Part shown: positions 1 to 64,000 of the stretch, piece by piece
Numbering within the stretch: the first letter of the stretch is position 1
Layout: every line of letters starts with the position of its first letter
NCBI GenBank assembly: GCA_964019335.1
Contig: OZ025725.1
Span: 310,001 to 374,000, forward strand
Source of the DNA: Diplonema japonicum
Taxonomy: Eukaryota; Protista; Euglenozoa: Diplonemea
Direction: 5' to 3'
DNA length: 64,000 nucleotides
Program-made: the position numbers and the translations under genes
Notes under the pieces: model-generated
The model's database searches: none
Told to the model about the DNA's origin: nothing
What the model saw: the letters and a program-made list of their open reading frames with translations, nothing else

Positions 1-315
1 AAGAAAAAAAAAAGAAAAAAAAAAGGGTGTTATGGCAGAAACAAACACCAAATGGCTTGGGGTTTTTTAAATGTCTCTCTTTTTTTTTATTTTATTCCCC
101 CATATCTCACCCACATATAGCGTGAGATTGGTTACTTCGGTAGGAACGAAATAATTACAGTACAAAAAAAAGAAGAAAAGAAAACAGCGAGGAAAAAAAA
201 AGGGGGGGAGGGGAGAGGAGACGAATGACACCATTGTCAAAGAAAAAGAAAAAAGTGGTTTTTGCTCGTTTTAATTCTCTTTTTTCCCTCCCTTCTCCTC
301 TTAGCTTGGTACGTC

Positions 316-349
<34 letters not shown>

Positions 350-1125
350 CAAAGAAGAAAAAGGGGAAAGTGCAAGAAAAAAGCAAAAAGAAATGTGCAG
401 TTTAAAAAAAAAAAAAGAATTCCCTAACGTATTCGGAAGTAATGTTCAAAGGCGGGGGAAAGAAATGTTACTGGCGAATTTATATTTCTGAATACACTTC
501 TAAAAAAAGAAGCTGCGATTGTGCACTTTTTTTTTTGAGGGAGCATGAAAATAAAAATAAAATATAGCGCGCAATTTTTTTCTTCTTCCTACTTCGCCCC
601 CTTTCGTACCCTTTTTTTTTTTCTTTTTTTTTTTTTTATAGTTTGCTTTTTTTTTTTTTTTCCCTTCTTCTTTCCAGTTTTCCTTACTCTACCTTCCAAA
701 GTCCTCCAACGGGAGAAACTAAGGGGGAAGGGGAGGGGGGGGGGGGGGGGGGGATCGATTTTCCTTCTTCTTCTTCTTCTTTTTTTTTATATGGTGAAAC
801 ATGAAAAACATCTTGAGAGTTTGTCAAAAAAAAAAAGAAATACTAGGTAATTAAAAAAAGTTTTTTTTGTAACTGTTGCAATCTAAATAGTACCTTTTTG
901 TTTTTGAAAAGAAGAAATGTCACCGTCGGCGATCGACTTTCAGGTCCTGGAGGACATCCAGGTCCCCCGTCCATGTGGTGCGAGCTCCTCTGGGCAAATA
1001 TCACAGGAAGCTGAAGAAGAAGCCCCAGTGCCCAGATCCTCCCTACCCCCCTTTCCGTTTTCACTTTTTTTTTCCCCCCTATTTTTTTCTCGCTTTTTTT
1101 TTTTCTTTTTCTTTTTTTTCTGTGC

Positions 1126-1158
<33 letters not shown>

Positions 1159-1173
1159 GGAACCCCTCCCCCC

Positions 1174-2253
1174 ATGCCCCCACATGAAATAGCATCAGCG
1201 GGGGTTATTGCCCTGTTGGCAGGGGTTGCAAATGTGTTCCAAACGGGTGTGAACACGGAGCTGAGCAGTGGGTTCGAAGAGGGCGCCGCCGCGTTACAGG
1301 CAGCTTTCGTGAATTTCTGTGTGGGGTTGTTGGTGGTGACAACGCTGGCATGCGTGCAAAAACCCGGTCTAGACCAGTGCGAGCTGTTCACAGCCGCGAA
1401 CAACGCGAAATGGTACTCGTACCTCGGTGGGACATGCGGTGCCGCTTACGTTTCATGCTCCATCTTTCTAAGCAAAAAGCTCGGCATTGCCTTATACTAT
1501 GTTATCATGGTCACGGGCACCCTCCTCCTCTCCCTCGCCATCGACTACCGAGGTTTTTTAGACCTTCAAAAAAAACCAATCTCCGGGCAAAAAATTGTGT
1601 CGACCTGCTTCCTTGTAGCAGGCTGTATCATGGTCCAGGACATTGGGTCATCTGACGACTCGACAGGCCTCTCCACAGGGCTTAAGGTATTATACTCAAT
1701 ACTTGTATTTTTCTCGGGTTTCCTGCTTCCTATCCAAGCTGGTTTGAACCGGTCGATTCAAAATGTGGCAGGGACACCTCTACGAGCGGCAGTGGTTTCG
1801 TTTTACGTTGGGTGTATGACACTTGCTGTGATATGTGTGGTGGTGTACGCAACTTATGAACCTACAAAACTGACTGGTTCCGTCTGGTGGTCGTGGTCCG
1901 GGGGATTTCTCGGAGCATTTTTTGTGTCGGCTGCTATTTTTTCCGTGCCCGTTATTGGGGCAGGGTGGTACTACTGCATTATGATCGCTGCGCAGCTGTC
2001 AACGGCGTTTGTTTTCGACAGTTTCGGTTTTCTGGGGTACGAGAAAAAGAGCGTAACACCTATGCGAGCGAGCGGTGTTGCAGTAGCTATAGGATCTGTG
2101 ATGTTGTTTTCTTCGCCTCCGATATTTGGTCGGTCCGAGGGGCGGCAAGAAGTTGCGAACACCGAAAAGGGGTCCGACGACACCTCCCCGATGGCATCTC
2201 TCGCAGAATCTCTGAGGCACGAGGAGGAAGAAGGAGAAAAATTTACCCTTTAA
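1174..2253 (+). CDS. DMT-superfamily (YdcZ/DUF606-like, duplicated) membrane transporter; possible extra 5' exon 917-1056
   Basis: 359-aa ORF of two repeated 5-TM halves (WYSYLGGTCGAAYV / WWSWSGGFLGAFFV; IDYRGFL / FDSFGFLG). Coding-like ORF 917-1056 could be joined in frame by a GT..AG intron 1057-1154 (tentative). Confidence 0.8.
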   Translation: MPPHEIASAGVIALLAGVANVFQTGVNTELSSGFEEGAAALQAAFVNFCVGLLVVTTLACVQKPGLDQCELFTAANNAKWYSYLGGTCGAAYVSCSIFLSKKLGIALYYVIMVTGTLLLSLAIDYRGFLDLQKKPISGQKIVSTCFLVAGCIMVQDIGSSDDSTGLSTGLKVLYSILVFFSGFLLPIQAGLNRSIQNVAGTPLRAAVVSFYVGCMTLAVICVVVYATYEPTKLTGSVWWSWSGGFLGAFFVSAAIFSVPVIGAGWYYCIMIAAQLSTAFVFDSFGFLGYEKKSVTPMRASGVAVAIGSVMLFSSPPIFGRSEGRQEVANTEKGSDDTSPMASLAESLRHEEEEGEKFTL

Positions 2254-2265
2254 CAACAACAAAAA

Positions 2266-2303
<38 letters not shown>

Positions 2304-2580
2304 GGTTTTTTTTTTTTATCATAATTCTTTTGTTTTTTTTTCTCCCCCCCCCCCCTCGTCGTAAAAAGTTCAAAAATTGCGTTCGAATTTGAAACAGAGA
2401 CGGGGGGGAAATAAAAATTTTTAAAAAAAAAAAGAAAATAAAAGAAAAACAACGACAAAAACAACTATCATGGCCATGTCACGGATATTTTTTTGTGAAA
2501 ATGCTGTAAATGCTCTTCCCGCTGTGGCTGTTCTACGGTTGCACTCTGTTTTTAATTTTTTATTTCCGGCGTGCACATTC

Positions 2581-2702
2581 TTTTTTGCATGAACAAGAAA
2601 AACATTATATATTGATAATGAATTGTTAGTGCTAAAAGAATAGTGGTAGCATTGCTGGACTTATCCTTCTACAGGTTAATCCCGGCTGTGCACAAACAAC
2701 AA
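2581..2702. repeat. Dispersed repeat; second partial copy at 47796-47821 + 48452-48510
   Basis: TTTTTGCATGAACAAGAAAAACATTATATATTGATAATGAATTGTT and GGTTAATCCCGGCTGTGCACAAACAAC recur around the TIR element inside the SPL copy-1 intron. Confidence 0.7.
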
Positions 2703-2838
2703 TCATCCGACTCTTTTTGGCACAACCTGTGTTTAACATTCAGGATGAGTCTCCCTTGTGTTTCTATCACTTACTCAGAGATACTTATCGGCGAAAAAAG
2801 ACCGCGCCAACATGAGTGACATTTGTCGTATATTTTTG

Positions 2839-2869
<31 letters not shown>

Positions 2870-3065
2870 GTTTGAACAAAAAATGTCACGTTCAATAAAC
2901 CCCGTCTCCCCCCCCCTCCACCTTACTAAGAATTTCTTTTTTCTTTTTTTTTTTTTTTTTTTCCTAGAAAAAAAAAAAAAAAAAAAAAAATGCTCCTTTT
3001 TTAAAACAAAGAAAAAAAAAGGGGGGGAAAGAGGGGAGGAGGAAGAGGAAAAAAAAAAAAAAGAA

Positions 3066-3779
3066 ATGTGGAACGAGACCGGGTGTTGGAACGATAGAAA
3101 CGCAACACGGCGGGGCGAGGGAGGGTTCAAGGGGAACACTGTGGACGAAGTACTGGAAACAGTTTTCAGGGCGTACTGCTGTCATGGTGCAGGGTGGGGG
3201 GACAAGCTGTGGAGCCTGGACGGGGTTCGGGTGGCTAAGTGGTGCAGGGAGAGTGGGCTGACGAAAATGTGCTCTGACACCGGTGTAGACGTGGTGTTCT
3301 CTAAGTGCCTCGCGAATAAAGGCGATCGGCCATCGCGGAGAATAGATTTCATCACTTTCCGTGGGAGGTTCATCCCCCTTCTCGCAAGGGAGATCGGGAC
3401 CACCGCCAACCACGTGGCTGAGACCTTTGCAGCATGCCGTGCACCGCTCAACGTGAAGCCTACAAAGTTCGTCTTTGACAAGCCCCCTCCCCCGCTTCGT
3501 GAGAGTCGTGGTGAGAGCAAGCAGCGTTTCGTCATGGTGGAGCAGGCGGCATATGTTCCTCCTCCTCCTCCTCCTCCTCCTCCTCCTCCTCCTCCGCAGA
3601 TTTACCTCAGCTCCCCAGCTGCCCAGTCTTTCCGTCCTACAGTCACGCCGCCCTTGCCCCCCGAACCCGAACAACCCCCAACGCCACCCCCCGAGCCCTC
3701 CTCCTTCTCCAGCCTCCCTATCGAGTATCAGCTTATGTACGACGCCCTGCGGTATAGACACATGCTACGGGAGGCTTAG
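3066..3779 (+). CDS. p25-alpha (TPPP-like) domain protein with Pro-rich tail
   Basis: ATG after an A-tract; LETVFRAYC...LDGVRVAKWCRESGL...VDVVFSK...RIDFITF resembles the p25-alpha core; (CCT)n poly-Pro at about 3558-3596. Confidence 0.7.
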   Translation: MWNETGCWNDRNATRRGEGGFKGNTVDEVLETVFRAYCCHGAGWGDKLWSLDGVRVAKWCRESGLTKMCSDTGVDVVFSKCLANKGDRPSRRIDFITFRGRFIPLLAREIGTTANHVAETFAACRAPLNVKPTKFVFDKPPPPLRESRGESKQRFVMVEQAAYVPPPPPPPPPPPPPQIYLSSPAAQSFRPTVTPPLPPEPEQPPTPPPEPSSFSSLPIEYQLMYDALRYRHMLREA

Positions 3780-3895
3780 ATTGAAGGGTAGGGGAAAAAA
3801 ACCTTCTAATTGTACTTTTTTGTTGTTATTTGTTCGATTTTTTTCTTTCTTTTTTTTTTTTCCTTTTCTTCTTCACTGCACACCAGGCTGTAGGG

Positions 3896-5953
3896 ATGTC
3901 CGATGATGAAACATCGGTTGGCACGGTACGCAAGGCGGTCAGCGAGGTGTCCGGTGCCTCCAGGGTGCAGATGCTAAGCGCAAGCCCCGGGAGCTGGATA
4001 GCAGGGCGGTCCTCGCGGCACCCGTCGGTGTCGTCGTTGAGCGCAAGGTCGCAGCCAGTTCACGACGACCCACCCTTGTATGAGAGGGAAATTATTATCC
4101 CAGTGACCCCGAAGAAGAAGGACGAACAGAATGAAGACGACGGAAGGGTGAAGCACGAAATGCCTTGGTCCCCCTCGCACACAGGCCCACCGAGGTCGTT
4201 TATGGAGGACCTGACAAGCACCCCCGGCAAACCCTTCACACCTACCATCACGAAGAAAGCACACAACTCCGACAACAGCGGCATCGCCCACTTGCTCGAC
4301 TGCTCCTCGAAATACACAAGAGCCAGGAAGGACAACTCTGTCAACGACAGCACCAACTCCTTCACACCGAGGATCAACACCTACAGGACGAACTCCGAGA
4401 CCCGCGGCCCTGTTTTTGAGCGTCTCTATGAATGCAAAGGCAAGACAAAGGAAGTCGACCGCACATCCGAACCCGACGGCTACACAGGCAAGCCGATGAT
4501 CAACAACAACTCGAAAAGATCGGGCGATCGGTCCGCCGAGCTCCGTTTGAAATGGAACGAGGAACGCGAGCGGCGCATCGACGACCTGCGTGAAAGGGAG
4601 AAGATGAAGGAGCTGGAAGGAGTGACAGGGGCACCGAAGCTCAACGACAAGTCCCTCGAAATGTGCAGAAAAAGGGACGAGAAAGTCGAAGACAGACTGA
4701 TAAAATTCGGAAACCGTGTGAAACAAACAAGAAGCCAAGTAATGTCAGAGGAAGAACAGAGAACAAGGGATGACGCCAACCCGCACATCTCAGCACATGC
4801 TGCAGCAACAGTAAGCGATGCACCCGCACACGAAAGGCTGTACGCGATGCGAAGGGACAAGGAGGCCAAGGTGGAGGTTGCCGTCGCAGTGTCCGAAGCA
4901 GCATCGGAAGAGAGCTGCACGTTCCAACCTTCTATTTCAAAGAAGTCGCATCAGCTTGCAGGCGGCGACCTTCCGAAGTATGAGAAGATTGAAGACCGTC
5001 TCCTGCGGCAAGGCACTGAACACAAACAACGCTGCACTGAACATGCCAACCTACTCCGTAAAATCCAAGATGAGACACGTAGCGGTGCGCAGAACGTCGG
5101 CCCGTACTCCCGTTTGCTTGTCGACCTCGCGGAGAAAAAAGGCAAGCGACGCTCCTTCCGCGACCCCATTGGCGTCGACAATTGTGAAACTGCCGAAACG
5201 TTGAAGCAGAAACACCCCTCCGGCCACGCATTCCGACCTTACGTCGGGCAGAACAGCAGGGACATCGACCAACAAGTCCATGGCGACCGCCGACTGAACT
5301 GGGATGAACGCCTGGGAAATCTGTACTACAAAGAACAGGAGAAGGAGAACAAACTGCAAAGAATGCGGGGGACAAAAGAGGAAGAAGAAATGCTCCGGTG
5401 CAAAGTATCGCAGGCGGCGAAAGAGAGAAAAACCGACAGCGCCCTTCATGCAAGGAACAAAGCGTGGAAACAGAGACTGGAGAACAAAAGGAGATGGGGA
5501 AAGCATCAAAAAGAAGAGGATGAGATAAAAGAATGCACCTTTAGGCCGACGATCAACTCCCGGTCATCTTCACGAGCAAGGAGCCCGTCTTCGCGTGGAA
5601 GAAGCCCGACTTCACAGCCCCGAGTGTCGATGCCTCCCGAGCGACGAAGTTATGCGGCCATAGAAATGGAGAAAGAAGCACAACGCCATGAAGCTATCTC
5701 GCAGCATATTCAAGCCCAACTGTCTTCTTCGCCACCCCGTCCTAGCCAGGCTCCCTTCCCCTCCCCCCGTGGGATAGGCTCAGAATATGTTGCTACATCC
5801 CTATCTCCAGGCCTCCCAGCGCCTCTCTCTGATGAAGAATTTGATGAGGAATTCTATGATGGTGATGGCCACGACTCTGACAGGCTCGCGCTCCTTTCGC
5901 AGCTAGAGATGCACAGGTCTATTCTTGAAGAGGAAGAAGCTAGGAGGTACTGA
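3896..5953 (+). CDS. Hypothetical coiled-coil protein with repeated (C)TFxPxI / ERLY motifs, probably microtubule/flagellum-associated
   Basis: Long GC-rich ORF with FTPTIT, FTPRIN, CTFQPSI, CTFRPTIN, VFERLY, AHERLY repeats. Start placed at ATG 3896, after poly-T and AG. Confidence 0.75.
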   Translation: MSDDETSVGTVRKAVSEVSGASRVQMLSASPGSWIAGRSSRHPSVSSLSARSQPVHDDPPLYEREIIIPVTPKKKDEQNEDDGRVKHEMPWSPSHTGPPRSFMEDLTSTPGKPFTPTITKKAHNSDNSGIAHLLDCSSKYTRARKDNSVNDSTNSFTPRINTYRTNSETRGPVFERLYECKGKTKEVDRTSEPDGYTGKPMINNNSKRSGDRSAELRLKWNEERERRIDDLREREKMKELEGVTGAPKLNDKSLEMCRKRDEKVEDRLIKFGNRVKQTRSQVMSEEEQRTRDDANPHISAHAAATVSDAPAHERLYAMRRDKEAKVEVAVAVSEAASEESCTFQPSISKKSHQLAGGDLPKYEKIEDRLLRQGTEHKQRCTEHANLLRKIQDETRSGAQNVGPYSRLLVDLAEKKGKRRSFRDPIGVDNCETAETLKQKHPSGHAFRPYVGQNSRDIDQQVHGDRRLNWDERLGNLYYKEQEKENKLQRMRGTKEEEEMLRCKVSQAAKERKTDSALHARNKAWKQRLENKRRWGKHQKEEDEIKECTFRPTINSRSSSRARSPSSRGRSPTSQPRVSMPPERRSYAAIEMEKEAQRHEAISQHIQAQLSSSPPRPSQAPFPSPRGIGSEYVATSLSPGLPAPLSDEEFDEEFYDGDGHDSDRLALLSQLEMHRSILEEEEARRY

Positions 5954-6432
5954 TTAGAATTGTAGAAGAACTTATTCCGATTTTCTGTATAAAGCCCTTT
6001 TTTTTTTTGTTTTTTTTTTTTATTATTTGTCTCCCTTATTCCCCCTCCCTTTCCTGTATATGGTTGTTGTCAAAAAAAACTTTTTGAAAATAGTAAATTG
6101 ATAGAGCAAATATAAGCCCCCTCCCCCCCATTTCTGACTCATTTTTTTCAGGCGTCCTGCCACATACCGCAGGTACCCTTAAATGTCTCTTTTTTTTTTT
6201 TAACCACTGTATGAAACCCACCACTCCCCCCCCCTTTTTTTCTACTTCTCGTTTCTTCTTGTTTTTTGTCGTTGTTCTTAACACTGAGTTTTTATCCACC
6301 CCCTTTTTTTTTAGATTCTTTTTTTTTCCCCACTCCCCCCCCCCCCCGTCCCATTTCTTTTTTTTTTATAAATCGGCTTCATGGCGAGAAAAAAACTAAG
6401 GTGGGGAAAGGGAGAGGAGGGGGGAAAAAAAA

Positions 6433-8481
6433 ATGTTAACCCTCATGATCATATTAACTTTGGTGGGAAGCCGGTGCATACATGACGAGATATCAGAAGG
6501 ACTCCCTGAAATAGCGAGAAGCGAATCCGAGTACACAAGAGAGGGCGAAACACTAGAAGCGACCGGGATGCGCGTGAAGTTCCTGTTTGGCAAAGACTAC
6601 TGCAGGCACAAAGGCGAGACGGTTTCAACAGAAAAGGGACTCACGACAGAGTGCAGGACCGCGGACGTCCTTACACTTGAAAAACGGAAAATAATCGACG
6701 AGATGCTGGAAAAAGCCTCGGGGTGGATCCAGGAAGCCCTGGAACCGGTGAAGAAACCAAGCAAAATCCACGTAAGGACGCAGAAATGCTCGCTGGTAGA
6801 GGTCCCCTCGTGCATCCGCAAGAACGGTTTAGAGTCCGTCGACTTCGCAGCATTCGTCTCCGCCTTTCCAATGAGTGACTCATCCTCAACTACACTAGCG
6901 TATTCAACTCCATGCCAAGAAGATGAAACAGGACGAACCATTGCAGGGCATATCAACATAGTCCCATCTGCGTTAGTAGCGCATCCAACAGATGAAAAGT
7001 ACCACAACGAGGTTATGGTAATAATACACGAGCTGATGCACGCGCTGGGGCTTTCCTCCCGGTTCTGGTCGGACACCAACAACAACCACAACCCGAGGTA
7101 CGGATGGTTCAAAGGGCAGACCCTTCCCATCACGCAAGAAATCAACGGAACGCTGTTCCTTACATCGTCAAGGGTAAAACAAGAAGCAAGGGCACACTTT
7201 GGATGCGACACCATTCCAGGTATTCCCATTGAACGCCATGGCGGTACCGGTTCCAAAGGGTCTCACTGGGAACAACTCTTCTTAGGACCTGAGGCTATGA
7301 CCTATACCATCGCGTCTGTAACACCTGTCATGATGTCGCGCATCACGCTCGCTTACTTCGAGGACACCGGTTTCTACCATGCAAATTATTCCGTAGCAGA
7401 CCGCGCGCCTGTTCTGCACTACGGGAAAGGAACCTGTATGCAGTACAAACAATGCAACGGGCGTGACATGTGCAAACATACCGGGAAGTATCAATGCAAC
7501 CCTGATAGAACCGGTGTAGCATGGTGCAGCTCGTTCGAAGAATGCAACACCCTTTCTGATTATTATCTATGTGCGTCGCCCCATCCCGATCCTTGCTCGG
7601 GAAGGCCTTACAACTCCTGCACGGAGGAAACATTCGAACAAAGCTGCCGGTGGAACGCCAAGGAAAACACCTGCTATGACCATCACGCAGAGACTCGATC
7701 CCCCACTAGCAGGTGCTTCAACAGCGACATCATATCAAACATAAACACGAAACCACCCTCATCAGCTAGGGACATAAGATGCTTCCACACAGAGTGCGAC
7801 GCTACAACTCGCTCTTACACGGTACGGCTTCAAAACGGCGGTTCCGTCTCCTGTACACATAAACTGGAGATCCATGAAAACATAAAGGGGTACACCGGGA
7901 ATCTGCACTGTGCGGAATTCGATATCATTTGCGACTCTTCCCACTGGAAAGGCTACGAGGAACAGTTGCTTGTAACAGCTAACGGGAGCCTTCCGTCAGG
8001 AGATGTCCGGGACGACTGCGAGGTTGAACCCGTCATGACGTTGAATGGCTGTGAATGCCAAGCCACATGGGAGGTTGCTGGAAAGCCCTCTCATAAATGT
8101 GTTGATTCATGCTGCTCATTCGAACACGAGGCCAAATGGTGTTTCGTAGTAAGCACGGTTTGTGAGGGCTCCTTGTCCGGTCCCTGTGAGACGCTTGGTT
8201 TCTTCTCCACTCTGCGGTACAGATTTTTTCATAATAGGGAGGTTGTGGGATTCGCGGTGATCTGCGGGGGTGCTATGTTGGTTACTTACCTTTTCAAGCG
8301 CTGGCGTTCTAAAACGCCGCAGGAAGACCCTCAAGCCGTGCAAGTACCCACCCAGATACCTATCCCTGACGAGGCTCCTGCTTGCGATGTGGGTGCAGCA
8401 GGTGACATACCGTTGTGTAATAGAGATGTACAGATACAGCAGGAACTGCAGCCTCCTCCTCAGCATATCGATGCGGTGTGA
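6433..8481 (+). CDS. Leishmanolysin/GP63-like zinc metalloprotease (M8) with signal peptide, Cys-rich C-terminal region and TM helix
   Basis: HELMHALG zinc motif, GSKGSHWE, MSRITLAYFEDTGFY, N-terminal hydrophobic leader, C-terminal VVGFAVICGGAMLVTYLF. Confidence 0.9.
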   Translation: MLTLMIILTLVGSRCIHDEISEGLPEIARSESEYTREGETLEATGMRVKFLFGKDYCRHKGETVSTEKGLTTECRTADVLTLEKRKIIDEMLEKASGWIQEALEPVKKPSKIHVRTQKCSLVEVPSCIRKNGLESVDFAAFVSAFPMSDSSSTTLAYSTPCQEDETGRTIAGHINIVPSALVAHPTDEKYHNEVMVIIHELMHALGLSSRFWSDTNNNHNPRYGWFKGQTLPITQEINGTLFLTSSRVKQEARAHFGCDTIPGIPIERHGGTGSKGSHWEQLFLGPEAMTYTIASVTPVMMSRITLAYFEDTGFYHANYSVADRAPVLHYGKGTCMQYKQCNGRDMCKHTGKYQCNPDRTGVAWCSSFEECNTLSDYYLCASPHPDPCSGRPYNSCTEETFEQSCRWNAKENTCYDHHAETRSPTSRCFNSDIISNINTKPPSSARDIRCFHTECDATTRSYTVRLQNGGSVSCTHKLEIHENIKGYTGNLHCAEFDIICDSSHWKGYEEQLLVTANGSLPSGDVRDDCEVEPVMTLNGCECQATWEVAGKPSHKCVDSCCSFEHEAKWCFVVSTVCEGSLSGPCETLGFFSTLRYRFFHNREVVGFAVICGGAMLVTYLFKRWRSKTPQEDPQAVQVPTQIPIPDEAPACDVGAAGDIPLCNRDVQIQQELQPPPQHIDAV

Positions 8482-8824
8482 GAAGAACAGAGAGAAGTGC
8501 AATCTTCCCCACCTATCCTCGTGTTGATTTTTTTTATTTTTTTTTTTTTTATTTTTTGGAAAAAAACTGGAGATTCAAGGGTTTTTTAAAAAAAAAAATA
8601 CAGATGGAGGAAAAAAAAAAAAAAAAAGCAATGTTACAAATCGAAGAAAAGATTCACCTCATGTTAGTTAAAAAAAACCCCCCCCTCTTTTTTTTCAAAC
8701 AGAATCCTTTTATTTTGGACAAGTAATTAAAACGACAACAACTAAAAAAGGCAAGGGGGTGGGGTGGGGGGGGAGAGGCCGTGACAAGGCCTTTTTTTTT
8801 TATAAAAGGTTTATAGTTAACAGT

Positions 8825-9238
8825 ATGCATTCAATCACGGGCACGAGGACTGCGGTGGCACAGTTATACTGTAATCAGCGGAGTCTTGAGGCAGACGGGG
8901 GTGTGGTGGAAATGGATTTGTGTAAGCTAAGGGTCCTGGAGAGGAAGTATGGCGCAACCAACTTCGCTGATGGCAACGCTAGGCTGCTGGACGAGCGGAG
9001 CAAAATTGCAAGGAAGTTGGACAAGACAAACCAGCAGATCAGTGCTATGGAAGAAACGATGGCGGCCAGCAATGCTTACAAGGAAGCCCTCTTGACCCAC
9101 CCTCCCCTCTCTGTCCCGCGGGGACCTTCCCTTTCCCCTCCTCCTGCGAACCATGACCCATGGGTCTGCCCTATACCCACCATCGCTGATTCTGCTATCC
9201 TCTCTAATTCGTCCTCGTTCAGAGCAGGGGGCAAGTGA
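8825..9238 (+). CDS. Hypothetical protein (coiled coil + Pro-rich)
   Basis: GC-rich coding-like island between homopolymer spacers; ATG at 8825 just after an AG. Confidence 0.6.
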   Translation: MHSITGTRTAVAQLYCNQRSLEADGGVVEMDLCKLRVLERKYGATNFADGNARLLDERSKIARKLDKTNQQISAMEETMAASNAYKEALLTHPPLSVPRGPSLSPPPANHDPWVCPIPTIADSAILSNSSSFRAGGK

Positions 9239-9423
9239 TGCTTGAGTTTTCTTCTTTTTTTTTTTTGTTGTTATTGTATATCACGCTCCCCCCTCTTCCC
9301 CCGCTTCTTGGAAAAAAAAAAACTTTTTTTTTTATAGTGTCCCTTTTTTTTTTTTTTAAAGGTGAAGCGTCGGGTTCAGTGCTCTCCAATCTACTGGGCG
9401 CTAGTGGGTGTTGAAATGACTGT

Positions 9424-9553
9424 GGGCGTGAAATAAAGTACCTGATTTTCACGCCCAGCAAAATCAGCAACGTTTGGCTTAAAAACATGAGGAAAAATCA
9501 GATACTTAATTTCACGCCCAGGTCTGGGCGTGAAATAAAGTGAAACCTGATTT
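9424..9553. repeat. Cluster of direct/inverted GGGCGTGAAAT(A)AAGTA..CTGATTT motifs (MITE-like)
   Basis: Forward copies at 9424 and 9526, reverse-complement copies ending 9456 and 9519. Confidence 0.65.
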
Positions 9554-9597
9554 ATATCTTCCGGCCTAAATTCTTTGAGAGAGCTGCTCAGAATTGA

Positions 9598-9633
<36 letters not shown>

Positions 9634-9803
9634 GAAAAATGCCTGCGTGTGATATCGACTCCCCACCCCTCCCCCGCCTCTGCTCCCCCCCCCCCCCCCT
9701 TCTGTATATTATTTTTTAAAAATCTTTTGACCGTAGTCCAATCAGAAGCAATTGCAAAACAGAGGGTAGGGGGGGGGAGGTAAAAAAAAAAGAGAAGTTT
9801 CAG

Positions 9804-10234
9804 ATGGATCGCTTGAAAGTGATAGCGTTGGTGGTGGGAATAGTGAGTATGATGGTCTGGATGTTCCAGGTGGTAGCCCTGGCGGACGATAAGGGGTACG
9901 TGGAGTGGAATTCAAGATGCGGCAGTGGCATGATGCTGAACTCTTGTGGGGATAAGTCCCTCAGGGAAAGCTCCTGCAAGGAGGTAGCTGATCACGCCAA
10001 GGCCGCAGCTGCCTTTGGTGTTCTGACTATTCTGCTCCTCTCGGTTACCTGGATCACGCATACCTTGCTGGCTGTTCCTGTTATCAACAAGATGCTGATG
10101 GCAAGAAATGGCTTCAAGCAGTTTACTATGAACCATCTTTGGATTTTGCATCTTGTCGCTTCGCTTTTTCTGTTCATCACGTGGTGCACGCTGACCGGGC
10201 TTTACTATAGAGAGGTATAATATATATATATATA

Positions 10235-10274
<40 letters not shown>

Positions 10275-10507
10275 TATAGTTCTGCGGTGAGAAGATTAAG
10301 GATCTTGCCACGCTTCAGCATGGGTTTGCGTTTCTCATTATAAACAATGTGGTGGAGGTGGCGCTGGCGGTTACCTGCCTTCGGGGGTTGCATATTGGGG
10401 CTTCGGCCAACGCCGGGGAGAAAACCCCTCCTTCAACACCCCCTCCTGCCGACGAGAGGGGGCATACCCCTCAGAAGGCGTACGGAAACCCCTTGGCCTA
10501 TGACTGA
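9804..10507 (+). CDS. Amastin-like tetraspan surface protein; exons 9804-10214, 10280-10507
   Basis: C..C extracellular loop, AAAAFGVL, W....LYYRE|FCG....GFAFLI. Removing GT..AG intron 10215-10279 (phase 0) restores the fourth TM helix. Confidence 0.75.
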
Positions 10508-11529
10508 TTCAGAATCGGTTCTTTTTCTTTTTTTTTTTTTTTTTTTTTCCGTAGTTGTAGTTGCTATTCTTTCTGTCTTCCCCCCCCCCTACCCCCCCTT
10601 TTATTTCAACGTAGTTACCAGACACTTTTCGGGCAAAAAAAAAAATTGGGGCAGAAAAAAAAAGGGGCAAAAAAAAAAAAAAAAAAAAAAACCGGACTTG
10701 ACAGTCAGTTTTTCTTTCTTTTTTTTTTTCTCTTTTTTTTTTTGTAAATAAAAATGGGGGATTCCGGGCACGTACAAACAAACAGCCAGTTCCTCATTTA
10801 AAAAAAAAAAAAAAAAACTGCCCCCCGGGGGGGGGGGGGGGGGGGAGCGAATAACCCATTATTTTAAAACCGAATCTGCCCATCAAAAAAAAAAAACCAC
10901 AAAAAAAAAAAAACATTTCGTTTTTATTCCTACACGCATTAGGAATTTCCCCTTCATAGTATAAAAAGATGTTCCATTTTCTTTTTTTTTTGTCATCTTC
11001 TTTGCTAAAAAGGAGGAGGCGGCACTTGTTGGTTAGGCTTGTACACAACAAGCAAAACAGACTCTTTAGTTCTTTCTGGTAAATAAACCCCTGAGGGATT
11101 TCTTTTTTTTTCTTCTTCTTTTTCTTCTTCCTTCTTTATGACGATTTTTAAAAAAGGATAGAACTTAGTGAGCTGAAGTGGATGCACCTGCTCACTGAAG
11201 CTTTCGTCGAAAAAAAGAGAGAAAACAAAAGGAAAAAGCGATTCTTCCACACATCACCCCCCCCCCCCCCCCCCACGTCAGTCTTTCATATCTGTTCCCC
11301 CCCCCCCTTTTTTTCTTTTTTTTAAAAAAATTGCTTTTTTGTATACTTTTTCTGAAAGATTTCAATTCCGAAATTTTGTTATTCCTCTTTTTTTTAGTTC
11401 TTTCTATGTTCAAAAAAAAAAAAATAAGAAACCTCAGGAAGAGGAGGGGTGTATAATTACAACAACAAAAAAAAAAAAAAAAAAAAAAAAAAAAACAACC
11501 TACAACACACACACAACATTTAAAAAAAA

Positions 11530-11724
11530 ATGAGTAAGCCCCCGGTGATTCTAGACATTGGAACTGTTAACACGAGAGCAGGTACGCATTTTTTTTTTTT
11601 TTTTCTCTTTTTCTTTTTCCTTTCCCCCCCCCAAAAAAAAAGGGAGAGGAGGACAAACTGTACCGGAATGCGTTTTCCCGACATTGGTTGGAGAGGTCAA
11701 CAAACAGGTATCTAATAATTAGAT

Positions 11725-11768
<44 letters not shown>

Positions 11769-12875
11769 CAGCTAGCAACACCGATGATAGGACAAGGCGA
11801 GATGAAGTCACACTTTGTAGGGAAGGCAGCGCTGGATAAAAGATCCCTCCTGAAGATCCGGCAGCCGGTGAACGGCGTCCCCAACGACTACAATGCCTGC
11901 GAAATGGTGGTCCAGCACGCGATGGAGGAGCTCGGGGAGGGCTGCAAGCGGCTGTGCCTAATAGAACCAACCCAGGCCACAATGGAAATCCGAGAAAATC
12001 TCGTAGAATTCGCGATAGAAACCCTAAAATGCGAGGAATTCTGGTTGTTATCAAGCATCCCATGCTCACTCTTCGCCTCCGGTCGAACAACCGGCATCGT
12101 CCTCGAAGCCTCAGAGAGCGCCTCCCACGTAGTTCCCGTTTTAGAAGGCCACGCTCTATCTAGAAGCAAATGGACCACCTCTGAACTCTCAGGTCTGGCG
12201 GTGACCTCTTACATGGTTAATCTCTTGAAGCGAAATGGTAGGTTAGACCGAGATCTGCCGCCTCACATCAACAGGATGATTAAGGAAAAGTTCTCGTATA
12301 CCTCTACCAACATGGTGGATGATAACCACACTGCTGAAACTAGCCCGGATTCCCTGGTTCGGGTTTACGAACTTCCTGACGGTGGGAGCTTGGAACTCTG
12401 TGATGAAAGGTTCAGGTGCTCCGAGTACTTCTTCCACCCATCTTCATGGACTGGTACAGACAAGATACAAGCCATTCACAAGTCCGTCGTCAAAACAATT
12501 ACAGATTGCGATGAAAAGCTTCAAACCAAGCTTTTTCACAATATTGTTGCGTGTGGAGGAGTCTCACTTGGTGTTGGTTTCCAAAGCCGGCTTCAGAAAG
12601 ACATCAACTCGTGGCTGAACGGGTCCGGCGAGGGGAACAAATGGAAGTCCCGGCTTAAGCTCAGCAGCACCGTGAAGCTGGTGGACACCACCCTGCCGCC
12701 GTCCCAGCTTGACCCCACAATCTGCACCCAAGCATGGCGCGGGGCCTCCATTCTCTCACAACTGCCCAGCTTCAACTCCATGAAGATCACCGCCACAGAC
12801 GTCCGAGAGGGTGGAAACGGTGTTGTGCATCGTAACGCCATGGTGCCCCCAAAGAAAATGGATGTGTATTTCTGA
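11530..12875 (+). CDS. Divergent actin / actin-related protein; exons 11530-11581, 11643-11707, 11772-12875
   Basis: Spliced N-terminus VILDIGTVNTRAG|RGGQTVPECVFPTLVGEVNKQ|LATPMIG matches actin subdomain 1; also SLFASGRTTGIVLE, YELPDGG, ERFRCSEYFF, NIVACGG, AWRGASIL. Confidence 0.9.
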
Positions 12876-12991
12876 AACTTTAAAAAAAAAAAAAAAAAAA
12901 AAAAAATCGAGTCTTTCCTTTTTTTTTTTTTTTTTTCTTTTCAAAAAGATTTTTTCTTGACAAAAAAAAAATTCTGGCAACAAAAGGACGT

Positions 12992-14377
12992 ATGTATTAT
13001 GATGCCGACGATGACCTGCCCCCGTCCACTATCAGTGGGACGCCGTACAGGGGTGACAGGAGGGTGTGCGATGTGAGCTGTTCGTCTTCGATAAGCGACA
13101 CCCCGCGGCATGGGTACCCCTCTGCAGGGTTTGCGTCGAGCCAGTTCTCGCTCCCCAGCGACCCTGCCGCGTTGAATGGGTTGCTCGACCAGCTGAAGGG
13201 GCAGTTTCCTAGCATCGAGATCCCTAGGGAGCTTCTCTCGGGGCACAGCGTGCCGACTGAGGGCCTCCTCTCAATGCACAACACACAGCACCACGTGATC
13301 CACTCCCGCAGGTTGGAGTCTTCGATCGACCTCAACTCCCCCCGGCGGGAGCACCCTCTACACTCCCCCCAGCGTGAGCACCCCCTGCACTGTGTACAGC
13401 GTGGTAGCGTTCCTGTTCAACAGGACAGGTCGACTTCACCCGTGCGGGGTGGAAGCCCTCCTTTGCAAGACATTCCTCAGATGTCGATGCATGGCGGTAT
13501 GCATCTTCAACAGGCGTTCCACCCCCCGCCCATGCCAGTGCCGGTTCCCCTTCCTGTCCCTCCTGCGCCTGCACCTTTCCAAGAAGAACCTGAACGTCCT
13601 AAGCAACCTGCGTCGGCGTCGTCCCCACGGCAAGGTTTTTACGACAAGCTCGGGCGGCAGTTGACCGAACTGCTGCTTGAAGCAGGCACGCCCCTTCCTC
13701 GCTTCCCTATGGAGGTCCCTTGCGCTGATTCCACAACACAGACGGCAGAGCAGGTAACACGGATCGCAGCAAGCTCAGAACACCAAGAACTACAGGGTGT
13801 TAATGACATGATGATCCAGAAGGCACGTGCGGCTGCGGAGATGTTTCTGAAGGACTACCAGGACCACAAGAGGGCGCTGTCGGACTCGGAGAGGAAGCTG
13901 AATGTGAGCGAGAATGAGAACCTCGCGCTGCGGTCGCAGCTGGACCTGTCGATGGTTAAGATGATGTCTGCTCAAAAGGAAGTCGACAAGTACGCGTCTT
14001 ACTTCAACATGAGCAAGAGCGGGGCACAGCAAGCTGGAAGCGACTCCGCACAACTGAAAGCACTGCTGCGAAAAATGCAGGAAATGAGCAGAGAGCTCAA
14101 ATCTGCTCACGAAGAAAAATTACTGCTTCTGAGGGAAGAAGAGCAGCGCAGGGAGGACGCCATCAAGCAGGCCGTCGCCGACAGAGACGCCGAGCTAATG
14201 CGCGTAAGGAACCAGCTCAAGGAAAAAAAGAAAATGATAAAGGACATGAAGCTGATGCTGCACTCCTACCTTGCCACGAACGACCCTACAGACGTCAACC
14301 CGAAGATGGCCTTCCTTGACATGATCGCACACGGCGGGCAGAAGTACGCAAGTGTGACCCCTGGGGTCGCTCTGTAA
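12992..14377 (+). CDS. Hypothetical protein, Pro-rich N-half and coiled-coil C-half
   Basis: 461-aa ORF with coding-like composition; no family recognised. Confidence 0.75.
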   Translation: MYYDADDDLPPSTISGTPYRGDRRVCDVSCSSSISDTPRHGYPSAGFASSQFSLPSDPAALNGLLDQLKGQFPSIEIPRELLSGHSVPTEGLLSMHNTQHHVIHSRRLESSIDLNSPRREHPLHSPQREHPLHCVQRGSVPVQQDRSTSPVRGGSPPLQDIPQMSMHGGMHLQQAFHPPPMPVPVPLPVPPAPAPFQEEPERPKQPASASSPRQGFYDKLGRQLTELLLEAGTPLPRFPMEVPCADSTTQTAEQVTRIAASSEHQELQGVNDMMIQKARAAAEMFLKDYQDHKRALSDSERKLNVSENENLALRSQLDLSMVKMMSAQKEVDKYASYFNMSKSGAQQAGSDSAQLKALLRKMQEMSRELKSAHEEKLLLLREEEQRREDAIKQAVADRDAELMRVRNQLKEKKKMIKDMKLMLHSYLATNDPTDVNPKMAFLDMIAHGGQKYASVTPGVAL

Positions 14378-14543
14378 AAAGCCTAAAAAGCCACATTTCT
14401 CCCCCCCCCCCCCCCCCCTAGATTTCTGTTGTTGTCTTTATGTAATATGTACTGTTCCCCTTTTTCGTTGTTTGATAATTTTTTTTTTTCCCCCCTCCAT
14501 ATTCCAGAGTTCTACAGCCATATAAAAAAAAAAAAAAAAGTAG

Positions 14544-14771
14544 ATGTCGGAGTTCGGCGACCGTCCCGAGCAGCTGATCAAGGCCTTTGCTGTCTTTGAT
14601 CACGACAAGTCTGGGAAGGTGTCCGTGGAGGTGTTGAGGCTGGTGCTCACAAAGCTGGGCGACGTTCTGAACGCGGAGGAAATGGACGAGCTAGTCGGAG
14701 AGGCGGACATCCACGGGGAGGGTGTTGTGGATTACGCGCAGTTCGTCCACCAGGTTGTCTTTGCCGCTTAG
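14544..14771 (+). CDS. Small two-EF-hand protein (calmodulin C-lobe / myosin light chain-like)
   Basis: LIKAFAVFDHDKSGKVSVEVL...LGDVLNAEEMDELVGEADIHGEGVVDYAQFV. Confidence 0.85.
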   Translation: MSEFGDRPEQLIKAFAVFDHDKSGKVSVEVLRLVLTKLGDVLNAEEMDELVGEADIHGEGVVDYAQFVHQVVFAA

Positions 14772-14913
14772 AGGAAAAAAAAAAAAAAAAAGAAAGAAAG
14801 AAAAAAAAAGTATCTCCCCCCCCCCCCCTCTCCTGTATGTTTTTTTTTCCAAATATTTTTCTCGAAACGAAAAAAAAAAAAAAAAAAAAAAAATCACCTA
14901 GCAGGACAGATAA

Positions 14914-15531
14914 ATGTCCTTACGCACCCTGCTCCTCAGGAGGGACAGTGGCTTGCAAGGTTTAAAACATGTTGATTCCGATCTCGTGAAAAAATGGGCC
15001 TTGGGTGTCGAGCTGCAGCATCGCAGCGCTGTGCGAGACCTTGAAGAGATGTGGGCGGTTGCCGACAAGGCGGAAAAAGACAGCATCAATGCACAGCAGG
15101 ATGGGAACAGGGCGCAGCTCACGGCAGAAGAGGCTGTAGGGCGGATAGTGATGTACAGCGCGGCCATGATGGAGGAACGGCAAGGGGTTTTTATAGACCA
15201 GGAAGCGGAGTTCAGCGAGCTTCTTGAGCTTCACCTGGGTACGCTGTCTCTCTCCCGAGAGGAGGCAGCGGGAAGAGTCTTCATTGAGTCCTCCTCCGCC
15301 ACTGCCGTGAATTACCTGTGGTCGCGCAGGGCTTCCCTTCACGTGCTTGGGAACATCGAGGTGAGTTCCCAGCTCAGCCAGACCCAGCTGCTTCTCAACA
15401 TCGCCACACTGAAACTGAATCAAATTAGCTGTATCTCGCTGAACAGTGCGGCTATCTCACCTGCCGACATTACCGATCTGCTCTCAAGCGCACGCGGGGA
15501 AAACCCCACCGCCCCTTTCCAGGGGTGTTAA
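14914..15531 (+). CDS. Hypothetical protein
   Basis: 205-aa ORF with coding-like composition and EEAxGR-type helical repeats. Confidence 0.65.
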   Translation: MSLRTLLLRRDSGLQGLKHVDSDLVKKWALGVELQHRSAVRDLEEMWAVADKAEKDSINAQQDGNRAQLTAEEAVGRIVMYSAAMMEERQGVFIDQEAEFSELLELHLGTLSLSREEAAGRVFIESSSATAVNYLWSRRASLHVLGNIEVSSQLSQTQLLLNIATLKLNQISCISLNSAAISPADITDLLSSARGENPTAPFQGC

Positions 15532-15579
15532 AAAAACAAACAAAAAAAAAAGGGAGCAAACCAAACCACTTTACTGTGC

Positions 15580-15606
<27 letters not shown>

Positions 15607-15610
<4 letters not shown>

Positions 15611-17346
15611 TAAAGGACCGGGGGTTTTGCCAAGGACCGTCTATTTATGAACCCGGGAAAAAAAAAATGCGAGAGTTTAACCATAAGAAAGTACACTATA
15701 CCCTTTAAAAAGCACGTGACCCAGGGGGTAAAAAAAAACAATTTATTTTCCATGCAGGGGGGCCTACTTAGAGTTCATACGGGGTCGGGAGAGGAAATGT
15801 ACGACAAAGTACCGGGCATCGCGAGCGACTTTGCTCAACCCACTCGAGGGCGCTTGGGCGGAGGACAGCCTCCCTCACTTTTTTTTTATTCTACAGATGT
15901 CGATTTTCTTCCAACATTGGGTCCTGGCGGACGCTGAAGCCCTTGAGGATTTTTTTTTTCAAGCGTCCCCAGAACTGTCGGTATTTTATCATGTCAGGGT
16001 AGTCATTTTTTGTATGAAAAATCTCAAAGCACTCCGGGCACAGGGCAACATTGCACGTTTTGCAGGTGTAAAATTGTTTTTTTTTTTTTTTTGATTTTTG
16101 GCACAGCCTTGAGGTGAATTTCATACTATAGGCAAAGTCGTAGAGATTAAAGGCAAAATTATAGGCAAAGCGGAAAAGGTTAACACGGGTTTAGTACGGC
16201 CGTGCCGCAAGAGGAACCGGATGCTGTCCGAACTCTGCCGCATAACTCTGTCATGGCGTGAGATTTGTTTGCTGGCCTCCTTTTTCGTTTTTCTGCCCAC
16301 TGTCGTCTTCCGGAGTTGAACCGTGCCCACGGGGTTGTATTTTTCTGTTGCGCTGAACCTCCGATAGCATGCATACCACTCAAAAGAGAGCAGAAGAACT
16401 GGTAATTAGAATAAAGATTATCCATCGCAACCCAGTGACCACGATGCTCGAACTGTCGCAGAAGACGTGGTACCGTGTCCTTTGGGTCCCCACCAGGGTA
16501 AATTCTAATGTTAAGCACGCACCCCGACGAGTACACCTTAAAGCCATAGCGCTTGCGTTTAGCTGGTTGAAAAACGCTGTGCTTAAGGCGGGAGAAGGAG
16601 CGAATCAATGCTCAGCCCTTGACCGGGGGTGGTATGCAGCTTTCTAGCTGGGGGGGTCCGGGAATGCAGCATCTCCACTTTTGATAGTGTCCCGTTGCCC
16701 TGTGAGCCAAAGTGGACACAACAAGAAGATATAGAGCAATGTGGCGCGGCCCAGGACATGGCCTATGTAAGGCGTTGTAATCTCCTTCCTTTGTAGACCA
16801 GTAGTCCTTGACGCCCACCCTGCAGACTTTGTCCATCAAGGCGGGCAGAACCCAGACGGCGATCCAGGTGTTCAGTTGTGCCTCGTCTGCGTCGAATGTG
16901 GTGCCCTTGGATGTGGCATACACCTTTGAACAGCATAATGGACCTCAGCAAGCTGTTTGTGATAAACAAACTGAAAAGTTGTAGCCTATCCATGTTGCTG
17001 TTCGATGTTGCTGGACCCCTGTACCCATGTCATTTCTTGGCCGGTGTACGGTTGATATTTGTCCCCCAACGCACACCACCCATCTGAGGTGGTGCTGGAG
17101 TTGGAAGAAGCTCTTCAGAAGGTCCTCAGAACCTGCTCTCAAGTACCAAGTACAAAAGGACACCAAGCAACCCCCTTGGGGACGGGTTTTGGTGTTTGTT
17201 CTTCGCGCAAAAGGGTATTTCAAATAAAAAAGAAATCGCGGAACAATGGGTATTAGTAAAGTCCAGGGGCTGTGTGGCACAAAAAGTGTCACATAGAAAA
17301 GATAATTTTTCTTATGGACACATATGTCCTCATGGTCCTTTAGTGG
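15607..17346 (-). mobile_element. Decayed piggyBac transposon
   Basis: TTAA|CCACTAAAGGACC ... GGTCCTTTAGTGG|TTAA (13-bp TIR, TTAA TSD). Minus-strand transposase fragments KRYGFKVY, WVAMDNLYS, VKDYWS and C-terminal CKTCNVALCPECFEIFH are split by stops and frameshifts. Confidence 0.9.
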
Positions 17347-17419
17347 TTAATCAAATTACCGATTTCACATTTTCTTTTTCACAGGGAAAGAAAAAAAAAA
17401 AAAAAAAAAAAAAAAAGAA

Positions 17420-19555
17420 ATGCGAAGGAAAAGCCCAGATGAGATCCCAAAAGAGTTCTTACGGACAAAGGTGGATAGGTGGGGTCTGTCGAGCAAAGCA
17501 CTAGGCAGGGGCGCGGGGGGTGAGGTCGTCCTCGGCATGGACACCGAGAGCGGCGGCATGGTGGCCGTGAAAAAACTCATGATCGCAGGGCTCAGCGGAG
17601 AACGAAGCGTGAAGCTGCTCTCCGAGATAGAACTCCTAAAGGGCCTGGCCCACGAGAACATCGTCCAGTACATCGGCTCGAAACGCACACAGCGCAACCT
17701 ATACGTAGTAATGGGGTACATGGACAAGGGGAGCGTGGCCGACCTTGTAAAAAAATATAAAAAACTCCCAGAGGACCTGGCAATGAGAATTTTCAGAGAA
17801 GCTCTTCACGGTCTAGACTACCTCCACAGAGAGGGAATTGTACACCGTGACATAAAAGGCGGGAACATTTTATGCTGCACAACAGGAGGCGTTCGCCTGG
17901 CTGACTTCGGTGTCTCCGAGCTTCGCGTTCCTGAAAACGACAGCATAGATGTTGCAGGCACCCCATACTGGATGGCACCAGAGGTCGTCGAGGTAAAAAG
18001 CGCATGTCCAGGATCTGATATATGGGGCCTCGGATGTACATTGTGCGAAATGTTAACAGGACACCCTCCTTACGGAAAGCTGCCGCCTTACACTGCTTTG
18101 TATCGGGTGGTACAGGACGACTGCCCACCGCTTCCTCCGTTTGCAACATTGTCGATAAAAAACCTGTTGAAACAGTGTTTTATAAAAGATGTTAAAGTAA
18201 GGCCCACGGCGCCCATGTTGCTTCTGGACCGTGCGGTGTACTCCTTGTCTGTCGGGCAGGTCGATTTCACAATTTTGGAGGCGTTCCACGAAACATCAAA
18301 AATATTAAATAAAACACACGGTGCATACCCAACCACAACAGACGTTCTGCGGTATATTAAAATCTCGTCAAAGGATGATCTTGCCCGTGTGAACCCCATC
18401 CCGGAACTTGTGAAACTGATACACAGTGAGACAGACGAGGATGTACTTGAAGAATCGGTAATGTTGCTTGGTAAACTGTGGCGGGACCCGTCTCGTTCTT
18501 CTGCAGGTGTGGAGTACTGGTGTGATGATGCCTTTGTGTCCACGTGCTGCGCGATTATCGAGAAGGTTAAAATGTCCCCCGAGGCGCAAGCCATCTCTGT
18601 TTCCCTTCTTATAGACCTTCTTGACGGGCTTCCTCACTGGTCCGTCGCGTTGCGCCGTGAGCTTCTCTTCTCCCTCTCATCTTACGTGCCCATCGAGGTT
18701 GTGTATAACCCCTCGTGGATCACGCCCATTTTAGATATTCTCTCTTCTTCCTTCGCTGTCTCGCCGCCTGACTATGAGATTCTCCTTGAGAGGCTTTTCA
18801 ATGCGTATCGGTCGTGTGGGGACGTGTGGTGTATCACGTCGTTGGTGCAGCTTATTCGGTTAGACCCTGTCAAAGCGTGCTTGGTTGTGAAGGACATCGT
18901 TTGGTGCTTGACCTGCAAGAAGGAGGACAACACAACTGACCCCGGTTTCACCCTTGCGATGCTCCCTGTGCTGTTGGAGATTTGTTTGGTGGTGGAGGAT
19001 GAGGTATTTATAATTTAAGAAAAAAAAAAAAAAAAAATTGCAGAATTTGAAAACGGCATGTTTCAAGACATACATTGCTCTGCTTAAAGACAACACAAAA
19101 CCTGAGGTTCAGGAAATGTGTCTCATGCATTTGGCCGCGTGGTATGTGTTTTTTTTTGGGGGGGGAAAAAAAATGGTCTCCCAAAAAAAAACAGGACTTT
19201 AAGTCGCGACCCTTACCTAGAGAAAAACCTTGTGGGTGAATTGCGGGGTATTACAGAGGTTATGTGCCAGTGCGGGGGCTATGGGGATCCTTTTCATGAG
19301 GAAGTCATGCTGAGACACTTTCTGAAGCTTCTGAAGACGGATTTTGTAAAGGAGAAATGGATGCTCGGCGTCTCAGAGGAGGTTTTGAGCTGGCTGCGAC
19401 AGTTATTGCTTGGTACCAGACCGTCGTTGGTCATGCTCGCCTTGTCCCTGTTGCAGGTTATCTTGGACATTGGTTCGATAGAGGACAAGAAGGCCCCAGC
19501 ACTTTATTCTGCCACTAAGAAATTGTCGAAAAGCAGGTTTGCTGGGGGGAATCGA

Positions 19556-19594
<39 letters not shown>

Positions 19595-19689
19595 GGAACC
19601 CCGAAATCGCTAAGCCTTCAATTGCTCTCCTTGCCTCCGTTTGGCCGCTTAAACCTAAAAAGCGGTTTGCTTACATCAGGTTTAAAAAG

Positions 19690-19692
<3 letters not shown>
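17420..19692 (+). CDS. STE-group (Cdc15/SepA-like) Ser/Thr kinase with helical-repeat C-terminus; exons 17420-19003, 19044-19141, 19195-19536, 19596-19692
   Basis: GRGAGG, VAVKK, HRDIKGGN, DFG, GTPYWMAPE, ALYRVVQDDCPPLP. Three GT..AG introns (40, 53, 59 nt) keep the frame open to TGA at 19690. Confidence 0.85.
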
Positions 19693-19766
<74 letters not shown>

Positions 19767-20423
19767 GCTATAGATTTTTTTTTTCTCTTTCCGTTTTGTC
19801 TTTTCGTTCTCCCTCTCCCCCCCCCCCCGATTCTCTTATTATTATTATTTTCTTTTGTCTTTTCGTTCTCCTTGTTTTTTTTTTTTTTTGTGTGGTAGAA
19901 GAAAGAAAAGAAAAAGAAATACTATTTTAAGGAAAAGAAGAAGGGGGGGGGGGGGGGGGAGGAAGGGAAGAGAGAAAAAAAAATTGTTGCACGTCTTTCC
20001 TCCCTCTCCCTGCTTCCCCTCTCCAGGGACCAGTTAGAGTTGGTACCCCCCTAAGTTACCCCCCCCCCCCCCCCCCCGTTCTTTCACTTCTGAAGACTGT
20101 CTCCGAAAATCTGAAGGACCTTATGCCTTTCCCCACACTCTCCCCCCCTTTTTTTTTGTTATACCGATGCCAGTGCTCTCACCCTTCTTGGGTGCACTAC
20201 TGGGGATCGCTTTGGACGACCAAGCAAAAAAAAAAAGGGAAAGAAAGAAGGAAAAAAAAAAAAAAAACATACGTTTCGAGCCTGGGCTTTCAAGAGGGGA
20301 GGGAGAGGAAAGGGGTCTACGGCCCATCTTAAAAACCCAACCCTCTTTCTGAATCTTGGCTCTTATGTCCCATTTTGGGGCAACTACACATTTAAAACGA
20401 AATAACTTGCATTTTTTTTTCTT

Positions 20424-20457
<34 letters not shown>

Positions 20458-20665
20458 TATATTTCTTCGTAAGGCAAATAGTTCAATAATACAATAAAAA
20501 GGGGAAAAAAAAAAAAAAAAGGGGATCTCCTCACCCCTATCTCTCTTTCTCGTCTTTCTCTTCCCTCGTCAGGTTTGTTTTGTTATGTTTTCTTTTTTTC
20601 CCCCCCCTCTTTTTTTCTTTTTTTTTCCCTACCGGTGTTTGTAATCATCTTTAAAAAAAAAAAAA

Positions 20666-20811
20666 GTAACAGCTGTTTACTCCCAACAAGTAATGACGCC
20701 TTTACTGTTACCTCGAGAGATGGTGACATACGGTCTGGGAGGTGGGGGGGGGGGTATTAATTACCTTTGGCGGTAGGTAAGCAGTTTTATTTCACAGTCC
20801 TCTCTGAAATT
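20666..20811. repeat. Repeat fragment, inverted copy of 24867-25026
   Basis: AGCTGTTTACTCCCAACAAGTAATGAC..TTTACTGTTACCTCGAG and TTGGCGGTAGGTAAGCAGTTTTATTTCAC match the reverse complement of 24867-25026. Confidence 0.75.
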
Positions 20812-20936
20812 GTTTTGGTAATTTCCGGGGGGGGAAAAAAAGTGCGTTTTCTTTTTATTAACACAAAAAAAAAAAGAAAAAAGGAAGGGAGAACCTTTTA
20901 TACGATTGGGCCTGTTTGCGTGAAGCGCTGACAAGC

Positions 20937-20978
<42 letters not shown>

Positions 20979-21100
20979 CAAAACAAACAAACAAAAAAAA
21001 AGCAATGAAACAAAGGCACGCGATACGTAATGAAAATAAAAAGCCCCATATCTCTAAAACCCGCCGGGTCAATCCTGGACTTGCTCAAAAGGAGCTACAT

Positions 21101-21151
<51 letters not shown>

Positions 21152-21279
21152 GAGCTTTCAAATCATTGAAGTGAATCGGGATGTCGAGAGAAAAAAAGTA
21201 TTTATGTCTCGAAAAAAAGAAAAAGAATAGCAAATTTCTGTTGGTCAAAACTGGTTTTAGAGACAATTGGGCGTAAAAA

Positions 21280-21620
21280 TCATAGTATCCAGGGTTAACC
21301 GATCACCCGTGGGTTTTTAATTACAATCGGGTTTTAAATTGACGTCAAATGAAAGGCGAGCATGCAACTATGATATCTTAAAACCCTCATATTCGTATCC
21401 CGTTCCCCCCCGATTCCCGAAAAGCTGGGTTTTCTTTTTTTTTTTTTTTTTTTTTTCAAAAATCAATAATTAGAACGGGAGGAGAACAAGCAACCATGCC
21501 GGGTTTGGCGTCGGACATTTTCTCCTGTTGTTTTTAACTTGGACGCTGACCCGGTACATAATAACAAGTCCGAAAAAAAAAAAAAAAAAAAAGGTGATCG
21601 GTTAACCCTGGATATTATGA
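21280..21620. mobile_element. MITE-like element with 28-bp inverted repeats containing TTAA|CC (possible piggyBac MITE 21299-21601)
   Basis: TCATAGTATCCAGGGTTAACCGATCACC (21280-21307) versus GGTGATCGGTTAACCCTGGATATTATGA (21593-21620), one mismatch. Confidence 0.7.
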
Positions 21621-21985
21621 AAAATAAAAAAAAAAATAAAAAAAAAAAAAAAAAGCAATTTCTAGCTACCTTCTCGTTATTCTCAGCTGTTTCTATCTAT
21701 CTACTTCCAAAAAAAAGGAAACCCCCCCCCCCCCCCCCCCACCCCTTGGTACCAATATATTCTGGGAATTCTTAAAAAAAGAACAGAAAAAAGGCAAAAA
21801 AGAAAAAGAGGGAAGAAAAAGAAAAAGAAAAAGAAAAAGAAAAAAACACGTTTTTCAGAACAGAAAAGAAGAAGGAAAAACCCGAAGAAACGAAATAGAA
21901 AAAAAAGTAAAAATAAAAAAAAAACAGCACACCCTTTCTTTAAAAAAAAAAATCGACTTGCTTTTGATGTTTTTTCCCTCAGACT

Positions 21986-22018
<33 letters not shown>

Positions 22019-22289
22019 GATATAAATTTGACTTTTCTTTTTTGACATTGCCATTTTTTTTTTTTTTTTTTGATAGAAATAAGTTACCGTATTTGTACTT
22101 GTGAAACGGAAAAAGTTCCAAAAAAAATCCGTTTTTTTTTTTTTTTTTTTTTTTTTTCCTTTTTTTTTGGTCTTCGAAATCGAAAAGATTCCGCAATTTA
22201 ATTCTGTTTTCAAACATTTTCCGTTTCTTATTGAGTCCATCTGCGGTCATTCGTTTTCTTTCTCTTTCCAAAATGTTTCATTCAGCAAA

Positions 22290-22338
<49 letters not shown>

Positions 22339-23190
22339 GTCGCGAGATTTAAAAAAGAACAAAAAGCCCAATCCCAACCCCAATCTAAAAGGGGGTGTCG
22401 TGAGTGCTGGGAAGGCAGGCTTCTGATACAACTAATAAAAAAGAATAGGCAGAAAAAAGAACAAACAAAAATTGGGGGGGGGGGAAGGGAGAGAGGGGGA
22501 ACAGGGAGTGTCTTTTTTTTCCTTGTTGTCCCCCCCCTTTTTTTTCCCCCCCTCTCTCTTTTATTTTTGCAAAAAAAAAAAAAAAAAAGAGAGAACTGAC
22601 TTTTCATTGCGCACAATGATGTACTCGCTCTTTCCATTCTCGTGGCACACCCAACAACTAGTTTCTTTTCTTCCCCCCCCCCTTTTTTTAAACCGTCACG
22701 TGAACTTTTTCTTTTTCTTTTTTTGAACAAATATGTGGAGTGAAAATATTACTCTATCTGGTGTTGGCCGGTGGGAGGCAATTTTCTAGCTGACGGATTT
22801 GATGTTTAGTCTAGTCTATCTTCAAGAAACAAGAGCGGATCTAGAAATCAAGATTTTTTTCTCTCTTCGATTCTCTTGCTCTTCTTTTGTTAATATACCC
22901 TTCGACCTTCTTTTTTTTTTTTTTTTTTTTTTTTTAATCTGGTTGCGGCAATAGTTTAAAAAAAAAGAAGAAAAAAAGGGGGGGGGGGGGACTTAATACC
23001 CACCCCCCCCCCACCCTTCCTCTCTCTCTCTCCATCCACATAAAAAAAAACAAAAAAAAAAAAAACACCACACTCTTTCCCATCCCCCCACCCACCCCCC
23101 TTCTGGCACCCTATTATTCTTCTTGCTTTTTTTTTTTTTTCTTCGTCTTTTGTTTTTCTTACAAATTTTGTCAAAAAAAAAAAAAAAAAA

Positions 23191-24252
23191 ATGCTACTTT
23201 GCGCAGCCATTCTCACAAGCGTCTCCCTCTCAGTCTCAGGGGTCACGGAGAACAACGTGACGGGAGCGCTCCGCGTGATGCAAGGGTACTACAAAAAGGA
23301 CAAGGGCGAGTGGGGCGACGGCTCCTGGTGGCACTCCGCCAACGCCCTTGAAGCCCTCTGCAACGTGGTCCTCTACACAAACAACACGGAGTACTTCGAT
23401 ACGGTACAAAACACATGGGACCGCACGCAGAACTCTTACAAAAAACACAAAACATCTGAAGGCTACGATGACATTCTGTGGTGGGGCCTCGCCTGGTCTC
23501 GTGCTGCACACCTCACCAACAACACCACCTACCTAACACGGTCGGAAGGCTACTACTCCGAAGCGAACGAAACCTGGGACACAACATGTGGAGGAGGGGT
23601 ATGGTGGAACCGCGACAAAACCTATAAAAACGCCATCACCAACGAACTGTACCTCACCCTCGCCACAGAGCTCTACAAAGCCACAAACAAACGACAGTAT
23701 CTCACAGACGCACACCGCGAATGGAACTGGTTTGTAAAATCCAAAATCTACGGCCACCCATCCTCCCTTATCGTCGACGGCCTCAGCCCTGCATGCGATG
23801 GAACAGGTTCTCTGTGGACATATAATCAAGGCGTTTTGTTAGGCGGTCTTCTGAACCTTTACAAGCTTACCGGTGACATCACGTACTTAACCCATGCTTT
23901 TAAGAAGACGGATAAGGTCCTGGAGGCTATGACTGCGCAGGGTATTCTTCAGGAGCCTGCGCTCGGTGGTGGGAAGACGTCTGATGCCGAGCAGTTTAAA
24001 GGGGTTTTCGCGCGTTACGCGGGGTACCTTCTTCGGGGGAGCCACCCCGTGCCACTGGAGCTGAGCGGGCACTACTCTCGCCTGAAGAGTTTCGTTCTTG
24101 AAAACGCAGGGTCGGTGCTTGAAAACGACGTCACGGGGAACGGCAGGTTCGGATTTTACTGGGAAGGCCCGCCTGACAAACCATCGGACCCCGACTACAT
24201 CACGCACTGCTCCGGGCTTGACATTGTCACGGCGGCGTTCAACCTTCCGTGA
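23191..24252 (+). CDS. Secreted glycoside hydrolase family 76 (alpha-1,6-mannanase-like)
   Basis: Signal peptide; WWHSAN, YDDILWWGLAW (catalytic DD), CGGGVWW, YKNAITNELY, WTYNQGV, FKGVFARY; intronless. Confidence 0.9.
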   Translation: MLLCAAILTSVSLSVSGVTENNVTGALRVMQGYYKKDKGEWGDGSWWHSANALEALCNVVLYTNNTEYFDTVQNTWDRTQNSYKKHKTSEGYDDILWWGLAWSRAAHLTNNTTYLTRSEGYYSEANETWDTTCGGGVWWNRDKTYKNAITNELYLTLATELYKATNKRQYLTDAHREWNWFVKSKIYGHPSSLIVDGLSPACDGTGSLWTYNQGVLLGGLLNLYKLTGDITYLTHAFKKTDKVLEAMTAQGILQEPALGGGKTSDAEQFKGVFARYAGYLLRGSHPVPLELSGHYSRLKSFVLENAGSVLENDVTGNGRFGFYWEGPPDKPSDPDYITHCSGLDIVTAAFNLP

Positions 24253-24289
24253 AAAAAAAAATTTTTTTTTTCTTTCTGTTTATATTTTT

Positions 24290-25026
24290 TTATTTCACTC
24301 TTCAGAAATTAATTCTTCACGCACTGGGGGGCCCATTACTTCACGCTAAATCTCATTACTTCACGGTGAAATAATGGCCTGTTTTCCGTGAAGTAATAGG
24401 GGGTTTCCGTTAAATAATATGCCTCGGTAGGCCAATTTTTGCCTCGGTTCGGTTCCAGTGGGGCTACTTTTTCCTCTCAGTTTGCTATTTCCCCCCAGGT
24501 TCAGCTCAATTGGCCAACTTTTGCCTCGGCTCAGTTCCAAGTTGGACTACTTTTTCCACCCAATTTGCCCACTTTTGGCTAGGCCTTGTTCCCAGTTTCT
24601 GTGGGTAACTCTTCTGTGGGTAAGGGTAACTTAGTCAGCTTACCCAAGCACCCCAAAAGACTTCAAAATACCGAAGCAGCAGAAAAAAAGGAGCCAGCGG
24701 CCGCGCCAGGTATGGGAAGGCCTGATTAGAGATGGTGACAGTGGCAATGCCAGCGACAGCGGCAGCTCTTAGTCAACAAAAGGAGGAAAAACAACATGTA
24801 TTGTAACCTTTGTATCCCCTCTCTAATTGTACCCTTGTCACCCTGTTGTGCCCCTCGTGGTGAAGTAATTTCAGAGTGTCGTGAAATAAAACCACTTACC
24901 TACCGCCAAGTAATGCTTTACCGACCTCTCGGTTCCGCATTTTACCATCTCGGGCCCTCGACGGTAAAATGCGGAACCTCGAGGTAACGGTAAAGTCATT
25001 ACTTGTTGGCAGTAAATAGCTATTAT
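24290..25026. mobile_element. Non-coding repeat element with many GTGAA(A/G)TAA(T/A) motifs and an internal ~80-bp degenerate tandem duplication
   Basis: ATTACTTCACG x2, GGTGAAATAAT, CGTGAAGTAAT, GTGAAATAAA; duplicated GGCCAA(T/C)TTTTGCCTCGG..CTACTTTTTCC; related sequence at 20666-20811 and 54885-55133. Confidence 0.55.
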
Positions 25027-25132
25027 TTTTTTGAAAACGTTTCCTTTTTTTTTTTTTTTTTTTGCTCCCCCAACTAATTTTCACAAGAAAAAAAAAATAG
25101 GAGGGAGTGGGGCAAAAAAAAAAAAAATAACA

Positions 25133-25933
25133 ATGCCTTCGGAATGGGAAACAGTTTGCAGGGAGGTGCAAGGGGAGTACAGCAACTGGGCAATGGTGGC
25201 CTTTGTCCTGACGGTATCTCATGCGGTCGTCGTGTGGGGAACCGTTTTGTACTACAAAACGCTGACAGGGATGCCCAGCATGCACAAATACAAGGTGAGG
25301 CTCCCAGAAGGGAACAGGACCAACAAGGAAAGCGCCCTCAGACACGCGGTCATCGACGCCATCATCGCCAGCTTCGTTACGGTTCCCATTGCGGCCTCTT
25401 TGGTAGGATGGCTCTTTGGTGCAGACGTGTGTGAGGAATTACCATCTTGGGAACAAACAGCCTTGCAACTGTGCTTTCATATGGTTTTCACTGACACGAC
25501 GTTCTACTGGGCACACCGGACTCTGCACACAAAGTGGTTTTACGCAAGAATTCATAAACAGCATCATGAATTCAAGACTCTTGACCCGATTTGTGCGGAG
25601 TACGACCACCCTGTTGAAGACTTGATCAACGTGTTGTCTACAGCAGGTGGGCCCATCCTCTTGGATTCTCACCCTTGCGTGCTTATGGTCCATGTTAGCT
25701 TACGGTTGATGCAGAGCATTGATGCCCATTCTGGTTACTCCCTCCCCTTGCCTTACTCCGTGTGGAACGTAGGGCCCTTCTGGTCGTCCTCCGTGCGTCA
25801 CAGCTACCACCATGGTGTAAATGTTGGGAACTACGGGGACTGGTTCCCTTTCTGGGACTGGCTCTGCGGCACCGACAAATCATGGAGAGATTTCTACTTT
25901 CAGAACAATGATAAATCTGTGAAAACCGAATAA
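25133..25933 (+). CDS. Fatty acid hydroxylase superfamily, sterol C4-methyl oxidase (ERG25-like)
   Basis: His boxes YWAHRTLH, IHKQHHEF, DAHSGY, HSYHH; NYG..F..WDWLCGTD. Confidence 0.85.
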   Translation: MPSEWETVCREVQGEYSNWAMVAFVLTVSHAVVVWGTVLYYKTLTGMPSMHKYKVRLPEGNRTNKESALRHAVIDAIIASFVTVPIAASLVGWLFGADVCEELPSWEQTALQLCFHMVFTDTTFYWAHRTLHTKWFYARIHKQHHEFKTLDPICAEYDHPVEDLINVLSTAGGPILLDSHPCVLMVHVSLRLMQSIDAHSGYSLPLPYSVWNVGPFWSSSVRHSYHHGVNVGNYGDWFPFWDWLCGTDKSWRDFYFQNNDKSVKTE

Positions 25934-26301
25934 AAATGGGGGGTGTCCACACTACGTTGTAAAATGCAGAATTCTTTTTTTTTTTTCGCGTTACACAAAG
26001 CTATCCACTAACGGGGGGGGGGCTTTTTTTTGTTTGTGTGAGAGTTCTTCTGAAAGGGGAAGGGGGAGAAAATCCAAAATGCAGAATTTCCGCGTTGGGT
26101 ACTTGTTGAAGCTTCTCACACGGCCTCTCCCTTCTCTTTTCTTCCCCCCCCCTTTTTTTTGCTCTCTATTCCCTCAAGGCTACTCGTGTCTATTTTGTTC
26201 AAAAAAAGACTTTTCTCGTTCTCCACGACACAAAAGAAAAGAAAGAAAAAGGAAGTTCACGCACTGGGGTGTACTCCTGCCCTCGTCCATACTCTCGGCT
26301 T

Positions 26302-26345
<44 letters not shown>

Positions 26346-26412
26346 TAGCAAACCATGTGAGTGATCGGCAACCTAAGATGCTATGATAGGCCTCCCCCTC
26401 TCTTTCTCTCTT

Positions 26413-26444
<32 letters not shown>

Positions 26445-26453
26445 CTTTTTTAA

Positions 26454-28245
26454 CCATCTACCAACGAGCGTCTTTATAGAGACGATTTGAAAAAAAATCT
26501 TTTGCGCAAAGGGCTTTCAATGCAATACAGCTCGGCCACTTCTCGCATCCGGGGTCCTGCGCGGAAAATATGAAAAATATAAACTAAATGCTGCCCTAAC
26601 TTAACAAGAAAAAGAAAAAAGAAAAAAAAACGCCAGCCCAAATTTACCCTTAAAAATCACTTCAAAAAAGGGTGCCCAGAAAGAGGCCGGAAGAGGAGGG
26701 TATGAGTGATGGTAGCACTGATGGCTCATCCCTATTATGCAATTTTGGTACGAACAGTGATTCTGATACGAATTCGACCGATTCCGAGTCACAGCAGGGT
26801 GATTGGACGGCAAAGCCGGAGCGGTTGGAAGGCATCCGGTTTCGTGAAGATCGGAATCCTTGTGGACCCTGTTTTGACATCAGAGGCTCAACGACATTCC
26901 ATATATTCTCCCAAATGCTCGCCCCAAACGTTATTTGGGTCATAATTTCGAACAATGTGGCAAATGCGGCTAAAAAAGGTGTTTCCCTGGATCTCAATGC
27001 TGCTTCTTTGCATACCTTCTTAGGTGTCCTTTTGTCGATGGACTTGGATATCATGCCAGATTATTCTGACTACTGGCGCGCTGGCTCCACGTCTCTCAAC
27101 CACACCCCTGGGTACGCTGCTGTCATGTCAAGAGACCGCTTTTTGACTATTCTGGGAAATCTGTGTTTCCACAGCGAAACAAACAAGCGTGCTGACTTCT
27201 ACCTATCGCAAAGGCCTCCCGGAGATCACGGATGCAAAGAAGCGAGGCCGCAAGCCCAAGGACACGCATCCTGTGGCGACACCCAGTTCCACCAGCACGT
27301 GAGCATCCTTTGCACCACAACGTGGCATGACATCAAGCCTGTGCGCTTTCTGTCGACGTTGGATGTTCTGGTGAAGTCAAATTTGACGTGTCGGCCAAAA
27401 GAGAATGAAAGCCGGAATGGACATCCCACCAAGTGCATATTTACAACACCGCAATGGGCGGAACCGACGCTGGGTGACGCTGTGACAAAACGCCATAAAC
27501 GCACCCTTATGACTTCGAAGTGGCCCCTGAAAGTATTTTCGTACTTGTTAGATAGATCTCTGGCAAATGCTTGGCTTGTTTGGAAAGAAGCATTGCCCCC
27601 CAACACCCTGAGTACGAACGACAGTGGATTCACGCCTTTCAAAGAGGCAGTCATCGAAGGGCTACTAGGGAGGCAGTCTAAACAACAGCTAAAGTCAACT
27701 ACAGAGCAGGCTGCCCCAATACCATGCCCCGAAACACAGAACGAGTGCCCTGAGACCCCAATGCACCTCGATAGTACCTTCTGGGACCATTTCCCCGAAA
27801 AAGTAGTGCAACATGCGGTGCAAGCATGGCAAGTCGAAATGACCCCAGTTCCAGTGTTCAACCTGCTTGGTACAACTTTGCATGACTCCGTGCTTCAAAG
27901 ACTACCACCTTGCCGGGGATACCCCCCAGAAACCCCTCTCGGGGTCAAAAAAGAAGTCCCCCAGCCCTGGGGCACGTACGAACCGCGTCAAGAAGGCCTT
28001 AAATAGCTTTTTACAGAATTTTACAGTCGATTTTTTTTGACTTGTTTTTGTACCCCCTCTCGGGCACTTCAGGAACGATATTTTTGACAATGCTGTGAGG
28101 GGCCCTGCTGTGGGCACCCTCTCTCTAGAATTGGGACATCTGGAGGCATTTCCGGGGGCATATAGCCCCGGCGTTGCGCTAGAATAGCTTTTTTTGAAGT
28201 TTTGAAAATTTACCCCCTGGTGGGCAAAAATGGTCCGTTGGTAGA

Positions 28246-28248
<3 letters not shown>
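26454..28248 (+). mobile_element. Internally deleted piggyBac transposon
   Basis: TTAA|CCATCTACCAACG ... CGTTGGTAGATGG|TTAA. ORF 26672-28006 retains FLGVLLSM..DYW, MSRDRF, WHDIKPVRFLST and KWPLKVFSYLLD..LANAW but lacks the DDE core. The Cys-rich tail (CSTCLVQLCMTPCFKDYH) is in another frame. Confidence 0.9.
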
Positions 28249-28283
<35 letters not shown>

Positions 28284-28336
28284 AAACCTCGCCTTTTTTA
28301 AAAAGGGAACAAAACAAAAAAACAAAAAACAAAAAA

Positions 28337-29212
28337 ATGATCACCATAACGCTCCCCTTAATCGGGCTGGCGCTTTGCGGGATGCAGGAATGGGAAGCGG
28401 AGACCTATAAAAAAAACGAAACAGGTGAGATATACGCCTCGCAAGAAGGTGCAACAGTACAAGAGGTGGCAAAGGACGGTGTAAGATCTATTTCAGAGAA
28501 CGGCCTGCTGAAAGTGAAGGACGCCGTGGGTGACGCCAACTCGTGCAAGGCACTGGGGGACCTCATCGATAGGCTCCAACCCAGGATGGAACCAAAGCAC
28601 GCAAACCACCACCACAACATCGCTGTGGAACTTCTACCAGAGGTGCGTGACGTGGTTTACAGGGTGATAGAAAGAAACTATAATTTCCTTTCATCCCTTC
28701 TCACGGAAGACGCGGGTTTGGTAGAACTGGCCATGATGGTGAACGACCCTGGAGCAGCATATCAAAAATGGCACGCTGACACCGTTGCAAGCCCGAAGGT
28801 AGCAAAACTTTTTTCGTTTTTCATCGCACTAGACGAGATATCGCTTGACATGGGCCCTACTGCACTCGTCCCTCGTACCCATACGCAGGATTTTATTGAC
28901 ATTTGTAACAAGGAGGTTACCCGCACGAAGAAAGCAGTATGTGCCGAGAGCTTCGCACCTCTCTCCAAAATCGGGGCCACCATGTCGCCTGGGGACATGA
29001 CTGTCATGGACTCCACACTGCAGCATCGGGCTAATGAAAATTATTCGTCGAGGCGCAGGCGGATCGTTTATTTTTCGCTTGCCGGACCGGGTGTGAAACC
29101 TGATGGTTCCACATACACCCTTCTACCTGGGTACTCTGGGCATATTCTCAAGGAGTACAAGACATGGCACACTGCTGATGCCCGTCTTGGTGGCGGAGGT
29201 GAGGAGTTCTAA
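28337..29212 (+). CDS. PhyH-like 2OG-Fe(II) dioxygenase with signal peptide
   Basis: QKWHAD (HxD), FIALDEISLDMGPT.LVPRTH, GDMTVMDSTLQHRANENYS.RRR. Confidence 0.85.
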   Translation: MITITLPLIGLALCGMQEWEAETYKKNETGEIYASQEGATVQEVAKDGVRSISENGLLKVKDAVGDANSCKALGDLIDRLQPRMEPKHANHHHNIAVELLPEVRDVVYRVIERNYNFLSSLLTEDAGLVELAMMVNDPGAAYQKWHADTVASPKVAKLFSFFIALDEISLDMGPTALVPRTHTQDFIDICNKEVTRTKKAVCAESFAPLSKIGATMSPGDMTVMDSTLQHRANENYSSRRRRIVYFSLAGPGVKPDGSTYTLLPGYSGHILKEYKTWHTADARLGGGGEEF

Positions 29213-29321
29213 AAAAAGGGAAAAGAAAAAAAGAAAAGAAAAAAATTCTTTTTTTTTTTTTTTTTGTTTGTAGTTTTTATTTCCGTATTAACGAATTTTT
29301 TTTTTTTTTTTTGCCTATCTG

Positions 29322-29359
<38 letters not shown>

Positions 29360-29758
29360 GTTTTTTGAAAATTGTTGTCAAAAGAAGAAGAGAAAAAAAA
29401 AAAAGAAAATGTTGGGCAAAATAAAAAAGCCCGCGTTTTTACAAAAAAAAAAAAAAAAGAGAGAGAGAGAGAGAGAGAAAACTATGCTCCTTTATTAGGA
29501 AAAAAGGTTTTTTTTTTCTCTCTTTTTTTCTTTTTTTTTTTGTAAAACCGGTATGACGCAAACAAAAACTTTGCCAACTCTTTTTTTTTCCCCTCGAAGT
29601 TTTAAGAGAAAAAGAAAGAAAGAAAAAAAAAAAAAAAAATTCAAAAAGAAAAAAAGAAAACGCCTGAATATAGTTATAAATATCTTTTGGCCCGTCAAAA
29701 AAAAAAAAAAAAAAAAAAAAAAGAAAAGCTGCGCGAAAAAAAAAAAAAAAAAAAAAAA

Positions 29759-31923
29759 ATGCTGAAAACCATAGAGAGGTGCACGGAGGAGCACCCCGCA
29801 ACGCATCTCGGCGGTGTTGGATACCCCAGCAACAGGGCAGTGGGCATAGGGACGCTAGTAGATTACCTGGACCCCATCATGAACATAGAAGAGGTTCGAA
29901 AAGAACTGGTCAAGGGAACCGTCAAAACAAGACAACTGCCCTTAGTCCCGTACGCAGGCCTCACACGGGTGGTGTTCATGAAAAGAGGTTCCATGGACTG
30001 GATGGCCCGCCACCCCGAGGCCGGCGACAAGTTCGGCAGCACAAAGGAAGGCGAGGCCTTCATCCTCCGCGCCAACAGCGGCGCCATGGTGATGGAAAAA
30101 ACCGGCGATGACACTTTCAAGTCAGGCGGCAGAATGCACTGCTTTGACATATGGCTGAAGGACCCTAACATCTCAACCCACACGGCGCCTCTCGTCGACA
30201 CTTACAAATCACACGAAATGCCCACCAAGCAAGGCCCAGGCTGGACCGCCACCGTCATAGCCGGTGTCTACAGCGACAAGGACAACCGTCCTGGCGTGGA
30301 CCTAGGCCCCACGCGTATCATCGATTTCTGCATCCTCGGGAGGAAAGGCCTCGTGTACAAAGTACCCAGCAACTACAATGTCGTTGTTTATGTGTACGAG
30401 GGCGAGCTCGAGTTCCAGAACAGCATGCAGATCAAGCGGCAGGGTACTGTCGTCGTCTTCGAACGCAAGGGAGGTGATGTCATCGAGGCATGGGCAAAAG
30501 GCGGTGATGCAGGATCTGAAGCAAGGTTCCTGCTAGTGGCCTCGGAACCTCTCGGTGAAGGATTCGAACGCAGCGAAGAAGTACCCTCGATAGTGGGGAT
30601 GAACACACAGACCGTCACAGACTTCTGTAGATCGGAAGGCTTCGTTGACGGTGTTGACGAACACGCCCTGGCACTCAAACAGCTGGAAGAAGAACAAGCG
30701 GAACACCTAGACCTCTCACACTTCTCACCCACCTCGCGTGACGATGACCGCAGGAGGTCATCCAGCGTCAACTACACAGCACAAGACCTCGCGACCCCCA
30801 TGGAGCCGCGCAGGGTCACCACCAGAGAACGCGGCGTCGCATCGCAGCGTTCAGTGACATCACCTAAAGAACCCATCAACCTGAAAGGCCGTGGGAAGGT
30901 GGCCACTATGGAGGATATGCGGAAGAAAAGGTCTCAGAAAGAGGATCCATTAGAGGCCACCGTGACATACACAGGAGGTGTGGGGCTGGGAAGCTCATCG
31001 CGAGCTGGCTCGCCTTACCACAGGAAGAGGAACTCGGGAGGGTTCAGTTCAAACACAACAGCCACCACGTCCCCGACATCCCCTGTTCTGTCGCCGTCTG
31101 CGTCGCCCGGAAGGTTTAGAAGGATCCCATCTGTCGTGGCACCACCATCTGATGCATTAAGCTTTTCAGCGAGGAGCTTCAAACTGTCAGAAAGCACGAG
31201 TTCGCTGTCCTCGAAGACGAGGACGAAGACGGAACCTGGAAGGGTCTCATTCTCAGAGATACCTGTGCCGCAGGACGTGCGCAGCCCCTCTAGAAGGCGG
31301 GCTTCGTGCGATACCAGCCCCGAGCGCAAGAAGACAGAAGAGCCGCGTCGGCGGTTTTCTTACGCACCCACTGCATCTGCGCACGATGACGGCATGGCAC
31401 CACCGCCTGTGAGATTTAAGATTAAAGGGTCGTCCTACGAGCTGAAGGAGAGGCTTATCAATCTGGTAAAGCTGAAGAACGAAGGGACGCCCAATCTAAA
31501 TAGCGCCATTGCTGAGACGCAGGTACAGCTGGACAAGGCACGGGAGAGGGAGGCGCTGACGGATAAGAGGTACCGAAGGGAGGGAAAAAAAAGAAAAAAA
31601 TACAGAGACCTTGCGGAAATGGAGATAGAGATGCAGCGGTACGAGAAGGAGTGGAGAGGGTACCACCACTACTGGGCGACGCATCTGAATAAGATGTACT
31701 CTGCGATACAAGAGCGGCCCACTGCGGAACTGAAGAAAGAGTACCGGGTTAAGTCAGCAGATTTTCAGAAACAGGTACTTAAAAAAAAAAAAAAAAAACA
31801 CACACACAGCTTTCTGAATACCAGAAGCGTCGGAAGGTGTACGAATCGATGTGTGGCTCGCTTAAGGACCCTATGTCCTCTGCCTCTTCGAGCTCTTCTG
31901 TGGGGCCGAATGTTTTGTTCTAA
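29759..31923 (+). CDS. Pirin-like bicupin + Ser-rich linker + coiled-coil protein; introns 31775-31809 and probably 31570-31605
   Basis: DYLDPIM, FDIWLKDP, VIAGVY, YNVVVYVYEGE, ARFLLVASEPLGE; last exon LSEYQKRRKVY is homologous to that of the paralog. Confidence 0.8.
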
Positions 31924-33929
31924 TGCTTCTTTTTTTTTTTTTTTTTTTTGGCCAAGTATTTATATGACAGCTTGTGTCGCCTCTATTTATTTTTTGAAAT
32001 ATATCCTGGCCTGCGGCCCTGTCGTGAAATTCATTTTTATTTCACCCTAAAAAAGCGGCACACTGTTCATTATCCTTTGTGAATTAAATTTGCTATTACC
32101 CTTTCTTTTCTTTTCTTTTTTTTTTTTTTTTACCTGAGGAGGTGGTGGGAGGGATGAGAAAACCGGAAAGTCAGCAAAACCAGAATATAACCTGATTTTT
32201 TTTTCTTTCGTTGTTGTGTTTTCTCTCCCCCCCCCTTTTCCACCCTTCATCTACTGATACTTTGGTGTTTCAGGGAGGGAGTTTTTAAAACGGAACAAAA
32301 AAAAAAAAGAAAAAAACCCCTTTCACACGCTTTACTTTCTCCTCCCCCCCCCCTCTCTCTCTCTTTCCCCGCAGGGAGGTCACATGGTATACAGAAGGGC
32401 AGCACAGGCCCATAATACAAAGTCCACTTTTCGACTTTGACCAAACACCTGGTGTTCCGTGGCCCTGAGGTGGTGTGTAAATGTCGAAATTTGGTTACTT
32501 TTCTTTTTCTTTTTCTTTTTTTGCTTGAGGGGTCGGTGCACTTTTACCTTTTGTCTTCTGAAGTTTTTCCCCAGCAAGTGATGTGGGATAGGAGCACCCT
32601 TACCTCCTTAACATAATTTTAAAAAGAAAAAAATTTCCCCCCCCCCCCCCCTACCAATGTGACCCCCGTAACCCCCCTACCCCGAAGCGAAGTTAAAAAA
32701 AAAAAGAGAAAACCCTTTCTTCTTCTTTTTTTTCTCTTTTTTTTTTGGTCGGGAAAAATACTCTCCAACCTGCTGGGACGCAAGTAGGAGCCATTAGAAG
32801 GACGCTAGTAGGAGCCATTGAAGGGTGCCTCTCGCCTGAAGAGGACAGCACCTGGAGGAGTCGCGAGATATGTCAGAAACCTGAGAGATATCTAGTACTG
32901 ACCATACCCCCCTTCCCTTTTTAGGGCATGCGGCTTTCGTCTTGGTGAGCTTGTATGTTAATTTGAAATTTCTTTTTTAGCGCCGCCAACACCGGCCTCC
33001 TTTAACTCATATATATTACAAGTAAAAATAAAAGTTTGGAACCTTAACCCTGTGGGCCATTCCTAGTATCAACAAAATTCAAGATATTTGAACTGACGAC
33101 AGTGTGGAGGGTTTTTTTTTAAGCGGGATAGGGGGGGAGGGGGGGGGCTGCCTGCTTATGGTAAAATATTTTCATTGTAACTTGGTTTTAACCATGTTTC
33201 TCTCTCTGTCTCTCTCTCTCTCTCTCTCCCCTCAAAGAAGTACTATGTGTGATTATATCTGCCGTTATGGAATTTAGAAGAAAGAAGAAAAAAACGAGGA
33301 AAAAAAAAAGTACCCAAGGGAAACGAGTATTTTTACTTTGTTTCTCAAATCTTAGGTGGAGGGGGGGGGGGATGAAAGATTTTTTAAATTAATATTTCGT
33401 CTTTTTACCTTTTTTTTTCTTTTTCTTTTTTCTTCTCAAAAGTATTTGTAGATTTTTTTTTATCTAATGCCTGTTAAGGGTAAAGAATGCGATCCCCCCC
33501 CCCCCCCCCCCCCCCCTCCCCCCCCTTCTCCCTCGCAAGTTGTCTATTCCCGGGGCTCTTTTGGAACATGGTTTTTCTTTTTCTTTTCTTTTTTTTCCCC
33601 CAGGGCACTCTTCAAACTTCTCAAACACTAGCGGCTTATGCCCACCCGCATACCAGAGTAGAGGTATCTGTATCAGGATTCCGATCCATATGTACTCTAC
33701 ATCCTGCAGATTCCCACACCTTTTTCTGCCGTCTTCGTTTAATCAAGAACGATACATATTCCTGTTTTTTTTTCTTTTTTTTTTTTCTTGTGTGTGTGTG
33801 TGGTTACTTCATCAGGTACTAAGAACTATGTCTTTGACAATTCAGTTTGCTACCTTTCTCTTTTTTTTTCCTCCTACTATTACCCCCCCCCCCCCCCCCG
33901 TCTATCCTGTCGCAAAAAAGAAAAGAAGG

Positions 33930-33963
<34 letters not shown>

Positions 33964-34274
33964 AACCACCCTACTTTTTTTTTTTGAAAAAAAAACATAA
34001 TAATACCCATCGTCATGTTTACCGTGGAAAACAATTTTCTTTTTCTTTTTTAAAAATATTTAGTTCTTCTTTTTTTTTCTTTTTTCTTTTTTTTTCTTCT
34101 CTTTTTTGTTGTTGTTGCCCTCACACTCCCCTCCCTTTTTTTTTTTCCCCCCCCTCCACCTTGCCCCCGCGTACACTTTCTTTTTTCCCTTTTTTTTTGC
34201 CTGCGTTTTTCCCCCCCTCCCCCCTTTTTTTTCCCGCAAAGCCATTATAAAAAAAAAAGGGGGGCAAAAAAAAA

Positions 34275-35549
34275 ATGTCAGGGTCAGGACGTCTGCTCTC
34301 CCGCTACATCGAGGGCAGCGTGGAGAGAAACTGCGGTGGTGCGGGTTTCAAAACCTTCAGGGTCATGGGTGAAGGCACCAACATCGACTTCCTCGACCCC
34401 TTCATCCAGGTCGACGAGATCAAGAGAAGGTTCCAACAACGCGACGCCACCCCACTCCCCTGGACTCCCTACGTGGGCATGACAAGGTTATACTACATTA
34501 TAGCAGGTGGGATACTATGGACGGGAAGACACCCCAGCAAAGGCGACAAACAAGGCGAAACACATAAAGGCGATGTGTTCGCCCTCCATGCCCGATCAGG
34601 TGCATTGATAGAGGAAACCGCATCAGCTGCGATCTACACTAAAGGAGGCCTTCTCCACGCCTTTGAAATCTGGGTGAAGGAGCCCGAATGTTTCTCCCAT
34701 TCCGATCCCTTAATAGATAACTACTCCTCAAGAGAACTACCCAAATCCGAGGGCGACGGGTGGACAGCAAAGGTAATATACGGAACCTTCGCAATCGACG
34801 GTACAGAGACACCAGCAGTAGAGACAACCTCACCATGCAATATTATAGATTTTGCGATTTTCGGGGGGAAGACGATCGAGTACGAGGTACCGGAAGAGTG
34901 GAACGCTGCGGTTTATGTGTATGAGGGAGAGGCAGAATTGCAAAGCAACATGCAAATTGTCGGGGAGGGCTCGATGGCGATTTATGAACGCAAAGGCACC
35001 ACGATAGAAATATGGGCCAAGGGAGGCGAGGCCGGCGCAATAACAAGATGCTTACTTTTCTGCGGAAAGCCTCTGAGAGAGGCAATGGAGCGCAGCGGAA
35101 CTACAATCGCTTCGTGGGCGAACGAAATCGACAAAATTAAAATGTCTGAAGATTTTAGAGACGCATTCCACAACATCGAGATGCTTAAGGCTGAACCCAA
35201 CGAACAGGGTGTCCGGGTTTCTTGCGATGATGTCCAAACACCCCGCCTTCCGTCCGGAAATTGCGGATTTGAAACTTTCAGAAATATTGTTTCAAAGCCA
35301 TCGGATGCTCTTAAAGAACAAGACCTCAAAGCACGCATTGACAACTTGACGGCTTTGAAACAAAAAGGCACACCTGGTCTCGAGCTTGCAATCGCCTCCA
35401 CCCGCAAGGAACTCAAAGAGTACCAAGCTTCGAGAAAAAGCAGCGCCCAACCTAGCAAACCGGGCCAGCTGGAAACAAATCTTGACCAGGAGATGGCACA
35501 GTACGAGGCACAATGGAAACAGTATTCTACTAAGTGGACTGCTTATTTA

Positions 35550-35611
<62 letters not shown>

Positions 35612-35885
35612 GTGTGCAGCAACTTCACGGAAAGATCCACACCACCCCAAACGACCTATCTCTTCGGGAGCAGTATAAGACGAAACACGCAGAATATAGT
35701 AAACAGGTTTGTGTTTTTTTTTTTTTCTTTCTTTTATATTAACACAGCTGGAGTTGTATAATAAGAAGGTTTCGATTTACAACCATAACAAAGCTCAGCA
35801 GAAGCAGGCTGCCGCAGCAAAGCAGGAGATTCATGGGGTGGGAAGGCCACAAGGCCGCCTCGATTTGGTACTGGAGGACAATTAG
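34275..35885 (+). CDS. Pirin-like bicupin + coiled-coil protein (paralog); exons 34275-35552, 35620-35706, 35748-35885
   Basis: CGGAGFKTFRV, DFLDPFI, WNAAVYVYEGE, LLFCGKPLRE. Two phase-0 GT..AG introns restore alignment to the 29759 paralog. Confidence 0.8.
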
Positions 35886-36440
35886 TTTGGGGAGGGGGGG
35901 GATATTGTGTTGATAAGAATCCTTTTTTTTTTTGGCCCGTTTCACTTGCCTCTTTTTTTCGAAAAAAAAATAAGAAATGAATGAGAAAAAGAAGAAGGAA
36001 CCCCCCCCCCCCCCCCCCCCATGGTGCATACGGTAATTGTGAAGAAACGTTCCCCTTAAGAAACTGTAAAAAGAGTACAGTGAAGTGCTCCCCGATTATT
36101 CCGAAACAGGGGTGTTTCCCTATTATAGGATCGTGTGCAAACTCTGCCAAGGAAAAAAAAAAAGGAAAGAAAGAAAAAAAAAAAAAAAAGAGTGAAGGGG
36201 GCTTCACCACCCGCCCCTGGGGAGTTCTTGTTCCACCCGTCCTTTCGTCCAGCTTCTCCCTTTTGGGTGTCTTGCGATGTTCACGAAAAGACTTTTTTTT
36301 TGGCCGGCATCTGACCCCCCTCCCCCTTTCCAACCTAACTTTTTTTTTTTAATAGCTTTCAATTTACATATCTCTACAACCCTATACTCTCACTTCAAAG
36401 ACGCCTATTTGATTTTAGAAAAAAAAAAAGAAAAGAAAAA

Positions 36441-37115
36441 ATGCAAAAGGCTATCGCAGCACTGATGATGGTTGCGGCCGTGTCGGCCCAGGACAAGGTT
36501 GTGGTGAACTTCTACGGGGAGTCCCTCTGACCCGGGTGCGATGCGGCCGTGAAGGGCCCCATCAACAGCACACTGTCTGCTGAGGGCATCTTTACGATCA
36601 TGGACTTCACCTACTACCCCTTCGGGAACGCTTACGTAAAGGTCGCTGAGTGCAACGGCAACCAGGGGTTCCAGTGCTGGAACGAGAAGTGCGGTGCAGG
36701 TGTGACCAGCCCCCCCAGCGACTGCTACACTGGTGACATCGTGTGCCAGCACGGGAACGGGGAGTGCTACGGGAACCTTGTTGAGACATGTGTGAAGAAC
36801 GCTACAAAGGAGGACGCTTCCAAGTACATGCCCTTTGTGTACTGCTTCGAGGCTAGCGGTGACGCCTCGCCTGCACTCCTCAACAAGTGTGCTCCTATGT
36901 TCGGGCTGAACCCCCAGGTCATCAGCAGCTGTGCTGCCGGCCCCAGCGGGAAGGCCCTCATGGCCAAGGACGCCAAGGCCACCGCAATGGTGCAGGGCCG
37001 TGACTACGTCCCTTACATCACAGTGAACGGGAAGGTTCTCCAGGACACGAGCCTCCTGCTGTACACAATCTGCTACGACTACAAGGGCACAAAGCCCTCC
37101 GGCTGCCCTTTCTAA
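36441..37115 (+). CDS. GILT-family thiol reductase with in-frame TGA (36528-36530) in a UxxC motif; probable selenoprotein
   Basis: MQKAIAALMMVAAVSAQ signal peptide, VVVNFYGESL-TGA-PGC, YYPFGNA, CQHGNGECYGNLVETC GILT signature, YVPYITVNG. Confidence 0.85.
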
Positions 37116-37176
37116 GTTTGACGAGGGGAAAAAGTTTTTTTGTGTGACACCAGCGTGATGTGAAACACCCCTTGTT

Positions 37177-37208
<32 letters not shown>

Positions 37209-37651
37209 CTCGGAAAATTTCACCCTCTCGCAGTTTAGTCGTTGGGCCTGCCTTTTAAATATTTTACTGCTTTTTTCCTGCTCTTTTTTTTTTTTTTTTT
37301 TTTTGTCGCCAGAACTGCCTGTACCCTGTGATGCACCCCGCCGTTTCCAACCAGCCGTTCAAAAGGGTCGAACACTGTGAAAAAGAAAGAAAAAGGTATC
37401 CTCTTTTTATTTTCACGCGAACCCTTTGCTGGTCCAGGTGTGGGTGAGGAGGGACGAATGGTTTTTTTCTATTGTCAAAAAAAAAAAAAAAAAAAAAAAA
37501 AAAAGCATGGAGGTCGTATCTTACAAGGGCAACTCCAGACTAAAGGAGGGGGTCGACACCCGATTTTCTTTCATCTTTTTTATTTTTTTTATTTTTTTTA
37601 CAGTAATTACTTCAAACAAGGTTTACACACACAAAAAAAAAAAAAAAGATA

Positions 37652-38197
37652 ATGACGCATCTCTGTGGGGAAGAAAGCAAGCGCTTCGTGCAGGAAATCG
37701 GGGGGAAGGATAAACTCGTTTCTATGTGCAACAGGTTCTACCAGAAGTTTTTTATCGACAGCCACCTGGACCAGTTCATGTTCGATAAAACCGAGCCCCA
37801 CGGCCAGAGGCTGGGGCTGTGGATGGCTGAAAAAATGACAGGTGAGAGGTCATGGAGCCTTATAAGACACAGAGATTCGAGGTCAATGGCCCATGCAAAA
37901 GCATGGAGCTGCCCGAAGCGACAGGAAAGGGACATCGGCCGCAGATTTAAACTCCCTGACTGCCGTGTGTGGATGCGCTTGATGTTCTGGGCCGCCAGGG
38001 AGGAGGGCCTGGACAAGCACGAAAAGTTTTTCCGATTCTTCTACAAGTTCATCCAGTCCTTTATCGGGGTCTACGAAAGAACGGCGCCCCCTTACACCCG
38101 CGATTCGATGGAGTGGTCCTTAAGCCACAAGGAGGTCGATACCTACATTAGGGACGGCAGGGTAATGAAAGATGTACTCGGGTTGCATGTTCGGTGA
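37652..38197 (+). CDS. Truncated (2/2) globin-like protein, copy 1
   Basis: IGG....MCNRFY..FF.DSHLDQF, LWMAEKMTG, AH, RF..PDCRVWM pattern. Confidence 0.7.
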   Translation: MTHLCGEESKRFVQEIGGKDKLVSMCNRFYQKFFIDSHLDQFMFDKTEPHGQRLGLWMAEKMTGERSWSLIRHRDSRSMAHAKAWSCPKRQERDIGRRFKLPDCRVWMRLMFWAAREEGLDKHEKFFRFFYKFIQSFIGVYERTAPPYTRDSMEWSLSHKEVDTYIRDGRVMKDVLGLHVR

Positions 38198-38271
38198 GGG
38201 AAAAAAAAAAAAAAAAAAAAAAAAAATGAAAAGAAAAAGGAAAATAAAGCTAAGGTAGGCACGCCACCGCC

Positions 38272-38815
38272 GGTGGGCCGTTGCCAACCACTTTTTACGT
38301 TTCCTGTCATATGAAAAAAAAAAAGAAAAAAAAAAAGTTGGAGCCGACTTGTGGTGGTCGTACTGAGATCGATTTTTTTTTTTTTTTTAAATTTTGCGAT
38401 CTGATATCTGATCTGATTTTTTTTTGTACTATTTCTCTCTTTTTTTTTTTGTTGTTCCCATTTTAACTCTCTCTCGTTCTGTTTTTCTTTTTTTTTCTTT
38501 TTTCAGGTGGTGGGGATAACATGGAAATATAAAGAAGTACATCAGATGTGTTGTTCGCTGTTGACCTCCCCGTCGGTCATCACCGGTAGCGCCCAAGTGG
38601 AAGAAGCAGATGCTCTGGGTGGCGAACAGGCAGCAAACTACACGGGCTCAGAATCATGGTTACCCGGGGCGCCCCGGCTGGGGTTGAGCTGCACACCGCA
38701 CGCATTAAGGACACGACGCGGAACGCAGAAGAAGCTACAGCTAGGCCGAGGTGCGCCCCCTGTAATCAAAGAAATGGTGCTTGTGCAGGGTGCCCCCACC
38801 GGCTTCCTTTAAATC
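38272..38815 (+). mobile_element. Short structured non-coding repeat (SINE/SIDE-like) carrying the ribozyme; other copies at 53773-54085 and 3' fragment 55191-55275
   Basis: About 265 nt closely similar to 53819-54085, plus a shared upstream block GGGCCGTTGC(C/T)AACCAC; no convincing ORF. Confidence 0.7.
38506..38643 (+). ncRNA. HDV-like self-cleaving ribozyme, copy 1
   Basis: P1 GGUGGUG(38506-12)/CAUCACC(38578-84); P2 GCUGUUG/CAGGCAGC; P3 ACC/GGU around L3 UCCCCGUC; P1.1 GG(38585-86); P4 CGCCCA/UGGGUG; J4/2 G-C38623-GAA. Confidence 0.75.
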
Positions 38816-39124
38816 ATCAAATTTTTTTTTTCCCTTCCTATTTAGGGCGCAAAATGGTGGGTGTGATGACCAAACCAAGGACGTCTCCACTAAAACAGAG
38901 CTTTTAAAAAAAAGAAGATCCCCCCCCCCCCCCTTTTACTTTTCCCTCCCTCTCTTGAGGAAGAATTTAAGAAAAAAAAAAGAGAAACAAAAAAAGAACC
39001 TGTTTTACGTGTTCTTTTTTTTTGCACAAGGGGGGGGGGGAACAAATTCTGTACCCCCCCTTGAAAAAGAAAATCCTTTTGAACCCTTTCTATTTCTTTT
39101 TTTTTTCAAAACAAAGAACACACG

Positions 39125-39158
<34 letters not shown>

Positions 39159-39190
39159 TTTTTAAACGAAAAGAACCCCCAATAACCCCG

Positions 39191-39742
39191 ATGAGCTTTT
39201 GGACAATGGAAGAGAGTAGGCGCCACGTCAAGGCCATCGGTGGGAAGGACAGGATCGTGGCTATGTGCGATAAGTTTTACGAAAAGTTTTTTGCGGACAG
39301 CCACGTGGCGCAATTTGTAGATGACACAACCGAGCCCCACGGGCAGCGCCTTGGTTTGTGGATTGCGGAAAAGCTAACAGGTCAGAGGTCGTGGAGCCTA
39401 CTGAGGAGCGCAGCAGCTAGGACAATGTCACACGAGAAGTCCTGGTCCTGCCCCAAAAGGCAGGAAAAAGACATGGGGAAGAGGTTCGGCCTCGCAGATT
39501 GCCGCACCTGGATGAGATTGTTTTTTTGGGCAGCTAGAGAAGAAGGGCTAGACAGGCACGAAGGCTTCTTTAGTTACCTTTTCGCGTTCATTCAGAGCTT
39601 TGTGGCCGTGTACGAAAGAACTGCACCCCCATTTGCTAAAGAGTCAGCTGACTGGTCGCTCGACTTGAATAATATCGAGAGCTACATTAGGAACGGCCGA
39701 AACATGGGTGAAGATGTTTTGAGCTTTTCTCATGATCGCTGA
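39191..39742 (+). CDS. Truncated (2/2) globin-like protein, copy 2
   Basis: Clear paralog of 37652-38197 (EPHGQRLGLW, WSCPKRQE, FWAAREEGLD, VYERTAPP). Confidence 0.7.
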   Translation: MSFWTMEESRRHVKAIGGKDRIVAMCDKFYEKFFADSHVAQFVDDTTEPHGQRLGLWIAEKLTGQRSWSLLRSAAARTMSHEKSWSCPKRQEKDMGKRFGLADCRTWMRLFFWAAREEGLDRHEGFFSYLFAFIQSFVAVYERTAPPFAKESADWSLDLNNIESYIRNGRNMGEDVLSFSHDR

Positions 39743-39838
39743 ATAAGCGGGGTTTTTTAAATGAAAAAGAAAAAAAAAAAAAAAAAAAAAAGAGTAGCGC
39801 CGATTAAGGCTTTTCTTTTTTTTTTCTCTTGTCCTTGT

Positions 39839-39875
<37 letters not shown>

Positions 39876-40421
39876 ACTCTCCCCTGTCTATCCCACCACA
39901 TTGCTCAGTTTTTGTGGAAATAAAGGGGGGAAAAAAAAAGAAACGAAGAAGGATTTCTTTTAAAAAAAAAATAGAGAAAATGTCTCTTTTTTTTTCTTCA
40001 TTTCTTTTTTTTTTATTTTTCTTTCAAAAAGTTTCGGAGGTTTCGATTCTTTTTAATGTAGTTTTATTTCTTTTTTTTTTTATATCTCTTGTTACCCCCT
40101 TTCCCCCCAATAAAATGTGGAAAAGGAGTTGAGCCGATAAAGGCCTTTTCTATTTTCTATTTTCTATTTTCCATTTTTTTTTAAATTATTTCTTCCTCTC
40201 TTGTTTCTACCGTTCATGTTTACCCTCTCCCCTGGTCTATCCCCCCACACTGCGCGGTCCTTGTGGGAAAAGAAAAAAAAAAAAGAAAGAAAGAAAAACG
40301 CAGCGGGAGAAAAAAAAAAGTAGAGGGGGCGGGAAAAAAAAAGGGAATTCGCAACACCAATTCTTTTTTTCCCCCCTCCCCCCCTTCTTTTTTTTCTACA
40401 TAATTTTCCTTTTTTTTATAT

Positions 40422-41451
40422 GAGCTCGTCCGGACGAAAATGTCAACACTTTTTTGGGCACCTCCGAAAATTTCTTGTTTTGATTATTTGAGCAAAAAAA
40501 AGGGCAGCATGCAACCATAGGAAGATGACATACATGGTGTACCTGACGCCGTTCTTTCAATTGCGATGCTTGTTTTGCCATGAGGGTGGCAGGCTTTGCA
40601 ACCGGCTGCCCCCGGGAAGCGAAAAATAGAGGTCAGAAAAACGGCGAAAATTGTTTAAAATGCAATTTTATTGCTCAAAATGCAGCATCTAGGGTGCATA
40701 AAATTGGTGTTCAAGCGCACTTGTGACCCCTGGGTACACCAGGGTCGGGTTACTGTTAAAAGTACTTAGCGAAAAATATATGGCGCCGCATAGCCCCTGA
40801 AAACCCGGTTTTTTACACCCTATTTTTTGGCTTTTTTAAGGGGTTCCTAAGGGATTTTGACCTTTTTCAGAAAAACCAATTCTTAACACTTGCCTGTTCA
40901 TGCAGAGCTTCGACATTGGTATCTTTGGGGTCAAACTTTCATTCTCTACCCATCTGCTGAGGTTTTTCCTTTTCTTTTGCACTCATAATACTTTAAAAGT
41001 GAAAGATTTGCTTTTTTAAGGGGTTTTAAAAGGATTTTAGCCTTAAATAGGCCAAAATGGCACTTTAAGGGTAAGTTCTCCCCACCCCATTTTAATAGTG
41101 ATTTAGAGTCCAGCCCACCCAAAATGGCCCCAAAGGTTTCACAGATTTTCAATCTGCGTACATTCCTCCTGTCGCTTTTCACGGAAAAACGAAAATAAAA
41201 AAATGGAGTCTGGGTTATTTGTAACTTCCAAATTGAATCGTTTGCCAAAAACCATTCTAAAAAAACATGTTTTTTGCACGTCGCGTTTTAAAAATAAAAC
41301 AAACGGCGAGCATTTTGACCTATATGGTGTTCAAGCTTAGACTGCATTTCTGCACACAAAGTGGTGTCGGACTCCTTTTTTGACTTAGAAATTTAACGAG
41401 AGTTTTCTGCCGCATAGGAGGGTCATTTGTTGATCTTTTCCGGACGAGCTC
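40422..41451. mobile_element. Non-autonomous TIR DNA transposon with GAG...CTC termini (Sola-like?), long copy
   Basis: ATAT|GAGCTCGTCCGGA ... TCCGGACGAGCTC|ATAT; second copy at 47822-48451. Confidence 0.8.
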
Positions 41452-41531
41452 ATATTATTACTAACGGTCACAAACAGTGGGGGGGGGGGGGGGGGGGGGC
41501 GGGGGAGGGTGTGGAAAAAAAAAAAAAAAAC

Positions 41532-42377
41532 ATGCCCTTGCAAACCATGTCTCAGATGCTTTTGGTCGAACATGAACGGGGTGGGAAAACAGGCACTTTA
41601 TATTCAACATTGATCGGGGTGGCGCTGGTTCTAGGGGTGCTAACACTGCTGGTGAAAAATATGATCCCAAAGCTGAAGCTCAACGAGGAAGCGCTCAAGA
41701 GAAAAGAAACAGAAGAAAGCGTCAGAAGGTTCACAGCCACAGCCGTGGTAGGCTGCCTCTTCAACACCATCTTAGGCCCCTCCGCGGCGATTATGGCAAC
41801 CTACATCAGCATGACCTACGACCGTACTGACCACATGAGATTTGCTTTCACAGACAGTGCATACACCGAGGACCCTTTCACACAACGATTATACTACACA
41901 ATAGTGCTTATAGGTGAACTTTTTGGGGGGTATACCATTCACCAGACTGTGTTTTGGATTATAGGTTGGGACAAGGGTCTAGACACAATCCTTCACCACA
42001 TAGGCTTTCTAACCGTGACTTTCATTGTTGTCCCGACCGGTGCTTATATACAATTGGGGCTGTGGGCTATCGCCATGGAAATCTCCACGCCACCTCTTAT
42101 GTATTACCTGTCTACTAGGCAGCTGTACCCTGCCCGTGTGTCCACTGATGTTGCCGCATACTTATTCAGCTTTTTATTTATTGTTTTTCGTGTGGTTATC
42201 TTTTCCTACGTTTACCTGTCGACACTTTTCACGCTGTGGTCGCACCCCTCGCTCTTTCCCACTACTCTTTCCACCACGAGCCATTGTGCCGTCCTTTCCC
42301 TCCTCGGGCTTGGGCTTGTGCTGCAGCTTTACTGGTCGAAAGCTATTTTTGTAAAGCTCAAAGGGATTTTTGTTTAG
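41532..42377 (+). CDS. TLC (TRAM/LAG1/CLN8) domain membrane protein
   Basis: Multi-TM; ILHHIGF, MEISTP, FIVFRV, LQLYWS motifs; ATG follows an A-tract. Confidence 0.8.
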   Translation: MPLQTMSQMLLVEHERGGKTGTLYSTLIGVALVLGVLTLLVKNMIPKLKLNEEALKRKETEESVRRFTATAVVGCLFNTILGPSAAIMATYISMTYDRTDHMRFAFTDSAYTEDPFTQRLYYTIVLIGELFGGYTIHQTVFWIIGWDKGLDTILHHIGFLTVTFIVVPTGAYIQLGLWAIAMEISTPPLMYYLSTRQLYPARVSTDVAAYLFSFLFIVFRVVIFSYVYLSTLFTLWSHPSLFPTTLSTTSHCAVLSLLGLGLVLQLYWSKAIFVKLKGIFV

Positions 42378-42748
42378 AAGAAACGGAGAGAGTGTAAAAG
42401 AAGAAAAAAAATAATAATAATTTTTGTTTTTTTTGGCCTTGCTGTATAAAAAAGTAATGGGGGGGGAGGAACGAAAATGTTATAAAGGAGGGAAAGAAAG
42501 AAATGGGGGGGGGATTCTACCGAAAGAAAGGAGCCTGATCTCTATGTTTTTTTTTTTCCATGTTTGGTTAGAAACCGTGTACTTACCCCCCCCCCCCCCC
42601 CCCCCCCCTTCCCCCTCAAGAATGTCAACGACCCCCTTTGTTTTAAGAAAGCCTTCGTTCCATCACTACAAGTGGCAACCTTTTTTAAACTTTTCTTTTT
42701 TAAGGCGACCCTGTCGTGTTCTGCAGAGTCCCTTCGAAGACACGTTTT

Positions 42749-42780
<32 letters not shown>

Positions 42781-43009
42781 CTTAGGTTGACTTCACTTTA
42801 AGTAAGAAGAAAAAAAAACCCCCCCTCACACACAAAAAAAAAAAGAGAAAAAAAAAAAGAAAAAAAACCGCCACCACCCTCTCTCTCCCTCTTCTCACAC
42901 AATCTACCCATGATGTGTCAAAAAAAAAAAAAAATAATAATAATAAAATGAAAACACCATTTCTTTCATTTCAAAAAAAAAAAAAAGAAAAAAAAAACAA
43001 CAGTGTCCA

Positions 43010-43039
<30 letters not shown>

Positions 43040-43044
<5 letters not shown>

Positions 43045-44002
43045 AAAATGTATTTTCTCGCCCGGCTTGGAAATGTACGACACGAAGGATTTTGAAGTCC
43101 ATGAAAAGCTGGGAGAAGGCAGCTACGGAGCCGTGCACAAGGTGAAGGTGAAACGGAAGAACACATGGCTGGCCGTGAAGAAAGTAGGTATGGAAACCTA
43201 CGACGAGGGCCTGCCCGCCTGCACGCTCCGCGAGGTATCCTCACTGCTCCTCCTTAAAGGCCATCCAAACATCGTCTCACTCCTCGCCGTTTTCCACGAC
43301 GAGGGAGATGGCTCCTTAATGCTAGGTTTCGAACTATGCTCAGGCGGCGATCTAAGCGATTTCCTAGAAAAGTACGACGGCGGCTACGATTCAGACTCCC
43401 AAGAATCAACCCAATCTGGTAAGGGCAGGCTCATACCTATAGGCACAATGAAACACCTCATCAAGCAGATAGCTACTGGTATCGCATACATGCACAGTCA
43501 CAACATTATCCACCGTGATGTCAAGCCTATGAACATCCTTCTGAACGGGGACATAACATCTGTTAAAATCTGTGACTTGGGAATGGCAAGGTGTATGACT
43601 GATGGCAGGCTGCTGTCTCGTGAGGTTAGCACTATTTACTACAGGGCACCCGAAGTGTTGCTTTCATCTTGTAGGTACGAGGTGAGCTCTGATGTGTGGT
43701 CTGTAGGCTGCGTGTTCGCAGAGATCTTGTGTCATGGTAGGGTCGCCTTTAAGTGCGGTACTGAGGTGGGGCTTTTGATGACTCTTTTTCGGATTTTCGG
43801 GACGCCGACGCCGATTTCTTGGCCGGGTGTGCGGCATCTTCCCGATTGGTCGCCTGCCTTCCCGGTGTTCGCTCCCGCTGGTCTCCGTAGTCTTCCTTAT
43901 TTTACGGATGAGACGGTTGACTTCCTTGCCCCGTTGCTCACCTTAGACCCTTCACAGAGGTGCACTGTGGAAAGTGTTTTGTCCCACCCGTTTATGCAAT
44001 GA
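43040..44002 (+). CDS. Cyclin-dependent kinase-like (CRK) protein
   Basis: GEGSYG, EGLPACTLRE (PSTAIRE variant), HRDVKPMN, DLG, STIYYRAPE, GTPT..SWPGV. Confidence 0.9.
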
Positions 44003-44221
44003 TGGTAAAAAAAAAAAAAAAAAAAAAAAGTCCCCCTGATGGGGGGGGGACAACATCTCTCATGTTTTTATTTGTTTTTTTAAAAAAAAAAAAAAACAAA
44101 ACAAAAAAAAACAAAAAAAAAAATGTTTTTTTGTTGTAAAGAGCCATGAGGTGGTACCTTACTAGTTCACTTATCAGACTTTTTTTGATAGCTCAAAAAA
44201 AAAAAAAAACCTTCGAAAAAA

Positions 44222-44874
44222 ATGGCATTCACCCTTCCGCCTCTTCCCTACCCGCTTGACGCCCTCGCCGGGCACGGGATCTCGAAGGAGCAGATCGACT
44301 TCCACTACAACAAGCACCACAAGGGGTACGTCACGAAGCTGAATGCAGCTGCCGAGAAGACCCCTGAGCTGAAGGAGAAGACCATCGAGCAGCTCATCAA
44401 GGAGAAGGCGCCTGTGTTCAACCTCGCCGCGCAGATCTGGAACCACACCTTTTACTGGAACTGCATGTATGTGGTTTTCGTTTTTTTCTTCTTTTTTTCT
44501 TTTTTTTTTTTTTTTTTTTTTTTTGCAACCACCCCTCCCTCAGGTCGCCCAACGGTGGTGGTGCTCCCACCGGTGCCATTGCTGAGGCCATCAACAAGGA
44601 CTTCGGCAGCTTTGACAAGATGAAGGAGGAGTTCTCCGCGGCTGCTGCTGGCCACTTCGGGAGCGGCTGGGCGTGGCTGGTGAAGGATGGCGACAAGCTG
44701 AAGGTGCACCAGACACACGATGCTGGGTGCCCCCTTGCCGATGGCCTGAAGCCCATCCTCACCTGTGACGTGTGGGAGCACGCCTTCTACATCGACTACA
44801 GGAACGACAAGGCCGCCTACGTGCAGAGCTTCTGGAAGACCGTCAACTGGGACTTCGTCAACAGCCAGCTCTGA
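44222..44874 (+). CDS. sodB: Iron superoxide dismutase, copy 1 (no targeting signal); intron 44467-44543
   Basis: [37 protein letters not shown]; splicing gives NCM|SP. Confidence 0.92.
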
Positions 44875-44983
44875 GCATTTCTTTTTTTTTTTTTTTTTGA
44901 ACGTTTTTTTCTCTTAACCCTTTTAGAAACACCCTATTGCCCGCACTGACTGACCGAATTGAAATTAACATTCCCCCTACCCT

Positions 44984-45019
<36 letters not shown>

Positions 45020-45220
45020 ATTTCTGCTTTTTCTGTTTCTTTTTAAAATATTTGCTTGGCTTTGTTATTCCGTGTCGACAAAGGATATAGAGCCAGCAGG
45101 CTCACTCTTTTTTTAAGAAAAAATATTTTTTATTTAAATATTTATACGTGTTGTCTGCACTTCCTTAAGACTTGCCAGGGGGTGGTGAGAATAGAAAGAC
45201 AAAATATTCAAAAAGAAAAA

Positions 45221-45869
45221 ATGGCCTTCACCCTTCCGCCTCTTCCCTACCCGCTTGACGCCCTCGCCGGGCACGGGATCTCGAAGGAGCAGATCGACTT
45301 CCACTACAACAAGCACCACAAGGGGTACGTCACGAAGCTGAATGCAGCTGCCGAGAAGACCCCTGAGCTGAAGGAGAAGACCATCGAGCAGCTCATCAAG
45401 GAGAAGGCGCCTGTGTTCAACCTCGCCGCGCAGATCTGGAACCACACCTTTTACTGGAACTGCATGTATGTGGTTTTCGTCTTTTTCTTTTTTTTTTTTT
45501 CCTACAATCACCTCCCTCAGGTCGCCCAACGGTGGTGGTGCTCCCACCGGTGCCATTGCTGAGGCCTTCAACAAGGACTTCGGCAGCTTTGACAAGATGA
45601 AGGCTGAGTTCTCCGCGGCTGCTGCTGGCCACTTCGGGAGCGGCTGGGCATGGCTGGTGAAGGATGGCGACAAGCTGAAGGTGCACCAGACACACGATGC
45701 TGGGTGCCCCCTTGCCGATGGCCTGAAGCCCATCCTCACCTGTGACGTGTGGGAGCACGCCTTCTACATCGACTACAGGAACGACAAGGCCGCCTACGTG
45801 CAGAGCTTCTGGAAGACCGTCAACTGGGACTTCGTCAACAGCCAGTACCAACGGGCGTCTAAACTGTAA
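45221..45869 (+). CDS. sodB: Iron superoxide dismutase, copy 2 with C-terminal PTS1 (-SKL); intron 45466-45520
   Basis: Near-identical to copy 1 but ends [10 protein letters not shown]. Confidence 0.92.
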
Positions 45870-46145
45870 TTAACCGCCTATATTTTCTTTTCTCTCCCTT
45901 TTAGTTCGCTCCCTTTTGCAAATCACAAAAAGAGCTCTCTTTATAGTGTTGGGAGGAGAACGTGCTTTTTTTCTTTTCCTTCTTTTTTTTTTTATATTAT
46001 TTGTGACAAGAAGGCTTGACCAGGTCCCTTTGTCTTCGTACGTTAAGTTAATATTTTTATTGCCGCCGCCCAAAAAATGTGTCCAACCTCATCACCAGAA
46101 CAGCTCAAAAAGAAAAAAAAAAAAAAAAAAAGAAAGACAGTAAAT

Positions 46146-48585
46146 ATGTCGCAAGCACTGCAGTTCATCAACAAGCAGGTCGGTGAGTTCGACGAGAAGT
46201 ACGCGAAGACGTCTCCCGCAAAGATGGTTGCCGCTTCGGTGTCCGCTGCCTACATTGCCTCGCAGCTCTTCGTGCTGTACCAGATGGGTGCCACGGACGT
46301 CGTGGATTCTACAAAGTCCACCTTCTTCTTCTACCTTCGGAAGTACTTCGGGCACCTCCTCGGCTACACGAAGGGCATCAACGAGGCCAAAATGGGTTTC
46401 CTGAAGGAGTTCACTGAGAAGCAGGAGTCGATCGAGGAGGTGCAGGAGGAGCTCCCCGAGAAATCAATCTCCAAGGAAGAGGTCCTCGCCCTCTGCAAGA
46501 AGCACGCTGAGATCAACATGGACTACTCCAAGGGCCAGTACAGCGGTAGCGTCTACCACGGTGGGATGGAGGGCTACACAGAGTTCATCAACGAAGCTAT
46601 GGCGATGCACCAGTGGTCGAACCCCCTGCACGCGGGACAGTTCTGCGGTGTGAGGAAGATGGAGACAGAGGTTCTGTCGATGGTGGTGAAGATGTTCAAC
46701 GGGACGGACGAGTGCTGCGGGGCGATGACCTCTGGGGGCACCGAGTCCATCCTCCTCTCCATGAAGGCCTACAGGGAGCTCGCTAGGATCGAGAAGGGGA
46801 TCACAAAGCCGGAGCTTGTTGTCTGCGCGACGGCCCACGCCGCCTTCGATAAGTCCGCGCACTACTTCGGTCTGAAGATCAGGCACGCCAGGATGGACCC
46901 TGTGAGCGGGAAGGTGGACATGAAGCACATGAGGAGCCTCATCACCTCGAACACCATCTGCCTCGTCGGGTCTGCGTACGGGTTCCCCCACGGGATCATC
47001 GACCCTATCGAGGAGATCGCGGCGATCGGGGTGGCGAAGAACATCCCGGTCCACGTGGATGCGTGCCTCGGGGGCTTCATCCTCGCCTTCGCGGAGAAGG
47101 CAGGGTTCGAAGTTGGTGAGAAGTTCGACTTCAGGGTCCCGGGGGTCACCTCCATCTCCTGCGACACACACAAGTACGGGTTCGCACCCAAAGGGAGCAG
47201 CACAATCCTGTACAGGACACCGGAGCTGAGGAGGCATCAGATGCACTCGGCACCGAACTGGCCCGGTGGGATCTACGCCTCGCCCACCATCAGCGGGTCG
47301 CGTGTCGGGAACGTGGTGGCGGGGACATGGGCGGCGATGATGTCGCACGGGCTGGAGGGGTACGTGAAGTCCGCGAAGGAGATCATCACATCTGCAAGGT
47401 TCATCAAGGAGGAGCTGAACAAGACCCCCGGTATGCGCGTGATGGGCGACCCCCTGGGCAGCGTCATCGGCTTCGCAAGCGACGACTTCGACATCTACAG
47501 GCTGGCGGGACACCTCGCGGAGAAGGGGTGGGAGCTCAACAGCCTGCAGTTCCCCCCATCGATGCACATCTGCTGCACGAGGCTGCACGCCATCAACGAC
47601 ATGGAGAACTCGAAGAGGCTCATCGCTGACATCAGGGAAGGCTGTGCAGAGTTCATGAAGACCAAGGACAAGCCCGCCACAGGCTCCGCCGCCTTGTACG
47701 GAACCACACAAGAGATCCCCGACAGGTCCATCATCGGTGATGTTGCCACCACTTACTTCGATGCCTACTACGATGTCAAGGGAGCGGTATGTGACTTTTT
47801 GCTTGAACAAAAAACAATAATGAGCTCGTCCGGAAAAAAATGTTAACACTTTTTTGGGCACCTCCGAAAATTTCTTTGTTTTGATTATTTGAGCAAAAAA
47901 AGGGCAGCATGCAACCATAGGAAGATGACATATATGGTGTACATGACGCCGTTCAATTGCGATGCTTGTTTTGCCATGAGGGTGGCAGGCTTTGCAACCG
48001 GCTGCCCCCGGGAAGCGAAAAACAGAGGTCAGAAAAACGACGAAAAATGTTTAAAATGCAGTTTAAAAGTTTAAAAGCTTGAAATGCAGCACCTTTTCCC
48101 CACCCCATTTTAATAGTGATAAAGAAACCACCCGAAATGACCCCTTAAGTTTCAGATTTCCCATCTGCGTCCATTTCTTCATTGAAGAAAACAAAAATAA
48201 ATATGGAGCCTGGGTCACTTACAATTTCCGGATGCAAAAAACTTAAAAAAAACCATTTTAAAAAGCATGTTTTTGCACGCGCGTTTTAAAAATGAAACAA
48301 ACGGCGCGCATTGTGACCTATATGGTGAACACACTTAGACCGCAATTCTGCACACAAAGTGGTGTCGGACTACTTTTGTACTTAGAAATTTTCCGAGGAT
48401 TTTCCGTTGCGAAAGAGGGTCATTTGTGGGCATTTTCTTCCGGACGAACTCATATATTGATAATGAATTGTTGTTGCTTGGTTAACCCCCGGCTGTGCAC
48501 AAACAACAAACAACTGAATATTCTCTTTTTTTTTTTTTTTAATACACAGGACACTCTTCGCAAGATGCAGGAAGCATCGCAGTAA
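46146..48585 (+). CDS. Sphingosine-1-phosphate lyase, copy 1; exons 46146-47786, 48550-48585
   Basis: SGSVYHGG, NPLH, TSGGTESIL, HVDACLGGF, SCDTHKYG (PLP Lys), WPGGIYASPT. Last exon DTLRKMQEASQ matches the paralogs' DTLRKMQEEAA. Confidence 0.9.
47822..48451. mobile_element. Internally deleted copy of the GAG...CTC TIR element, inside the SPL intron
   Basis: GAGCTCGTCCGGA ... TCCGGACGAACTC; colinear with 40422-41451 minus about 400 nt. Confidence 0.8.
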
Positions 48586-49726
48586 AGCGGGGTTCCATCT
48601 CAGGCTCCGAGCGTACCTAGCTCTTTTGTTTCTTTTTTTATTTTTATTTTTTACCTGTTTCTTCAATTTAAAAAAAAAAAAAAAGAAATTAAATAAATCA
48701 AATGTACTCAATGCTTACTCTTTTATTTATTTTTTTTTGGAAGTTTAAAAAAAAAAAAAAGGTTTTTTTTTTTTGTGTGAACGAGGGCACTGTTGGCCTT
48801 TGCGTGTGGTCTGAAGTTTCTTTTATATTTTTTTTTCAGAAGTAAAATAAGAAGAGTGAATAGCAAAAAAAAAAAAAAAAAATGAATACACTACACAATA
48901 TCCCCACACCTCCCCCTCGCTGTTTTTTTTAAAGGCTCTGTTCGCCGATGCGTGTGTAAAATAAAAAACAGTTTTAAAAAGCAATAAAATAATAATAATG
49001 AAAAACAAGAAGCCCTGACTTGGCCTTCGTGTAGAAGAGTACTTTAAAAGGGAAAATAAAAATAGGGGGAAAAAAAAGGAACCCGGAAAGAATGAAAAAA
49101 AAAAGGCTACTTTTTTTTTTTTTTTTCGCCAAAATCCTTTTCTTTTTCTTTTTTTCCCATTTGGTATTTCTTCATTTTGATTTCCCCGCTTTTCCCTTTC
49201 CCCCCTCTTTTTTTTTTTAGTGCCGGCTGTGTTTGGCCTTCGTGTGGAATGATTGATCAAAAAAAAAAAAAGATTTTTACTATTTCGTAGTCTTACCAAC
49301 TGGTGTTATTTTCTTTTTTTTTTTTTATCTAGGATAAGTTGAGACAGGGGAGTCCGTTCTTCTTTTTCGTCTCATTCTTTTCTTTTTTTTTTTTCTTCTT
49401 TTTTGTTTCCACGAGAACCTTTTATTCTGTTTCCCCTCATCTTTTTTTGTACCTCCGCTGAGAAGAAATCGCACCTGAAACGAAGTACTTTTCTTTTTTT
49501 TTCTTCTTTTGATGAGGGGAAGATAAAAAAAAAGGTTAATTTCTACCTCCCTATTTGTTTTATTTTTTGTTTTCCTTTCCCTCTCCTGTTCTATTTTTAT
49601 TTTTTTTTTTATTTTTTTTCTTTTTCCTTTTTGCCCTATCAACCCTCGGCGACCCGAGGAAAAAAAACAAAACACGACAAAAAAAAAAAAAAAAAAAAAA
49701 GAAAAAGGGCAACGAAATAAAAAGAA

Positions 49727-51458
49727 ATGTCGGCCATTATGAACACAGCGATGACGGCAGTTGCCGGGTGGGTGAAGGGGTTCAACGAGCGCTACGAGGG
49801 GACAGCCCCGCACGTGCTGGTGGTGGGGACGCTGGTGTGTGTTGTGGTGGGAGACCGCGTGGTGCAGGTGCTGCGGGTGGGCCCTGCTGACAGCTTCGAG
49901 TACACGAAGGAGGTGTTCTTCCTGTACCTGCGAAGGTACTTCGGGCACCTCCTCGGCTACACGAAGGGCATCAACGATGCGAAGATCGGGTTCCTGAAGG
50001 AGTTCACTGAGAAGCAGGAGTCGATCGAGGAGGTGCAGGAGGAGCTCCCTGAGAACTCGATCCCGAAGGCAGAGGTCCTCGCCCTCTGCAAGAAGCACGC
50101 CGAGATCAACATGGACTTCATGAAGGGCCAGTACAGCGGCAGCATCTACCACGGTGGGATGGAGGGCTACACAGAGTTCATCAACGAAGCTATGGCGATG
50201 CACCAGTGGTCGAACCCCCTGCACGCGGGACAGTTCTGCGGTGTGAGGAAGATGGAGACAGAGGTTCTGTCGATGGTGGTGAAGATGTTCAACGGGACGG
50301 ACGAGTGCTGCGGGGCGATGACCTCTGGGGGCACCGAGTCCATCCTCCTCTCCATGAAGGCCTACAGGGAGCTCGCTAGGATCGAGAAGGGGATCACAAA
50401 GCCGGAGCTTGTTGTCTGCGCGACGGCCCACGCCGCCTTCGATAAGGCCGCGCACTACTTCGGTCTGAAGATCAGGCACGCCAGGATGGACCCTGTGAGC
50501 GGGAAGGTGGACATGAAGCACATGAGGAGCCTCATCACCTCGAACACCATCTGCCTCGTCGGGTCTGCGTACGGGTTCCCCCACGGGATCATCGACCCCA
50601 TTCAGGAGATCGCGGCGATCGGGAAGGCTAAGAACATCCCGGTCCACGTGGATGCGTGCCTCGGGGGCTTCATCCTCGCCTTCGCGGAGAAGGCAGGGTT
50701 CGACGTGGAGGAGGTGTTCGACTTCAGGGTCCCGGGGGTCACCTCCATCTCCTGCGACACACACAAGTACGGGTTCGCACCCAAAGGGAGCAGCACAATC
50801 CTGTACAGAACACCGGAGCTGAGGAAGCACCAGATGCACTCGCAGCCGAACTGGCCCGGTGGGATCTACGCCTCGCCCACCATCAGCGGGTCGCGTGTCG
50901 GGAACGTGGTGGCGGGGACATGGGCGGCGATGATGTCGCACGGGCTGGAGGGGTACGTGCAGTCGACGAAGGAGATTGTCGGGGCGGCGAGGTTCATCGC
51001 TAAAGAGATCGAGGCGACCCCTGGGATGCGTCTCATGGGGAGGCCCCTGGGCAGCGTCATCGGCTTCGCAAGCGACGACTTCGACATCTACAGGCTGGCG
51101 GGACACCTCGCGGAGAAGGGGTGGGAGATGAACAGCCTGCAGTTCCCCCCATCGATGCACATCTGCTGCACGAGGCTGCACGCCATCAACGACATGGAGA
51201 ACTCGAAGAGGCTCATCGCTGACATCAGGGAAGGCTGTGCAGAGTTCATGAAGACCAAGGACAAGCCCGCCACAGGCTCCGCCGCCTTGTACGGAACCAC
51301 ACAAGAGATCCCCGACAGGTCCATCATCGGTGATGTTGCCAAGACTTACTTCGATGCCTACTACGATGTCCGTGGGAAGGTAGTGTTCATTTCTTTCCCC
51401 CTTCTCTTTACACAATTCACAGGACACCCTTCGCAAGATGCAGGAAGAGGCCGCCTGA
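49727..51458 (+). CDS. Sphingosine-1-phosphate lyase, copy 2; intron 51380-51422
   Basis: Same motifs; N-terminal TM; spliced end ...VRGK|DTLRKMQEEAA*. Confidence 0.9.
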
Positions 51459-52319
51459 GAAAAGCAGTTACAAACATATTAGTGACCCTTTTTTTTTTTT
51501 TTTATTATTATTATTATTGATACCGATATCGATTTCCGTTTTTGTTTTGGCCCAAAATTTGTACCGGCGTGTGTCTGGAGTGATACCAGAGCTAGAGAGT
51601 AAATGACTTGATTACTTGTGCTATCTGGGATCGATATTGTTCATAAATTAACTATTAAGCTCGTCACTTGTTGTGTTATCCACTATTCTCCTGCATTTTT
51701 TTTTTTTTTTTAATATTTTCCCTCTCGTTTTCCCGTTCGCTTTCAAACACTGTTCTTTGACATTCTCTCTCTCTCTCTCTTCTCTTTTTTTTTTTTTTTC
51801 CTTCTTTTTTTTTTTTTTTTTTCCTTCCCAGGAATTTTGACAAAGTAGTCCGCGTGTGGCCTTGTGTTCCTGTTATTTCGCAGCAAGTGAAAAAGCCTTT
51901 TTTTTTCCCCCCCTCTTTTCCGAGTAAAAAAAAAAATCGCTTCGGTATCTTGTTATTATTATTATTTTTTTTTTTTTTTTTTGGAAATTCAGCTCTAAAG
52001 ACATGTGATAAAATGAGTTAGGGAAATGCAAGAAAAAAAAAAAAAGAGAAACAAAAAAAAAAACGTTTTTTTTTTTTTTTTTTTTCCCACTTTTTTTTTT
52101 TTTTTTTAATTGGAGCTAAATGGCTTTATGCCAAAAAAAAAAGAAAAAAAGAAATGTAAGAAAAAACAAAACAAAAAAACGAAAAAAAGAACAGCACATC
52201 CCCCCCCCCCCCCCCCCCCCCCTCCCACCTTTTCCTTGCTCGTTTTTTTCTTCTTTACCTCCCCTCCATTTTTTTCTTTCTTTTCTTCTCACCAAAATAC
52301 AGTTCACCAAAAAAAAGGG

Positions 52320-52347
<28 letters not shown>

Positions 52348-52351
<4 letters not shown>

Positions 52352-52826
52352 ATATCGTGGTCAGCATAGAATGTTTTGGTGACATTACAGTGGACATAGA
52401 TATGAACGATACTGTAGGTGACCTGAAGCGAAAGGTCGGGTCAATGCGAGACATCGAGGCGTCGGTGTTGATGCTTCAACATGACGGGGAAATACTGGGG
52501 GACGAGCTACCCATGAGCGAAACGGGGGTCGGCTGCGGGGAAGTAGTCCAACTTCTCATTGCAGGGCCGCAAATTGCTATGGACGAGCTAGCCCTTCTCG
52601 GAGTGGACATCACACAAGAAGAGCTTCACCAATGTGCACAGTTGGGCAACGCTGAGGTTTTGCGTCTCCTTCTCCTTACTGAGCAGCTTGATCCGAATTT
52701 TCGCAGCATGCAGGGGATCACTCCACTAATGGCCGCGTCAGTGGTGGGCTGTCTCGAGTGCATTACTCTCCTATATGACTCTGGTGCTGACCCTGAGGTG
52801 TCGTTTATTGGTAAGGAAAGGGGAAG

Positions 52827-52858
<32 letters not shown>

Positions 52859-52946
52859 ACTCAATGCATTCGACCTAGCCTCTCATGGACGGCACACTAG
52901 CTGTATGGAGTTTTTGAAAACACATAAAAAGCGAAGGAAGATTTGA
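52348..52946 (+). CDS. Ubiquitin-like domain + ankyrin repeat protein; intron 52811-52857
   Basis: DTVGDLKRKV UBL; GITPLMAASVVGCLECITLL. Splicing yields a further ankyrin repeat G|LNAFDLASHGRHTSCMEFL. Confidence 0.8.
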
Positions 52947-53818
52947 ATGGGGGAGGGGGGGGGGGAGCTTTTTTTTTGAGAAAAAAAAGAGCAAGGGGGA
53001 GGGGGGGATTTTTTTTTTAATAATTTTTTTTTTTAAAAAAAAAGAGGGGGGAAAAAAAAAAAAAAAAAAAAAAATACCGTTTCACGGTTTAAGCAAAAAA
53101 GAAAGAAAAAAAAAAGAGAAAATACTGTAAAAACAAAAAAATCACAGTAAGATTTTTTTAGGCACTTTTTCAGGGGGGGGTGGGGTACCTAGCCTGTCCC
53201 GTAGCATGCTTTTGTTTCTGTTGCAAGATTCTTAAAAATAGCAAAAATAAAACTAAAAAAGGGGGCGAGGAAAGGGCAAGCAGTCCTACCTAGACATTGG
53301 CGCCATGACGCCGTGGTACTTGGCGGCGTGCAAGGTGTTGATCTCTTGCACTTCCCTGGGGGTAGGATGGCAGGAGTTGCCAGCATCCAAAAAGGTACGC
53401 TTGCCAACCCATTTAGTCATAGTGCCCTGTTGCATTTTTGAAAAGGATAATGAAGAATAAGTTCAATGAAAGATTAAGCGTCTGGGATGTAAAGATAACA
53501 ATCAGGATCTGAGGTATCTTTTTTAGTTCTTGGAAAAGTCCGTAATTCAATTCCCTTTAAAAATAAGGGGGGGTCCCAGGAAAAAAAATGTCCGGAAGAA
53601 AAAAGATATCCGGACCGCCAGAGCTCCCAATGATTTTTGTTTTACAGTATTTATATATTGTCCCCACCAAAAGTCTGTAAGCAGATTTTCTTTTAGAATG
53701 CAGGTAGCGAGAACAAAGGAGCGTCTCATAAAGACTTCCTTAACTCATATAAAAATATTTTTTTTATTTTTTGGCGGGCCGTTGCTAACCACTTCGTTCC
53801 TATCACAGTGATTTTTTG

Positions 53819-53961
53819 GGTGGTGGGGATAACATGGAAATATAAGAAGTACATCAGATGTGTAGTTCGCTGTTGACCTCCTCGTCGGTCATCACCGGTA
53901 GCGCCCGAGTGGAAGAACGTATCGCAGATGCTCAGGGTGACGAACAGGCAGCAAACTGCAC
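53819..53961 (+). ncRNA. HDV-like self-cleaving ribozyme, copy 2
   Basis: P1 GGUGGUG(53819-25)/CAUCACC(53890-96); L3 UCCUCGUC; GG 53897-98; P4 CGCCC-GAGU/GCUC-A-GGGUG; C53941-GAA; extended P2 GUGUAGUUCGCUGUUG/CAGGCAGCAAACUGCAC. Confidence 0.78.
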
Positions 53962-54884
53962 GAGCACAGAATCTTGGTTACCCGGGACGCCCCGGCTAGG
54001 GTTGAGCACACCGCATGCATTAAGGACACGACGCGGAACGCAGAAGAAGCTACTGCTCGGCCGAGGAGCGCCCCCTGTAATCAAGTAGGTATTTCGTGCT
54101 TCGTTGCACGCTTAACGCCACCTAGTGTTGCAATCAAAGCCCCATTTTTTTTTTCTTTTTTTTTTACCCCATAAACGGTAGTTTAGAAAACTTGCGGGTT
54201 CTTTTCTTCTAACAATGGAACTTGCTGAAGACTATGAAGCGAACCACCCGGCAACCCCCTGGAGCCGGTCCTGGGCGGAAGGATGCGAGGCGAGAAACGC
54301 AACAAAGTGAGAGGAAAAAAGATTTTTTTTTTCTTGCTTACCGTGAGCGGGGGGGTAGTTCTTACTTGGTCCTCCCTCTCCCTCTCCTAATTGGGGTCGA
54401 ATGTCCAAGGTTTCTTTTTGTTTCTTTTCCCACTCCACCCCCCCCCTTTTTTTTCCTTCTTCTCCTCAGCCTCATCTGCGGTATTTTTTTTTAACCTTTT
54501 GGTGTGTTTTTTTTGACGGGCTACAGGGAATAAACTGTACTTGAGGTCCGACCATCGCAGACTTTAAAAAAAAAAAAAAAATGTCTATTTTTCTTTCTTC
54601 TTTGTTTGGTTTTGTTTCGTTTCGTTTCTCTCGCAGTACTGACTCTATGGGAAAGGGGGGAAAAGCAATTTATTACCCATTCACCCCTTTTTCTTTTGAT
54701 TCATTTTCCTTTTTTTCGCCTTTCTCCTTACATATTGCTCTGTGCTCAGGTGATCAGAGTTTTCGCCAAAAAGGCCAACTTCCAAAAAATAGTATTTAAA
54801 AAAAAATTGCCAACAAAAATAATGAGTCATTATTTAACTCTCGAGTTCCCGAATGTTTTTTTTTTTTTTTTTTTTTGCACGAGT

Positions 54885-55133
54885 GTTAAATAATGGTTTT
54901 CATTTGGCGGCAAGTAAGTCGTTTTATTTCACTCTTCGTCATTCGAGTCGCTCACCCTTCACTGCTTTCATCGCTGTTTTTTTTTTTTTTTTTTTTTTTC
55001 CTCAACCCTTTTTGGGGATTTTCCTACTTTTCCTTGTGAAGCGCCATTATTAAACTAGTTAAATAATGGGCGTTTCGCGTTAAATAATGAGACACCTAGT
55101 GAGTGAAGAAAATGACGAAGAGTGAAAATAAAA
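54885..55133. repeat. MITE-like member of the GTGAAATAA family
   Basis: Inverted repeats TTTTATTTCACTCTTCGTCATT (54922-54943) / AATGACGAAGAGTGAAAATAAAA (55111-55133); GTTAAATAAT x3. Confidence 0.65.
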
Positions 55134-55734
55134 AAATAAAAAAACGAGTTAATATTTCCCCCCATTTTTTTTTTTATTATTTCCTTGATGCCGAGGTGCG
55201 CGCCCCCCCCCCCCCCCCCCCCCTGTAATCAAGTAGACAGTTCTTGTGCAGGGCGCCACCTACACCGGCCTCCTTATTCTCTTATATACAAATATTTTTG
55301 TTTTTTCTTTGCGAAGACATGCCCATGCCACCTTGCTGTTGGTGCCCTGCACGTACTCTCCATTTCCTTTAGATGTGACGGAAGGATTCTTCAACACACT
55401 TTTCAAGTGTTGCTGTTTAGTTGCCTTCGTGTTAGGCGTGCTATGTGCCATGGAAGGTTGTGCTTCGTGCTTTCAGGGCTTGCAGGACCTCTACCACGTG
55501 GATGGAAAAAGGCAGGGCGCTGCTCGGTGGTTTTGATCTTGCCGGAGCAGACCACCGCGGTCGGCCGCCAAAGCCCCCAGAACGGGGACTGAGCACGAGA
55601 AGGCCGGTAAGCTTAAAAATGTACCTTAAGAATAGTTTTTTTTCTTCCCTCCCCCTCTTGTTTGAATACACAACATAAATAGAACGACAATGAAACAAAG
55701 GTAAAAAGAAAGTAAAAAAAAGAGAACAAAAGAA

Positions 55735-57466
55735 ATGTCGGCCATTATAAACACAGCGATGACGGCAGTTGCCGGGTGGGTGAAGGGGTTCAACGAGCGC
55801 TACGAGGGGACAGCCCCGCACGTGCTGGTGGTGGGGACGCTGGTGTGTGTTGTGGTGGGAGACCGCGTGGTGCAGGTGCTGCGGGTGGGCCCTGCTGACA
55901 GCTTCGAGTACACGAAGGAGGTGTTCTTCCTGTACCTGCGAAGGTACTTCGGGCACCTCCTCGGCTACACGAAGGGCATCAACGATGCGAAGATCGGGTT
56001 CCTGAAGGAGTTCACTGAGAAGCAGGAGTCGATCGAGGAGGTGCAGGAGGAGCTCCCTGAGAACTCGATCCCGAAGGCAGAGGTCCTCGCCCTCTGCAAG
56101 AAGCACGCCGAGATCAACATGGACTTCATGAAGGGCCAGTACAGCGGCAGCATCTACCACGGTGGGATGGAGGGCTACACAGAGTTCATCAACGAAGCTA
56201 TGGCGATGCACCAGTGGTCGAACCCCCTGCACGCGGGACAGTTCTGCGGTGTGAGGAAGATGGAGACAGAGGTTCTGTCGATGGTGGTGAAGATGTTCAA
56301 CGGGACGGACGAGTGCTGCGGGGCGATGACCTCTGGGGGCACCGAGTCCATCCTCCTCTCCATGAAGGCCTACAGGGAGCTCGCTAGGATCGAGAAGGGG
56401 ATCACAAAGCCGGAGCTTGTTGTCTGCGCGACGGCCCACGCCGCCTTCGATAAGGCCGCGCACTACTTCGGTCTGAAGATCAGGCACGCCAGGATGGACC
56501 CTGTGAGCGGGAAGGTGGACATGAAGCACATGAGGAGCCTCATCACCTCGAACACCATCTGCCTCGTCGGGTCTGCGTACGGGTTCCCCCACGGGATCAT
56601 CGACCCCATTCAGGAGATCGCGGCGATCGGGAAGGCTAAGAACATCCCGGTCCACGTGGATGCGTGCCTCGGGGGCTTCATCCTCGCCTTCGCGGAGAAG
56701 GCAGGGTTCGACGTGGAGGAGGTGTTCGACTTCAGGGTCCCGGGGGTCACCTCCATCTCCTGCGACACACACAAGTACGGGTTCGCACCCAAAGGGAGCA
56801 GCACAATCCTGTACAGAACACCGGAGCTGAGGAAGCACCAGATGCACTCGCAGCCGAACTGGCCCGGTGGGATCTACGCCTCGCCCACCATCAGCGGGTC
56901 GCGTGTCGGGAACGTGGTGGCGGGGACATGGGCGGCGATGATGTCGCACGGGCTGGAGGGGTACGTGCAGTCGACGAAGGAGATTGTCGGGGCGGCGAGG
57001 TTCATCGCTAAAGAGATCGAGGCGACCCCTGGGATGCGTCTCATGGGGAGGCCCCTGGGCAGCGTCATCGGCTTCGCAAGCGACGACTTCGACATCTACA
57101 GGCTGGCGGGACACCTCGCGGAGAAGGGGTGGGAGATGAACAGCCTGCAGTTCCCCCCATCGATGCACATCTGCTGCACGAGGCTGCACGCCATCAACGA
57201 CATGGAGAACTCGAAGAGGCTCATCGCTGACATCAGGGAAGGCTGTGCAGAGTTCATGAAGACCAAGGACAAGCCCGCCACAGGCTCCGCCGCCTTGTAC
57301 GGAACCACACAAGAGATCCCCGACAGGTCCATCATCGGTGATGTTGCCAAGACTTACTTCGATGCCTACTACGATGTCCGTGGGAAGGTAGTGTTCATTT
57401 CTTTCCCCCTTCTCTTTACACAATTCACAGGACACCCTTCGCAAGATGCAGGAAGAGGCCGCCTGA
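55735..57466 (+). CDS. Sphingosine-1-phosphate lyase, copy 3; intron 57388-57430
   Basis: Essentially identical to copy 2 (offset 6008 nt); M5I is the only protein difference I saw. Confidence 0.9.
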
Positions 57467-58265
57467 GAAAGCCTAAACCCCCCACTAAAAGAATCTCGGG
57501 GGAGAAAAAAAAAAAAAAAACGAATAAGGTAGAATTTATTTTCGCAACGTGGGACCCAATGCAATGTGATGCTAAAAAAAGAAATAAATTCTTCCTTTTT
57601 TCATTTATTTAGTTCCCCCCCCCCCCCTCTCATTTATATTTCCCCCCTTCCCTTATGTAATAGCGCGTGGTTGTATTCAAAAAAAAAGTTATTTCCGCAA
57701 CATGAGGAACATGGGAATAAGTAACTCGTTATCCCCCCCGTCCCTCTATTTGTTGCATCATTGGAACAAGAATTTAAAAAAAAAAAAGAGAGAGAAATGT
57801 GATCCAGTTTCATTTCTATGTGGTATTTCCCCCCCCATTTTATTTTTCATTTCTCTTCTGCGGAGATATAAAGCAAAATGAATCCAGAAAGAAAATGCCG
57901 AATGGAAAATATTTTAAAAGAAAATCTGTACCATGGATTCCCGGAAAATAATATTTTATTCCTCTCGTCTCCCTTCTTTTCGCTGATGGTGTCGTTGCTG
58001 TTACGCACCTCTTCCGTCATAGCGGAAGAAGAAGAAAGAAAAAAAAAAAAATGAAGGGTTTTCCTCACTACCCTTCTGTACCTGTTTACTATTTGCCGTC
58101 CTAGTTTTTTTTTTTTTTTTTTTTTTTTTTTTCTTTTTTTCGTACACGTTTTTTTTATTTTTATATTTTTTTATCCCTCTTTCTCCTTTTTTTTTTTTTT
58201 TTTCTCTTTTTTTTCCCCCCTCTCCGATTTTTACCTAGCTGCCTTAAGGGAAGTGGCAACAACAC

Positions 58266-58685
58266 ATGGCAAACGGCTATTCAGTACCGCCCTCACGATC
58301 TGTGTGTATTTTGCGTCCCCAGCGTGCCTGCATGACAAAAAGTGTATTCCCTGCTTACAGACACAGGGGGGACGGTTCAAGGGACTCTTGGATTCAGGCA
58401 GCTAACGAGTCTGTGAAGTCAACATCATCCCACAATCGGAGCCAGACGGAGGGCAGGACCAAGCAGGTGAAACAACGGACGTATCCACCATCTCTTGAGC
58501 TGATGAAGCTCCCGTGCATCTCTTCCGCCACCCGTCCCCTCCTCGTGGCCACGGTGTCCACCCGCGCGGATCAGCTCGAAGACGAGTACCTCTCCCAGAT
58601 GTCCGTGCAGGAGCTGAAAAAAACACAGCTGTATTCATATCACATGAGAAAGAAGGCCAAAAAGGTGTCCATGACGAACACATGA
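58266..58685 (+). CDS. Hypothetical protein
   Basis: 139-aa ORF filling a coding-like island after a long polypyrimidine tract and AG. Confidence 0.6.
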   Translation: MANGYSVPPSRSVCILRPQRACMTKSVFPAYRHRGDGSRDSWIQAANESVKSTSSHNRSQTEGRTKQVKQRTYPPSLELMKLPCISSATRPLLVATVSTRADQLEDEYLSQMSVQELKKTQLYSYHMRKKAKKVSMTNT

Positions 58686-58951
58686 AAAATGGAGGGGGGG
58701 GGGGGGGGGGAGAAAAAAAACGGGAAAAGAATTTAAAAAAAACCCGCCTTTTTTACAAGGGGAGGGGACACTACATTACGGGGCAACGGGAAAAAAAAAA
58801 AAAAAAAAAAAAGAGCCCGTTTTTCTTTGTTTCCATCATGATTCTTTGGACTCTCCGGACTCTGCTTTTTTTTTTCTTCTTCTTCTTTTTTTTTTTTTTT
58901 TGACCAAGGAAGCGGGAGGTCAAAAAAAAAAAAAAAAAAAGAACCCCTCCG

Positions 58952-59686
58952 ATGGCGATGATGATACACATACGGTACCAAGGGGAGCTGCGGGGGGTGG
59001 AGGTGGGGGTGGATGACACCGTGGGACACCTCAAAGAGAAGATAGGGAAGATCGTGGAGGCCGACGTGAAAATGCTGAAGGTGTCCTTCGACGGCACGGA
59101 GCTAAGGGACGACGAGGCAGGGGTAGGCGAGGTAGGGGTCGCCTCAGAGGACGTCATAGATGTAGACATCGTGTTCGGCTGGGTTCAGGTAGACAACGGC
59201 GTACTGGTCACCAACAAGGGCATGACGTGTGCAGTGGTGCATGAAGACGTGGTGGACTACCACACAGTCCTGGCGAATGTAGTCAACACATCAGGGTGCC
59301 TGTCATGGGGCATCAAAGTCCACTGCGCCCGGCACTGTTGCTTCGGAGTCGCGGAACACGGGACAGTCGACCCCATGGCAAGCACGCTCTTGTGGGGATC
59401 TTGGTTCGGCTGGCTCACTACAGAGCGCATCCTTTCCTGGTGCAACAACGGGTCCATTGACCAGCTCCTCACCTCTGCGAATCACGTTGAGTACGGGCAC
59501 AGGGCTACCTTTTCCGATGGTGATACGCTCTTCTTTCGTCTCGACCGCGATGCCGGCACCCTCAGCATGCATCGTAACGAGACGTATGTCCACACTGTGG
59601 TGGACATCGCACCTCATGTCCCGCTTGTTCCTTTCTGTTGGATGGACTATAAGGGGGAGTCCGTCACTCTTGTGAACGCGCCTTGA
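58952..59686 (+). CDS. Ubiquitin-like domain + SPRY/B30.2-like domain protein
   Basis: DTVGHLKEKI UBL; SGCLSWGIKV..CCFGV, FSDGDTLFFRLDRDAGTLSMHRN SPRY-like strands. Confidence 0.75.
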   Translation: MAMMIHIRYQGELRGVEVGVDDTVGHLKEKIGKIVEADVKMLKVSFDGTELRDDEAGVGEVGVASEDVIDVDIVFGWVQVDNGVLVTNKGMTCAVVHEDVVDYHTVLANVVNTSGCLSWGIKVHCARHCCFGVAEHGTVDPMASTLLWGSWFGWLTTERILSWCNNGSIDQLLTSANHVEYGHRATFSDGDTLFFRLDRDAGTLSMHRNETYVHTVVDIAPHVPLVPFCWMDYKGESVTLVNAP

Positions 59687-59688
59687 TT

Positions 59689-59722
<34 letters not shown>

Positions 59723-59769
59723 GGGCTGGTAATTTGGGTTGGAATTAATCAAAATAATCGCAATCAAAG

Positions 59770-61291
<1,522 letters not shown>

Positions 61292-61292
61292 A

Positions 61293-64000
61293 ACATGTAC
61301 GTCGACAGTGAACGTGGCCTCCCTACGCAACCAAATAGAGGAGGTTACGACGAAGCTGGACGTCGACGTGATCTGCACGCAGGAGACGGCGCTGACCTTA
61401 GCTGGGCAGCAGGAGATGGAGCGGGAGCTCGGGAAGAAGACGAAGAAGAAGTGGAAGCCGATGTGGGGACCGCCGCAGCCGGGAAGGAAGGTGGAGGGAA
61501 TCGCTTCGAACTGGGTAGCGCAGAGGGGAGGACTGGCAACCCTAATCCGAGAACCCAGGACAGCATTGCCAGGTTCTCTGGACACCAACGACCAATCTGA
61601 AGAACAACGCAGGAGGTGGCTGCACACTCAGGTCGCAATCGATGGCAAACGCAGATGGCTACATATCATATCGATATACTGCCCGGCAGGAACAGGACGT
61701 GAAGAGACCGCAAAGAGGGAGACCCTCCTCCACTACATCCTGCGGAAGAAGGCGAAAGAGCTCGGCAATGTGCCAATACTCGTCGTTGGCGACTTCAACA
61801 CCGACGAGGCAAGATCCCCGGAACTGCGGAAGGCACTGCAGGCAGGATGGGCGGACACAGCGGACCTATGCGCAAAATGGAGAGGGAAACAACCTGATCC
61901 AACGTTTGTACGGGAGAACTGCGCCACGCGGATCGACAGGATACTGGCAAGTCCGGAGGCAGTACCGGCCATCACCGGATGCCAAGTGAACCAAGCGATC
62001 AAGGGGACGAATCACCGGACACTGACGGTTGCGCTTGAGCTCGACAGATTCAGGATGACGGTACAACGATACATGCTGCCGAGGGGTCTGGAGACGGCAG
62101 ATGAGCCAACGGAAGAACAAGGAGCCGAAGCAGTGGAAGCAGCCGGATTCCGACAGTACCTGCACGAAGGAAATATAACAAAAGCCTTCGAGACCCTCTC
62201 CCGGTGCACCGAAGACCTCCTCATAGACCAACCAGTGGGGACGCCGGGGAGGGCAGCGTACGTCGGAAGAGGCAAACACACCAGCACAAAGGAGAAGGAA
62301 GTGTGTGCACCAACGACGACGGGAACGGTGGGTGCAGCTACAACGTGGCAAGCGCGACTGGAAAAGCTGAAGCTCAAGACGCGGACACTGCAACAACAGC
62401 TCGAGCAAGCAGTTGAGGACAAGGGGCTAAGCAAGCCGACCCTGAACACGATAAGAAACGTGAACAGGGAAGCAATGGCTCTGGCAGTTCCATCTGAACC
62501 GGTGCCGCACGACGCTGTTCTCATAGAGGACATGCTGGCAGCAGCGCTGAACATGGAAGACGCAATTGCAGCTGAGGAACGGAAGAAAAGGACCGAGGCG
62601 AACACGTCACGGAGACGAGAATACCTGGCCGAGGTTGCAGCAGGACGCGAGACAACAAGACTGGTAAAAGTCGCGAGAGGCAAACGTCAAAGCGACGGAA
62701 CCAGGGCGGTCAAGGAAGGGATGGTGCTCTTTGCGTCCCCCGGACTGATCGACAGCGTCATGCGCAAGGCGTGGAAGACCGTCTTTGCGAAATACGAGTC
62801 CCGACCGGAGCCCCTCTATGCCCCCTTCAAGGCAAAGTACAGCAAGTTCGTGCAACGGCATGAGATGGAGAGGACACAACTGACGGGAGCAAGGCTGAGG
62901 GAAGTGCTCAGAAAGAAAAGCAAGAAAAGCGCGGCAGGCATCGACGGGTGGAGGATGCTAGAGCTACGGAAACTACCAGAGTCAGTACTAGACGCCTGGG
63001 CGATGCTCTTCCATGCGATCGAAGCAACGGGGAGGTGGCCGGAAGCCATGAAAACGGCACTGGTTACCCTCGTACCGAAGTGCGACGATGCGGGACCACT
63101 GGAGCACAGGCCTATCACAGTCACATCTGCGGTGTACAGACTCTGGGCATGCGCGCGACTGTCTGATATCCTCATCTGGCAGGAGAAATGGATACACGAC
63201 AAGCAATACGGATTCCGCACTGGTTTCGGGACAGAGGACGCACTTTTGGACCTCGCCCTTGACATCGAAGAATCCATTCTGGAGGGGAAACCGCTAGTCG
63301 GGGTGGCACTCGACTTTGCGAAATGCTTTGACAGTGTACCGCAACAGCTGGTTCTGGAGCTGGTGGAGGACATGGGCATGGACACAGGCATCCTCAGGGC
63401 ACTGAAAGGAATGTACGCAGGCATGCGGTTCAGGTACGCAGCAGGCGTGGGGGAGGAGTTCCACACAACCAATGGAATCCTTCAGGGATGCCCGATTTCA
63501 GTGGTACTCATCAACGCGCTGTTGGCGGTACTAATGAAGCAGGTGGAGAACGACACAGGGGTCCGCTCGCTGTCTTACGCGGACGATGCATACCTCTTGG
63601 CACGGCTCGGTGCGGCGTTGCAGGAAGGCGTAGACGCAGTGGAAGCCTTCTGCAAACAGGTGGGGATGAAGCTCAACACCAGGAAGACGAAGACCTTTGC
63701 AGTGAACAGGAAGACACCGGAGGTGAAGGTGAAAGGCGAGGAACTGCAGCCGACACGGACTGTAGGAGTACTGGGAGCCAAGCTGCGGACAGACGGCAGG
63801 CCGCAAACCAACGGCGACAGGACGGCGGAGGCACTCGGGACGCTGAGCAGGCTGGGAGCAACGCCGTTGTCCTTTCAGCAGAAGGCGAAGATCATCAGCA
63901 GCACGATCCTACCGAGCTGCCTCTACGACTGCCCATTCTCACCGCCGAAAACGGGACAAATGGCCACGCTGGTGAAGGAGACCACGTACGCGCTCTGGGG
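61293..64000 (+). CDS. LINE endonuclease-reverse transcriptase ORF (partial; absent from the ORF track because it has no stop in the window)
   Basis: APE motifs TVNVASL, DVICTQET, ISIYCP, VVGDFN, RIDRIL, TNH; RT motifs SAAGIDGW, RPITVTSAVYRLW, QYGFR, LDFAKCFDSV, GILQGCPIS, YADD (63576-63587). Confidence 0.92.

What the first reader, a model, noticed from the sequence alone, without database searches (positions are those of the whole stretch)
10215..31809. Systematic class of tiny poly(A)-filled cis introns
Seen: introns 10215-10279, 11708-11771, 19004-19043, 19537-19595 and 31775-31809 are mostly poly(A) up to within 1-12 nt of the AG; 11582-11642 and 19142-19194 end in an A-run + (AC)AG. Each restores a reading frame, and those in amastin, actin and pirin restore recognisable protein homology. 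Poly(T) introns coexist (35553, 35707, 44467, 45466). Inference: acceptors lacking pyrimidine tracts might shield cis introns from SL trans-splicing and coupled polyadenylation. Oligo-dT priming on them would also mislead annotation.
Basis: partly seen in the sequence, partly recalled or inferred. Interest (0 to 1): 0.75.

Follow-up and report, generated by a model that had tools for sequence, protein, structure and literature searches.

The report
Poly(A)-filled short introns of Diplonema
These short introns of the marine flagellate Diplonema japonicum are real, and about half of those in this stretch end in a run of A instead of the usual pyrimidine tract, a trait already published for the species; they are likely ordinary spliceosomal introns filled with the same A and T runs as nearby noncoding DNA rather than a shield against leader splicing.

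Summary
All 7 introns are GT-AG at the stated coordinates and are spliced. Transcript-derived proteins labelled Diplonema japonicum match the spliced amastin and pirin models exactly, a D. ambulator protein selects both actin junctions, and RNA-like contigs fit the three kinase junctions. The trait is published: Thakur et al. 2025 (PMC12621601) report 'atypical poly(A) tracts' at D. japonicum 3' splice sites. Shielding from SL trans-splicing is weakly supported. A-runs lie mostly between genes (50 of 57 runs of 15 or more) and before start codons (23 of 28 genes). Paralogous pirin introns at one position are A-filled in one gene and T-filled in the other. Three likely SL acceptors are also A-rich next to the AG. 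One point keeps a milder version alive: those acceptors carry a pyrimidine tract 42-68 nt upstream, which the six pure A-run introns scanned lack. SL mis-splicing was not measured. The scan's earlier notes hold nothing on this trait. Verdict: already known; modest added detail.

The parts
10215..10279 (+). A-type intron (A35) in amastin gene 9804-10506
   Evidence: spliced model identical to P0121; X8 contig length fits removal
11582..11642 (+). mixed intron (T/C tract, then A-run) in actin-like gene 11530-12875
   Evidence: best of 9 open GT-AG alternatives against P0001; X8 contig length fits
11708..11771 (+). A-type intron (A37) in actin-like gene
   Evidence: best of 22 open alternatives against P0001; X8 contig length fits
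19004..19043 (+). A-type intron (A18) in kinase gene 17420-19630
   Evidence: X8 record 31 leaves the genome after 19003, and its 97 intervening letters plus one shared G equal the 98-nt next exon
19142..19194 (+). mixed intron (T9, G8, A9) predicted to fold into a 17-bp stem joining its ends
   Evidence: joint listed in X2 and X8; fold -19.9 kcal/mol, z -4.98
19537..19595 (+). A-type intron (A32) in kinase gene
   Evidence: pieces of X1, X2 and X8 stop at 19537 while DNA-like X7 runs on into the intron
   Evidence: only GT-AG pair in the scanned range whose removal gives an exact match to P0124
31775..31809 (+). A-type intron (A18, 35 nt) in the C-terminal tail of pirin1 (29759-31924)
   Evidence: exact match to P0124; same position and phase as pirin2 intron 35707
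35553..35619 (+). T-type intron (T49) in pirin2
   Evidence: GT-AG, restores frame and alignment to pirin1 tail; no read test
35707..35747 (+). T-type intron in pirin2, positional counterpart of A-type 31775
   Evidence: both after KQ, phase 0, in the paralog alignment
44467..44543 (+). T-type intron in superoxide dismutase-like gene 1
   Evidence: GT-AG, restores frame
45466..45520 (+). T-type intron in superoxide dismutase-like gene 2
   Evidence: GT-AG, restores frame
51380..51422 (+). pyrimidine-type intron (43 nt); identical copy at 57388-57430
   Evidence: GT-AG, restores the C-terminus shared with the paralog at 46146
52811..52857 (+).
   Evidence: GT-AG, removes a poly-lysine read-through and extends the frame; no read or homolog test
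9761..9762 (+). likely SL trans-splice acceptor AG of amastin; last 20 nt 50% A, 21-nt pyrimidine tract 57 nt upstream
   Evidence: X8 contig ends on this G with 22 unlaid letters while X7 runs through; composition; letters not seen
12985..12986 (+). likely SL acceptor AG of gene 12992; last 20 nt 60% A, 31-nt pyrimidine tract 42 nt upstream
   Evidence: as above
14903..14904 (+). likely SL acceptor AG of gene 14914, 9 nt after a 24-A run; 22-nt pyrimidine tract 68 nt upstream
   Evidence: as above

Best explanation
These are short GT-AG introns of Diplonema japonicum that are cut out of the mRNA, likely by the ordinary U2-type spliceosome recognising both ends across 35-77 nt without needing a pyrimidine tract beside the AG. 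Shown: boundaries, removal, A/T composition. Inferred: U1 binds the GTA-type 5' end, an adenosine in or near the run serves as branch point (no consensus needed), and the first suitably distant AG after the run is used. Also inferred: the runs are slippage-prone filler of the kind that fills the species' noncoding DNA, with a T-first, A-last order shared by introns and by the DNA before start codons. The filler base is likely interchangeable, so A-type introns are one end of a series, not a separate functional class.
For: Removal shown or well supported for 7 of 7. 11 of 14 start GTA and 12 of 14 end YAG. A-type introns have no end-pairing fold (0 to -2.2 kcal/mol). 50 of 57 A-runs and 42 of 48 T-runs of 15 nt or more are in plain intergenic DNA. 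23 of 28 genes have an A-run within 40 nt of the ATG; the last 20 nt before ATG are 69% A and T peaks 61-80 nt upstream. T lies 5' of A in 11 of the 12 introns whose core holds T. One paralogous intron position is A-filled in pirin1 and T-filled in pirin2. PMC12621601 reports 98.33% canonical introns, A as commonest base in the tract region, U2-type snRNAs and U2AF1/2 in D. japonicum.
Against: A-rich acceptors are enriched about 3.7-fold over intergenic AGs (7 of 14 against 116 of 850), and 6 of 14 introns were 60% A or more against a mean of 1.1 in matched intergenic samples (p 0.0004), so pure neutral filler is not enough: something favours A next to the AG. The A/T swap rests on one paralog pair. 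Branch points were not mapped. The sample is one window.
Confidence: 0.68

Rival explanations
1. Graded shielding. A distal pyrimidine tract marks SL trans-splice acceptors, so cis introns that lack any tract would be poor SL acceptors and would not trigger coupled polyadenylation; selection would favour A-filled introns for that reason.
For: All 3 likely SL acceptors have a pyrimidine tract of 21-31 nt lying 42-68 nt upstream, and the 6 pure A-run introns scanned have none of 9 nt or more within 100 nt. In Schistosoma mansoni, intron acceptors that take SL are U-richer, in longer introns and have longer tracts (PMC5832876 passages). In T. brucei, purines in the tract harm trans-splicing and splicing dictates polyadenylation (PMC9639853 passages).
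Against: 6 of the 13 short introns scanned carry tracts of 20-49 nt within 8-17 nt of the AG and remain cis introns. The likely SL acceptors are themselves 50-65% A beside the AG. 286 of 891 intergenic AGs have such a tract upstream anyway, so 3 of 3 is only modest. The main X8 contig over the actin gene fits cis-splicing at the T-rich 11582 acceptor. Paralog A/T swap.
Confidence: 0.17
2. The A-run is a positive 3' splice-site signal read by a poly(A)-binding protein or an altered U2AF2, replacing the pyrimidine tract at both cis and trans acceptors.
For: Enrichment of A directly before the AG in introns and at the three likely SL acceptors; the species-wide A bias reported in PMC12621601.
Against: 5 of 14 introns have pyrimidine-rich ends. 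An A-rich GT..AG stretch in coding sequence (14204-14242) is not removed in the X8 contig that spans it without gaps. The same A bias is strongest before ATG, where splicing is not involved. No such protein was looked for here.
Confidence: 0.13
3. The introns are assembly or homopolymer artefacts, or frameshifted pseudogene lesions.
For: Exact run lengths cannot be confirmed from contigs, which break in long runs.
Against: DNA-like X7 runs through intron 19142 without gaps, and RNA-like runs skip it. Transcript-derived proteins match the spliced models exactly.
Confidence: 0.02

Closest known systems
[quoted passage not shown] 2025, RNA, PMC12621601; parts 1-4 of 8 and passages read, supplements not available)
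   Same: Same species label (P0121, P0124 are EukProt D. japonicum records), GT-AG ends, GTA(T) 5' end, CAG 3' end, short length, A commonest before the AG (pooled 56% here), rare YTRAY motif.
   Different: In the parts read, the paper gives pooled logos only. It does not separate A-type from T-type introns, compare them with intergenic DNA or SL acceptors, or note paralog swaps. Median length is 41 nt there and 54 nt in this window's 14.
Cis versus trans acceptor competition in Schistosoma mansoni (PMC5832876, passages read)
   Same: One spliceosome handles cis and SL splicing; intron acceptors with less U and shorter introns take SL less often, which is the shielding logic.
   Different: There the difference is graded U content, not poly(A) filling; measured there, unmeasured here.
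Euglena gracilis conventional introns and outrons (PMC11170887, passages read)
   Same: A euglenozoan with a species-specific tract base shared by cis introns and outrons, as suggested here by three likely SL acceptors.
   Different: The tract is C-rich, still a pyrimidine; introns average about 500 nt.
Kinetoplastid trans-splice acceptors (PMC9639853, PMC11613528, passages read)
   Same: No branch-point consensus; any A near the tract is used.
   Different: There the branch A lies upstream of the tract and the tract is required. Here the tract, when present, lies upstream of an A-rich spacer and is absent from half the cis introns.

Membership tests
U2-type spliceosomal intron | GT at 5' end and AG at 3' end | tested here: met
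   14 of 14 distinct short introns; 7 of 7 of the finding
U2-type spliceosomal intron | precise removal from mature mRNA | tested here: met
   listed joint for 19142; exact transcript-derived proteins for 10215, 31570, 31775; contig arithmetic and homology for the other four. T-type introns and 52811 not read-tested
U2-type spliceosomal intron | extended 5' consensus and YAG | tested here: met
   GTA in 11 of 14, YAG in 12 of 14
U2-type spliceosomal intron | pyrimidine tract next to the AG (typical; already reported as replaced by A in this species) | tested here: not met
   7 of 14 have 15 or more A in the last 20 nt; this is the variant trait described in PMC12621601
U2-type spliceosomal intron | branch-point motif YTRAY | tested here: inconclusive
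   2 of the 14 introns scanned, one too near the 5' end; 13.9% genome-wide in PMC12621601
U2-type spliceosomal intron | lariat formation and snRNP dependence | not testable with these tools
   needs lariat sequencing or knock-down; U2-type snRNAs and U2AF reported present
Nonconventional euglenozoan intron | non-GT-AG ends | tested here: not met
   all GT-AG
Nonconventional euglenozoan intron | stable pairing of intron ends | tested here: not met
   A-type introns fold at 0 to -2.2 kcal/mol; only mixed intron 19142 pairs strongly

The most novel reading that the evidence does not exclude
D. japonicum uses a rearranged acceptor code: the stretch beside the AG is A-rich at both cis and trans acceptors, and a pyrimidine tract displaced 40-70 nt upstream is what licenses SL trans-splicing. 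Pure poly(A) cis introns would then be spliced without U2AF2-tract contact and be intrinsically resistant to SL addition and premature polyadenylation, giving a natural genome-wide A-versus-T experiment on how one spliceosome tells cis from trans acceptors.
Probability: 0.2. Interest if true: 0.6.

Novelty: already known. Interest (0 to 1): 0.3.

Why it matters
The core trait is in print, so its surprise value is limited. What the window adds is testable detail. A-type and T-type introns coexist in one gene and swap between paralogs. Likely SL acceptors share the A-rich end. In-frame purine-rich introns can hide as poly-lysine coding sequence (31570-31605). If SL mis-addition differs between A-type and T-type acceptors, this species would give a direct test of how cis and trans acceptors are told apart in an intron-rich euglenozoan. 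Practically, short-read contigs break in these runs, so annotations from short-read assemblies may undercount long-run introns (inference).

Tried and rejected
No whole genome is held for this window, so no genome-wide intron count was possible. No RNA holder was listed on record; run types were judged from behaviour. No read data were obtained for the pirin or T-type introns, and SL letters were not seen in the tables returned. A metagenome scan for relatives of the actin-like gene gave 58 pattern matches and no confirmed relative, so intron sequences of other species could not be compared. A search for kinase C-terminal homologs gave 1 weak, uninformative hit. Rfam at gathering thresholds found 0 families in the window; 14 weak matches behind the GILT gene were far below gathering scores and none was SECIS. 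Candidate hidden intron 14204-14242 was rejected: X8 record 28 spans it without gaps. Nonconventional-intron and artefact readings were rejected (see membership and rivals). Exact look-up of 10 single-exon ORFs found 5 in the collection, all from EukProt; the 5 misses say nothing. Earlier scan notes on introns: 0 hits.
Full report
Organism. The window is gene-dense eukaryotic DNA with 28 genes read on the + strand and noncoding DNA rich in homopolymer runs. The closest named relatives of the actin-like protein are EukProt records of Diplonema ambulator (64%) and Flectonema neradi (50%). Two EukProt records labelled Diplonema japonicum equal spliced models from this window residue for residue. 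I therefore treat the species as D. japonicum.

Observation. All 7 introns are GT-AG at the stated coordinates and restore frames. Amastin: the spliced model is identical to P0121, and Pfam Amastin passes its cut-off only for the spliced protein (31.4 bits against 15.8 for exon 1). Actin-like: the stated pairs rank first among 9 and 22 open GT-AG alternatives scored against P0001. Pirin1: P0124 matches exactly when 31775-31809 and an unnoticed in-frame intron 31570-31605 are both removed; both lie in the tail, outside the pirin domains. Kinase: I laid 4 of the 8 listed runs on 9701-19700. Their library types are not on record. X7 behaves as DNA and runs through intron 19142 without gaps. X8 and X2 behave as RNA and show the joint that skips it. 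X8 record 31 leaves the genome after 19003 and holds 97 letters plus one shared G for the 98-nt exon, and pieces of X1, X2 and X8 stop at 19537 where X7 goes on. Only that one intron joint appears in the rows shown, the tool drops rows at repeats, and most rows were not shown, so the other junctions are inferred from lengths. X1, a diverged relative, also has a low-depth contig that keeps intron 19142 (DNA or retention).

Catalogue and chance. I found 14 distinct short introns (35-77 nt, median 54), leaving out one identical duplicate (57388) and one 763-nt intron. By their last 20 nt, 7 are A-type, 5 pyrimidine-type and 2 mixed. A-rich acceptors are enriched over intergenic AGs (7 of 14 against 116 of 850, p 0.0015) but only marginally over AGs just before start codons (24 of 108, p 0.045). 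Transposon-like stretches, set by eye and by depth, were left out of the background. The set may be biased towards introns that are easy to see.

Surroundings. The runs are not special to introns. Of 57 A-runs of 15 nt or more, 50 are in plain intergenic DNA, 6 in introns and 1 in transposon-like DNA; of 48 T-runs, 42, 4 and 2. 23 of 28 genes have an A-run within 40 nt of the ATG. The last 20 nt before ATG are 69% A, and T peaks 61-80 nt upstream. Inside introns T lies 5' of A in 11 of the 12 with T in the core. A T-first, A-last order thus precedes both start codons and cis acceptors. The pirin paralogs share an intron at one position and phase, A18-filled in pirin1 and T-filled in pirin2.

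Trans acceptors. Three X8 contigs end on the G of an AG 41, 5 and 9 nt before a start codon, each with 22 unlaid letters, where X7 continues. About 23-24 leader letters are expected if contigs are built from 31-letter words and branch at a shared leader (the word length and a leader ending in G are my assumptions). I read these as likely SL joints; the letters were not seen. Against this, two contigs of the diverged runs (X1 record 3, X2 record 13) also have 22 unlaid letters at places that are not an AG. The three acceptors are 50-65% A in their last 20 nt, and one follows a 24-A run. Each has a pyrimidine tract of 21-31 nt lying 42-68 nt upstream, which the 6 pure A-run introns scanned lack; 286 of 891 intergenic AGs have one too.

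Mechanism. Most likely (0.68) these are U2-type introns recognised across their short length, with a branch adenosine taken from the A-rich end and no need for an adjacent tract. The run is interchangeable filler, with some preference for A beside the AG. Boundaries, removal and composition are shown; spliceosome use, branch choice and slippage origin are inferred. Graded shielding (0.17) has precedent in S. mansoni and fits the distal tracts. But 6 of the 13 short introns scanned carry long tracts, and SL mis-addition was not measured. A dedicated poly(A) reader (0.13) is untested.

Known work. Thakur et al. 2025 (PMC12621601; parts 1-4 of 8 and passages read) analysed 10,131 D. japonicum introns. 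[quoted passage not shown] Its supplements could not be seen and may hold further motif detail. For PMC5832876, PMC11170887, PMC9639853, PMC11613528 and PMC10161547 I read passages only. Seven searches (listings only, apart from the papers named) showed no paper that compares cis and trans acceptors or tests shielding in a diplonemid; the library is incomplete.

Verdict. Real, confirmed and already known at species level; interest 0.3. The open and testable part is whether a distal pyrimidine tract separates trans from cis acceptors in this species (probability 0.2, interest 0.6 if true).

Noticed in passing
window 36441-37115: GILT-family thiol reductase gene with an in-frame TGA at 36528-36530 where the first cysteine of a CxxC-like motif would stand; Pfam GILT E 5e-19 when read through. 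Candidate selenoprotein; no SECIS match found.
   Followed up: partly
window 19142-19194: GT-AG intron whose T9/G8 and C/A9 runs are predicted to pair into a 17-bp stem joining its ends (-19.9 kcal/mol, z -4.98); a low-depth contig of run X1 keeps it. Resembles the end-pairing of euglenid intermediate introns (recalled).
   Followed up: partly
upstream of start codons, whole window: 23 of 28 genes have an A-run of 8 or more within 40 nt of the ATG, and the last 20 nt are 69% A; possibly a translation-related 5' UTR feature.
   Followed up: partly
window 47787-48549: 763-nt last intron of a sphingosine-phosphate-lyase-like gene (name recalled) holds pieces 94% and 77% identical to the repeat at 40420-41455; paralogs have a 43-nt intron at the same site. 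Likely a mobile-element insertion into a short intron.
   Followed up: partly
window 31570-31605: In-frame, stop-free 36-nt purine-rich intron that reads as RYRREGKKRKKY-type coding sequence if unspliced; such introns are invisible to frame logic.
   Followed up: yes
window 26702-28006: 434-aa ORF with a DDE_Tnp_1_7 transposase match (E 4.6e-19).
   Followed up: no
window 15600-17330: High-depth, polymorphic repeat between genes (depth up to about 550); likely a decayed mobile element.
   Followed up: no
window 59690-64000: GC-rich stretch with a long CAA repeat and broken ORFs, likely a non-LTR retrotransposon (not tested).
   Followed up: no

What the first reader, a model, noticed from the sequence alone, without database searches (positions are those of the whole stretch)
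52811..52857. An all-purine GT-AG intron
Seen: GTAAGGAAAGGGGAAG(A)~30G; the only pyrimidine in 47 nt is the T of GT. Removing it converts a poly-Lys dead end into a proper ankyrin repeat (GLNAFDLASHGRHTSCMEFL). Known: U2-type acceptors usually rely on a YAG, a U2AF65-bound polypyrimidine tract and a YUNAY branch site; none is present here. Inference: this spliceosome defines small introns by some other rule, such as length, donor strength or homopolymer content.
Basis: partly seen in the sequence, partly recalled or inferred. Interest (0 to 1): 0.8.

Follow-up and report, generated by a model that had tools for sequence, protein, structure and literature searches.

The report
Pyrimidine-free intron in a marine flagellate
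A 47-base intron in the marine flagellate Diplonema japonicum is cut out of its RNA although it is nearly all A and G and lacks the usual 3' splicing signals; it is an extreme case of this species' already published A-rich introns, whose ends are likely set by the first AG past a minimum length.

Summary
The intron is real. Segment 52811-52857 is 47 nt: 37 A, 9 G, 1 T. Removing it gives a 183-aa ubiquitin-like/ankyrin protein identical to a Diplonema japonicum transcriptome protein. Contigs of two public runs lack exactly these 47 bases; a third run keeps the GT.

The phenomenon is published. Thakur et al. 2025 (PMC12621601) report poly(A) at the polypyrimidine-tract position in D. japonicum, a branch motif in only 13.9% of introns, and U2AF1/2 present, but give no mechanism.

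Of 13 introns I catalogued in the window (3 transcript-confirmed), 7 are A-filled and 6 pyrimidine-filled; 12 end in YAG and only this one in AAG. Two paralogues share an intron position, one filled with poly-A and one with poly-T. All 13 end at the first AG beyond 30 nt. Donor strength does not explain it.

Likely mechanism: the U2 spliceosome defines the short intron across its length, branches at an unconstrained A and takes the first AG; the filler is largely slippage. A positive role for poly(A) is not excluded. No earlier scan note on introns in this genome was found.

The parts
52348..52810 (+). Exon 1 coding part: ubiquitin-like domain plus ankyrin repeats (154 codons + 1 nt)
   Evidence: Pfam ubiquitin and Ank; identical to P0001
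52811..52857 (+). 47-nt phase-1 GT-AG intron, all purine except the T of GT
52811..52816 (+). 5' splice site (GTAAGG), 6 of 9 matches to the textbook consensus including exon -1 G
52827..52856 (+). A30 run occupying the branch-site and pyrimidine-tract positions; likely holds the branch adenosine (inferred, not mapped)
52855..52857 (+). AAG acceptor: the first AG beyond 16 nt from the donor; used in preference to an in-frame TAG ending at 52878
   Evidence: transcript evidence
52858..52946 (+). Exon 2 coding part: completes the last ankyrin repeat, ends at TGA
31570..31605 (+). Comparison: 36-nt A-rich intron of pirin-like gene 1, weak donor, 1 pyrimidine in -20..-4, CAG end
   Evidence: spliced product identical to D. 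japonicum protein P0002
31775..31809 (+). Comparison: 35-nt poly-A-filled intron of pirin-like gene 1 (A18 run)
35707..35747 (+). Comparison: 41-nt poly-T-filled predicted intron of pirin-like gene 2, same alignment column and phase as 31775-31809
   Evidence: predicted from frame and alignment; no transcript match obtained

Best explanation
This is a real short GT-AG intron that is likely removed by the ordinary U2-type spliceosome, which likely pairs the donor with the first AG lying more than about 30 bases downstream and would branch at an adenosine without needing a consensus or a pyrimidine tract. Shown: excision of exactly these 47 nt; choice of AAG over a downstream in-frame TAG; both A-filled and T-filled introns in the same window. 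Inferred: U1 and U2 are bridged across the short intron (intron definition); U2AF2 binding to pyrimidines is dispensable for such introns; any suitably spaced A serves as branch point, as reported for kinetoplastid trans-splicing; the A30 arose by replication slippage and is tolerated because it adds no competing AG.
For: Excision. First-AG pattern: in 13 of 13 catalogued introns the acceptor is the first AG ending 35 nt or more from the donor, and every skipped AG ends at 4-24 nt. Chance of such AG-free stretches over 11 non-duplicate introns is 9e-5 against noncoding background. Lengths 35-77 nt, median 47; published median 41 nt. Filler exchangeable: paralogous introns at alignment column 694, phase 0, are poly-A in one gene and poly-T in the other; two duplicate genes at 44223 and 45222 differ by 22 nt of T-rich filler (77 vs 55 nt). 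A and T runs of 8 or more each make up about 8% of noncoding DNA. Literature: all five U2-type snRNAs and U2AF1/2 present, YTRAY in 13.9% of D. japonicum introns (PMC12621601); kinetoplastids branch at any A upstream of the tract with no consensus (PMC9639853) and their U2 lacks the usual branch-recognition motif (PMC4950102; PMC13601561).
Against: A-rich 3' zones exceed background: 5 of 11 non-duplicate introns have 2 or fewer pyrimidines in -20..-4 against 9.7% of noncoding 17-mers (binomial p 0.002), and A-runs fill 24% of intron bases against 8% of noncoding bases. That hints at a positive role for A, as does the species-wide A logo in PMC12621601. The catalogue is small and was picked partly by eye, so it is biased to homopolymer-rich introns. 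Only 3 of 13 introns are transcript-confirmed; for these alone the AG-free chance is about 0.28 (my product values), so the first-AG rule rests largely on predicted introns and is partly circular. No branch point was mapped, and the D. japonicum U2 snRNA, U2AF2 and SF1 sequences were not seen.
Confidence: 0.6

Rival explanations
1. The poly(A) tract is a positive 3' splice-site signal in D. japonicum: a U2AF2 of altered specificity, a poly(A)-binding protein, or a U-rich branch-recognition region of U2 snRNA recognises oligo(A), giving two intron classes (A-type and pyrimidine-type).
For: Bimodal 3' composition (0-6 versus 11-13 pyrimidines in -20..-4); A enrichment over background, p 0.002; A is the top base at the PPT position species-wide; Leishmania U2 carries UUAUAA in place of GUAGUA, so euglenozoan U2 can become U-richer.
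Against: The same intron position carries poly-A or poly-T in paralogues (the poly-T one is predicted). T-runs are enriched in introns too (16.5% versus 7.7%). Homopolymers saturate all noncoding DNA.
Confidence: 0.25
2. Splicing here is driven mainly by exon-side signals (SR-type enhancers or exon definition), with the intron interior irrelevant.
For: The interior carries almost no information. SR-domain proteins alter acceptor choice in trypanosomes (PMC9639853 passages).
Against: No direct evidence. Short, tightly sized introns are the situation in which intron definition is normally invoked (general knowledge).
Confidence: 0.1
3. The segment is not an intron: a homopolymer length error hides an in-frame lysine-rich insertion, or the stretch is an assembly artefact.
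For: A-runs of 28 or 31 would restore the frame; read cover over the A-run itself was masked.
Against: The transcript-derived protein lacks the insertion; two contigs lack exactly 47 nt while one contig of the same organism code keeps the GT; the ends are GT-AG.
Confidence: 0.02
4. It is a euglenozoan non-canonical, structure-defined intron removed without normal spliceosomal recognition.
For: Such introns dominate in hemistasiid diplonemids.
Against: Ends are GT-AG; an all-purine interior cannot pair with itself; the region folds less stably than shuffles (z +0.97, 171 of 200 shuffles fold at least as well).
Confidence: 0.03

Closest known systems
D. japonicum canonical introns with poly(A) at the polypyrimidine-tract position (Thakur et al. 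2025, PMC12621601; parts 1-4 of 8 and passages read, supplements not available)
   Same: Same species; GT-AG; short (47 nt versus median 41); A dominates the -20..-4 zone; no YTRAY (absent in about 86% of the species' introns).
   Different: The published consensus end is CAG, this one is AAG and has no pyrimidine at all. The paper's main text has no occurrence of 'AAG' and offers no mechanism beyond a flexible spliceosome.
Kinetoplastid spliced-leader trans-splicing acceptors (PMC9639853, PMC13601561, PMC4950102; passages read)
   Same: Sister lineage; no branch-point consensus; branching at any A; U2 branch-recognition motif divergent.
   Different: There the polypyrimidine tract is important and purine insertions are harmful; here a cis intron is spliced with none.
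U2AF2-independent short introns of humans (SPF45/RBM17; PMC8363638, search listing only, and as cited in PMC12862383 passages)
   Same: Short introns spliced without normal U2AF2 dependence.
   Different: Those have truncated pyrimidine tracts, not poly(A); involvement of an RBM17-like factor here is untested.
Euglena gracilis conventional introns with C-rich tracts (PMC11170887; passages read)
   Same: Euglenozoan GT-AG introns with an atypical tract composition.
   Different: C-rich pyrimidine tract and CAG, not purine.

Membership tests
U2-type spliceosomal intron | GT-AG ends | tested here: met
U2-type spliceosomal intron | Precisely removed from mRNA | tested here: met
   P0001 identical to spliced product; contigs lack 47 nt
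U2-type spliceosomal intron | 5' splice site complementary to U1 | tested here: met
   6 of 9 matches to the recalled textbook consensus; the species' own U1 sequence was not seen
U2-type spliceosomal intron | Lariat excision by U1/U2/U4/U5/U6 snRNPs | not testable with these tools
   machinery reported present in PMC12621601
Textbook (mammalian-type) 3' splice site | YAG acceptor | tested here: not met
   AAG
Textbook (mammalian-type) 3' splice site | Polypyrimidine tract | tested here: not met
   0 pyrimidines in -20..-4
Textbook (mammalian-type) 3' splice site | YTRAY/YUNAY branch motif | tested here: not met
D. japonicum poly(A)-tract canonical introns (Thakur 2025) | Species is D. japonicum | tested here: met
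   two window genes identical to named D. japonicum proteins
D. japonicum poly(A)-tract canonical introns (Thakur 2025) | GT-AG, short, A most abundant in the last 20 nt | tested here: met
   47 nt; 17 of 17 A in -20..-4
Euglenozoan non-canonical introns | Non-GT-AG ends | tested here: not met
Euglenozoan non-canonical introns | Strong pairing of intron ends | tested here: not met
   z +0.97

The most novel reading that the evidence does not exclude
D. japonicum has turned poly(A) into a positive 3' splice signal: a U-rich branch-recognition region of U2 snRNA or a re-specified U2AF2 or poly(A)-binding factor reads oligo(A), so the cell runs two acceptor codes side by side (poly-A and polypyrimidine), and this pyrimidine-free AAG intron is the pure form of the A code.
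Probability: 0.2. Interest if true: 0.75.

Novelty: new member of a known kind. Interest (0 to 1): 0.38.

Why it matters
The species-level oddity (poly(A) where the pyrimidine tract should be) is in print but unexplained. This intron is a verified limiting case with no pyrimidine, no YAG and no branch motif, so it is a minimal natural substrate for asking what a U2 spliceosome needs at the 3' end. The poly-A/poly-T pair at one paralogous position offers a natural swap control. If poly(A) proved to be actively read, it would be a second acceptor code in a U2 spliceosome.

Tried and rejected
No whole genome is held, so no genome-wide intron count and no U2 snRNA, U2AF2 or SF1 look-up; Rfam found 0 families in the window. 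No RNA holder is listed on record; X1 is a guess at RNA and X4 and X7 are of unknown kind. Run X2 laid 0 contigs. Only 4 of the 9 listed runs were laid, all as contigs, so splicing efficiency and A-run length could not be measured. An automated coding-versus-noncoding intron scan was too noisy and did not list this intron; the catalogue of 13 was made by inspection. Attempts to confirm the three introns of the kinase-like gene failed: no hit at E 1e-100 and one weak 36% hit. Donor-strength compensation rejected. Structure-defined intron rejected. Composition of trans-splice acceptors upstream of start codons was not compared with cis introns, so whether pyrimidine tracts are kept mainly for trans-splicing stays open. 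Supplements of PMC12621601 (logos, snRNA alignments) and Additional file 1 of PMC10161547 (splicing section) could not be read and may already show U2 branch-region sequences or AAG frequencies. A five-term search for adenosine-rich acceptors without a polypyrimidine tract returned 0 papers; it was narrow and does not prove absence.

Full report
Observation. The segment 52811-52857 is 47 nt with 37 A, 9 G and one T, begins GT and ends AG; its A-run is 30 long. It interrupts an ORF starting at 52348 with a ubiquitin-like domain and ankyrin repeats. Unspliced, the frame ends at 176 aa after a lysine run; spliced, it gives 183 aa, and the Pfam Ank_2 score rises from 36.6 to 69.2 bits.

Proof of splicing and species. 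A search with exon 1 returned 1 protein among 321 candidates, P0001, an EukProt Trinity ORF of Diplonema japonicum identical to the spliced product. Of 4 runs laid on 52345-52945, one contig each of X7 and X1 aligns to 52811 and resumes at 52866 with 7 letters between where the window has 54, so exactly 47 are missing. X1 is another organism code and differs at about 5% of positions, so it may be a relative's transcript or intronless DNA. A contig of X4, the same organism code as X7, aligns through 52812 and so keeps the GT; X2 laid nothing. The tool masks the A-run, lists no joint there, and does not have these runs on record as RNA, so the junction is my arithmetic on the pieces. Three equivalent 47-nt deletions exist and only this one is GT-AG. 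An A-run of 28 or 31 would read through in frame, but the transcript protein lacks that insertion. An in-frame TAG acceptor at 52878 exists and is not used in these three records.

Context. Noncoding DNA in the window is full of homopolymers: 121 purine runs of 25 nt or more, and A and T runs of 8 or more are each about 8% of noncoding bases. All-purine 43-mers are 49 of 26,519 noncoding windows; scaled to the 10,131 introns published for the species this would give roughly 19 such introns from background alone (my arithmetic, treating all introns as this length).

Other introns. By inspection I listed 13 introns. Three are confirmed by identical D. japonicum transcript proteins: this one and two in a pirin-like gene (P0002). 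Two more, in a pirin-like paralogue, are supported by alignment. Eight rest on frame restoration only; two searches to confirm three of them failed. Lengths are 35-77 nt. Twelve end in CAG or TAG and only this one in AAG. Seven have 0-6 pyrimidines in -20..-4 and six have 11-13; none has YTRAY. In all 13 the acceptor is the first AG ending 35 nt or more from the donor, and skipped AGs end at 4-24 nt. The chance over 11 introns (two paralogue duplicates dropped) is 9e-5, but about 0.28 for the three confirmed ones alone, and the predicted set is partly circular. The last introns of the two pirin-like paralogues sit at the same alignment column and phase; one is poly-A-filled, the other poly-T-filled. 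Donor strength is unremarkable: 6 of 9 here against 5-7 elsewhere, and the confirmed A-rich intron 31570-31605 has 5 of 9. The region has no stable fold. Against a purely neutral filler: 5 of 11 introns have 2 or fewer pyrimidines in -20..-4 against 9.7% background (p 0.002), and A-runs are 24% of intron bases, though the set is small and biased by how it was found.

What is known. Thakur et al. 2025 (PMC12621601; parts 1-4 of 8 and passages read; supplements unavailable) report for D. japonicum 98.33% GT-AG introns, median 41 nt, A as the commonest base at the pyrimidine-tract position, YTRAY in 13.9%, CAG as the consensus end, and U2AF1/2 present. They infer a flexible spliceosome and give no mechanism. 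In kinetoplastids branching uses any A upstream of the tract (PMC9639853 passages), U2 lacks the usual branch motif (PMC4950102 passages) and no branch helix is resolved in cryo-EM (PMC13601561 passages). PMC10161547 (passages), PMC11613528, PMC11170887, PMC12862383, PMC10679874 and PMC13598402 were seen as passages and added context only. That short introns are defined across the intron is general knowledge, not tested here.

Mechanism. Most likely (0.6) the U2-type spliceosome assembles across the short intron from the U1-bound donor, branches at a suitably spaced A of the run, and ligates to the first AG past a minimum length, accepting AAG because no YAG precedes it. The A30 would be slippage-derived filler that is tolerated because it adds no AG. 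The main rival (0.25) is that poly(A) is actively recognised. Excision, acceptor choice and the coexistence of A- and T-filled introns are shown; intron definition, branch position and U2AF2 independence are inferred.

Verdict. The class is already described for this species; this is an extreme, verified member and a useful test substrate. Names used for neighbouring genes without a database call (kinase-like, superoxide dismutase, sphingosine-1-phosphate lyase) are recalled labels. Interest 0.38.

Noticed in passing
window 36441-37115 (+): GILT-family thiol reductase (Pfam PF03227) with an in-frame TGA at codon 30, three residues before a Cys, i.e. at the first position of the recalled CxxC motif: candidate selenoprotein. 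GILT is listed among rare algal Sec proteins (PMC7539508 passage). No SECIS family matched in 37000-37700.
   Followed up: partly
window 46146-47843, 49727-51459, 55735-57467 (+): Three copies of a PLP-dependent decarboxylase-family gene (Pfam; sphingosine-1-phosphate lyase is a recalled label), 95-99% identical. Two carry the same 43-nt pyrimidine-rich predicted intron near the 3' end; the first copy diverges at that point.
   Followed up: partly
window 44223-44875 and 45222-45869 (+): Tandem superoxide-dismutase-like genes (recalled label), 95% identical, whose shared predicted intron differs in T-rich filler length, 77 versus 55 nt.
   Followed up: partly
window 29759-31923 and 34275-35884 (+): Two pirin-like paralogues with a shared C-terminal region also present in a Flectonema neradi protein (P0003).
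   Followed up: partly
window 1-59700: Recognisable genes lie on the + strand, and many start codons are directly preceded by long A-runs, in keeping with polycistronic units; not quantified.
   Followed up: no
window 59733-64000 (+): Long ORFs with a triplet-repeat block and an endonuclease-like frame from 61206, resembling a non-LTR retrotransposon (label recalled).
   Followed up: no
window 10215-10279 and 19537-19595 (+): Predicted introns with A35 and A32 runs ending in TAG; the first also has an AT dinucleotide repeat. Not transcript-confirmed.
   Followed up: partly
window 58952-59683 (+): A second gene with an N-terminal ubiquitin-like domain fused to an unrelated domain.
   Followed up: no
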